From the NCBI RefSeq assembly GCF_018977255.1, contig NW_024704742.1, forward strand, positions 75,580,001 to 75,644,000: a stretch of 64,000 nt of DNA. Direction: 5' to 3'. The notes beneath the pieces were generated by a model. The model saw only the letters and a program-made list of their open reading frames with translations, did no database searches and was not told the origin of the DNA. Shown here piece after piece: positions 1-64,000 of this stretch. This stretch comes from Callorhinchus milii (taxonomy: Eukaryota). The translations under genes and the position numbers were made by a program. Every line of letters starts with the position of its first letter. Positions within the stretch are counted from its first letter, which is position 1.

Positions 1-2012
1 GATTATTTTTAAACTTGCTGGGAAACAAAACTTCCAGCAACTTCCCAACTTGAACAGACTCTTTCCCTACAGAGAATGGAAAATTTTCTACAAAAAAAAC
101 CCTTTTCTTTAAAAAGAATACCAGGATTGTGAGGAGTCTAACATAAAGGTGGTCAGTCTTCAAGAGTAGATTTGCATTAACAATGAGTGACATGATCGGG
201 GTATCGTTATGAAAGACGAGACTACATTAATGCACTGAAGTATTCTAGACTAACTACAGTTCTGTTGACCATAGTCTATTCCACATTTTTGCCTCAATCT
301 ACACCTTAATTCAGCAAAAATGTTAAATGTAATTCAATCATGAGTCAAGGTACACAATCACAACTGGGTTTAGCGTAGTTTAAAGTAGTTATCTCCAGTT
401 TAGGATCTAGCACCAGCATAGACTCAATAGATTGAATAGCTCCTCCTATCCCATAATTTCTATGACTGATTTTATGATGGCTACAAAAGAGGCCAGCAAA
501 ATCAGAAAAACTTTTGGAGGAATTTATGTATTTACATGAGGACAATAACAGTCAGGGCCACAGATGCAATGTTTTCCCTACTTCCTGGCTCATTCAGTAA
601 CTATTTGTACACAAAGGTTGGTTTCAGAGCTAGCCGAAAAAACATACAGCTTTATTTGGGAATTTCAATGTTTGCGCTCATATTTCTGACATGTTGTCAT
701 CAAAGTTGACTTGAACAGAGAAGGACATTCTTTAAAATATTTATTTCTAAAGTCTAGGAGTTTTCTTTCCCATGGTCAATTGTATCTGAGAACCTGAAAG
801 CCTTACTAACATATCACAAAACCACCCACAGGATGCTCTTTCCTTCCCCCTTGAGTTTATAGAATGTTTGATACTGATAATATGTGCCAACAAATGCACC
901 AGACTGAGAAGCAGATGTGTTGTGGTTTGAATACAATGTTGTAGCATGTTTATCAATTAGCTCTGATTTGTGAGAACCAATGTGAAGCAATGAGGTCAAT
1001 ATTAATATAACATGTCATCAATATAACATTTCGTTTTGTTCAATATTTAATTCACTGCCACTTCTCTTCTAGGAATGCCTACCTTGAAGAAGTTCTGCTC
1101 TGCTCTTCTCTTCGACATGACTTTCATTCTTCCCTTTTACCTTGATCTCCTTCTTTGCTCTCTGTTTCCCTTCTTGTGTTTGATAATGTGTCCACTAAAA
1201 CCCGTTTTCACAGCCACATCTTTCCCCAGTAACTGTCTTAAACTGCAACTAATTTCATATGGATTCCATCTTAAATGTTTTGTCTAACATAACATCTGTG
1301 GCACTGGCCTTTACAATTTTATTTGCCGGCCTCAACTTGCACAGAGGTCTCATGGATTTAAATTCTGTGTAATTCTGTCAATAAAATTTGAAAATCACAG
1401 AATTTGTAGAAAATATATCACATGTATTTCAATAAATACACACAAAGTTCTTCAGACATCTTTTTTGGCGCAAAAAATTCCTTTTTATTGAGTAAAACCC
1501 TTATCTGGTCCTCATTAACAGATTGGGTTCAAAGTAGTGTTATTTTCCTATTCAAGCTTTATAAGTTCTGAGGTTTCAACACCAGCACTAATATACAATT
1601 AGTTGTGGTCTTGGTGTTAACAAGCAACTACTTAATATTCAAGGAGCCAGCCTGTCAGTTTGGGAATTGGGAACCTTTCACTTAAGCCAAACATTCTTTC
1701 ATTTCAGCTATTGCTGCTTTCAGACATCTGTCTCCTTCAGTGTCTGTGCAAAGCTAGAAGCTTGTTATTAGTGATTTGTTTTTAACTTTGCACAGAGGAG
1801 ACTCTATTCCCACTAGGTCACAGCTTTGACAAATCATTTGCAATGTCAGGAGTACTGAACCTCTTCGGACCAAGCTACTGTTGGTAACAGTTTCACTGCC
1901 CAAGTTTTAACATTCATGACAGGATGATGCCAGTTCTCAATTTGCTTAAGATTCTGGGAGACGGGAATATACTTAACCCTCTCCCAGAACTACCAATTTC
2001 AATCTGTTGGAG

Positions 2013-2357
2013 CAGGGAGTCCCAAACTTTCTGGGCTCAAGGCCCCCCATTATATGAGGCATTGTGCCTGGGAGTTCCCACCTACAGAGTTCCTGTAAGC
2101 AGCAATGTGGAAATGACATGGCAGATCATGGCCAGATGACAGATAAAAGTGACAGCCAGCACGGCATCCGGTCAGTGTGACTCCCACTGGAGGCAGGATG
2201 AAGAGCCCCGCCAATGAACTGTGAGGGCAACAGCGATGTCTTGTTTATATTGGAGAGCATTAAAAGCCACAGTTAATAGACGTCCCGCTACGCCTGATAT
2301 GTCTCCTGGTTCCGCGGCCCCCCCAGGCATCCATGGACCCCAGTTTGCGAACTAATG
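2013..2357. mobile_element. hAT-like MITE
   Basis: Degenerate terminal repeats cagggagtcccaaact / agtttgcgaactaatg. The 8-bp flanks tgttggag / tgctcgag match at 6 of 8. Confidence 0.5.
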
Positions 2358-2659
2358 TGCTCGAGCTTTCAGAAAGCATCTGCATGACTTTATACAGAAA
2401 AGACCAGAGCAAATATTTTCTTTCGATCTAACGCACCTGATCAAAATCCCTGTACAAACCTATATAATTCTATTTATGATATCAGTAGAGTTTTTTGTTG
2501 GAAATAGGAATGATAATTGGCCTCATATCCAGGTTGTGACTTTGTTTCAAAATGCTTAATAATCCCAATAGTAATAATTCTTACATTTCGTATAGTGTCA
2601 GGAGAATGTCCCAAAGTGCTCTGCAAGAATATAGTGTAAAGGTTTGCCCACAAAATATA

Positions 2660-3031
2660 TATAATAATAATCCTTGCATTTGATATAGGATCTTATCATG
2701 TCTTCAAGACGTCTCAAAGCACTTCACAGAATATACTGTGAAGTGAATTGACTGTATATTTTGTGGGCGTAACATGGCAGCCAATTGTGCACAACAGTGC
2801 CCCGCAAGCAGTCATGGATTGAGTGACCATATTATTATTTTTTTTGAAGGAATTATTATCTCCAGAAAAATGATCTGCCAATCGACTAACAACAGGGTTC
2901 CTACTTATACGGCTAGGTAAATAGAAGCATGTGGAGTAAGAAATCTTGTCCAACATTTTGCCCTGCTGGGAATCAAACCCAGGTGTCTAGCTTGCGAGGC
3001 AAGTGCTCTAAACACTGAGCTACACGACTCC
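2660..3031 (-). mobile_element. tRNA-derived SINE, long subfamily; an inverted 3' fragment follows at about 3040-3147
   Basis: Homologous to 24330-24696. Confidence 0.88.
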
Positions 3032-3149
3032 ACAGTTCTCCCACAAAATATACAGTCAATTCAGTTTACAGTATATTCTGTGAAGTGCTTTGAGACATCT
3101 CGAAGATGTGATAAGGCGCTATATCAAATGCAAGGATTATTATTATTAA

Positions 3150-3505
3150 AGTGCAATAACTGTGTGTTTTGTAGGAGAATGCAGCAGCCAAGTAAGAACA
3201 ACAGGGTCTTGCAAACAGCCATGAGGTGAGTGATCAATTTTATTTGGGCAATTGCTAGTCAGAACATCATGAGAAACTCCCTACTCTTTTTGAATATAGG
3301 ATCTTTAACGTCCACCTGAACATGCAGACGGGGCCTTGCTTTACTATCTCATCCAAAGGACAGCACCTCTGACAATGCAGCACAGCCGCAGAAATGCAAT
3401 GGAGTATCAGCTTGGACTATGTTGGTTCCAAGGCCCAATAGTAGGCTTGAACCCACAACCTTCTGTCTCAGTGGCGACACTACCACCAACCAAGCAAGGC
3501 TGACC
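3150..3505 (-). mobile_element. Older Deu-domain SINE (SacSINE1/AmnSINE1-like). Related copies at about 6170-6610, 23235-23590, 25900-26230, 45540-45760, 47260-47460, 49280-49560, 52900-53025 and 54880-54940
   Basis: The reverse complement contains GCTGCATTGTCAGAGGTGCTGTCCTTTGGATGAGA...CAGGTGGACGTTAAAGATCC, which I recognise as the Deu central domain. Family name is from memory. Confidence 0.7.
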
Positions 3506-4192
3506 TACAAGTCACTAGGAATCACTTGGACACTAATGGCTACAGTGAATACTTGTACAATACCCTTCTATGTGCTGGACATGTGGAACCGTTCTGAATG
3601 TCAAACAATTTGGTCTCCAACAAAAACATGTTGATTCTGCTGTGGTATCACTTTCCTCATAAAGCTCTCTTCACTTTTGCTGATGTAGATAGTGAGCATT
3701 GGCTTCTGAAGGTAACATCATGTCCAGACTCCACTCATTCACTAGCTGCTGGTCGGGTTGAATGACTGCCTCCAGCCTTGGGTAGCTCTTCTTTGTTGGG
3801 TAGCATCACTGCTAGGTGATAGAACAACAACAACTTGGATTTATATAGTGCCCTCCACTCCAGACTGCATCTCAGAGCATCTATTCTATTTATAGAATAG
3901 ATAGAAACTCCTTAATCTCACGAACTAGCCAGTCAGAGGGCCCCACACATGCCAGGATGCAAATTAATGCACTGCTTCCCACTTGCTGGAAGATTTTAGG
4001 GAAGACGTTACCTCTCCCAGACTATTTGAGCATTACTGAATCTGATGGAAAAAAAAGTTTTCAACATTTGGCTCCGGAAATTTCAGGTCAACTCAAGGAA
4101 GCAGAACTTAGGCACAGTGAGAATTGTGTTATCCTAACATATGGACCATGTGGGACAATATGCCAAATTGTGAGAGTCAAGATTCCTTAGAT

Positions 4193-4378
4193 CAATGGTG
4201 GCCAACCTTTTGAGTCGGCCAACAAAATAATTTTTCTTCACTGAATATTTTGTGATTTTTGCTATAAATCATGAAATATTCAATCAAGAAAAAACTGGAA
4301 ACCAAACAGACTAACCTAGAATGGTGCAAATCTCGGTGAGCCACTTCCTGACAGTCAAGCATGGGTTGCCCACCACTG
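4193..4378. mobile_element. hAT-like MITE
   Basis: Terminal inverted repeats caatggtggccaacc / ggttgcccaccactg. Flanks ccttagat / cttcagac resemble an NTCTAGAN target. Confidence 0.6.
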
Positions 4379-7300
4379 CTTCAGACATGATGCTAAATTC
4401 TGTCACTCACCATCTAACGACAACAACTGATCTAGCAACATTCAGGTAACATCTCAAAGGACAGCAGCTACATCCAACTGCGAATTTTGCAATTTCTATA
4501 AATCAACTAATTTTAATTCACCTCTGGCAAACAATTGATTTGATTACATGCAAAACAGTAATTTGCCTTTAACCAAATGCATCTAGAAAAATAGAACAGC
4601 ACCTTGGGACGTCCTCCTGACGTGAAAAGTGCTATCCGCATGTAATTTTGTATTGGATTGTATTATCAAAATTGATGGCTTCCCATATAAAAATGAAGAA
4701 AGGAAACCACTTTAAGAAACATATACTCCCTCCACTAACTGAATGCCATTTTATAGGTGTCAATTTAGTGATTATTCCATATTCATCACTTCAATGTTCC
4801 CACATGTGTTTGGAATTGGACCCAGACGGCGTTCTTAATGGTGAAATCCATGGAGCTGGGGCTGATACATTCGGCTTCCAGCTAATGGAGCTTGGTTTTC
4901 AACACCAGGTTATTGGGAAACCATCTTTTCTTTGTTTAGTAAAATGCTACTTTTACTATTGAAGTCAGCTTTCATTTTGATTTGGCATGGACTACTTGGA
5001 CCAATTGGCCTATCTGCATGCTGTAATAGTTAAACAGTGTATGTAATTTCTCCTGTAGGCATTCACCTACAAAACACAGTAAATATACAGTAATCCTGTG
5101 AATCACTTTGAGGCATCCTCTGTAAATGAAAGGGACTTTATCAAATGCATTTTTGTTTAAATTTAGTGCTATGTTCTATATGTTCTATAAATATTGAACA
5201 CACTATTAAATTAACCCTAGTTGCTTGGCTAGTGGAAGGCTGCTAACTTTAAAAGTTTATGAAAGACCTTGAAAGGTACTGTTAGTTCTGGCTCTGTAAA
5301 CTGAGCGCCAACTCAGATCAGGAATATAGAAGCTATACAAAAAAATAATAAAACACTTATTAATAACTGAATGAAAAAAATCACATGAAAGTATTCCACA
5401 CCCCAGAGTAATCCATGCTATGATTTGGGCTGCATTTTTTATTAATCCAAGGCCAGGACTTGCTATTACAAGATCAGTCTCATAAATAAAATAATTGGAA
5501 TGCTACCAGAAAGCAAAGGAGGGCTTGCGTGTTACTTCATGCAGATGTCAAGAATGTAGCAGAATGTAGCTTGGTGATACATAATCATAAAATAGTGACA
5601 AGTGTTGCAATTACTAAACTGGTATTTATTAATTTATTGCGATGTTGATCCATCAGCATACATGTTCCTATGTTAATATTTCTAAATGCTATTTTGCTAG
5701 TTAAAAAGAATAACAAAGGCAGATTATAGAGGTAATCAAAGTAGATATCGGTTTGAACAATTTAGTCACATTTAGTGCAATGTTTTAATTTGTAGCAGAA
5801 TGAAATCAAATATGCACGCTATGCCTTTTGTTGCCAAAATTGCATGAGCATACTTGTGAAAGACTTGGCATATAATCCAAGTTTGTTACTGCATTCAAAG
5901 GTTAGACATAATTAGTTGTTTGACTGAGAGACAAGTTGTAGAACACTATAACACTATGCCTGACCTATTTATACATTTTGTTATTGAATAACACTTATAT
6001 CTGAGCAGTTCAATAAGCAGTGCTATGGGAACGGAACAAAAGCAATTGAGGACATAGATGATGCTAGCAGAACACACCAGTATTATAATGTTTTAGAAAT
6101 CCTGAAGAAGGTTATTTCTTTATCATCTACAGTTGAGGTAGCTGAAACAGGCAATAATAATAATCCTAATAATCCCTACATTTGATATAGCACTTTTCGG
6201 GTAGAGAGGACATCTCAAAGCTCTTCACAATCCTGTGAAGCGCTTTGAGATGTCCTCCCTACTTGAAAAGTACTGTAAAGTGGAGTGATTGTGGGTTTTG
6301 TGGACAAAAACATCCACAAAATTTGCACACAACAATATCCCACAACCAACCATGATATGAATGATAGATTTTATTTGGGGGAATGTTGGCCAGGACATTG
6401 GAAGAAACTCTCTTCTCTTGTTTAGTAGTCCCATGGGATCTTTTAACATCCACCTGGACAGACAGACCTCAGTTTAACATTTCATTCAAAGGACAGCACC
6501 TCTAATAATATAGCACACCCTCAGCACTGCATTGGACTATGAGTTCATATCCTGACATGGGGCTTAAACCCACAACCACTGACTCAGACATGAGCTACCT
6601 ACCAAATGACACACTTGACGCTATCGCAATACATAAAATCACGAGGTAAGAGATAGATTATTTCAGGGTTTTTGTAGTCATTAACTCAATGCTGAACCTA
6701 CCCTTAGGACAGCTTGCTAGCAAATCATCATTTTAAAGAATGGGAAATTAACATTTCATTATGCTTTTCATAATGTCAACCATAACCTCCGTCATGCCAA
6801 GCCATGAACTATTAAGGAACATACATAGCAGGAACTGCACCTGCAACACACAATCAATTTGTTTATATGCTTTGATCGCTTTCAAATGTTTTGACGTGAA
6901 CAGACTATAAAAGTGCAAGTTCTTTATTTCAATGGTGTTCTTTCAACTTTCTGCTCAATAAAGGATGACAGACTCTAAAAGCATTCAGAGATTCAAATAA
7001 ATGTCCCTGAGGACGTTCAAATAAAACAGAAATATCAACTCGGCACTTCTTATTCATAAACTTTCAAATACTGTTGTGAATACGCAGCTGCTAGCATTCA
7101 TGTGCTTTCAGGCATCTCAGCAGGAACATGAAGAAGATCATTTGGTGAAGTTTTTATTTCCATCCGAGTGGATATATATATATATAAATGTGGGTTCACA
7201 AAAGAAAGAGTAAACTGTGTTAGTTACAGTGTGGCTTCACACATATCTCAATATGGAATACTATACTTGTTACATACAGAACAGGCTCGAATCAGATTAA

Positions 7301-8989
7301 ACAATGAATCTTTCTTTAATTACTAATGAATGCACTACTGTGGAAAGATATGTGCTTATAAATCTCCAAATACACTGAAATGGAAATCTATCTGATCAAA
7401 GCTTTTTGAGCCACATTCCAATCTGGTGCGGAGCAATGGACTCCTACTGATGTCTATTTAATTGAGAGAAGAGGATGTTATACTATTTTCTATCTAATTT
7501 TTGCTCTAGGTGGACAGTTTCACTGCTGTCTGATTGTCAGTGCGTGTGATATCCCGTAGAGATTTGCCTCATGATCATTGTTTTTTTCATTATGGGTTGC
7601 TGAAAAACGCCAGGCTTTTTTGTTCAACACTTATGTTCTACTCAGAATATCCTACAGTTAAAAAGTGCAATTCTCACCACTGGAAATCTCTCCCACACAT
7701 TATTGGCACAGAGTAGAATTTGTGAGGAAACTTCTGGAATTTGACACTTAAATCTCCTTGAAGAATACGTAAATGCGATCTTGAACATTCTGCAATTATT
7801 CCTTTCTTTTTCTAACCAAATTCCTCTCTCTTCCTGTCTTATTTTATACCATATTTGGTAGCATTTAATAGCAAATAAGAGCAATTCTTATAGAAAGATT
7901 GAAGATTTGTGATAAATGTAAAAGGTGAGTTTACCATGAGTGCCAGAGAATGAGCTGGAAAAGAATGAAAAATTTAAATTAACTTTATTGTGCCTGATCA
8001 TGTCAGGATGCCATCACAAGGCATAACTGTCAGGTGAATGTTCTTGCTGGCAAACGTCAGTTTACACTAACAAGCAGCCACAAACACATGCATGCCAAAT
8101 ATCTAATAAAATAATAATAATCTTTGCATTTGAAATTGCACCTTATCACATTGATGAAACATCTCAAAGCTTTTCACAACAAAAACAACTTGCATTTATA
8201 TAGCGTCCTTCATGCCGGACGGTTACTTGGAGCGCTTAAATAATTATCACGTCGTTGAGACGTCTCCAAGCATTTCACAGGATATACTATAAAGTGTAGT
8301 GACTGTGTGTTTCTCAGGGTTTAGTATAAAAAATAATTGTAGGCGAATGCAGAAACCTATTTGCACACAACAGTTATGATGTAAATGACCAATTTTATTT
8401 GGAAGATTGTTGGCCAGGATTGTTGGCTTGAACCCACAACCTTCATATCCAGAGTTAAGAATTGTACCAACAGAACCAGGTTAAGTTCTTTAACTGGAGG
8501 ATTGTTGGCCTTGACACCAGGATAAACGCTCCTTCACTCAAATTTCACTCCTCCACCAGATTACAGCAAATAAATTAATATTAAAACTAAAAATTTCTCT
8601 CGGTCATATTGTAAAATTAAAGAATGAACGCCTCAATTTCAAGGAAGGATCGTCAGCTAGAAAGCAAAGGAGAAATGCAAAACCACCCTTGGGGAAGGAA
8701 AAGCTTAAATGCCAAATGATTGCAAATTCTGTCCGTTTGATAATTATTCCTGGTGATAGTTATTGGCCAGTATTGAATATCAAATTGAATGCTTAAAACA
8801 TTGTAAATATACTCCATAATTTCATATCATTCTATCCAATATATTGCAGAGTCTTTAAAATCAAACACGTTCAAAGCTACAATCAGCCCCTCCCCCCCAC
8901 CCCCAGCCCGTGCTGATAGCCTATCTGCTACTGGAAGCGATTCCATTATGTCAGTATAATAAAGGACATTTTTCAAAGGTAATCTTGGA

Positions 8990-9470
8990 GGCCAAGGACA
9001 ACCCCAGGCTTCTCTTCTCCAACCAGCTCCACCGTTCATCATCCCAGCCTCGCCCATCCTCTCCTCCAACTCCATCTGCGAGGAGATGCTGGATTTCCTG
9101 GAGACCTCGAAGGATCCGTTCAGCCGCCTCCACCCTCCCAACCATCACCTCCTCCCCATCTCTCTCTCACACTCTGGCTCCTTCCCATCCCTCCCTCCAC
9201 ACCTTCAAACCTGTCTCCCCCTCCTCTCTCACCACCATTATAACCCGCATCAGTATCTTTGTCCCCACCCTCTGGAACTCCAACCCACATTCCCTTCACC
9301 TTGCTCCCTCCCTTGCCTCCTTCAAGGCACTCTTCAAGACCCTCTTCTTCAGCCCTCCACCCTCCCTGATCCCACTCCCGACCCATCCCCTGCTCGGGTC
9401 GTCTTACTGTTCAGGGACCTCTTCCCGATGTGAAAGGCGCTTTATAAATGTATTTTGTATTGTATTGTAT
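8990..9470 (+). mobile_element. L2 LINE fragments with 3' end
   Basis: C-rich ORF2 remnants (KDNPRLLFS; PTLWNSNPHSL..APSLASFK) and tail gatgtgaaaggcgctttataaatg(tattg)n. Confidence 0.8.
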
Positions 9471-12400
9471 TTGTGTATTAATTATATAGTTGTGAAAATG
9501 TTGGTATTTCACAAGTATCACACTAAGGTGATGAAAGCCAACAATAACAATATGCATTTATACAGCGTCCCTCACACACAAATGCATCTTGGAGCCCATA
9601 CAATGGTGGGGTTGGATGCTAAGCATGGCAGAAAGGAGAGTGGAAGGTGACTGGTTCCAGATTTACTCTAGTTACTTAGGTGTCAGCCTGAGTTAGTTGG
9701 AAACACTCTCACTTATGAGTTAAACATGAGAACATAAGAATTTGCCAGGTGAAAGAAGACGACGGTCCATCCAGTTCGCCTTCCACCATCCTGGCAGTTA
9801 TATGGCACAGCATGAACCAAAGCACTGACTGGTCAGTTAGATATTAAACATCTCATAGCACAATTCAGAAGGAAAAAGTAGTTTCTCCTAATTGGTCATT
9901 TGTTTCATGGTTGTTTCCAGGTCATTTCTTTGTATAAATGCAAATTTGTTGCTGTATTTCCCTACAAAACACACAGTCACTACACTTTACATTAAATTCT
10001 GTAAAGTGCTTTGAGACATCCTCCCAATGTGAATGGCACTGCATCAAATGCAAGGATTACTATTATTTTAGAATGTCCAGAATTTGACAAAATGTTTAGT
10101 TCTTAAACGAACTTACACAGAAACACCAATTTCAAAAGTAAGTTCTTTAAAAAAATGTTTTAAATCTACCACCAAGTGCTATATCAAATGAAATTATTAT
10201 TATTAATTTTAAGATTTGCAGAACATACCATGCTATACATCATGTGCAATCAATCAAGTTTAGGCAAATCTGTATTTATATCAAAATAATTTTGTTCATA
10301 TTGAAAATGTAACCCAGAACATGCTGACTGCATTAAAATACATTGACTGCTTAAATTGCTTCAAACATTGTGATATGAATTAACATATCTGACATAGTTT
10401 GCTATGGTACAGTCTGACCTAGGCCTCATTCAATTTGAAACAAAACCAGTGGTGGGTCCATCCAGCAGCTGAATTCATCAACATTATCACAGTGTGAAAA
10501 TCCACTTCACAGCATCAGCCAACAGGCACCTCATGTAGCTGCTTTCTTTCCTATCAATGCAGAGGCAGATATTGTACAATGAATTGCTATGGACACCAGG
10601 AATGTAAACTGTTTGACCAATGAATCTTAGTTTAAGGTCTCTGCTTTTAGAATGCGTGCCAATTTCTGTTCATTTTATCTCCTCCTCTGGTCCTACCCAT
10701 GCCATATACGCCAAGTTCATGCTCAAATACAGACATAGGCAGGAACCAGCATGCTCCCGACCTGAAAGGCACTACAGTAAAACTCGCATTAGTCTGATTT
10801 GTATAAATCATGTAATCCCCTAAGTTGTACATCTGCCCAAGTCCTGTTCAAAGTTTATATTCTATGCAAGTTTGTCATAACTCATACTTTGTGAATGCCA
10901 TATTCAATGTATGGTCCCAATTGAGATGACTTATGCATGGTTTACTGTATATCACATGCAAGGATTATTATTATTTCAGAGCATCCACAATTTGGCTCTT
11001 TGTAAAACGTTTTGTAAAAAGTTAAGGCTGAATTCACAATGCCAGAGGATTTTGCACTATTCTTTTCTTTTCCTGCACAGTTCGTAAAATGGTTGCCATA
11101 TGAAAAATAGAAGTATATTACATGTGCAGCTGAAAATAAATGCCCATTTCCTATTCAAATACACAACAGAAGAATATTAGTATAGCATCACAGGAGAGTA
11201 CAACAATACAGTTGTAGAGTGCACTATAGTACTATATAAGAGTCGACAAAAATACATTAGATAATTGTATCATAATACTACAGTGTATAGTTCAGTAGTA
11301 CAGTAGACAATATTATGGTATTATAGTTGTATTACAGATAATACTACAATAGTACAATAGACAATAGATAATAGTAGATAGGAGTAAAGAACAATAACAA
11401 CTTGCGTTCATATAGCACCCCTGACGAGAGGAAGCATATGGGAGCCCTCTATTGCAGTACCGTTGGGAAGAAAGAAGTAAAGAGATTGACATAGAGAATG
11501 CAAGTCAAGAACACAAGTATACAGAGAGATTTAAGTGAAATTCAAAACACAGAGATAAACACTGTGGGTCAATACATCTTGTCTTGTGATCTAGGATATT
11601 TGGGTTGTGATAAAGGATGCCATAGGATACCATGACATTTTGAGGGATTCCACACAATCATTCTTTCATTCAATACACAAGCAATAGCTTCACTATGTGG
11701 AAGTAACAATGTTAAGTGCTTTGGGGATAATATATCTCAGTGCATTTGTGGGACACTGCTGTTCACAATTGGCTGCCGCATTTCGCCCACAAATATACAG
11801 TCAATTCACTTTACAGTCTATTCTATGAAGCGCTTTGAGACATCTAGAAGACGTGAAAAGCGCTATATCAAATGCTAGGAGTGTTATTATTATAATATTA
11901 TTACTTCTCAAATAATGCATTCAGAAATTACCCAAACTAATAACTTCTTGCTGTTAATTTTCAGGTTTTGGATATTTCTGAGTTTTTTTATTCAGAATGC
12001 TCAGAAGACTTTGGATGAGCCGTTTTATTTCCTATGGATCCAGCAACACAAAAGTGCTTTTGGAGCCAATAATCTGGGAGTTCAACAAGGATATAATGCT
12101 AGCTGTATTTTCATGCTGAACGTGTGTATGTTTTGTTGCAAAGAAAACTTGTCGAGGCAGAGCCCATAAATTCTTTTAGAAGAGAATTAGTTGAATGTTT
12201 GAATAACGAATGGGGACAAGCAAGAGAATGGGATTACATCAAGTGGTTTATGTGGAGAAAAATACCAGCACTGACATGATGGGCCGAACATTCTGTTTAT
12301 CTGCTCTGACAATTATAAATGCTTGTTAATAGTAGTGTGTTAATCGTGTTAAAGAATGTTTTAAAATCGATTTTGCATGTTTTGTCATATTCCAATGTCA

Positions 12401-12929
12401 AAGAATGTTCAGCAGCAAACTCCCGTTTCCCTTCTGAAATCTTTGTTTAATAAAGCCAGTGTAGCGATTTATTTTTGTGCATCAAAAGCCACTGTTACCA
12501 TCTGTTTGAATTCCTTTCTCATAAACACAAATCGTTCATCATGATGACAGCAGATGCCACATTTTTATTAAGGTCAAATGCAATCTTCATTACATTTGAA
12601 AATAAACACATAAATGTGTATTGTTGCAGTACTGTCATGGGTTTTATTAATGTGACTGATTTACAGTAATGCCACAGAAATGTACACACCAGCCTCATTT
12701 TGGGATACTTGCCTTGAATCCAGTTCAGTGTCAGATGCACATTTTGTATAACTATAGGAACCTAGGGTGCATTGTCCAGGGATATATCTCCATATTGATA
12801 TTAAGTACAGTTTGTGTTAACTTATTTCAACTATATTTCTGTATAGTTTGCACGTGTCATAATTAATAACCGCAGTACATCTAGAATACATAATGCACAT
12901 CCAATGCATTGCAAGGATATTTCCTTTAG

Positions 12930-14834
12930 ACTCTGTTAGCCATATGAAGTGGCATCTTCTGTCTCTATGAGGTGACACTCTCTATGATGTAATTATCTCT
13001 TTCCACGATGTAACAGTCTTCTTGTCTTCATCAAGTAACGTTGTCTCTCTATGATTACTCTCTCTCTATGAAGTGGCAGTCTTATTTCTTTGTCAAGTAA
13101 CAGTCTCTCTCACTGGTGTGAAAGTCTCTATGAAGTAACAGTCTTGTTATGGTATAATAGTCCCTTTCTATAATGCAACAGTCTCTTTCTCACTATATTG
13201 TTAAAGACTCCCCCTATGAAGTCACTCACTGTTTATGAAATAAATATCAGTCTCTAGCTCTCTGTAATTTCTCTGTCTTTCGATGAACTTCACAGTCTGA
13301 ACTGAGTCTTCATGAAGTAACTCACTGAAGGAGTTGAGGTTCTCTCTTTTTGGACAAAAACTCTGTATGAGGCGAGTTACTGATCAGTTTCTGGAGGCTT
13401 AAATTACTAAGGAAATAGAGAAAACCAGGTAGAATTTCTATGAGTTTCTCTCCACAATGGGAGTTCCTCTCCAACTCTCTGAAATTAGTTTGTATGAATT
13501 TTCTCTGAGGCGATATTTTCTCTCCATGAGATTACTCTCTGTGAAGTGGCTAAGAGGTGACTCAAAAAGGTGAATTTCTGTTAACTAACACTCCATCTCC
13601 CTCTCACTCTTGAGCATGTGACTTTTCTTAGTGAGCAGGTATGTGGTTAATATCTATATGTTCACACAGGCTATTTCTCAGATGAGTTTTTGAGGTAATT
13701 CGCTCTCTCGCTATGAAGTGACTATAAAGTGAGTCTTGCTATGAAGTAATGCTCTTTATGAAGAAATTCTCTCCATGAAATGACTTTATGAAGCAAATGT
13801 TTCTATCTTGAAGATAACTGACAATGAGTTGGGTCTCTCTCCATAAGGTGAGTAAAACTGACTTGTTTATCTCCACGGGTTAACTCTCAATCTCTCCGTG
13901 AGTTGGCTGTCTCTATGATTTTACTGTCTCTGAGTTTACTCTCACGCTCCCTCTGGGAGTTCACTCTAATGTTCTCTCAAGGGGTTGACTCTAAGTTACC
14001 TCTCATTCTTTGTATGAGCCTCTATTAGTTGACTCTCTCTATGAGTGACTCTCATTCTCTCTGAGTTGATTCTCTATGAGTAGGACCTTGCTTTGTGAAT
14101 GAGCTAACTCTCTCACTCTCTCCAGGACTTGTCTTTCTCTATGAGCTCACTCTTTATGAGTTGACTTGCTCTGTCTAAGAGTTGTCTCTCTCTTTGTCAT
14201 TGACTCACTCTCTAAGCGTTGATTCTCGATGAGTTGACTCTCAGTCTCTTAATGAGTTAACTCTCTCTATTAGTTAACTCTCTCAATGAGTTGACTGTCT
14301 CAATGAGTTGACTCAGTTTCCTTAAGTACTGACTCTCTCACTCTCTCAATGTGTCAATTCTCTGCGTTGACTTTCTCAATGTGCTGACATGCTCAGTCTC
14401 TCTAAGACTTGAATTTCTCACTCTCTCGATCAGTTAACTCTGAGTTGTTTCTCTATCTATATATAAACTGTATAAGAGGTGATAGACTCCACATACTCTA
14501 TGTGTTGACATATTTGGTTCTCTCTATCCATACACAAGGGATGACACTCTGTGTGCTTTCCCTGGGATTAAGCTCCCAGTTAGTTCTCCATATATAAACT
14601 GTCTAAGAGGTGATAGAGTTTACACATGCTATGTGTTGACTGATTTGGTTCTCTCTAAACTGTGTAAGAGGCGACACTGTATATACTCTCTGAGTTAGTT
14701 CTCTAACTATTTAAACTGTATTAGAGATGATCCACTCTACAGTTTCTCTGGGATGACTGACTGGGTTAGTTCTCCACATACAGTATAAGGTGTGTAAGAG
14801 GTGATACAGTGATTGCTATTCTCTGTGATTGCAT
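12930..14834. repeat. Degenerate low-complexity tandem array (CTCTCTATGA/GAGTTGACT core), with longer repeated units at about 14440-14830
   Basis: Recurrent ctctctatga(a)gt and gagttgactctc. The motif aaactgtataagaggtgata recurs with variation at about 14465, 14596, 14657 and 14712. Confidence 0.7.
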
Positions 14835-16622
14835 GTGTGAGTTGGCAGAGGGCACTATGTATGTGTGTGTGTGTGAGAGAGAGTTGGCAGAGGGTATTGT
14901 GTGTGTGAGAGTTGGCAGAGAGTGTTGTGTGTGAGAGTTGGCAGAGGGTGGTGTATGTGTGGTGTGTGTGAGTTGGCAGAGAGCAGAGTGTGTGTGGTGC
15001 ATGTGTGTGTGTGTGTGTGTGAGTTGGCTGAGGGTGGTGTGTGTGTGTGAGTTGGCTGAGGGTGGTGTGTGTGGGTGGTGTGTGGCAGAGGGTGGTGTGT
15101 GTGGGTGGTGTGTGTGTGGCAGAGGGTGGTGTGTATAGTGTGTGTGGGGGGGTGGTGTGTATGGTGTGTGTGGCAGAGGGCAGTGTGTGTGTATGTGAGT
15201 TGGCTGAGGGTGGTGTGTGTGGGTGGTGTGTGGCAGAGGGTGGTGTGTGTGGGTGGTGTGTGTGTGGCAGAGGGTGGTGTGTATAGTGTGTGTGTGGGGG
15301 GGTGGTGTGTATGGTGTGTGTGTGTGTGTGTGGCAGAGGGTGGTGTGTGTGATGTGTGTGTGTGTGGGTGGTGTGTATGGTGTGTGCGTGTGTGTATGGT
15401 GTGTGGGTGATGTGTATGGTGTGTGTGGTTGGTGTGTGTGTGTATATGGTGTGTGTGTATATGATGTGTATGGCGTGTGGTGTGTATGGCGTGTGGTGTA
15501 TATGGTGTGTGGTGTATATGGTGTGTGGTGTATATGGTGTGTGGTGTATATGGTGTGTGGTGTATATGGTGTGTGGTGTGTATGGTGTGTGGTGTGTATG
15601 GTGTGTGGTGTGTATGGTGTGTGGTGTGTATAGTGTGTGGTGTGTATAGTGTGTGGTGTATATAGTGTGTGGTGTATATAGCGTGTGGTGTATATAGTGT
15701 GTGTGGTGTGTATGGTGTGTGTGGGTGTGTATGGTGTGTGTGGTGTGTATGGTGTGTGTGGTGTGTATGGTGTGTGGTGTGTATGGTGTGTGTGGTGTGT
15801 ATGGTGTGTGTGGTGTGTATGGTGTGTGTGGTGTGTGTGGTGCATATGGTGTGTGTGGTGCATATGGTGTGTGTGGTGCATATGGTGTGTGTGGTGCATA
15901 TGGTGTGTGTGGTGCATATGGTGTGTGTGGTGCATATGGTGTGTGTGGTGCATATGGTGTGTGTGGTGCATATGGTGTGTGTGGTGCATATGGTGTGTGT
16001 GGTGCATATGGTGTGTGTGGTGCATATGGTGTGTGTGGTGCATATGGTGTGTGTGGTGCATATGGTGTGTGTGGTGCATATGGTGTGTGGTGTATATGGT
16101 GTGTGGTGTATATGGTGTGTGGTGTATATGGTGTGTGGTGTATATGGTGTGTGGTGTATATGGTGTGTGTGGTGTATATGGTGTGTGTGGTGTATATGGT
16201 GTGTGTGGTGTATATGGTGTGTGGTGTATATGGTGTATATGGTGTGTGGTGTATATGGTGTATATGGTGTGTGTGGTGTGTATGGTGTGTGGTGTATATG
16301 GTGTGTGCAGTGTATATGGTGTGTGCAGTGTATATGGTGTGTGCAGTGTATATGGTGTGTGGTGTATATGGTGTATATGGTGTGTGCAGTGTATATGGTG
16401 TGTGGTGTATATGGTGTATATGGTGTGTGCAGTGTATATGGTGTGTGGTGTATATGGTGTATACGGTGTGTGCAGTGTATATGGTGTGTGTGTATGTGGT
16501 GTTTATGGTGTGTGCAGTGTATATGGTGTGTGGTGTATATGGTGTATATGGTGTGTGCAGTGTATATGGTGTATACGGTGTGTGCAGTGTATATGGTGTG
16601 TGTGGTGTATATGGTGTGTGTG
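14835..16622. repeat. TG-rich (CA-rich on gene sense strand) minisatellite at the start of IGFBP7 intron 1
   Basis: Units such as GTGTGGTGTATATG, the 18-mer GGTGCATATGGTGTGTGT and GTGGCAGAGGGTGGT. It produces the spurious HHTHHM/CVWC ORFs. Confidence 0.95.
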
Positions 16623-16630
16623 TCGCTCAC

Positions 16631-17066
16631 CTGTATCACAGCCGCCTTTCCCTCTCCTGCTCACGGTGGTCCGCCCCTCCCTGAGCGCTCGGTTGGCCGC
16701 CGCTCGCAGGTCGCAGCCGTCGCTGTAGGAGACGCCGTCGCTGCCGCACACGGGGTCGGGTGACTTGCACACGCACCGCCCTTTGCCCCCCTTCCCCCTC
16801 GGGCCGCCGGGGCGCTCGCACTCGTAGCCTCGGGCGCAGCGGCCGTACTTGCCCTCGCGGCCGCCGCACGGCTCCCCGGGACCGGCGGCGCACACCGAGC
16901 AGCAGCCGCAGCGGTCCGACAGCCGCCCCCGCGGGCAGCCCTCGGGGGGCAGCGGCGGGCACTGCCCGGGCTGGCAGGGCGGGCAGCGCGCCGCGACCCG
17001 CTTCTGCCCGGCCAGGGCCGGCACCAGCAGCAGCCACAGCCCGGAGAGCAGCAGCTCCGCTCGCAT
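16631..17066 (-). CDS. IGFBP7: IGFBP7-like, coding part of exon 1 (signal peptide, IGFBP N-terminal domain, Kazal domain); later exons not found in window
   Basis: GCCATG start at 17066. Translation [20 protein letters not shown]...[42 protein letters not shown]...[48 protein letters not shown]. Ends in a phase-1 donor G|GTGAG at 16631/16630. The motifs CPPLPPxGC, CGCCxxC and CVCKSxxPVCGSDG...GCxLRAA match IGFBP7 exon 1. Ortholog versus paralog cannot be settled here. Confidence 0.85.
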
Positions 17067-17134
17067 GGCAGGGCGCGGGGAGAGGTCTCTGCTGCCGAGC
17101 AAACGTGCGGCTTCCCCTCGGCTTCCACTACTGA

Positions 17135-17180
17135 CTGACTGACTGCGGAGGGTCTGAGCCCAGAGCCACTTATACAGCAG
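17135..17180 (-). promoter_or_regulatory. Core promoter of the IGFBP7-like gene: TATA box and Inr-like repeats
   Basis: Minus strand reads CTGTATAAGTGG (TATAA at 17170-17174), followed about 25-35 nt later by CAGTCAGTCAGT. This is about 105 nt upstream of the ATG, at the edge of a CpG island (about 16620-17150). Confidence 0.6.
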
Positions 17181-18590
17181 CCAGACTCCACCCTGCCCTG
17201 CCCTGCCCTGCCAGGCACCCTGCCCTGCCCTGCCTGCCCTGCCCTGCCAGGCACCCTGCCCTGCCCTGCCTGCCCTGCCAGGCACCCTGCCCTGCCCTGC
17301 CCTGCCAGGCACCCTGCCCTGCCCTGCCCTGCCAGGCACCCTGCCCTGCCCTGCCAGACTCCACCCTGCCCTGCCCTGCCCTGCCAGGCACCCGGCCCTG
17401 CCCTGCCCTGCCAGGTACCCTGCTCTGCCCTGCCCTGCCCTGCCAGACTCCACCCTACCCTGCCCTGCCCTGCCAGGCACCCTGCCCTGCCCTGCCCTGC
17501 CAGGTACCCTGCCCTGCCCTGCCCTGCCCTGCCAGACTCCACCCTACCCTGCCCTGCCCTGCCAGGCACCCTGCCCTGCCCTGCCAGGCACCCTGCCCTG
17601 CCCTGCCCTGCCCTGCCAGGCACCTTGCCCTGCCCTGCCAGGCAAACACCCTGCCCTGCCCTGCCAGGCACCCTGCCCTGCCCTGTCCTGCCAGGCAAAC
17701 ACCCTGCCCTGCCTGCCCTGCCCTGCCAGGCACCCTGCCCTGCCCTGCCCTGCCAGGCAAACACCCTGCCCTGCCCTGCCAGGCAAACACCCTGCCCTAC
17801 CCTGCCCTGCCCTGCCAGGCAAACACCCTGCCCTGCCCTGCCAGGCAAACGCCCTGCCCTGCCCTGCCAGGCAAACACCCTGCCCTGCCCTGCCAGGCAA
17901 ACACCTTGCCCTGCCCTGCCAGGCAAACACCCTGCCCTGCCAGGCAAACACCCTGCCCTGCCCTGCCAGGCAAACACCCTGCCCTGCCCTGCCAGGCAAA
18001 CACCCTGCCCTGCCCTGCCAGGCAAACACCCTGCCCTGCCCTCCCCTGCCCTCCCCTGCCCTGCCAGGCAAACACCCTGCCCTGCCCTGCCCTGCCAGGC
18101 AAACACCCTGCCCTGCCCTGCCCTGCCAGGCAAACACCCTGCCCTGCCCTGCCAGGCAAACACCTTGCCCTGCCCTGCCAGGCAAACACCCTGCCCTGCC
18201 CTGCCTGCGCTGCCTGCCCTGCCCTGCCCTGCCAGGCAAACACCCTGCCCTGCCCTGCCAGGCAAACACCCAGCCCTGCCCTGCCAGGCAAACACCCTGC
18301 CCTGCCCTGCCCTGCCAGGCAAACACCCTGCCCTGCCCTGCCAGGCAAACACCTTGCCCTGCCCTGCCAGGCAAACACCCTGCCCTGCCCTGCCTGCGCT
18401 GCCTGCCCTGCCCTGCCCTGCCAGGCAAACACCCAGCCCTGCCCTGCCAGGCAAATACCCAGCCCTGCCCTGCCCTGCCAGGCAAACACCCAGCCCTGCC
18501 CTGCCAGGCAAACACCCTGCCCTCCCCTGCCCTGCCAGGGAAACACCCAGCCCTACCTTGCCCTGCCAGGCAAACACCCAGCCCGAGCAC
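17181..18590. repeat. G-rich pentamer-based minisatellite (GGGCA)n on the gene's sense strand, with TGCCAGGCA and CAAACAC variants
   Basis: Plus strand is (CCCTG)n punctuated by CCAGGCACCC (proximal) and CCAGGCAAACACCC (distal). It produces the spurious GRAGQG/PCPAL ORFs. Confidence 0.95.
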
Positions 18591-19275
18591 CCCACTCCCT
18601 TTACATCCCCCCCCCCCCCCCAACCACACACACACACATACTCACTCACACACTGGTCCAGGCTTTCCTCCTGTGGTTTGCTTTGCTTTGCTTTGATTTG
18701 CAAAACCTTCAAGATTCGGGAATTTGCAATTTTTTAAAAAGTTTCCAAGCATTTTTAAAAAAAAAAACAATCGCTGATCGTGAGCTCAGTGAAAGACATG
18801 CATTTTGAAAGTTTTGCAAATCGATTTCAAAGCATAAAATTCCACCCACCCCCCCTCCCCCACAAAAAAAGACAGAAAAATAAAAATATACAATTTATAT
18901 ATAGATAGAGAACCAACTCAAGAGTTCACCCACAATGAAAAATAATGAATTGCTATCACTGGGGTATTTATCAGTATGAATTATAAATACTTCTTTAAAA
19001 ATATTCTTTAATGTATATAGGTTAGCTGCAGTGCAGTTGAAACTCATAGTTAAAGTGAAGTTTATACTGTATCCATCTCCTAATTTGTTAGTTTGGAATT
19101 TTGGCTTCCATCAATTTCAAATGAAAGAAACACAATTATAATCTGTATAATAATCTATAATAAAGTGCAAACATGCATTGAAATCGTCAAACCCATATTT
19201 GTTTTTACAAATATTTACAAATATCGGAACTGATGCGAAAAAGTAACCTAAATAGTGAGTTGCCCTCTTATTGAA

Positions 19276-19312
19276 AAAAATGTAAAATACTGCAGATGCC
19301 GGAAATCTTTCT
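19276..19312. mobile_element. Very short end fragment of the same Penelope-type family, with target-site duplication
   Basis: aaaatgtaaaatactgcagatgccggaaatc matches 22630-22660. ctcttattgaa occurs at 19265-19275 and 19313-19323. Confidence 0.65.
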
Positions 19313-19469
19313 CTCTTATTGAAGTGCTTACAAAGTGAGGTTCAACATACTATAGGTTGTCCTGAATCTGGAATAGATCTAGTACAACTCCTACCATTCC
19401 TCCTTACCCCATTCAATCATTTAATCCAAGCAAGTGAACAGGAAATAACATTATGGGATATATTACATA

Positions 19470-21915
19470 TTTCACTCACTGAAATAGTGTTTGGGTAGAT
19501 TTCTTCTGAATTTACCCCCCTTCAATCACAGGCCATGTCCTCTGGCTTTACTATTCTTGACAAGTTGAAACAGTCTGTCATGACCTATATTGTTTTGCCC
19601 CTTTAGAATCTTAAAGACGGCAATCATGTCACCTCTCAATCTTCTCTTTTCCAGCGGGAACATGCCCAATTTACCTAGTCGCTCTTCACAGTCCAGTACT
19701 TCCATTCCCTCGATCATTTTAGTTGCCCTCCTCTTATCTTCTGGATTTCTCCAATATCCTTTTTGTACTGCGGCGACTAGAACTGTACACAGTACTCTAA
19801 GTAAGGTCTCACCAATGTTTTATACAGCGGCAGGATTACTCCACTATTTTGGCTTGCTATTGATCTTTTGATACATCCCAACATCTGGTTTGCTTTACTC
19901 ACTGTCACAGAGCATTGTTGGGAGAGCTTCAATTTATTGTCAATCAGGACCTCCAAGTCGTTTACATTTTCCATACATATTACTTTACTTCCATTCAAAT
20001 AATAGTGCCTTTCAGGATTTTTTGTACCCATGTGAAGTACTTTACATTTCTTCCCATTGAACTTCATTTGCCACTGATCTGCCCAATTCCCAAGTATGTT
20101 CAAATCCTCCTGTAACCTATCTTGTTCAGCTTCGCAATCTACCACTTTCATTAGCTTGGTGTCATCTACAAACTTAGTCACTGTGCTTATGACTCCTAGT
20201 TCCAGATCATTTGTAAAAATATTGAACAAAAGAGGCCCTGAAACGGACCCTTGTGGAACTCCACTGGTAACATTTTCCCAATCTGATGATATTCCCTGTA
20301 CCACCACCCTTTGGGTTCTGTGGTCAATCAATTGTGTATCCATTGTAATATACCTCCACTGATTCCTGCTTTCTTTACTTTCAGTACCAGCCTCTCAAGA
20401 GGAACTGTATCAAAGGCCTTACTGAAATCCAGATATACAACATGCACAGTCTTATCCTTATCAAGTTCCCTTGTTACACTGTCAAAGAAAAACAGTAAAT
20501 TAGATTGGCAAGACCTTCCCTTCATGAACTCATATTGATTATAATTTATGATTTTATTTCTGTCCAGATGCTCCATGATTTTATCCTTAAGAGTCTCCAT
20601 AATATTACCCACAAAGGAAGTCAAACTTACTAGTCTGTAGTGTCCTGGGTCACTTTTGTTACCTTTCTTAAAAGTAGGAGTAACATCTGCCTCTCTCCAA
20701 TCACCTCTCTCCAGTATTCAGTGATTTTTGAAAGATTTGTGCCAGCGTTTCTGCAATTTGCTTCCTTAGTTCCTTAAGGATCCTCGGATGCAATTTATCC
20801 GGCCCCTGAGGTTTATTTACCTTAAGTTTACACAGCTGTTTGGCAACCATGCTGGTAATGATATGAATAGTGTCACAACTTTTCTCTGACACTTCCTTGA
20901 GTTCTCTTTCCAGATCAGATAGGTTATCTGTCTTCTCCTTGGTAAAGACTGATGCAAAAAACTTATTTAGCAACTTATTTGTAGCCTGTGTAGCGTTATT
21001 TGTCATGTTGTCTCCTGAACGCACCTTCAGTGGTCCTATTCCATTGCTTGTTTTTCTTCTACTCTTAATGTAACTAAAAAACATTTTGTTATTATCCCTC
21101 ACACCTCTTGCCATTTTCAATTCAATGGTTTTCTTTGCCGCCTTTTTTGCAGTCCTGGCATGCCTTCTGGTATTGAGTCCGACTTATTTCTGTGCCATTT
21201 TCCTTCATGGCCTTAAATGCTTCTTTATTCCTCTTTATGATTTGGTTTATAAAGAAGACATGCAATACCAGAAAGCATGCCACGACTGCCCCATCCTCTG
21301 GAACTCCAACACGCAGTCCCTCCGCCTTGCCCCCTCCCTTGCCACCTTCAAGACCCATCGCAAGACCCTCTTCTTCGACCGTGCTTTCGATCTCCCTGCT
21401 TCCGCCCCCTGCCCTCCACCCTCCCTGACCCTAACCCCCAGCTTGGGTCCGTAACTCTGTCTGTCCAGCGTTTTGGGACGTCCTGCCAACGTGAAGGGCG
21501 CTTTACAAATGTAATTTTGTTGTTGTTGTTTGTAGCCCTGGCCAACCAGGCAGGAGTGCCTTTAAGCTTGGTACCTTTGCTTCGCATGAATACACATTGT
21601 TCGATTGCCTTCATAATCACCTCCTTGAAGAAACTCCATAGGTCCTCCACTCCCATTGCTATATTTAAGCCTGCCAAGCCCACTCTGACTAGGTTTCTCA
21701 AGCGCACAAAGTCAGTCCTCTTGAAATTTGGCAGTTTTGTTTCGGTCTTTAGAAACTCACCAACTCTGTGATGTCAAATGTGACTGCATTGTGACCGCTG
21801 TTGCTTAATGCTTCTCTCACCTTTATTTTGGAGATGTGGTCATCCCTGTTACTCATTATCAAATCCAAGAAGTTATTTCCCCTTGTTGGTTCTTTTACAA
21901 ACTGAGTCATAAAAC
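19470..21915 (-). mobile_element. CR1 LINE, degraded ORF2 (end of endonuclease plus reverse transcriptase), interrupted by an L2 fragment
   Basis: ORF fragments contain GPDKLHPRILKEL, YLDFSKAFDTVP, VTSGVPQGSVSGPLLFNIF, KFVDDTKL, LVRPYLEYCVQF and LEKRRLRGDMI. Frameshifts and stops are present. Confidence 0.95.
21290..21531 (+). mobile_element. L2 3' fragment nested in CR1
   Basis: LWNSNTQSLRLAPSLATFKTHRKTLFF and tail ttgggacgtcc...cgtgaagggcgctttacaaatg...(ttg)n. Confidence 0.85.
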
Positions 21916-22539
21916 ATTGTGAATTGTAAATGCTTTAAAATTCAGAGCATTTTATTACAAGACATTACAGGACAAGATAGATTACCATTCAATGCTTAAA
22001 ATATCAGCAACGTTGTGCAAATAGTTGCAGAATGACAAGACCCTGCTTAGCCATTCAGTGTTCTGTCTGGTCAGGCTGCAACTCGTTCCCTTCCTCTCCA
22101 CATTTAAAGCCTGCTTTAAGACCTATCTTTCTGCTTTTGGACTTCTCAGTTTGCCTAACCCTGAGCAAGGGCACCCAGTTAGATGTTGAAGCTCTTTGAC
22201 ACATTGTCCAAACATGAAAGGTGCTATATAAATGTAACTTGTTGTAGTGTCGTATAAAGTTCTGATCATGGTGATGTAAGTGGGCTGCCAAGAGAATAAC
22301 TGTTTTCTAGTTGAAAAACAACTAGATAAATTAACTTGGAGATAAAAATTCAGTTTAGTGTTATACACATTACCTTTAACAATCTCAGCCTTTAATGGGA
22401 TTCTCACATTGGCAAAGACACTGAATTTAAGGCTGAATGGAATTTATAACCCATGGGTTTTCATCCTTGAAAATAAATGTTTCACATGGGACCTTATATA
22501 AGTATGTAAGGTGCAAAATGGGGTTGAGAAAGTAATTTC

Positions 22540-22980
22540 AAAACAATACTTGGCATGTTAAGAGAACAAGAGGATCCAGGCTCAGAGTTGTGAAAGGAAA
22601 GTTTAAAACAGTTACCAGGAAGTATTTACAAAATGCAAAATACTGTAGATGCTGGAAATCGGAAAACAAAAACATAAGTCGCTGGGAAAACTCAGCAGGT
22701 CAGGCAGCATCTATGGAGAAAGGAAAGTGAATCAACATTTTGGGTCAGTTCTGACGAAGGATTGCGAACCCGAAACGTTGACTCACTTTCCTTTCTCCAT
22801 AGATGCTGCCTGACCTGCTGAGTGTTCCCAGCGACTTCTGTTTTTGTTACCAGGAAGTCTTTATTTCACTAGTGGGTAATTAATAGCTAGAACTGGTTAC
22901 CAAGAAGATTTGTAGAGGCCAAGATACTGGACCTGTTTAAGAACCAGCTTAATGTTGTGATGGGTAGATCATACCTCTCT
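22540..22980 (+). mobile_element. Old CR1 3' fragment hosting the Penelope-type insertion at 22628-22845
   Basis: agaacaagagg...gttgtgaaaggaaagtttaaaaca...aggaagt...gtagaggcc resembles the CR1 ORF2 C-terminus. Confidence 0.55.
22628..22845. mobile_element. Short fold-back Penelope-type insertion with about 80-bp inverted arms, a hammerhead-like core and a target-site duplication
   Basis: Arms at about 22666-22746 and 22767-22848 are reverse complements. Flanked by gttaccaggaagt(a/c)ttt at 22611-22627 and 22846-22862. The Penelope assignment is inferred from the motif. Confidence 0.75.
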
Positions 22981-24329
22981 TTTGATGAGACAAGGAATGG
23001 TTGTAAGGAATGGGGATGAGTTCTGCCAGCAATGAAGCCAATCTAATCCATCCAAAGATAACTTTGTAACATGAAGGCAGATATCTTCAATGTGGTATTG
23101 ACTGAGCATTTATTGCACTAAGGAACAGAAACAAATCAATGCCTTGAATGGAGCATGTAGCATCCCATTTATAAGGCAGAAATATGTGTGACATTTACCT
23201 CGGATTGATCGATGTTATTGTCAGAAATATAATAATTCTTGCATTTAATATAACACTTTTCACATTGGAAGGATGTCTCAAAGTCTTCAGGAATAAACTG
23301 TAATGTCTGTAGTGATGTATGTTTTGTAGGTGAACACAGCAGACAATTTGCACACAATAATGTCACAAACAGCCATGTTGTGAATGTCCAATTTTATTTG
23401 GGGTATTTTTGGGTATGAGGAAAAATTCCCTATCTTTCCAAATAGTGCCATAAGATCTTTAATGTCCACCTGAATTGGCAGAAGGAACCTTGGTTTAACC
23501 TCTCATCCAAAGGACACCACCTCCAACAATGAGGTGCACTCTCAGCATTGCATTGGAGTGTAAGCCTAGATTTTATGAGTTCAATGGGTATAATGAGAAT
23601 GCATTTGTCTATATATTGTCTGCATATTTGTTTATTGTGATGGTGCAGATGACTGAAAACAAATGCCTCCTGTTTGCTTGGACGATTCATCTTTACATGG
23701 ATTTTATGCTTCTCAATCATCCAAGGAATGTCCAGTTCCTTATATAATAATAATAATACAATTTAATGACATAATAATAATTACTGTATATTATTTGAAT
23801 TGCTATACAGGTAGAGCAAATTTAGACCTAGGTGGAATTTCTAACCATGCTGCTGGCATCCCTACTAAGGCTTTGTTTTTACCTATATAAATATATGTAT
23901 ATATGTATATATATATTTATATATGTAAAAACAAACCCTTAGCGGGGTCTAATTTGTGGATTTCTTCACCCGGATGTCTTAATAAAGAATCTCATTCAAT
24001 TAGCAATTGACCCATGGAACTTCCAGTTTGGAATTAGATTGTATTAGAACCGAGTTAATTGGCGTGACGTACTCCTAAGTATTGGAAGGAAGGACCCATG
24101 TTCAGGAATCCCATTAAGAAATTCTTCAGATTTGATCCCAGTTTTGCAACGCAGTATTATCCAAATGGGTGACTGGCAGATTTGAATTTTTTTGTACTAA
24201 GCCCTTCCAGACCAAATGGACATGGTAATGGAGCAACACCATGAGGTAATTGATGAGAAGTGCAACTCCCAGCATACAAAAGTGTGGAACTACATGAATG
24301 GACAACATCAACATTGTCTTGCTCTTGGG

Positions 24330-24696
24330 ATAATAATAATAATAATCCTTGCATTTGATTTATCACGTCTTCGAGACGTCTCAAAGCGCTTCACAGAATA
24401 GACTGTAAAGTGAATTGATTGTATATTTTGTGAGCTAAACACGGCGCCAATTGCGCACAGCAGTGTCCCACAAACAGTCATGGATTGTATTACCAAATTA
24501 TTAAAAAAAAATGTAAGGAATTATTACCCACGGAAAAGCTACCTGCCAATCAACTAACAACTGGTTCCTATTTACTGCTAGGTAAACAGAGGCATGTGGA
24601 GTAAGGCAACTTGCCCAGGATTTTGCTTTGCCAGGAATCAAACCCAGGTCTCTCGCTTACGAGGCGAGTGCTCTAATTACTGAGCTACAGGACTCC
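24330..24696 (-). mobile_element. tRNA-derived SINE, long subfamily with an extra central segment
   Basis: Same head and tail plus about 70 nt containing CCTCTGTTTACCTAGCAGTAAATAGG. Confidence 0.9.
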
Positions 24697-24894
24697 ACAA
24701 GGCATGCCAGCAGCATGGGTAGAACTTCCACCTGGGTCTAAACTTACTCTACCTGTAAGCAATTCAAAGCGCCCCGAATTTGGCAACTTCTTAAATACAT
24801 TCATAATTTTGAAGCCATTTGTTTGTAAATTTCTTTTAACCTACAACTTTAAAGTTAAGGCCAAATTCAACAATTTCCTAATTCCTGGATGTTT

Positions 24895-25216
24895 TAATAA
24901 TAATAATAATAATCCTTGCATTTGATATAGCGCTTTTCACGTTGGGAGGACGTCCCAAAGCGCTTCACAGAATACACTGTAAAGTGAATTGACTGTATAT
25001 TTGTGGGCGAACGCGGCAGCCAATTGCGCACAGCAATGTCCCACAAACAGTCGTAGATTGAAAATGACCAATTTATTATTGTTTTGTTTTTGGAGGGATT
25101 ATTATTAGGCTCTGTGTGGAGTAAGGAAACTTGCCCAAGGTTTCGCCCTGACTGGAATTGAACTCAGTTCTCTCGCTTGCAAAGCAAGTGCTCTAACCAC
25201 TGAGCTACAGGACTCC
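24895..25216 (-). mobile_element. tRNA-derived SINE, short subfamily
   Basis: Same head (ctaaccactgagctacaggactcc) and tail as the other copies. Confidence 0.92.
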
Positions 25217-25573
25217 ACTACAGTCCACTGTTTTGAAATGCTAAGTGAATTTAGACTAGAGTGGCATTTCTTCACAGCTATTTTGTTAAACAAGGAATGA
25301 AACCAGAGGGAGCAGCTCCTATTGTGCAATGGATAGAGTTGTTGATTACCAACCAGGTGCTTGCTGTTTGAATTGAAGTCTGTGATGATATTACTGGTCT
25401 TACTAGGGATGCATGGTTCCTCGGTTACAGAGATAATAAAACACCTGCTCCTATTCCCTTTACAAAACCCTATGGTAGTTATGTGCATGTGTGACAGCTG
25501 GGTGGGGAGATGTCAGGATGTTTAATTATTTTTTAATAATAATAATAATCCTTGCATTTGATATAGCATTTTA

Positions 25574-25720
25574 TCATAGAATCATAGAACATTACAGCAC
25601 ACAAGGAGGCCATTTGGCCCATCATGCCTGCCACCTCTTTGAAAGAGCTACCCAATCAGTCCCACTCCCCTGCTCTTTCCCCACTTCCTTGCAATTGTTT
25701 CCTTTTCAAGTATCTGTCTA
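25574..25720 (-). mobile_element. CR1 3' terminal fragment
   Basis: catagaatcatagaacattacagcacacaaggaggccatttggccc is the reverse complement of a CR1 (ATTCTATG)n tail. Confidence 0.65.
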
Positions 25721-27127
25721 GCCATGGTCTAATAAATTAGTCAAACAGGCTAATTGGCCTTTTGCTGTTCCTATTCTTACCTTTTTCTGAAACATATTTA
25801 GTAGCATTGTTGGGACAACTTTCAACCAGCCCAGGAAACTATGTACATTTTATATATAAAATATTTATCCAGTCCTGAAAGAAACAAACAAGCTTGTAAA
25901 GCAGCCAAAGTTACATACAACAATGTCTCACAGACAGTCATGAAGTGAATGTTCAATTTCTGATGACCAGAACACCAGGAGAAACTCTGTTCTCTTTTTG
26001 AATAGTCCCATGAGATATTTAATTATCCAGTTGAAAGGGTAGATGGAACCCTGGTTTAACATCTCATCCGAAGGATGGCATTTTCAACAATGCAGCACAT
26101 CTCCAGGACCCCAGCACAGCATTGGAGTGTCAGCCTAGACTAAATGAGTTTAGAATCCCAATTTGGGGCTTGAAGCCACAGAAATGTCTGACTTAGAGGC
26201 GAGACTGTTACCAACTGAGCAAGGTGGACACAAATTTGCAGTCAGTAAGAGGTTGAGTTATTGGGACACCTTCCTCAAATACCCACATTTATTATATTCA
26301 TGTGTACAATATTTTATTTAACTTTGATGCCCAAACATTGCATACATTGCCTTTGGTGATATTTCCCATGGATTTGTCTCGGCCCATATCACTAAAGATG
26401 CGGCACATAACACCAAACCATATTTTTACCCCCATTTGGTCTCAAAGTTTGTGATCATGTAGAGCTGTGGCAAATTGAGGAAAATCTCGATTTGGAAACA
26501 TTTTTTGAAAGAAATGTAGAAAAGGTGTTTCAGAATTATGACCAAATTTAAGAGATCTCCACAATTCTCTGCAATCTTAAACTTAAAGGCAAAATTGTTT
26601 TACAGGGTAACACTGGGTGGGGTTTCAGGCCTTTTGTGTGGTTTTCTTAGATTTATATCCCCTGGAGGTATGTGCCTTAACATTTAGTCTTTCTCATCCC
26701 AAGGATGTCTTTCTTTCAAATTAGCTTTTAACTTAAAACTTTAAAATTGGTTCCACCCATGCACCGCAGGAACAAACGACAAATTGGCTGAACATTAAGA
26801 GAACATTGTTAGGAGGAGTAATTGCTGGAATGTATCGTGTTTGAACAGAAACGCAATGGAATAAAAATTGCATTTTTGAACTGGTTCATTTGGTGTTCAG
26901 ACAGGCATGTAAAATAATGACAGAATATCCAACCTCTTGACTCAGAGGGAAACTGGGGAGGGGAAAGCTATTAGCTATAAGATAAGAAGGGAAAAACAGA
27001 TCCTAGCTATGCTAATTTATTTTTGGGGAACAGGCAAGTTATATTTCCAAGAAAAATGTAACTTGCCAAATTGCCAGCTTTTGTAATTCGTGCATAAGGA
27101 ACCATTGACTAAATATAGTGAATTCCT

Positions 27128-27357
27128 AAACAAAAATAGAAGTTGCTGGGAACACTCAGCAGGTCAGGCAGCATCTATGGAGAATGGAAAATGAGTCAAC
27201 GTTTCGGGTCCACGACCCTTTGTCAGAACTGAACCCATAACCCTTCATCAGTGCTTCGTCAGAAACATCTTTTCTACATTTCTTTCAAAAATGTTCCCAG
27301 CAACTTCTGTTTTATTTTCAGATTTCCAGCATCTGCAGGATTTTGCATTTTGGCTAC
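27128..27357. mobile_element. Second Penelope-type fold-back insertion, rearranged, with target-site duplication
   Basis: Same ctcagcaggtcaggcagcatctatggaga arm and gatttccagcatctgcag...ttttgcatttt end. agtgaattcct is duplicated at 27117-27127 and 27358-27368. Confidence 0.75.
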
Positions 27358-27529
27358 AGTGAATTCCTGTTTCTTTGCATTGTTTACCAGAGAAAACTAT
27401 GTAAATCAGTAAGATACACAAATAGTAGGAGACATCAATTTATAACGCTCATCATCAGAGACGACGGAACGTAAATTCAACTTTAATGAAAAATATTTAC
27501 ATATACCTAAAATATCAAGTCTGTGTTCC

Positions 27530-27884
27530 TTGATATAGAACCTTATCATGTCTTTGAGACATCTCAGAGCACTTCACAGAATATACTGTAAATTGAATTC
27601 ACTGTATATTTTGTGGGTGAAACATGGCAGCCAATTGCGCACAGCAATGTCTTACAAACTGTCGTGGATTGAGTAACTAATTTATTATTATTATTTTTCT
27701 TTAATGAATTATTACCCCTGGAAAAGCAATCCGCCAATCGACTAACAACCGGGTTCCTACTTACTACTAGGTAAACAAAGGAGTGTGGAGTAAGGAAACT
27801 TGCCCAACATTTTGCTCTGCCGGGAATCGAGCCCAGGTCTCTAGCTTGCAAAGTGAGTGATCTAACCACTGAGCTATAGGACTC
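27530..27884 (-). mobile_element. tRNA-derived SINE, long subfamily
   Basis: Homologous to 24330-24696. The head is partly duplicated at about 27912-27938. Confidence 0.88.
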
Positions 27885-28244
27885 TATAATGCTCCATAAG
27901 TAATGCTTTCAACTCTAACCACTGAGTTACAGGACTCCATAGTGCTCCATAAGTAATGCTTTCAGCAAAATATGCATTTGCTGAAAGCATTACTTCTCCC
28001 CTTTTTTTCCTCCGCTCAATAAGTCTTCCACAGCTAAGTGTCTCGTGCCTCAGCATATCCTCCTCTAAAGCTGGTTGCAAGAGGTGTACAAGTGCAGCCT
28101 ACAACAACTATCCCTTTGATATCCTTGTCCCACAAACTGGAAAATTGCATGGCGTAAAAAAAATTGCAAACATAATTGTGTTCCTACCATTCCATTTCAA
28201 TGTGTTGTTGCTCTAAACTCTGGACCTCCATTACCCCAGTCCTT

Positions 28245-28668
28245 GTCAAACTCCATTGACTCTCTGTCACAGAGTGGATCGATTTCAAGATCCTCGCTCT
28301 TGTATTTAAATCCCTTCACGCTCTGGCACCTCCTATCTCTTCAACCTGCTCTCTCCCTGTACTACTACCCACTGCCTCCGCTCGACTGACTCCAACCTCC
28401 TCTTGTTCCCCAGCACTCCACCCCACCAACGGTGGTCGTGCTATTAGCCAGTACACCCTGAAGCTGTGGAACTCTCTCCCTCAATCCCTCGACTTGTCTC
28501 CTCTCCCCATTTTCAGGTCGAAAAGGACTAGAGGACCTTCCTCTTGAACCGTGGCTACGGTCACCTTCTCCCTCCAGCTAGCTTGGTATCGGCCTCCGCC
28601 ACAGTTAAGTGCTCCAAGATACCATCTGGCGTGAAAGGCACCATATAAAGGCAAGTTGTTGTTGTTGC
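28245..28668 (+). mobile_element. L2 3' fragment
   Basis: gatttcaagatcctc...tttaaatcccttcacgctctggcacctcc...ctgtggaactctctccc, with a (ttg)n tail. Confidence 0.8.
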
Positions 28669-31600
28669 TCTAATGCACTGAGTTGGCTACCAGGTCACCG
28701 TAACATTACTAAATATTGTTTCAAAACAAAGGATATCACCTTTTGTTGGTTCTTCGTCTTCTTTTCCATCATTAATCTTGTTCAGCTGTTTGGTGACTGG
28801 ACTCTTGCATTCCCAAATGTATCTTCTACACCCGAGGGATTTTTCACTCTTCATCTCCTCCACTTTCCAGATCTCTTCCACTCCCCATTTCTCCACAGGG
28901 AATTGCTGTCAATTGTAATGACTGTATCTGTAGGCAAACACAATGGATAATTGGTACACAGGAAGTATCACAAACAACCATGAAGTTAATGATTAATTTA
29001 TATGAAGGATTGTTGGACAGGACACACACTTCTCTTTTCAAATGGTGTAGTGGAATAGTTGTCTACCTGAACTGGCTGATGGGACTTTGATGTAACATCT
29101 CAAGCAAAAGAGGGTACCTGCAGCACTGCAATGCTCCCCTCAGCAGTGGAGCATCAGCCTACACTGTGAATACCATTCAAAGAAGAAGCAAACAAAAATA
29201 TCCAAACAGTGAAGCACTGAACTAAGCCAAGAGCTTCTTAACAAAATGGCTCAAAAATATGTTTGTTGTGCAGTAATTCATCTCCCTATTCAAGAGACCA
29301 ATCCCCAACTGGTGAGACTATATATCATAAATGTTCAAAGAAAGGACATCACCCAAATGAGAAAGAAATCTCTGAAGAAAATCACATTTACCTTTGAATT
29401 ATAAATACCGAGGAAGAAAGCAGAACTTTAACAGTGAATCTGTTCTTCCACAGCCACCCAGTTGAGATCACATTGATACTGGAACAGGCATTCCTGTGCT
29501 TTCTGACTCTTAGTTAGGGAGTCAAAAGGAAACAAAGCTCTCACACTAAGGTCAAGTATGGACTGATGGTATGGAGCAGATTGGATTAAGAGATAAGGTG
29601 GAGGATCTGATAGGGTTGCAATGAATTACCTGTGGGAGACACCTTTCTGAGATGTGTGGAAATTGTCAAAGTCACACACAAGGACATCTGATGTAATGAA
29701 TACCTGAAATGCATCTCGACTCAACACGTTGATCCTTAACCGGTTGCATCTGAAAACAAATGCACTGCAATTTTTAGAAGCCTGGCTTACCAAATTTCAA
29801 AACAAGTATAAACATATGAACATTGAAATATGTACAAAACATCTGAGATATGTACAAAACAGCTGAGAAGCAGAATAGTACTTACTGTACAAATGTAGTG
29901 TGACTACAAATGTAGTCTTGCTCTGCTGGTGTACAGAGGCACACAACTACAATCTAAGTAGCGTCAAGTTTGATGGGTAAGAAATTGAGAACAACTTCTT
30001 TGTCAATATACACCTCAACAGCGAGCTCTATGTGGCTAGATTTCAGTATGGTCAAAGAAACTAATAGAGGAGACACAAAGGCTGGGTAGTGTTGTAGGAT
30101 AGTACATTGAGCTTTAATGGTATGAAAGTCATAGTATTAAAGCCAAGCTCTTATCTGAACCTCATTGTGCTGTGCCTGATAGAAAATAATTCCTCTTGCC
30201 AGCACTGACCTTGATGATCATCAATAAATATTTAAAAAAGTAGAACCACCCAGTCTTGATATTACATGTTTTTCAACCAAATGATCAAGTATGGATTAAA
30301 GAAACACTGGTACACTGGATTTGCAAAATAAGTGGAAACAGAATACTACAGGAGAAGTAGACAACTTTCCAAGGTGCTGTTAAGATCATGAACGATTATG
30401 TCTCCTGGATCTTCTTGCACATCAGTTAGGTCTGCTTCACGTATTCTTGTGAAGGTGTACCACAGTCTGGATGAGAACTTGTCTCTTTTAGAAGATATGA
30501 GAAGTGGAATACCTTACAGGAGAACGTAGCAACATTGTCGTTTGAGAGTTGATCTTTATTGCAGAGAAACAATCAATAGTTCGAAGAACAGCAAATGAAA
30601 CAAAAATTAAATATTTCTAACTTTACATGAGAAACATCTGTAGGCTAACTAGTCCAGTTCTGTCCAGGATGAATGAATAAACAGTTCTTTTGTTCCAAGC
30701 TGGTATTCCACTGCTGTAACATCAAAACACAGAGCACAACTGAAAAGGATTTGTGTAGGACAAGTCTAGTCTTACAGTCAGAGTACCTCATTTTACAGCT
30801 CATTGCTGCTCACATTTGACAGTTAAGGACCACTTAATTAGATGTATCTTCCTGACCATGTTAGCAGTGAAGTGATTAACTCCTCTTCTAACTGAGAACA
30901 AGCTATTGTATGAATTCAAATATCCAAATCATCTTTCTGAAACTGATTATTCTTAAAATGAATGAATTTGGCTGCTGCTACATGACTGATTTATAATACA
31001 GAATGGAAACAAGCTGTGAATTGGCTTCCACAGAGACGCATCCTCTGCACACAGACATATACATCCTGTATATACTGACTTATACTTTCAATACACATAG
31101 ACACATACAATTAATACATACAGATATATACATTCACAATGGAGTTTTGAAAAAATAACCAAAGCATATTTCATTTTCATACAGTAGAAAGTTATAGCAC
31201 AGATATAGGCCATTTGGCCTTAGCATGTTTGTGTAGTATTTCTGCTTGCTTCCCCCATCGAAGTCTCCAATTTGTCACACGACTTCATTTATTAAGCTTT
31301 TTGGGACGTGTTAATGGCGTGATAAGGTGTTATATCAAATGCAAGGATTATTATTATTAATTCTGTGTCCTACTGTTTGGTACCTTTTAAAGGAGCCAAG
31401 AAATGATAAAAGGATGAAATGGTACTTTTGGATGCAAGGTGTTTGAAAGCAATGAGTGGATATTTGCTTATATTGCATCCCTAATGTCATCCTCATTACA
31501 GCAAGGTAAAAGGAGAGGAAAGGAGCTCGATGAGCTCATTGAAGAATTGCACTCTTTGATCCAGTGATAGATAAAGTGGCAAGTGGCAGAGATATAAAGC

Positions 31601-31789
31601 TGGGAGAGAAAGGTTTGAAGGTTATGTGACACAGGTGCTTCCCTAATTCCCATTTTAATGAGTTTCAAATGGTATTCCATGTTGAGAAGGTCAATTATAG
31701 GTGATATAAGTTCTTTTGAAGAACCTTGTTAGGCCTTAAAGGTACAGACTTCCCCCCACCGCCACCTTGAGCTGTAATGAATATTATAA

Positions 31790-32310
31790 AGGCCATTTGA
31801 CCCATCAAGACCAAACTGGTGCTAGCTCATCCACTAGAGATAATTACTTTTATCCCAATTCTCTGCTCTTTCCTGTATCAATTTATATTCTTCAAATTGT
31901 AACCTAATTCCTTGTTAGACTTCTTATTGTTTCTGACTGATTAGACACAAATGCCAAAGCATTCCATGTGCTGATCACCCTCTGAGGGAAAAAGTTTCTC
32001 CTGACCTTTTCCTTACCTCTTTCAGTGACAATCCTGAGGTTGTGTCTTCCATTACTAGGTTTCCAAGTACTGGGGAATAATATTGAACTATTTTCTCAAA
32101 ACCTTTCAGAATTTTGAAGACTTCTGAACATTCTCAAGTGAAACTTTCCACCGGAAACAGATCAAAGTTTGTGAGCCTCATAACGATAGCCCTTATTCAT
32201 CCCTAATGTCATCCACATGGACGTATTCTGTACTCTGCCCATGATGCTGAACATCCATTTTGTAATGGGGCACCCAGAACTGAACGCAGTACAGTACTCC
32301 AATCTAACTA
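31790..32310 (-). mobile_element. Old CR1 3' fragment
   Basis: LVRLEYCTAFSSGCP remnant and a decayed 3' UTR pattern. Confidence 0.6.
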
Positions 32311-32723
32311 ATGTATCTATTATATTAATATCCATCCATCCATCTATGTATTGAATCCTGCAATTTTGAGTTAATGGCATGAGATACATTAATGTGTCAA
32401 TTCTGTCTCTCCAGAGTTCTTGAAGGTCTTCTTGCAAAGTAATAAAGTAGTGGTGTTACTGCCCAGAAGCAGTCTGCATAACCAACTGTAGTCCCAAAGA
32501 TTTACAGTTCTTAAAAAATGTTGTGGACATTAAATTGAACACTTTAACATATTGTGTGCTATAAAATTTGAATCTGCTGCGTTCTGCCTTTACAATGATT
32601 TCACAAGCTATGTCTCATACATCTCCATTTCCTGAAGAGATTTTGAGATATCAAGAATATTGCCATGCCTGGAAAAGTTGAAATATTGCACATGCCATAA
32701 AACTGTTTGAAAAAATGCAACAT

Positions 32724-32966
32724 AGTGGTTAGAGCACTTGCCTCGCAAGAGAGAGACTTGGGTTCATTCACGCCTGATAGTTATCCCTCAAGAAGAAAAA
32801 CAATAATGAATTGGTCACTTCAATCCATGACTGTTTGTGGGACACTGCTGTGCGCAATTGGCTGCTGCATTTCGCCCACAAATATTCAGTCAATTCACTT
32901 TACAGAATATTCTGAAAAGCGCTATATCAAATGCAAGGATTATTATTATATTATTATTATTATTAT
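32724..32966 (+). mobile_element. Internally deleted tRNA-derived SINE
   Basis: agtggttagagcacttgcctcgcaagagagagac head joined to a truncated body and (TTA)n tail. Confidence 0.8.
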
Positions 32967-34908
32967 TAAAATTGCATTTACAATCCCGTGGTGCAGTCAA
33001 AACGGTTGTGGCACTTGAGCTATATACAGCCTGCCCCATTAATGCACTTGGACTCTGATAAGCATCACTGAATATCTAGGCTGCACATATCCCTTGGTTG
33101 GTAAAGTTACTGACCTTGAGCGTAACCACTTAGAATGGGATTTCCACATCAGTGAAATAACCAAGCAATAGAATTTCATATAGAGCGGTGAAATTCCTCT
33201 TGTCTCAGCAACTCTGAGAATGTGGGAAAAATCATTTCAGGGCAAGAGGAATTGTTTACCCAGCTGGCAGAATATGGGTAATTCACTGAGTTCTTATTAA
33301 ATCCCTGCATATATAGAGTGCAGAAAAACGAATACTAAAACCCCACTGGCTTCACACTGGAAAGTGCTAGTGAACCTTTTTTATTTAGTCACAAATATCT
33401 GATACAATCACAACAATTGTGTCCAAATGTGACTTTGTGCCACTAACACATATAGGTTGCACGTGCTTCCTTAGCTCTTCTCAATTTTTTTAATTGAAAA
33501 CAGCATCTTGAATATGAACCACTGCTATTATCGTAAGAACTTGCCAGTTTCATTAATTCCATATTCCCTTTCAAAATGATATCTGAGCCACTTGTATCTT
33601 ATTAAATCACAGGAACCCCTGGTATCTGTGTTCTGTGAGTGCTGTTTTAAAACAGCATTGGAATTAATGCTCAAACCCTTTTGGAGCTCAGAATTTGACT
33701 TGAAGCTTAAGAGAAATCTGGTGTAAAAGAGATGCATTTGTATTTCAGCATGATAACCATCACCTATTGTCAGCGCTGTGTGTCAATGACTGAAGACGGT
33801 ATATCTGCCTTTTAAAGGCATTCTCTGCAGACTCATTTTAGTCTGACACATGCAAAAATTCATCACCATGCTTAAGAATATTCAAACCAGACAGTGTCCC
33901 ACACATGTATGCCACCTACATATGGAAATGTGCCTATGTCTAGAATGGAATGTGCGCGCTCTCCATGCAGGGACGCAAACTGCTTTCCTACGGTTTGTCC
34001 AGCTAGGACCAACCTACCCATTAGGGCTTTGGCTTGCTGGGTTAACAGGAACTGAGTGGGAAGAATTCCTTCCTCTCTATGTCCTGCCGATGAGCCAGGC
34101 TGTGCTGTCATCAGCAGTGCCCTGGAATAATGTGGACCCACCTGGCTCAGGAACCGGGATACTGAGACCAGCACAGAGACCGACTCGATTCCGACATTCC
34201 ATTGCCAAGTATTTCACCTTGGAGCCAGTTCAACTCTAATACCTCCTCCCCAAGGAGGGAATAGCAGAGAATGAACAGTCGAATGAGGCGACTACATTTG
34301 TCGGCAAAAGGCAGTTATTCCAAAGTCATCTGTGATCTGAAACCAGTTAATTCTCACTGCAGGGTATCTTGCTGCAAGAACTGGAGGAGGGAGAAATTAT
34401 ATTAATATGAAGATTTATTGAGAGATTGAAATGAAGGATCCTCAAGGCTTCACAGAGAATCATAGGCATAAGAGGAAAATGTGGAGAAATGGGGGAGTTG
34501 TTTTTGTTAGTTTATTAATTTGTGTTCCGTTGTCAGGCTGTTCTAGGTTCATGCAATATTGGAGAAAATAACCTGTTGATTACTGTGATTATTTTCCATA
34601 CACAGATTTATCACATAAATTTAGTATTCCTATTGTTCTGATCACCGCAAATCTAATTTTCCAATGACTAATATGTGCATTAATGAGGCATTATTTGACA
34701 CTGTTCCAGGAACAAGGTGATTCTGTTCATGCTGCTTATCATTAAAAAAATTGGTCACTTAAAGCTCGAGGGGCCAACTGGCCTACCCCTGCTCCTAATT
34801 TCTATGTTCCTAAGTTAATCCACGACTATTTGTGGGACATTGCTGTGCGCCACATTTTGCTCACAAAATACAGTTAATCCACTTTATAGTATATTCTGTG
34901 AAGCGCTT

Positions 34909-35232
34909 TAATAATAATAATAGTAATAATAATCCTTGCATTTGATACAGAACTTTCACGTCTTCTAGACATCTCAAAACGCTTCACGAAATATACTGTA
35001 AAGTGAATTGACTGGACATTTGTGCGCGAAACATGGTAGTCAATTGTGCACAGCAGTGTGCCACAAGCAGTCATGGATTGCAGTGACCAATTTATGATTG
35101 TTTTTTTTTCTTGAGGGTTTATCATTAGGCGTGTGGAGTAAGGAAACTTGCCCAAGGTTTCACCCTGCTGGGAATCAAACCAGGTCTCTCACTTGCGAGG
35201 TGAGTGCTCTAACCACTGAGCTACAGGACTCC
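34909..35232 (-). mobile_element. tRNA-derived SINE, abutting an opposite-strand SINE 3' fragment (about 34820-34908)
   Basis: Same head and tail motifs. Confidence 0.88.
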
Positions 35233-35749
35233 ACTTTGAAACAGCTCACGGATGTTATATCAATATATCAAATAGAAGGATTATTATTATCATATACAGT
35301 GTTTGCAAGACAGCGATCTGAATTTTGCTAACCCAGACACAAAATACAACAATTCAAGGGCAGCTAACAATTCAACACTAGCAGCCCACAGTTCTTATTG
35401 AAGCTTATTGAAGCTTAGGCATAACAACAGTGTCGCCAGACACGCAGGGAGCTATCACAATGTCAATGAAGTATGAATTAACCTTTGACACTGATATATA
35501 GCAGTTAATTTAGCTTCTTTCAATTAACTGTGGAGCAATGTATTCACAGGCAGAATCTTTTAAGGGATGACACGCAGGAGATGTGTGATTTAATTGAAAA
35601 TGACATACAAGGCGTGTGGAGTAATATCTGGTCTATCACTGCAGAAAGAGAGAACTTAAATTTTTATTGCAAGTTCTCTCTTTCTGCAGTCACTAGAGAC
35701 TTCAGAGTTAAGCGTACACTGTTAAGTGTAGTGACTTCTTCATTTAAAG

Positions 35750-36028
35750 TGTAATGGCTGTATATTTTTGGGGAAACTTGGCAGCCAATTGCGCACAGCA
35801 GTGTCCCACAAACAGTCATGGATTGAGTGTTCAATTTTTTTTAAAAGGTTCATTCGCCCCAGAGAAGCAATCCACCAATCGACTAACAACTGGGTTCCTA
35901 CTTACTGGTAGGTAAACAGAGGTGCATGAAGTAAGGAAACTCACCTAAGGTTTCACCCCGACCGGGAATCAAAACCGGGTCCTCTGATTTGCGAGGCGAG
36001 TACTCTAACCATTACACTACAAGACTCC
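35750..36028 (-). mobile_element. tRNA-derived SINE, long subfamily, 3'-incomplete
   Basis: Homologous head and central segment. Confidence 0.85.
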
Positions 36029-36264
36029 TATTGTTGGGTGCCCGTGGAACTGTTTCCCATAGAAGGAAAAGGAGTGAAATGCCTTGAGGAGAGAAGGAGG
36101 GGAGAGGAAGGAAATTGGAGGAAAAAGGACCTAAACATGACACAGTGAAGAACAGAGGAGTAACAATAAAAGACTGCTTCCAGGCACTGCCATCTAGGGG
36201 TGAATAAACATATATTCAATAATAGGAACCAATGGACACTATTCACTAATAGAATCAAATAACA

Positions 36265-36915
36265 ACATTTTGTAAAGGACCTTTCACGTCGGAAGGACGT
36301 CCCAAAGTGCTGGGCAGTCAATGATGTGCGCCGGGCTGCAGGTTGGGATCAGGAGGGTGGAGGGCAGGTAGGATAGGGGTAGGAAAGTGGCCAAAGACGA
36401 AGGTCTTGAGACAGTCCTCGAAGGAGGCAAGGGAAGGGGGCGAGGCAAAGGGTCTGTGGAATAGACACTATTCAACAACAACAACAAGATTCCATTTATA
36501 GAGCGCCTTTCATGTCGGGAGGACGTCCCAAGGCGCTGTACAGTTGGGTCAGGACCCGAGCAGGGGGGAAATGGTCAGGGTGAGGGGAGGGAAAGGAGGG
36601 AGCGAGGAGGGGGTAGAGAGTCGAGAGGGGAGCTGAAGCCACGGTCAAAGAGAAAGGTCTTGAGACCAGCCTTGAAGGAGGAAAGGGAGGAAGCGGCGAA
36701 GGCACTGGGGGATAGAGTTCCAGAGCCTCGGGGCTGAGAGGCGGAAGGCCCGGCCACCGATGGTAGGGCGGTTGGGGCGGGGGATGTGGAGCAGACCGGA
36801 GCCAGAGGAAGGGAGGGTACGGGCAGGTAGGTAGGGGGATAGTAGGTCAGAGAGGTAGGAGGGAGCAAGGCCGTGAATGGCCTTGTAGGTGAGGTTGAGG
36901 ATCTTCAATTCGATT
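36265..36915 (-). mobile_element. Two tandem L2 3' fragments
   Basis: KILNLTYKAIHGLAPSYLSDLL...GGRAFRLSAPRLWNSIP is the L2 ORF2 C-terminus. (CAA)n tails on the plus strand. Confidence 0.9.
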
Positions 36916-37159
36916 CAATTCACTAATTGGAATGAACCATGCTGAACCATGGATATGTGAAAATATAAGTGAAATACAGAATGTGTCAGGGCATAATAGA
37001 TTTTTTAGTTATCAAATTTAAGACGTACAAATTGGAAGATTAAAGGATTAAATGCCAATCTTTATAGAGCCATCTGATCTCAGCCAATATAACAGTAAGA
37101 ACACTGTCTGGACTTTAAAGACTTGTGGGCCAACTGGCGATCCGCAGGCCACATCCGGC

Positions 37160-37390
37160 CCAAGACCATTTCACAGAGGTAGGGAGGAGCAAGGCCAGGG
37201 AGGGCTTTGAAGGTGAAGACCAGGAACATGAACTGTATCCTCAGTGCAATGGGAAGCCAGTGGAGTTGGGCAAAGATGGAGGTGATGGGGTCACAGAGCC
37301 TGGTGTGGGAGAGGGTATGGGCTGCAGAGTTCTGGGTGATCTGCAGCCTGTGGAGGGAGGAGTTGTGGAGGCCGACAAGCAGGGAGTTCA
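37160..37390 (-). mobile_element. L2 ORF2 fragment
   Basis: RLQITQNSAA...ITSIFAQLHWLPIALRIQF...FKALPGLAPPYL. Confidence 0.85.
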
Positions 37391-38909
37391 TAATGTATAT
37401 ACAATTTGTCTGCATATCCCTGTTACAATAACAAGTCAGCATCTTGTTTCTGCTCATATATTTCAGTCATCTGCAGTTGCCCAGCACAGCTTGATTTGCT
37501 TGTCTCTTTCACCGTATCTAAACTATGAACATTTAGTTTCCACAAGCATCTTACTTGGATTCAAACACTGTCATGTGTTGATAATTCATTGGAAATGTTT
37601 TATAATCAACATCAATCTAAACAAAGTAGGTCACGTTAAAATGTTTTTTAGTCCAGCAACGTTCTGATCGAGTAAATTTCAGACTTCTTAATCCAGCTGT
37701 ACATCTTCCAAAATATACCTTAAAAGGAGTGCATCGCTTTTCACTTCATTTGTTTCCTGATTTGCTTCTTCATTTCTATTTCACAATCATAATTGTTGCA
37801 TGTGATATAATATCTTATCACCTCATCCAAATGTTTTAAACCATTTCATAGGATTTACTAGAAAGTGTAGTGACTGTGTATTTGTAGGTGTAGGTGTATA
37901 TCAATGTAAGTTGTTGTTGTTATAAACTCTCCTGCATCAAGGCTGCGCTGAGCAGCCTCACCGTGCTTGCTGGCCTTCACAGTAGACAGGGATATCGACT
38001 TTGACTCAGATTGTTTGATTTTGCTGTCTCCTGCTCGCAGGATTCAAACAATCACAGTGCCTGTCGGCACCAGCCTTTACTCACAGTGCAAACATGCCGG
38101 TAAATGTCAGTACCTATTGTAAGTAGGCTTAAATGGAAATTTCGGCTTGCTGGACTGGCGATCCCCTCCATTAGTCTGGCTAGCCGGGGTTTAAGTGAAC
38201 TATGCTTCTTGGAATCTGTATCTATCCTCCTTGGAGGGGGAGGTAAATGAGATCTCCTTGGATCTGAACTCAGCTGGTGATGGAATATTGGAATCAAGTA
38301 GATCCTCTGGGATGTTCTTAGTGGGTAGTTTCTGAGCCAGGCTGGTCCACAATATTGCAACGCAATCTTGATGACAGACCCACCAGGATGGCTCATCAGC
38401 AGGACTTGGAGCAGCAGACCAGTTGCTGGGGAAGCCAGCTTTTGAAGATGAATGTACCTTTTAAACTCCATTCAGATGCTAATCTCCCTTTTGCCTTCCA
38501 GTTGCAGCATCAGAATGAGAACTGTGTCCAATCAGAGTTGCATATTCGCTAATTACAAATTGTTTTGTGAATTTTCACGATTTAACAACCATTGTAACAG
38601 TAGACCACCATTTCCACTGCTATTATTTCTTAAACTACTTTCTTTTTTTATTGATGAGTGAAGTTAGGCCTGTTCACCCCCATTAACCGAATTGAACCGA
38701 ATATGTTCTACTAGGGAATGCCAGTTGTTTCCACAGACAAGCCCCAATCCCCCCCAAACTCTTCTAGACCCAAATTGTCAAAGGACAATGTTGCCAAGAG
38801 CTCAATCCTTCCTATAATCTACTTACTTATGGGTGAGATTTGTTGTATTAGCCCCTCACAAACAAACCTCAACAGTAGAACTTTTCTGGCAGGTGCTAGC
38901 GCAAGGAAT

Positions 38910-38958
38910 AACTGATGAGAACAGAAACTACATTGATCTTAGCCAAAAAGTCCAAGAA
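38910..38958 (-). pseudogene. U2 snRNA 5' fragment (about the first 55 nt), degraded
   Basis: Minus strand TTCTTGGACTTTTTGGCTAAGATCAATGTAGTTTCTGTTCTCATCAGTT aligns to U2 TTCTCGGCCTTTTGGCTAAGATCAAGTGTAGTATCTGTTCTTATCAGTT. Confidence 0.85.
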
Positions 38959-39606
38959 ATTAAGTTTAATTTCTTAAACTCCTCTCATTGAACTGCATGG
39001 TTTGGAATACTTTTCATTTGACTTTCAAAGCTGGTTTCTAAAGCAGCCCAGTTGGATGGATGAGATTCTCCTCTCTCTTATGTCTTCGCTTTAATTACTT
39101 TGGACAGGCGCAACCTCGTTCTTAAAAGGTGCAAGCCCATTTTAACTGAAGCCTGGATTTGCTTTGGCCCTGCTGACAGTGAGTGGTGTGGCTGTGGATG
39201 ATGGCTGTTTTTCACATCAGTATCTGTATGAAGCACTGTCAGATTCAATACAAGATGAATTAGACACAGGGCAAAGTGGCCTTCAGGTTTCTGTGAATTA
39301 CCTTCTTGTACATTATGCAGTAACCTCCCTTAGAGAAGGAGACAGGGGGAATGAAAGTTCACCTAACCTTACCCCATGAGGTCATTTCATCTTAAAATTT
39401 AAGATCAGATACATTTGTGAAAGATTATACAATTAATTTAGAAGCCAATTTTCCACAGTTCTTAAAAAGAACCAACTTTCTCTCATTCAGCAGATGGGAA
39501 ACTGCCCCTGTGTTTCGTGGACTGAGGTGACAAAAAAAAAGTTGTCAGGGCTAAATCTCAAGCCTTAGATACTTAGGAACATAAAAAAAAGGAATAAAAA
39601 GAAAAA

Positions 39607-41405
39607 TCACTGAATACTGGAGAGGTGCCGGGGGACTGGAGAAAGGCAGATGTTACTCCTATTTTTAAAGTAATTTTTTGGGTCACTTTTAAAAGTGACC
39701 CAGAAAACTACAGACCAGTAAGTTTGACGTCCATTGTGGGTAATATTATGGAGTCTTTTGAAGGATAATAATAATAATAATCCTTGCATTTGATATAGCG
39801 CTTTTCACGTCAGGAGGACGTCCCAAAGCGCTTCACAGAACACACTGTAAAGTGAATTGACGGTATATTTGTGGGCGAACGCGGCAGCCAATTGCGCACA
39901 GCAATGTCCCACAAACAGTCGTAGATTGAAAATGACCAATTTATTATTGTTTTTTGTTTTGGAGGGATTATTATTAGGCGTGTGGAGTAAGGAAACTTGC
40001 CCAAGGTTTCGTCCTGCCTGGAATTGAACTCAGGTCTCTCACTTGCAAAGCGAGTGCTCTAACCACTGAGCTACAGGACTCCAAAAAAAAAATCATGGAG
40101 CGTCTGGACAGAAATAAAATCATAAATGATAGCCAATATGGGCTCATGAAGGGGAAGTCTTGCCAATCTAATTTACTGATTTTTTTGATGGTGTGACAAG
40201 GGAGCTTGAAAAGGGTAAGGCTGTTGATATTGTATAGCTGGATTTCAGTAAGGCCTTTGATACAGTTCCTCTTTGAGAGGTGGTACTGAAAATAAAGAAA
40301 GCAGGAATCAGTGGAGGTATTTTACAATGGATACGTGACTGGTTGACCGGAAGAACACAGAGGGTGGTGGTACAGGGAATATCATCAGACTGGGAAAATG
40401 TTACCAGTGGAGTTCCACGAGGGGCTGTTTTGGAGCCTCTTTTGTTTTAATATTTTTGTAAATCATCTGGAACTAGGAGTCTCAAGCACAGTGACTAAGT
40501 TTGCAGGGGACACCAAGCTAATGAAAATGATAAGATTGCGAAGCTGAACAAGATAGGTTACAGGAGGATTTGAACATACTTGGGTACTGGGCAGATCGGG
40601 GGCAGATGAAATTTTATGTGGAAAAATGTACATCACATGGTGACAAAAAATCCTGGAAGGAACTATTATTTGAACGGAATGAAAATAAAATGTATGGAAA
40701 ATGAAAAGGACCTCGGAATCCTGATTGACAATAAATTGAAACTCTCCCAACAATGCTCTGTGGCAGTGAGTAAAGCAAACCAGGTGTTAGGATGTGACAA
40801 ATGATCAATAGTAAGCCGAAATAGTGGGGTAATGTTGTCACTGTATATATCATCGGTGAGACCACACTTAAGGAGTACTGTGTACAGTTCAGGTCACCAC
40901 AGTACAAAAAGAATATTGTAGAAATTGAGAAGATACAGAGGGCAACCAAAATGATTGAGGGAACAGAGGTGCTGGACTAAGAGGAGCGACTAGATAAATT
41001 GGGCATGCTCATGCTAGAAAAGAGGAGGTTAAGACGTGACATGATTGCTATCTTTAAGATTCTAAAAGGGCGAGACAATATAGATCATGACAGGCTGTTT
41101 CAACTTGTCCAGAATAGTAGAACCAGAGGACATGGCCTGCGATTGAAGGGCGGTAAATTCAGAACAAATTTACGCAAACACTATTTCAGTGAACGAATAG
41201 TGAACCTGTGAAACAGGTTCCTTAGGGAGACAGTTGAAGCAGGAAGTGTAGATTCTTTCAATCACAGATTAGTTTTCTTTTAGGAAAAAACATGGATATA
41301 GTACATAGGTAGTTTGGGACATATGTGCATGTGACCGCCAGGAAGGTGAAAGGCGAACTAGATGGACCTTGGTTATTTTTCATCTAGCGTTTCTTATATT
41401 CTTAT
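39607..41405 (+). mobile_element. CR1 LINE, 5'-truncated, same family as the 19.5-21.9 kb copy, with a nested SINE
   Basis: DNA matches the first copy in reverse orientation (for example ggatttcagtaaggcctttgatacagttcctc). Has LEKRRLRRDMIAIFKIL...GHGLRLKG and a CR1-type 3' tail ending ttcttatattcttatg. Confidence 0.93.
39765..40082 (-). mobile_element. tRNA-derived SINE, short subfamily, nested in CR1
   Basis: Near-identical reverse complement of 41918-42240. It splits the CR1 sequence. Confidence 0.92.
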
Positions 41406-41917
41406 GAGTTAACCAATAGCTCTTAAGTATAAGAATCTGTATTGAAGAACGGATCTTCCAAGGTTACGGGCATTGCCGCTAATCTTTTCACAAAGACCTT
41501 TACAATGCAAATATGTAGAAAGGTCTATTCAAGAACATTTCAATAAAATCAATAAAGTTATGTAGCCACTGGTGACACGATTCATTGGCATTCTTGCCAA
41601 AATGACTAAGGCGAACTAGATAGACGTTGGTCTTTTTTTGTCTAGCATTTACGTTCTTATGTTAAGTGTGGAATGAGGAAAAACAATTCAGCCCATTTAA
41701 CCACCCTGTGAACATTTGCTTAAGTGGTTGGTTTCGTTGGCTAATTTCACAACTGTTCATGTCAAACCACTGGACCTTTCTGATCATTGGAATTAGAGAA
41801 CCCTGGAAATATAGAATGCCTGAAGACCTTCCTATTCGACTGTGCCTATGGTCACCTCCCCCAGCTCAGCTTGGCGCTCCATCACTGTCAAGCGCTCTGG
41901 GATGCTACCCTGCGTGT

Positions 41918-42240
41918 GGAGTCCTGTAGCTCAGTGGTTAGAGCACTCGCTTTGCAAGCGAGAGACCTGAGTTCAATTCCAGGCAGAGGGCGAAACCTTG
42001 GGCAAGTTTCCTTACTCCACACAGAGCCTAATAATAATCCCTCCAAAACAAAAAACAATAATAAAAATTGGTCATTTTCAATCTACGACTGTTTGTGGGA
42101 CATTGCCGTGCGCAATTGGCTGCCGCGTTCGCCCACAAATATACAGTCAATTCACTTTACAGTGTGTTCTGTGAAGCTCTTTGGGACGTCCTCCCGACGT
42201 GAAAAGCGCTATATCAAATGCAAGGATTATTATTATTATT
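41918..42240 (+). mobile_element. Full-length tRNA-Ala-derived SINE (young, short subfamily) inserted in an L2 tail
   Basis: A box TAGCTCAGTGG (41927), anticodon arm CTCGC-TTTGCAA-GCGAG (TGC), B box GTTCAATTCC (41971), L2-like tail and (TTA)n end. Confidence 0.92.
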
Positions 42241-42529
42241 ACTATATAAATGCAACGTTGTTGTTGTTTGAATAGAGCCAAGTCCATCCAAGCAGGCAGA
42301 TGGAATCTTGCTTTAAAGTCTTATCCTCTGACAATGTGGGGCTCCCCAGCATTGCAACCTAGACTTTCTATGAGCAAAAAGTCCTGATCACTTCCACAGC
42401 CAACAAAGCCTTTTTCATAGACTTTGTTGCCATAGTTGTCAGTGTAGCATTACAAGGCAAATCCATTATGTAAAAACTATATTATTAATCCCTGCATTGA
42501 TATAGTAGATGTATAAAAGAACATGTTTC

Positions 42530-43301
42530 TCAAGAGAGGCGTAAAGAATTTTATTAAAACACATCATACAAGACTACAAAGCACAGATTTTTAAATTGAT
42601 ATACATAAAGTAATCATGATCCACATAATTGGAGTAGCACTTGTGTAAAAACCTCTTTGTGACTGCCTTATTTATGCCATGGGGCCAGCAATAGAGTTAG
42701 CAAATATCCATGCAGTGGCTTCTGTTTAATACTTGGAGACTTCAGGAGCAAATAAGTAGCTATTTGGTTAGTTAAATAAAACAGAACACATCCTTTGAAA
42801 TATAAAAGTACAGTTTTGAAACAATCCATCCAATAACTATTTTCCAGTACCAAAGAAGACTAGTCTATTTTGCGATTGACAACATAGAAGTCGTGTTGCA
42901 CAAAGACTATGATGAAAGATTATAATTCTGTTAATCTAGCATGAAATGCATTGTTGCTTTGTTAGTAATTCTTACTACAATGTTACAAAATCACACGCGG
43001 AGTACACAAATCTCACACATCTCAAACATTTTTGAGAAATGTCCTCCATTCACAAATCAAGTCAAATCTAAGACATTCTGATTCTCAAATCCCCTGGCAA
43101 ACCCATACACTATAATCATTTTATAACTTGCCTACCCCATGTTGTCATAAAAACTTTACAAAAGTAGAAGAGAAATGGTACAAAATACATTATGTCTGTT
43201 TCAGTTAGTTATGTTGCACCTTTGCCTAACCCTAAAAGAAGTAGCAGAGGGATGTATCACTGTGGGGTCACCGGCCACAGCATCTAAAATCAGCCAGTGT
43301 C
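42530..43301 (-). other. Putative 3' UTR of the IGFBPL1-like gene with polyadenylation signal
   Basis: AT-rich block without recognisable repeats. AATAAA on the minus strand at 42550-42555. Confidence 0.5.
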
Positions 43302-43339
43302 CTAATTGTCCTTCTCTTTGGGGTCGGTTTTCTTATTAC
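43302..43339 (-). CDS. IGFBPL1: Probable terminal coding exon 5 of the IGFBPL1-like gene
   Basis: Acceptor CTGAC-TGTTTTTATTTCAG (branch point, pyrimidine tract, AG). A phase-1 join with exon 4 gives GNKKTDPKEKDN-stop. Followed by about 750 nt of AT-rich sequence without recognisable repeats, ending near an AATAAA. No homology support, signals only. Confidence 0.55.
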
Positions 43340-43599
43340 CTGAAATAAAAACAGTCAGCGTTTGAGAAACATAAACAACAACAACAACAAAATTACATTT
43401 GAATAGCACCTTTCACGTCAGGAGGACGTCCCAAGGCACAGGACAGACAGAGTTTCGGACCCAACGCCAAGTTCCGGACTGGCTCAGTGAGGTGGAATAT
43501 GCAACCATGGATGGTGATGCTCCACCCGGCGTGGAGGGCACTATATAAGTTCAAGTTGTTGTTGTTGGTGAATAGAGATGTTAATAATGCAAAACAAAC

Positions 43600-43850
43600 A
43601 ATTTCCACTCCCCACCCCTTTGCTTTGCATCATTAACGTCTCTTTAACCCATCATGCCCTGTCCTCTACCCCATTTTCTCCATTGTCTTCCATGCCCTGC
43701 CTCCCCCCTCTCTGTTAGCCCTTAAAAACCTCTCCATCCCAACCTGCATGAGTTCTGACGAAGAGTTGTGGACCAGAAACGTTGACTCACTTTCCTTTGT
43801 CCATAGCTCCTGCCTGACCTGCTGAGTCCCAGCGACATCTGTTTTGTGAC
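43600..43850 (+). mobile_element. Penelope-type terminal fragment: pyrimidine-rich tract, hammerhead-like motif and arm
   Basis: gagttctgacgaagagttgtggaccagaaacgttgactcactttcc...tgcctgacctgctgag is homologous to 22750-22835. Confidence 0.7.
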
Positions 43851-44594
43851 AACAAAAGAGTAGCCTGGTAATGCCTCTTCGGCACTCCTTGTTCTTATTG
43901 ACTAAAGACAAAAATAATTCCTCTTTATCCTCACTCTCCTACCCATCTCAATGCCTCTAAGCGGTCCTTAAACCACTATGATGGAACTGGGTCATAGCTA
44001 TAATAATAATGCTTGCATTTGATATATCACCTTTTATGTTGAGAGGATATCTCAAGCATTTCACAGGATTCACTATAATGTGTAGTGACTGTGTATTTTT
44101 GCATGACTTTTATTTTATATCTGCAAATGAGATACATTTGCAGGGTGGGTTAACTGCCTTTCATCGTTGCACAGGAAATCCACTTTACAATATATCCTGT
44201 GATGCGCTTATCTATGTGATAAGGCGCTATATCAAATGGAACAATTATTATCATCCTTAGCAATTTCTGCACCTCACCCTTTAACCACCCTCTGACCTGT
44301 CCCTGGTGGTCTTTATTATTATCCACTAAGGTTGATAAATGTACCAATGAGCAGACCACAGTCGCTTATGGGAGCAGCTTGCCTATACTTACACCTCAGA
44401 GTGACTGAGAAGTGAACAGACCTTAAAGAGGATTGGTGTCACAATCATGAAACTCTTGTGATTGTAGAGTGAGACTCGGCAACATGCTACTGTGCTATTC
44501 AAATGCAATGATAATAATAATCTTTGCATTTGATGTGGCGCTTTTCACATCAGGAGGACATCTCAAAGCATTTTAGAGGTTTTGCAATAAAATA

Positions 44595-44921
44595 ATAATA
44601 ATAATAATCATAATAATCCTTGCATTTGGTATAGCGCTTTTCACGTCGGGAGGACGTCCCAAAGCGCTTCACAGAACACACTGTAAAGTGAATTCACTGT
44701 ATATTTGTGGGCGAACGCGGCAGCCAATTGCGCACAGCAATGTCCCACAAACAGTTGTAGATTGAAAATGACCAATTTTTATTATTGTTTTTGGTTTTTT
44801 GAGGGATTATTATTAGGCGTGTGGAGTAAGGAAACTTGCCCAAGGTTTCGCCCTGCCTGGAATTGAACTCAGGTCTCTCACTTGCAAAGCGAGTGCTCTA
44901 ACCACTGAGCTACAGGACTCC
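44595..44921 (-). mobile_element. tRNA-derived SINE, short subfamily
   Basis: Near-identical to the 39765 and 24895 copies. Confidence 0.92.
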
Positions 44922-46355
44922 ATATAAAGTGTAGGGACTGTGTGTTTTGCAGGCAATTACCATTATTTATTATTATTATTTATCAACAGTCACTGGTGGA
45001 GATTAGCTGTTGCAATAGCCTGAACAAAACCAATACCAATTCACTTGTATTTTTAATCAGTTTTATTTTGTAAAGCACTTTGAGGTGCCGAATACATGTA
45101 AGTACAAGTTGGGTTGTTAACAGTTAACGTGTGATGTTCCGTGACTAGATTTAGCTTTGGAAAGACAATCTGTTGTGGCTGAGATGCTGATAATGCGTGT
45201 GTGCTATTTTGCTAAACTGTCATTGTTTTGCAGATCTGAGGTGCCCACCAACATATTAGGTCATTGAATGGTCTCATTGTGAGAATAAAATGTAGGCCTC
45301 CACTTCTCACACTCATTAAAAACAGCCAATTCCCACACTGATTAATGTTCACTCTTACAATAAGATGATTAGTCAAACACAATAATGCTTTGCAGTTGTG
45401 TTCATTTCTTTTTCATGCTGGCTCAAGTACAGCAGTTTGTGGCTTCATAGCATGTGAATTTTTCAGATAACAAATCTATGGTGAAACATCTTTCTTTCAT
45501 TTTGAATTTTTCAGTAAGAATGCGTTTGGTGGAGCTCCTTATCATATCAAGAAATGTCAAAGCATTTCAAAAGCTTTCTGTCCAGTGCATTTGTAGGCAA
45601 AACATAACATCCAATTTGCACACAGCAATGTCCCACAAACAGCTATGAAGTGAATGATCAATTTCCAGGTCACTGGAGGAAACGCTTTTCATATAGTTTA
45701 AAATCCACCCAAACAGGTAGACGAGACTTTGGTTTAACCTCTCAAAGAACGGCACTTTTGACGATGAATATGAGGCTCAGAAATCCCAGATCTGGTTATC
45801 AAATCACTGTTTTGAGTTAATTTTCAAAAAATTCAAAAGTCACTCTGACATTGATGTCTGACAGGCAGTCAGGCAGAGCATCAGTGGACCTGAATCCAAG
45901 AGTAGAAGCGGAGAAGTAGATTTGGGTGCCAATCGCAAACATAATTACACAGGCAACAATGTCACCACAAGCAAGCATGCAGATGAGGAAAAGGAGGGGC
46001 TGAGAATAGAGCTCTGAGGTACTCTGTAGTGACAGTGTGAGGGTGGAGGGGAAACCATTGGAAAGACAAAGTGGTGGTGGTGGTGGGTCAGGTTGGAACC
46101 AGAAGAGCGCAGTCCCACAGAGATGGATGAGAGAGAAGGGTGCATTTTCTCCCTCCCCTTCCCCCATCCTCCTTCCCTAATCTTCCTTCCTTCCTCTCTC
46201 TTCTTCCTCACCCTCTTTCTTCCCTTCCCTTTCCCCCTTGTGCCTTCTTTCCCTCCTCTACCCATGGCCTACCAATGATGAATCCTGCTTTTGCCATTTC
46301 TTCCTTACTCCTGTAGTCACTCCAGGAGTTGTCACTCCTGTGGTGTTCACCATAC

Positions 46356-46473
46356 CTTTAGTCCTGATGGTTTTCTCTATTACTTTGATTGTTTCTTCGG
46401 TCTGAACCTCTCCCAGGATGTTGCTGGCATGACACTGATAAACACCTTCATCTTCCTTTGTCAGTGGATTAAT
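46356..46473 (-). CDS. IGFBPL1: IGFBPL1-like exon 4 (end of Ig domain)
   Basis: CAG acceptor at 46474. Encodes INPLTKEDEGVYQCHASNILGEVQTEETIKVIEKTIRTK with the Ig motif DEGxYxC. Probable phase-1 donor AAG|GTATG at 46356/46355. Confidence 0.88.
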
Positions 46474-47039
46474 CTGTTTCAGGAAGAATTATCAAAAGCA
46501 ACTGATTTACAGAATTGTACAGAACTGTTATAGGAAAGATGCACAGGTTTCTATGAGTAACAAAATCGCCCCTGTCATTTCATTAAAGATAGGATCATCA
46601 ATGCATTTAAAAGAAATGTGATGCTTACATGGGGAGAAGGGAGTGGAGTATAAATACTGTTATGGACTAACTGTGTAAATGGCCTGTTTCCGTGCTGTAT
46701 CACTCTATGTAACTCTATAGTGGGCTCAAATTATTTTTGGCATTACACCTATCACGATCAACAATGTCATCCGCGAATGGGATTTCCCCCTATATAATCG
46801 TGCATCGCCAATGTCACCTTGAATCAATTTGGAAACTACAGCAAGATGAATGACTAAACTGGATGTAAAATAAGCATTGAGAACCATCGAAGATTTGCAA
46901 CACAGAAGGAGGACGTTCAGCCCAATTGCTCGGTGCTAGGGCATGCAGGGAACTTCCCAAACATGAAGGGAAACATCTAACCTAGTTATCTCTATCGCCC
47001 TTGTTGCTGAGCCACCTAATATAGAGACTTGTTTCTTAC

Positions 47040-47156
47040 CAAGACCCATCCTGTGCTTTCGTGCTTAGATGGGCCACCACGGACTTGAATGGCCACATTT
47101 ACTCGGTCTCCAGGCAGTTCTTCCAGCAGCTTCACCCCCTTGGGAGACTCTGTGAC
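47040..47156 (-). CDS. IGFBPL1: IGFBPL1-like exon 3
   Basis: CAG acceptor, GTAAG donor, 117 nt, phase 0 to 0. Encodes VTESPKGVKLLEELPGDRVNVAIQVRGGPSKHESTGWVL (IGFBPL1 signature EELPGDxVNxAxQVRGGPS). Confidence 0.92.
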
Positions 47157-50100
47157 CTGTCCACAATAGAATCATTGACTAAATACATCATAAGAGAGGT
47201 TTACATTTAACAAAAGACTCTTTGGCCTATTCGATCATATGTATATACATAAAAAGTGTTTTGACTGTATTTTACAGGCAAATAACAGCAGCTAATATGT
47301 ACACAGCAATGACCCACAAACCACTGTGAAATCAATTACATTTTTTTTAATATTGGGGGGATTGCTGGTTAGGACACTGGGAGAAACTCCCTTCTCTTTT
47401 CAAGTAGTTTCACAGGATGAGTCTGAACAGATAGACGGGACCTCGGTTTAACATCTTATATCTACCTTAACATCTTCAGTACAGTGTTAAGTTTATTTCT
47501 TAAATGAGTCCAATATCTTAGTTGCTACCACTCTTCCGAAGCCCCTCTAGATGATCCCCACGCACTGACCCATTATCATATTTGAACATAAGATGAAAGC
47601 GTTGCTGTCCAAAGGGCAGGAATTCAGGGCTGTGAAAAGCAATTTACTGGGAGGAGTGCCTCTACTCCAAACAACGATCCGGTGGGAATGATCAGATTGA
47701 TTGCAAGGGAACAGAAGTCTGGGTCAGTCTGTGCCACAGGAATGGGGTAGAAACACACGTTGGTTGAATGGCGTTGCTCTACACATGGTCTAAGCTGCTC
47801 GGTTGGCTTGGCTTGATTGACTGAAGTATATTCGACCACTGTATACTCTTAATTCCACTACTGTGCCCACTACAACACTGTGAGGAATAATAAATTGGCA
47901 GTGTTGAAAAATGGACGGGTAAAAGACTATCTGGTTCCCAGCATGTGACAATAGTCTATTCCAAAGAATTCTATTGAAATTAGCCAACGCTGAGACCTTA
48001 GGAATAGGAAAGTTGAAATCATTTTAAAAAATCAGAAGGTGAAATTGTATGACAGATATGACACTACAACTACGCACTACCTTAATGAAAGGTAGTGCCA
48101 ATGTAAGTAGATTTATGTCTCAATCTGTATCGTTCTATATTTTTTTGTTTATAGCTCCTGTATGGTGACTGAGTTCTGAGTTTCTTAGAAAACACAGGGC
48201 ATAAAGAAAGAACGAGATTAGAAAGATGTTAAGATTATCTTAACAATGTAATATCTATTGCAACATTTATATTTATACCATGTGGGATAATACGAGCCCC
48301 CATTGCCATAAATGATGATTTTCAAACTAACATTTGGAATGAAATCTTAAATGATTTAATCTTTAAATTTTAATACTGATTACATTTTGTCAGGAAGAAA
48401 ATATTGGCATTGTGTTTGTTCACAAGCCATAAAAACTAGCTGATTCTGCTGTTATTTAACAATCCTAATTAATATATAACTAGGGTCAGAGCGGATTCTA
48501 GTGTTTTATCTGCATGAAAAGCAGAGCCGTTTTCTGCTGCCATAATAATATAACAAGCTCTATCAAGTTCTCTAACACATGAGTGGCATTTGTTCCAGGA
48601 GGTTACTTCTAGGATAACATCCAGGAGAACAATATTACAAGTTACAGCTTCAGCACGAACTGTGTGTCATGTTATTCAGGCGGATGCGGGATCAGCCAGG
48701 GAGAATTCCTTTGCTGCTGTCATTCAACCACAAAACATGCAGACACTCCACTTTATAGTATATCTTGCGAAGCTCTTTGGGATGTCCTTCCAACATACAA
48801 CAACAACAACAACAAGATTCCATTTATAAAGCGCCTTTCACGTCAGGAGGACGTCCCAAGGCGCTGCACAGTTGGGTCATGACCCGAGCAGGGGGGAAAT
48901 GGTCAGGGTGAGGGGAGGGAAGGGAGGGAGCGAGGAGGGGGGAAATGGTCAGGGTGAGGGAAGGGAGGGACTATGCCAAAAAAGGGACTATGCCAAATCT
49001 GAGGATTAGAAATACTATCATGATTTCTGGTGCTGTTCCTCAGATAGCCAGTCGGTTCCAAAAGTGCCTCAGAGAAATTGTTTTATGAAGGTATCAGCAG
49101 AGGCTTTGGTTACCATGTGAGCAGAAGCCCTGTAGAATCCATGGTAATGTAAGTGATTTGTCACAAAAAAGAGTGATTTTTCAGTGTGATAAATTGGCTA
49201 CTCACTTCATGGCTATTTGTGGGACATTGCTGTGCGCAACCTGGCTGCCACATTTTGCTCACAAATACATAATATTATAAATAATCCTTGCATTTCGTAA
49301 AGAACCTTATCACGTCATTGAGAAGTTTCAAAGCACTTCACAGAATATACTGTAATTGCAGTCACTGTGTATTTTGTGGGTGAAACATGGCAGACAGTTG
49401 CACACAGCAGTGTCCCACAAAGAGCTATGGAGCGAGCGACAAATTCTTTATTTGGGGGATTGTTGGCTAGGACACCATGCAAAACTCCCTTCTGTTTTCA
49501 AATAGTGCGTGGGATCTTTAACACCCGCCTAAACAGGCAAATGGGATCTCAATTTAACAAGGTTAAACTGAAGGAGTCGGAACTGTTTTGACTGCTTTGA
49601 CTTCACAGGCCAATTTATAAATACAGTCAATCCAATTTGTAACATATCCTCTGTAGGCTTTAAGACTTTTCAACAACATGATAAGGTGCTCTATCAAATC
49701 AAGGATTATTATTATTATTACCCCACCCTATCTCTTTGATTTCCTGTGGTCCTACTCCCCTGCAAATTTCCTTCACCAACACAGCCCTGCTGCATGTTTT
49801 CTGCTTCCTCTACACCACCATCGATGGGCAAGCTCTCAGCCAAATTGGCCCCCAACTCTCTCCTTGAATCCCTTCACCTCATATCTTCCCTCTCTGCTTT
49901 CAAACCCCACCTAAATAGCTATCCTTTTGAATGCACCTTTGGACACCACTTCCATTGGACATTTCCTACCAGCACGGCTCCCACTCTAACTCTGTAATAA
50001 TAATAATAATAATCCTTGCATTTGATATAGTGCCTTATCACTGTGAAGTGTGTTAGGTCGCTCCTACATATAAGGTACTTTCTTTATCCAATACAAATAC

Positions 50101-51316
50101 ACAATTTCATTTGTATAGCGCCTTTCACGTCGGGAGGACATCCCAAGGCGCTGTATAAGTGCAAGTTGTTGTTCACTAAAAACAGGAATCTTTTTGCCAT
50201 GTTTCTATAGCAGGATTCCCCATTCTAAAGGTGTAGCAGCAAGATTGTTATTGTAGTTATCTATCATATAGGCAGCCTACTAATCTCAGAACGTCACTCA
50301 GGGCCATGTGATTTATGGTCACCTTCAACTAGGGTAAGAGAAATAATGGCCATGTTAAGAACAGGATTGTAACAGCTTTATGTGCAATTAAATATCAAAA
50401 TTCTTTCCAAGTGACAGTTTTCCCATCTCAGAAGGTCACTGAGTTCCAGAGAAACACAACATTTTGGGGACATGGCAACGTACAAAAAATCGGAAATTCA
50501 AGAAACAATAATGTCAGTTTGTCACCTCACTTCAGACTCACTTGCTTATTTCAAGAGGGATAGTGCCTGTAGCATTACTTTGTGAAGCTTACCTTGAGAG
50601 GCATCTGGGAGGTGGTGGTGTGGGGGGGGGGGGGGGGGGAGGAATATTATAGACTGATTTTGTTAGCCGATCTCTGGATGAAATAAAGCCTTGCAGCTGG
50701 ACTGTAAAGCACTAGAGGGTGCTAATGAAACAAGATACTGTTATTATTTTATAGTTATAAATTCTGTAAGTATTGAATATGAATGACTTAGATGTCCCAG
50801 AAATGAACAAATCCCTCCTCCCACACACACACAAGTTGGGTCACACATTCAACTTCCGTTTCACAGCATTTGATTGGACTTTACAATCAAAATACCAAAA
50901 AAGCTCTCACTTTTGCTGACTACCATTCAAAAGCCTCTGAGTTAAAATCTGTAACCTGCTTTTAGTTTCCAGTGTTGTTTACACCAAGACATGGTGTTGT
51001 GGAGGGAAAGGGTGTGGGGGGTGCGATTCTTTTCATTCAGCTCTTTTTAACCCTGCAAACCAAAGCCCTGTTGGGCAGGGAGGTCCTAGCTGAACAAGCA
51101 ACAGGAAAATTGTATCTTGGAAATTATAAATTAGAGATCAGAGATGCAGCATCGTCAACAAGTGCTGTTTTTTTTAATTAAGAATAAAACTTGTGAAAAT
51201 GTAATTACAATTTTAAGAGAACACTTTCCTGCAGCTTTTCCTGTTAAGTTATTCACTGGTGACTGTGATGAAACGTACCACACATTGCTGAAGTGTTAAC
51301 TGAATGTTCATCTTAC

Positions 51317-51426
51317 CTTCCTCCAAGTAATAATGGGAGTCGGAACTGCTTTGACCTCACAGGCCAAGTAGACTTGGGAACCAGTCACGTTTTGGATTGG
51401 CTTTGGTGGGATGACGATAACAGGAG
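51317..51426 (-). CDS. IGFBPL1: IGFBPL1-like exon 2 (start of Ig I-set domain)
   Basis: AG acceptor at 51427-51428, GTAAG donor at 51316. 110 nt, phase 1 to 0. Encodes (A)PVIVIPPKPIQNVTGSQVYLACEVKAVPTPIITWRK, close to IGFBPL1 APVVVVPPRSVHNVTGAQVGLSCEVRAVPTPVITWRK. Has an NVT glycosylation sequon. Confidence 0.9.
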
Positions 51427-53224
51427 CTGTCAAAGAGAACATTTGATTTGAGACATTCTTAAATTCTAATATAAGAAAAATGTAAGAACCTCCATCAGCG
51501 ATTGTTTACTGTCAAGTTAGATCCATCTGTCTTTAATGCTTAGTAGCAGACGTGAACTGAATTTAATCTGTAGAAATGCTCAATTTTGTTTTTGTACATT
51601 CTTATCTTGTATATAAGGCTCTCCCTCTGATCAAAGCACTTGACTTTTAATGTAATTATTACAGTAGAGCATGCTCATCACTTTTTAAGAGGCTCAACAG
51701 AAGTTTGCATTGAGAATGAAGATTTGTTATGTGATGTACATTTTAAGTAGGTTTCAAGGAAACTGCTGCCTTTACAGATAAAAGGCATCTTCAGTGTCCA
51801 TCACAGAATCCGTCGCTTCACATGCTCATAGGACACAGCGTACTATGGTTTTGCATCATTATTTGGGCTCGAAGTGCTCCAAGGCACTACCCCAGATGAA
51901 GGACGCTGCATAAATGCAAGTTGTTGTGGGAAAATTCCTAAGATTTTGACTGTATTTGAAATGCCACTCACGTTATATCTGCATGCTGTGTAGCAGCACA
52001 CAAGATAGTTAGATGTTATCCTCACAACTCATAGTTAAATCACTATTAGTATAAGACAATAATCGTTACATTTGATTTAGTGCCTTTCACGTCGGGAGTC
52101 AAAACCGAACTACAATCCGGTCTAGTCACCTGCCTCTTCAGATAGATGTTAAAGAACTCATGGCACTATTCAACAAGTCAGTTTCTCCCAATGTCCTGGC
52201 CAATTCTCCAAATAGATTAAGATATTCACTTCATGGTTGCCATGGTTAATTCCTGGCATGTCAGCCTACAAATACACATGCACTACACTTGACAGCAATT
52301 ATCCATGAATTGCTTTAATATATCTGGATGTTTTAGTCACTTTATTATATAATTGGAAGTAAAGGCCATTTTTCTCTAAGTACTAGTTCTGAATAGTCCT
52401 CCGATACAGATGTATTGTTGGTACTGTCATGCTACATATATATATATATATATATATATATAGGAGGTATCACTTGTGTTCACATGTGCTCTCCAGATAA
52501 AGATTGTTTCCTCTCAAGCTCTTTGTTCTGAATCCTATTTCCTCTATCTATTTTCACTGAAGCAGGCTTGGTGCAATGTCTCTAGCCCTCTCCTCAGTCC
52601 TGAATACTACTGCCAATTCTGATGATGTTGAACAGATTTGTACTTGTTAAAATAATAACAATAATCATAATAATAATTCTTACATTATACATGGTGTCTT
52701 TCTCAATGCACTTCACAAGACAGCGAATTGCAGACTTAAGCAGCAGCCAATTTGTACACAGCAATATCCCACAAACAGCTACGAAGTGAGTGACAACAAC
52801 AAGTTGCATTGATATAGCACCCTCATGCAAGGTAGCATCCCAGGGTGCTTATCTATATTATCTATAAAGCATGTTTTTTCATGCTAAATTCTTCTATTGA
52901 CCAACTTTAGCTGGGGGATTTTTGACTAGGATACCAGGAGAAACTCCCTTTTCTTTGGATATTGCCAAGGGATCTTTACCATCCACCAGACGAGACCTGG
53001 GTTTAACGTCTCATCTAAAGGATGTCCAAACAACGTTGAAAAATTGGTTGTTCATTTCATAGCTTGCTTATGCTGTGAGACATTGCTGTGCACAAATAGA
53101 CTGCCCCGTTCACCTACAAACATGGTACACTTTACAGGATCCTGTGAAGTGCTTTGAGATGTCCTCCTGACCTGAAAATATTATACCAAATACAAGGATT
53201 ATTATTGTTGTTGTTAAATTCTTT

Positions 53225-53500
53225 GCAGGGTTTTGAAGATGGGAAGGAGGGTGTGAGAGAATAATTTTGGGCGGTTCCAGAGACTGGAAGAGTGGCAGCA
53301 AAGTGGTTGAAAGCACATGTGGTGGGGCTGAGGGAGTGGGAACATGCAGCAGACTCAAGTTAGCAGAGCGAAGGCAGTGGGCAGGAGAGTGCAGGGGAGG
53401 AGATTGTGAAAGCAGAATGACTTGGAGAGATTTGAAGGTCAGAAGGAGGATCTTGAAGTCGATCAACCAGGGATAAGATAAGGTCATTGGGCTGGCAGAG
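53225..53500 (-). mobile_element. L2 fragment; similar fragments at about 45850-46140, 48795-48970, 55170-55500 and 61130-61300
   Basis: IDFKILLLTFKSL...LRSANLSLLHVP. Confidence 0.75.
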
Positions 53501-54082
53501 CCAAGTGTGAGAAAGGATACTGGCTGTGAATTTTAACAAAGGATCTACCGGAGACGTTACTATAGCAAGAAAGATTCTTAAGCTAGAATATATCTTAAAA
53601 CAAAAGCTGTGGATATACTCTAATCACAAGAATGTAGAATTTGCACTGTTAATATTATAGTCTCTTTGCAAACAGTTAAGACCTCAAACTGAATCATTGC
53701 AGCAGAGAGGGGAAAGCTGAGATAAAATATAGCGTCTAACACAGAAAAGAACAGTAATTTGTTTGGATCCCTGTGCTAAAGTGGGTGATGAGAAAGGCCC
53801 TTGTAGCATTGCCTTCTTTAGCACATAACACTGGAGTGAAACCACTTTACAGTGACCTGCTTATTTTTTCAGGCTGAATGGAGAGCAAGAGATAAGGTTC
53901 AGGTGAAATTGCTGCAAATGCGACTGTCGCTCCTGAAAGTGGGAAAGAATATACTTTGTGGAAAGATTTTTTGTGCAAAATCTTTCAAATCTGATATGTA
54001 TAATGCAGAAATTTAATTGAAGCTTGGGGGTTATTTTTAAGAGCTGTACTATTAGCATAGCAGGTTGTGAAGATGTAACACA

Positions 54083-54650
54083 TGTTAGAATTTACACTTT
54101 TTGTATAATGTTAGAATCATAATAGATGTTGCGAACGGGTTAACTTTTAAGTTAAATGTGGGGGGGGGGGGCAACTGGACTGAAACTCATGAGTTTCCAA
54201 GGATCACCCGAGTGTCTCAAGGACAAGATGTGTGCTACTGCCCTGCAAGTACACAAGATAACGGACTGTCTCAAGGACAGTGTGTTTGTGTGCGTGAGGC
54301 ACGTACACTCCATGAGATGTTCACTTGAACCCAGCATGATTTTGGCCAGGTGACCTAATGTCCGCACCATGATTTGATGGACACAAGCTTAAGACACCGT
54401 GCCAGACCAAGATCGGGGCACGCCCAGGACAGTACCTACCGTGGATGGAAGACTGAGAGCTAGAAGGCAGAAGTAGACGACCACAAGGAGGGATTACGCG
54501 GTAATATTGTTCTGTTAGTGAATTGATTGATTGTGCTTACTTGCCCACGCCCATCGGGGACTTGGACGGATCCTGCAGTTTAATAAACACCACTCTGGTT
54601 GCAAACAGTGGCTGTGTTTGATTGGAACTCGAAAAGGTTTTTCCTTAACA
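54083..54650 (+). mobile_element. Solo LTR (568 bp) in IGFBPL1 intron 1, antisense to the gene
   Basis: TGTTA...TAACA termini, 4-bp duplication CACA at 54079-54082 and 54651-54654, AATAAA at 54582, and an internal direct repeat tgtctcaaggaca. Confidence 0.8.
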
Positions 54651-57600
54651 CACATAAAAGGTGGTAATTATCATGTTATATGTCATGGCTGCAATACAGC
54701 CAAAATCCTTATTCACACCTTCCACTTCTAGACTTGATTTCCGAAACACTGGTGTCAGCGAGCTCCACAGCTAATGTTCCAGCTCATCCAGAAATCTGCA
54801 GCTCAGTTGGAAGCAGTTGGTGACACAGGAGTTGTAGGTACAAGCTTCACATCTATGCTGGCACTCCAGCACAATGCTAAGCTGTGCTGTACACTGAGGG
54901 CATCATCTTTTGGATGAGATGTTAAAATGAAGTCTGCTGAGCTTGTTTGTCATTTTGTTAGATCATGGCATTTCTTTTAATCCAATTTCCCTACCTTTCC
55001 TTAATTCTCCACATCCCTCAATGTATTTCCTGCCCAAGTTTCTATTTATCTCACATTTAAACATTTCAATCAATTCTGAAAATGAATTCTCTCAATCAAA
55101 TTCTTGGCCACAACTTAATGCTGTACGATTAAACATGCATGTGGTCTATCAATTTTCCTGAATGTGGGGCACTATGGCCCTGCTCCTCCCTACCTCTGTG
55201 ACCTGCCAACCCCATATAGACCTGTCTGTTCCCTCCGCTCAGCAGGCTTCGGCATGCTCCACATCCCCGCCCATCTGCCCCAAGATTGGTGGGTGGGCCT
55301 TTAGCCTCTCTGCCCCCACCCTTTGGAACTCCAACCCACAGTCCTTTGCCTCCTTCTCAAGACTCTCCTCTTCGATCGTGCCTTCGGTCACCCTCGTACC
55401 GCTACCTTCCCCACCCTTCACCTCTCCAGATCCCAACTCTGACCTTGGGTCAAAATCTTTATCCAGCATCTCAATATGTCCTCCCAACATGAAAATGTAA
55501 TTTGTTGTATGCAATCTGTTCAGTTTGGCAATGTATTTCAAGAATCCTGCATCTTCAGGATCTGCATGTTGGCACCTCAAGACTTTCCTCTTCAAAGATG
55601 CCTATAATCACCTCCCATTCAGCACTCTGAGATGTAGGAGTAAAAGTAGTAAATGTAGTAAAGTAGCAATGACAGAGGCCAATTCTAAGCTAATGTGCAA
55701 TTGCTGGCATGAATCAGGAGCATATCTCTGCTGAAATAGTTGAAATGCTATTGTTTCAATGCCTAATAGATGGTGGTTTGCTGCTAAAAGGATAAAACCT
55801 CATTCATCTAGATTTTTTTGATCTTCTCTTTTGATTGCAAGGCGTTCTGCTGCTGAATAACATCCTTTCCTTCCTGTAGATTAATGTGGCTAAAGGAGCC
55901 CGTGTGTACCAGAAGTATTTAATCTTAGTTAACTTGTGATTTACAGCAAACTGTGCATTATATTGGGTTTGATGGTAAAAAATGCACCTTGGCTCCTTCA
56001 GTCAGATCCAACCTGTAAAGCTCAACAACTACCAATAGGAGTGGTCTTGGGCAGCAGCCTTTGTAGTGAGAGCGGCTGCTGCTTAAGTGGAGTGTTCTGT
56101 GCAGATCATGGTGCTCTACTTTACATAATGTAAAAGCCATTCAGTGAAAATGAAGTTCCGCAGCGATGGTGATTCACTGAATCCCCGAAATTACACTGCA
56201 GAAATAGGACATTCAGCCACCGAGCCACACTCCTTCATTGGAGCTCAGTACCCTAAGTTCAATTCCTGTTCTGTACCCTTTTATTTATTTTTCTCTTCAA
56301 ATACTTATAATAATAATAATAATAATCCTTGCATTTGATATAGCACTTTTCACGTCGGGAGGACGTCCCAAAGTGCTTCACAGAACACACTGTAAAGTGA
56401 ATTGACTGTATATATTTGTGGGCGAACGCGGCAGCCAATTGCGCACAGCAAATTATCCAATTGCCCTTTGAATATCTTAGTTCCAATAGGCACTTGAAAT
56501 TCATTAAAATCCACTATTCCTGTGACATGTAAAGCGGGGAAACTGACTTTGCTGATCAGACAGGCAGGATTACTGTAATGAGTTCATTTCTTTGGGCCTT
56601 TGGGGCCAATGATGTTTCACAATGTTGCAATCAAAGCTACTGAACGTGATGAATTCTTTTAGCAGTTTAGAAATCCCTTCATACAGTACAATATCTGCTT
56701 CCTTTTATTTGCCTTTTTAAACCATTCATTTACACCGCTGTGGTTTCCATAGATTAGAACAGAGACTGAACGTGCAGAGATTGCAGAAATGTCACTTGAA
56801 TTCTCCAACAGAAAGAGAAAACTGAGATTACTCACGAAAAATTGTGAGAGAAGAATTCCGATAAATAATAATGAGAAAAAAAACACTGGTTCAAAATCAG
56901 AATATCTATTCCTCTTGCTCACCACGTAGCTTGGTAGAAGGATTAAAGATTGTAGATTTTACCATTTAATCAATTTGTGCCTAGTGTGTGATCTTTAAAG
57001 CTGTTACTATAACCACACTGTTGGAGTCCATTGTAAAGTGTGCATCAAATCAATCTCCCTGCTTGTGAAATAGCAGCATGCATTGAAGGAAGATGCCAAA
57101 TTTCCTATTATCCGATAATCTTTGGTGCCTGTAGGGTGCCTTGGACTCCCATGGACTACATATAGATTTCTATTTGACAGCTGCTCCATTTCACAGTGCT
57201 CTGGCGCCATCTGTTATGGATATTCCATCTGCAACATGGCAAAATCTGAGGCGAGCCCCTTTAATTGAGTCTACAGGGAAAAAACAATTATTGCTCCGTC
57301 AAATCTATTGCGTAAGTCAGCTTTAATTAAGAACTGGAATACATATCCAGAAAAGGTACAGCTCAACGATGTTGCTTGATTTGCTAGGAACCAGAGATTA
57401 TTTTTACAGATATTTCATCTTCAACTTGAAGCAACCCATCTTAAAAATAATCAATCCTCAAACAGTAGTTCAAGGGATCACATGTATTTTGAATATCCAA
57501 GCTCATTGATTGACTACATTTGATCTCCCCCCTACTCCCACTTCTTTGACCACACTATCTCTCTATGGATTCCTCCTCTCTTCCCACCTCCATTACCTCT

Positions 57601-60600
57601 TATAGCATTGTTTGCCTACAAAATATAGTGGCTGTAGCCTGTGAATTGCCTTGAAATGTTTCAGCCACTTGGTAAGGCGCCTTATCAAAGGCAAGGATTA
57701 TTATTATTGTTACATTATGACATCAGTCACTTCACATATTATACAAACTGGTCAAGACTTTATCAGTATCTGGCAGCTATTTAAAAATACATTGAAATGG
57801 GAACCAGTGAAGATCCCTAGCCCTACAGAAGATACTTACAGCCTGACTTCAGCTATCTAACCCACTTGGATAACCTGAGTATTTACAATGGCCCCTTGGT
57901 AGTTCAGGAATGTTGAGTATAATCCTGTAGGTTAGTGATCTGCAACCTTTAATTCAAACTTCAAATTAGTGTTCCATCTCAATACAATAAGTGAGCAAAC
58001 CAAATTAAGTGATTGCTGCTCTATAAAGGTGCAAGCTAACTTTTAACACAAAGAGTTAAATCATGCACATAATTGACTTGGTTCATGATTCATGCATTTT
58101 GAGTTAGTCTGACTTACCAAGACTATTCAAAGAGAATGAGAAGATGAATGGATGACTCCTTGGAATGATGGGTATGTTCTCAAATCCTAGTGGCCAACAT
58201 ACTTACACAATCTGTGGACCAAAGTTAGCCTCAACATGATAAGGCCCATCCGGCATCTTGTAATTGCTGCTGAGATCATGTTTAGTGCATAGAAACAGGT
58301 GTGCTGTCTGGGTAGATCCGAAGGAGTGTGTAAGCCTCAAAGTATGCAAAATGATTATGGTTAATCGCATTCTCTCTGTAATCGATCGGGTAAATAATAG
58401 TACAGAAATTATCAAATCAAGGATGATGGCGCTTTGGCACAGAATCAAAAGAAGCTCCAACAGTGTCAAAGGGAAACTCAGCCAACCTCACCAAGGGTAT
58501 TCTCACTGCAGACCAAGTCACAAAGGTAGTCCTGTCACACGATGTCTGACAAGCCCAGAGAATGAAATTGTTTCAACTTTGAAAAAGAACTGAAACAAAA
58601 TCACCAGCAACAGACCAGGAGGTAAATTGTCATGCTTAAAGGTAAAAACTTAATCTGCTTGAAATGCAAGCATTTGATGTAACCAATGGAATTTGGGGCA
58701 ATGCTTTGAAATGTCTGTTAAGATATCCGTAGGTGCTACTGGTATGTAATGCATGCTTTCTTTAAGTTGTCAGGAGTAAATTACAGTACTGTAGATTCTG
58801 ATATACACTGTGCTAAGTTTGTTCCTCTGAGAAGTTTGAAGTTTGTGCGTATACCCTATGTCTATATACTCCAACCTGTGTACACCAATCACGTTTGTAT
58901 ACTCACCTGTGCATACCAAATATATCTGTGCACTCCATCCTCTATGTTCATCATGTCTGTGAATTCCATTTCAATCTGTGCTCAGTTCCTAATGCGCGTC
59001 ACTGACTGTGACCTTGTAGAGGACATAGCAGTGGCTCCTTGAGAGAGTGAGTCATTGCTGATAAATTGGACAATACTGTTGCCATTTGTCTGTGTGTCAA
59101 GGACAGTAGGGGTTTCTGTCATCTCACAGCAGAATGGCAGAATGATGCGTGTTTTAGCTCCTAGCGCCTTGGGGTTCCTCCCGATGTGAAAAGCACTATA
59201 CAAATGTAATTTTGTTTTGTTGTTGTTGTAGCTATGTCTAATTTGCTTTTAAAGCCTACCACTGCCATTACTCTTGTCCTAACTCTAAAACTTTCCAAAG
59301 CAAATAGTGCAGCTTCTGTAGAGTGGGAGGGTTAGGCCTTGAAGTGGCTAACAACAGTCTGGATAAGACTCAAATCTCTGATAATCCTTCATGCACCAAA
59401 ACAGCAAACCACCTTTAATCTCTGCCATACCAACAGCTAGAATTGAATGCATTCCAGATACCATGTCAGCAAGATCTAATAACTGTTCACATTATATTTC
59501 AGCTCCAAGGTCATTAAAGCAAGGTTATGAATGAAGTGCAGATTGTCAGTTATTTTGACTTATATACAGCTGAACACAGAGCGGCACCCTGTGCTTATTC
59601 GAGCAATCTGTACATTGACATGATTTCCCACTGAGTGGGCAAATATATAAGGAATTCTGTAGTTGGGACATGCACCCAGCTTCCAACAACAGAGCTCCTG
59701 CATACTTCTCTGTATCAATACCCTTAGATATCAAGGACCTCTATTCATGTTCTGCTGATAAAGTAAATGTTTCCCTTTTGCACCTTTTCTTCTTCTTGCC
59801 TCTGTGGCCTCAGTCTGTTTGGTATTTAGAAAGGGAATGCTTCCTTTACTAGCAGGGCTACACTCTGTGACTTGAGCAGTGAGGCAGCAGAGCAGTGCAG
59901 CACTTGCCCACATGATGCGCTTTTGGACAACCTAACACCGAACGAGACAATCTGCCAAATTCTGGACACTCTGAAATACTAATAAAATAGAGCAGATCTA
60001 GATTCAGGAAGAATTTCTCTGCATCTAGACTCATGATGGCATGATTCAACAAAAACAACTTGCACTTATATAGCGCCAGTCACTAAGGATAGCGTCTCGT
60101 AGGGCTTAAAGAGAAAGCAAAGAGTTTCTCCCAATGTCCTGGCCCACAATCCCCCAAATAAAACTGTTCATTAACTTCCTGGATATTTGTGGGAAATTGC
60201 TGTGTGCAAATTGATTCTTGTATTTGCCTGCAAATAAATAGTCACTACAGTTCACAGTAAATCCTGTGAAGCACTTTGAAGTATTTCAACAAAAGGCGAT
60301 AAGGTGCTATAGCAAATGTTAATATTTGCTAATAATAACTGTTGATAATTTGGGGGGATTAATGGACCTCATAATTAAATTATAATGAAATTATAAGACC
60401 TCAAAAACATAAGAGTTTTGTACATATAAACAGGTGGCTTATTATGTTATTACAGTATTTATATTTTTTAACATGTTTTCATTTAAATGATTGTTTTCAA
60501 ATAAGTAAAGCCTCAGTAATACTAATGCTGAATATTGTGGCTCTGGCCCCTCTCAGGGTTAACACGGTTGGTTATGTTTGAAACCACGGTCCTCTGTTGA

Positions 60601-63600
60601 AGCTGAAAAATCTGATCCTTCCGTGTAGCTGCTCCAAGACATTCTAACATAGCTTTTTTTCCATATCCTACACTCACGGTTACTATGGAAACCCAGTTCC
60701 TATGCCGATTATTAAAAATGAACCCAGCATTCTGAGGACGAAGTAAGAATCTGGGAGCATGCATTAGCCAGCGGGAAATCTTGGACTTGTCATTGTAGTA
60801 TTATTTCCACAAATCTTTCTGTTCCCCTAGCAATATTCAGAATCAATCTCCTAATGTAGTATTACGGATGCCTGTACCTTCGACTACTATCAAAAAGACA
60901 ATATTGCTGAATTATTGAAACATTTTCAGATACAATGAAAATGCCACAGACAAAATATGCCGTGAAATACAGCAAATCTGACTGTTTGCTCTTATAACAG
61001 GATAATCCCAGATATTGGACCATAGACAAAAATAGCTGGTCGGCCATCTGTTGAATTGGAAGGAGAAAGGTTTCCTAGTATTAACACAACAAATTGCACT
61101 GATATCACACCCTTCATTGACGATAATATCTCAGAGCACTTCACAAAGACTGGGGCGGATGCCAAGCAAGGGGGAGGGAGAAGGGGAAGATGACCATAGT
61201 TGTGGAGAGGAGGTAGATTTTTAACTGGGATATAGTCAGGTAGAAGGGAGTTGGGGATTGGGGAGGGCAAGACAGAGTCCTCGAGAGAGGGCATTCCAGA
61301 GGTTAGGACTGTAACATGAGTTTACTTGTGTAACAAAATTACAACGTTTCCAATTGAAATCAATGCAGCAGTGAGTAAAATAGTGGCATTGTTGAAGCCA
61401 ATAGGAAACCACCTCAGGCAGGATATTTGGGTGAGGACTGATCGATCACACGCCAGATTTGATGTTGGTTGGTGATTGAGCACTGGCTAGATCTCATTAA
61501 CGCTGCAGAATAAAATAGCTACATTGAGAATCCCAAGCTTGTGGTGAAAAATTTCAGATCTCCAAAGCAAAGTGCTTCATAAAGTACAAACAAAATTAAC
61601 ATCCTAAGTATGTACAAACAGGCCCTTCAGGAAATAATCTCACAAGCTTCATTCACAAAATGCAATACCAAGAGAGCCTCTTCCAGCAAAATACATGGGT
61701 CATAAAATACTGCAATTGCCACTGAATGTAAAGGTTTAAGCTTGGCTTGGGCTAAAATATAGGTTAATGCGATATTGAAGATAGTAGAGAAGAGAAACTG
61801 TATAGGGAGGAGGTGACATTTTCTGGATGAGGACCATTGGACAAAAATTCCTGTTTCATCTTGTAAATCTTGTTTGTTGTAATTTGATACAATTTACATT
61901 TATAGAGCGCCTTTCATATCAGGAGGACATGTCAAAGTGCTTGACACTGCTGGCTGGGCACCTGAGCTGGAGGTGGGAGAGGGGAAAAATGACTAAAAGA
62001 ATGATCAAACAGATTGCTGAGGGCTTATGAGAGGTAGTGTGATAACTATTGGAGGCAGAAATTGCTCATCCAGTAAGTCCCTCTGTTCACTGGCCAGTCT
62101 ATGAAATAAAAAGTGTCTGTATTACCCAGGGTTAGCATTCGATAGCTAGTTAAACGGGATCAGTTAACCTGAACGTTTTGTTTATTAAAGACTAACCAGC
62201 AATAACATTAGTTGTGACTTGATGTGACAGAGAACAGAATAGGAATGGTATTGAGGAGAGAGAAGGAATCTACCTCCAGCTGTTGATAGATACATTACAA
62301 ACAACTCCAAAAAAAAATAATAAATTGGTCACTTCAACCCACGACTGTTTGTGGGACATTGCTGTGCGCAATTTGGCTGCCGCATTTTGCTCACATATGT
62401 ACAGTCAGTTCACTTTATAGTATATTCTGTGAAGAGCTTTGAGACGTCTAGAAGATGTGAAAAGCGCTATATCAAATTTAAGGATTATTATTTATTATTT
62501 AAACTGCACGTTAGACCCCTCTTCTAAGCTCACAAATGAAGAATGACCACTAAGATGAGCTACTGCAGACACTTATGGTACCGTACTTCATTCTGGAATC
62601 AGTGCATTCAAAAACATCTAAATTAAAACAAGCGGAGAACCCCATTTTCTACCCAACTTGTCCACTCAATTACAGTTAAACAATTTTTGGAAACCTATCA
62701 TGTCTTCAAAAAGATCCTGTCTTCTGGAATCTTTCTTTCTTCTTTCCTTTCTTCTGTATGTTTGTGCCTCAGTGAAGGTTATCAGAAGTCAACTGTGACA
62801 ATATAGCAATGTATCTCCTCTTACTCAATTATTTTCAAGGAGTGGAGCCACGTTCATGTTTTAACGTGTTAAATCAATTCAATAGGAAGCATTAGGAACC
62901 TAACCCATGGAATAAATGCTGAGTTGCATACTTCCCTTTATATTATTTTATATGTATTATATATATTAAACGTTTTGCCTCTGTATAAAACTCTGAGAAA
63001 TGTAAGTGATTGGATTTGTTATTAAGTGGACTTGTGAAGACTCATTACAGTTCCGTTAATGAAATCACAGATTCTGGATTCCATTATAGACTATTCGCTG
63101 GACAACTGATGGATGCATTGACTTAAGATATGGCTTGAATGAGCTGGGATTCTTTCAGTTTGATATTGCTCAATCTTCTGAATGTACCTTTAACAAGGAT
63201 GTCAGGCTCAATGTATATATGAAACAATTCATTTTAGTGCTTCTTATTTCAAATTAGAAATACAATTTACCGATGGTTTTCTATATGTGTCAGTCACGTA
63301 CTGCATGTAAAAGTTTGCAACCAAATGACTGTAAAGAAGCTGTTAAATTAACTTCCTCTCCAAATGTCTGTGCACTTGAAAAACAAAATCATTGTTGATT
63401 TAGGGAAGAGCTCCAGGGAAAAGGCTGAGAAAGGAAAGTCTTGTAAGCATTACTAACAGTCGGGGCATCCTATTGATCCTGAACACATCATAAGCCTTTG
63501 TTCACACAAGCATTCATGTATCAAATCATTTTTTTATCCTTTGTTTTACAACGTTTTCTGTTCCTGACAGTGTACCAGATAGTGAGTGACAAGTCAAAGA

Positions 63601-64000
63601 GGTGCCGGCAAAGCCATCCCACACATCCAGCAGCTTATTCTACTCACTTTAATAATAGGCTGGTAGTGGTGGAAATGTCAGCCTTTTTTCCTGTTCAGTC
63701 ACTGAAAAACCCTTTGTTTGGAAGCTTAGGTCTAATAACAAACTGAGATGGGGCTGTTTTTTTAGGACATTTTTGAAATGGTTTTCCACTTACTTTGTCC
63801 GTACAATTTTAAAAATAGAAAAATTATTGCAAATTAAACTAGTCTTGGTTGAGGTGCATACTGCAGAAAGATATAACCTTGTAGAATAAAATTGGTTGTA
63901 ATTTGAGGCATCACTGATACAATGAAGGTGAACAATAAGTTAAGTGAAATGAATTTGCCTTTAGCTTTATCAATACTGTAAATGCAACAAAATGTAAATT

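What the first reader, a model, noticed from the sequence alone, without database searches (positions are those of the whole stretch)
16631..51426. IGFBPL1-like and IGFBP7-like genes in direct tandem
Seen: exons 2-4(5) with IGFBPL1-diagnostic residues lie upstream of, and on the same strand as, an exon 1 with IGFBP7-diagnostic residues, with about 25 kb between the first gene's polyA signal and the second gene's TATA box. Known: in human these genes are unlinked (IGFBP7 on 4q12, IGFBPL1 on 9p13). Inference: this may be the ancestral tandem pair. After whole-genome duplication and reciprocal loss, one of the two genes here could be a paralog that mammals lack. I cannot tell whether this has been described.
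Basis: partly seen in the sequence, partly recalled or inferred. Interest (0 to 1): 0.75.

Follow-up and report, generated by a model that had tools for sequence, protein, structure and literature searches.

The report
Ancestral IGFBPL1–IGFBP7 tandem gene pair
Two ordinary, intact growth-factor-binding genes that lie on different chromosomes in people sit side by side in this chimaera (elephant-shark) genome and share a chromosome in every shark and ray checked, so they likely arose by an old tandem duplication and were later pulled apart; neither looks like a gene that mammals lost.

Summary
Two complete five-exon genes lie head-to-tail on the minus strand, 25.4 kb apart, with no gene found between them: IGFBPL1 upstream (exon 1 is 26 kb right of the window) and IGFBP7 downstream (exons 2-5 left of it). 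The IGFBP7 exon equals an NCBI Callorhinchus milii record. Spliced contigs join the IGFBPL1 exons to their own exon 1. The pair is not peculiar to this genome: both proteins map to one contig in 16 of 16 sharks and rays, with neighbouring accession numbers in 5 of 14, and to one chromosome in 12 of 12 chromosome-scale squamates. Trees follow the species tree, no second copy turned up, and single-copy neighbours of both human loci (POLR2B, EXOSC3) lie within 0.3 Mb here. Best reading: an ancestral tandem pair of 1:1 orthologues, separated later by rearrangement. Hidden paralogy is unlikely but not excluded by trees alone. The arrangement is implicit in public annotation; my paper searches found no description of it, and the scan had not noted it on other DNA. 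Modest interest.

The parts
16631..17066 (-). IGFBP7 coding exon 1 (signal peptide, IB domain, Kazal domain); exons 2-5 lie left of the window at G000:C1:75,564.8-75,573.8 kb
   Evidence: (100% to P0001)
17169..17175 (-). TATA-like word about 103 bases upstream of the IGFBP7 ATG (not tested as a promoter)
17176..42535 (.). 25-kb spacer: 47% repeats, LINE fragments, no Pfam hit other than one reverse transcriptase among 100 ORFs scanned
42536..43339 (-). IGFBPL1 exon 5: last 38 coding bases (43302-43339), 3' UTR, AATAAA at 42550-42555; two contigs end at 42535/42536
46356..46473 (-). IGFBPL1 exon 4 (Ig I-set, C-terminal part)
47040..47156 (-). IGFBPL1 exon 3 (117 bases, same length and phase as IGFBP7 exon 3)
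51317..51426 (-). IGFBPL1 exon 2 (110 bases, same length and phase as IGFBP7 exon 2)
51427..64000 (-). Part of IGFBPL1 intron 1 (38.6 kb in all); coding exon 1 lies beyond the window at G000:C1:75670056-75670512

Best explanation
Two intact paralogous genes, IGFBPL1 and IGFBP7, lie head-to-tail here and likely preserve the arrangement left by an ancient tandem duplication, each likely being the 1:1 orthologue of its human namesake. Shown: two separate five-exon genes, identical intron plan, IGFBPL1 spliced as its own transcript, linkage across cartilaginous fishes. Inferred: a chordate IB-Kazal-Ig gene duplicated in tandem before jawed vertebrates diversified; cartilaginous fishes kept the pair adjacent; rearrangements within the same ancestral chromosome moved POLR2B-IGFBP7 and IGFBPL1 apart in the bony-vertebrate line (still one chromosome in lizards and snakes), and chromosome breaks put them on different chromosomes in birds and mammals. 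Both would encode secreted IGFBP-related proteins made from their own promoters (from family knowledge; not tested).
For: Exon 2 = 110 and exon 3 = 117 bases with phases 1,0,0,1 in both genes; Kazald genes of the same genome have a different intron plan; proteins 50% identical. Spliced contigs join IGFBPL1 exons 2-3-4-5 in 4 of 4 runs (2 studies) and exon 2 to the exon 1 beyond the window in 3 of 4. Same chromosome in 12 of 12 chromosome-scale squamates. Trees: amniote IGFBP7 100/99, tetrapod IGFBPL1 100/98, window genes sister to elasmobranch copies. Squamate-mammal identity 68-70% against shark-amniote 56-59% for both genes. AU rejects a linked-versus-unlinked split with close outgroups, p 0.032 and 0.006. 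One locus of each gene in the genome. POLR2B abuts IGFBP7 tail-to-tail and EXOSC3 lies about 0.25 Mb away; POLR1E, XPA, SRP72 and a NOA1-like gene each give their best match on the same scaffold C1. Jun genes fall on four scaffolds (C1, C5, C21, C29) and latrophilins on C1, C5, C29; no IGFBP7/IGFBPL1 copy was found on the other three.
Against: Two earlier AU set-ups did not reject the alternative (p 0.25 and 0.33 without outgroup; p 0.30 and 0.16 with Kazald outgroups); the rejecting test was the third design and uses unnamed long-branch outgroups. Reciprocal retention between cartilaginous and bony lineages gives the same tree as orthology, so only synteny speaks against it. Adjacency in other species rests on accession numbers and contig lengths, not on their DNA; 9 of 14 sharks and rays have gaps of 10 to 12,670 numbers. 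Human neighbours are split between two C1 regions (4-12 Mb and 75 Mb), so the direction of rearrangement is inferred. No named ray-finned fish, coelacanth or placental IGFBPL1 was in the trees. No outgroup (lamprey, hagfish, amphioxus) gene order was seen. Most human map positions are recalled.
Confidence: 0.85

Rival explanations
1. Hidden paralogy: the tandem pair was doubled by whole-genome duplication, cartilaginous fishes kept one copy of the pair and bony vertebrates kept the other copy of one gene, so one gene here has no mammalian orthologue.
For: Cannot be excluded by tree shape; AU tests did not reject related splits; the human 4q12 neighbours SRP72 and NOA1 lie at C1:8.7-8.8 Mb without POLR2B-IGFBP7 beside them; Kazald genes are a published case of four such ohnologues with patchy loss (PMC12955574).
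Against: Tetrapod-type IGFBP7 and IGFBPL1 share a chromosome in 12 of 12 chromosome-scale squamates; single-copy markers of both human loci are on C1; the other three Jun-marked scaffolds show no copy; no remnant within 160 kb around the NOA1-like gene (only weak Kazal-domain hits); AU p 0.032 and 0.006.
Confidence: 0.07
2. [quoted passage not shown]
For: Direct adjacency was seen only in cartilaginous fishes; in 5 of 5 fragmented snake assemblies the genes are on different scaffolds; the C1 region is heavily shuffled relative to human.
Against: It needs a chance landing next to the closest paralogue in the same orientation with no gene between; identical intron plans fit a tandem origin.
Confidence: 0.06
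3. Assembly misjoin, or one gene whose exons were misread as two.
For: Both first exons are flanked by kilobase microsatellites; no long read was laid across 17-42 kb.
Against: Each gene has its own five exons; contigs join exon 2 to the exon 1 beyond the window; the same linkage appears in the assemblies of 16 elasmobranch species; no N in the window.
Confidence: 0.01

Closest known systems
IGFBP7 (IGFBP-rP1, mac25); NCBI XP_042200905.1 of Callorhinchus milii
   Same: Exon 1 is 100% identical to this record; IB-Kazal-Ig architecture; groups with shark IGFBP7 (100/99); POLR2B tail-to-tail as recalled for human 4q12.
   Different: Its 5' neighbour is IGFBPL1, and POLR2B is head-to-head with a THAP1-like gene, not NOA1. 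The NCBI model carries a 109-residue N-terminal extension that begins in a LINE fragment and is probably spurious.
IGFBPL1 (human 9p13.1, PMC1876622 table)
   Same: 11 of 12 hits of exon 1 carry a name and all 11 are IGFBPL1; 77% identical to Heptranchias, 61-64% to echidna and possum IGFBPL1; clade support 100/100; EXOSC3 nearby.
   Different: Lies directly upstream of IGFBP7; flanked 5' by a DAPP1-like gene. The full-length chimaera protein was not among the listed database hits.
Kazald1-4 family (PMC12955574)
   Same: Same IB-Kazal-Ig domain order; same genome holds at least three such loci (C7, C13, C594).
   Different: 34-41% identity, different intron plan, separate clade; that paper reports four ohnologues from two genome duplications, whereas IGFBP7 and IGFBPL1 are single-copy and adjacent. 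It does not mention IGFBPL1 (0 occurrences).
Tandem IGFBP pairs IGFBP1/IGFBP3 and IGFBP2/IGFBP5
   Same: Old tandem paralogue pairs in the IGFBP superfamily; adjacent coordinates in chicken are listed in PMC9816805.
   Different: Different domain architecture; those pairs are still adjacent in chicken, this pair appears not to be in birds.

Membership tests
IGFBP7 | IB + Kazal + Ig I-set domain order | tested here: met
   Pfam IGFBP and Kazal on exon 1; I-set precomputed for P0001
IGFBP7 | Falls in the IGFBP7 clade; subfamily residues | tested here: met
   100/99; 10 of 10 diagnostic columns. With Kazald as sole outgroup IGFBP7 monophyly was unresolved
IGFBP7 | POLR2B as tail-to-tail neighbour (human position recalled) | tested here: met
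   Rpb2 domains on the plus strand at C1:75.539-75.564 Mb
IGFBPL1 | IB + Kazal + Ig I-set domain order | tested here: met
   Kazal above cut-off, IGFBP E 5.6e-5 (below curated cut-off), I-set on exon 4
IGFBPL1 | Falls in the IGFBPL1 clade; subfamily residues | tested here: met
   100/100, 95/94; 10 of 10 columns
IGFBPL1 | 9p13-type neighbours (EXOSC3, SHB, STRA6L; recalled) | tested here: inconclusive
   EXOSC3 about 0.31 Mb from its 3' end; STRA6 family found only on C26; SHB not searched
IGFBP7 / IGFBPL1 | Secretion and IGF or insulin binding | not testable with these tools
   hydrophobic N-termini seen in the sequence; no assay
Kazald1-4 | Kazald clade and intron plan | tested here: not met
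   separate clade; introns at other positions
HtrA1/3/4 | Protease and PDZ domains after IB-Kazal | tested here: not met
   both exon 1s continue into Ig exons; HtrA-type first exons are at other loci (names recalled)
Genome-duplication ohnologue lost in mammals | Deep split between linked and unlinked copies | tested here: not met
   AU p 0.032 and 0.006, identities; not rejected
Genome-duplication ohnologue lost in mammals | Flanks paralogous, not orthologous, to the human loci; a second slot elsewhere | tested here: not met
   single-copy POLR2B and EXOSC3 flank the pair; no second locus
Genome-duplication ohnologue lost in mammals | Reciprocal retention between cartilaginous and all bony vertebrates | tested here: inconclusive
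   tree-identical to orthology; opposed only by synteny

The most novel reading that the evidence does not exclude
One of the two genes is a genome-duplication paralogue kept only in cartilaginous fishes, so that shark 'IGFBPL1' or 'IGFBP7' (with POLR2B) is misnamed and marks a reciprocal loss at the root of jawed vertebrates.
Probability: 0.07. Interest if true: 0.6.

Novelty: new member of a known kind. Interest (0 to 1): 0.27.

Why it matters
It gives a simple origin for two human genes that are unlinked today: tandem duplication, not whole-genome duplication, unlike their Kazald relatives. It also supplies a breakpoint marker for how one ancestral chromosome was divided between bird 4/Z and human 4/9. 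It changes no view of protein function, and the data are already in public annotations.

Tried and rejected
AU tests without outgroup (p 0.25, 0.33) were badly posed, since the constraint is met by a small change inside amniotes; with Kazald outgroups (p 0.30, 0.16) they did not reject, and Kazald attached inside IGFBP7. COX18/Oxa1 family search in the genome found nothing, so the teleost cox18-igfbp7 neighbourhood suggested by fused models P0012/P0013 could not be compared. STRA6 family gave only C26. The run search listed no holder on record as RNA; the four runs laid are guessed RNA, but their contigs skip canonical introns. Run X8 laid nothing on exon 1 and its contig runs unspliced past exon 2. 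No DNA run was laid over the spacer. ESM Atlas added no taxon detail. The 50% representative search gave unnamed proteins, so cyclostome or invertebrate copies could not be identified. Accession gaps were rejected as proof of distance in squamates, because close shark relatives also show large gaps. PMC2447278 held neither term in its main text. A 2007 table (PMC1876622) puts the chicken homologue of IGFBPL1 on chromosome 4, against my rhea result; it may be a match to IGFBP7, not checked.
Full report
Anatomy. The exon at 16631-17066 reads on the minus strand as a signal peptide, IB domain and Kazal domain and is 100% identical to an NCBI protein named IGFBP7 of Callorhinchus milii on a 139,202,109-base contig, the length of G000:C1. 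A genome search placed its exons 2-4 just left of the window, and a POLR2B gene faces it tail-to-tail. The upstream exons at 51317-51426, 47040-47156, 46356-46473 and 43302-43339 join in frame with AG/GT ends to a first exon at C1:75670056-75670512, giving a 279-residue protein. Of 12 hits for that first exon, 11 carry a name and all 11 are IGFBPL1. AATAAA at 42550-42555 and a TATA-like word near 17172 are 25.4 kb apart. Among 100 ORFs of the spacer (96 unmasked ORFs of 45 or more residues plus 4 long ones) the only Pfam hit was a reverse transcriptase; short exons could be missed.

Two genes, not one. Contigs of four runs (two studies; guessed RNA) skip the three introns between exons 2 and 5 in 4 of 4 runs, and two end 14-15 bases after the AATAAA. 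Contigs of the same lengths cover the exon beyond the window and continue into exon 2 in 3 of 4 runs. The IGFBP7 splices were not tested with reads; they rest on splice signals, frame and the NCBI model. The two genes share exon lengths (110, 117) and phases (1,0,0,1), while Kazald genes of this genome are cut elsewhere. The proteins are 50% identical to each other and 34-41% to Kazald.

How common is the pair? I could not read other vertebrate genomes, so I used contig lengths and accession numbers. Numbers are 1-2 apart in 5 of 14 comparable species: Mobula hypostoma XP_062902793/794, M. birostris XP_072112420/421, Heptranchias XP_067850467/468, Scyliorhinus canicula XP_038648538-9/540, Chiloscyllium punctatum chiPu_0005753/5752 on a 3.9-Mb scaffold. 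The other 9 are 10 to 12,670 apart, so numbering is not strictly positional; Rhincodon and S. torazame were not comparable. In squamates 12 of 12 chromosome-scale assemblies put both on one contig, but in 5 of 5 fragmented snake assemblies they are on different scaffolds, which suggests linked but not adjacent; related species are not independent. Rhea and echidna have them on contigs of different length (the two rhea lengths differ by only 1.3 kb, but the accessions are about 26,000 apart). No ray-finned-fish IGFBPL1 was among the 120 listed of 462 hits.

Orthology. A 67-row tree gives IGFBPL1 100/100 with the window gene sister to elasmobranch copies and tetrapods in species order. An IGFBP7-only tree gives amniotes 100/99. 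Squamate copies, which are linked, are 68-73% identical on average to bird and mammal copies, but 56-59% to shark copies. AU tests of 'linked copies form a clade' did not reject in two designs and rejected in a third with closer, unnamed outgroups and intermediate taxa (p 0.032 and 0.006; 33 rows; the five Kazald rows and six other unnamed rows were left out). Named placental IGFBPL1 was not available. A reciprocal loss between all cartilaginous and all bony vertebrates would give the same trees, so synteny has to decide.

Synteny. Searches with three queries found one IGFBP7 and one IGFBPL1 locus; other hits were Kazald, HtrA-type or generic domains (only best candidates are scored). Gene order on C1 from 75.29 to 75.85 Mb, by Pfam with gene names assigned from recall: TACR3-like (no Pfam hit), EXOSC3, PIGG, TMEM271-like, HOOK, RNF170-like, Jun-like, THAP1-like (no Pfam hit), POLR2B, IGFBP7, IGFBPL1, DAPP1-like (SH2+PH), DNAJ, ABC transporter, RhoGEF-BAR-SH3. 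EXOSC3 and IGFBPL1 are both listed as proximal 9p probes in human (PMC3033356, table passages). POLR1E (4.06 Mb), XPA (4.89 Mb), SRP72 (8.75 Mb), a NOA1-like GTPase (8.82 Mb) and a latrophilin (11.7 Mb) are on the same scaffold. Next to the NOA1-like gene lies a kinesin (CENPE-like), with no IGFBP7/IGFBPL1 remnant in 160 kb. Pairs recalled as adjacent in human (NOA1-POLR2B, CENPE-TACR3) are thus split between two parts of C1, as shuffling within one chromosome would do. Four Jun loci lie on C1, C5, C21 and C29, one per scaffold, so C1 looks like a single duplication slot. Simakov et al. (PMC7269912, passages) note that blocks split by translocation can be inferred when orthologues stay together in another jawed vertebrate, and also that two paralogous blocks can share a chromosome, which is the residual risk.

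Literature. Six searches on this question (seen as listings) showed no paper describing the linkage; the library lacks most subscription journals. PMC12955574 (passages only; supplements not read and may bear on this) treats Kazald1-4 as genome-duplication products, calls Igfbp7 a chordate innovation and does not mention IGFBPL1. PMC5823240 (passages) names the three human proteins as homologues. PMC9816805 (passages) lists chicken IGFBP7 on chromosome 4. PMC1876622 (one table passage) lists IGFBPL1 at 9p13.1 with a chicken homologue on 4. Searches were seen as listings. The scan's own index had nothing near this place and no note with IGFBPL1.

Verdict. A real, intact tandem pair, probably ancestral for jawed vertebrates and standard in cartilaginous fishes; both genes are probably plain orthologues (0.85). 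It is a new example of a familiar process, visible in public annotation and apparently unremarked. Interest 0.27.

Noticed in passing
window 20701-21183 (minus) and 17067-17200: The NCBI model XP_042200905.1 (378 aa) starts with 62 residues from an ORF inside a LINE fragment (neighbouring ORF 19780-20394 is a reverse transcriptase) spliced to the repeat and 5' leader; the real start is probably the ATG at 17066.
   Followed up: partly
G000:C1:75513640-75517860 (L016, minus): A Jun-family gene whose N-terminal and bZIP parts lie in two ORFs about 3.2 kb apart, so probably intron-containing, whereas the three other Jun loci match in single frames. Likely the fourth Jun paralogue, near a HOOK gene.
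   Followed up: partly
window 14830-16625 and 17185-18600; C1:75.668-75.671 Mb: Both GC-rich first exons are hemmed in by kilobase-long microsatellite expansions.
   Followed up: no
L004:1663 (IGFBPL1 exon 1): One run's contig lacks 24 bases in frame in the charged repeat between the IB and Kazal domains; probably a length allele.
   Followed up: no
window 51315-52000: Run X8's contig continues unspliced from exon 2 into intron 1 for at least 570 bases; retained intron or alternative start.
   Followed up: no
G000:C1:75679300-75679600 (L023): CpG-rich promoter-like island between IGFBPL1 exon 1 and the DAPP1-like gene, owner unknown.
   Followed up: no
proteins P0012, P0013: Electric-eel models fuse an Oxa1/COX18-type protein to IGFBP7, suggesting these genes are neighbours in teleosts.
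   Followed up: partly
G000:C7:27.69 Mb, C13:14.75 Mb, C594: At least three Kazald-type loci in this genome.
   Followed up: partly
proteins P0234, P0242, P0262: Unnamed deep-branching IGFBP7- or IGFBPL1-like proteins, possibly from jawless fish or invertebrate chordates; would date the duplication if named.
   Followed up: partly
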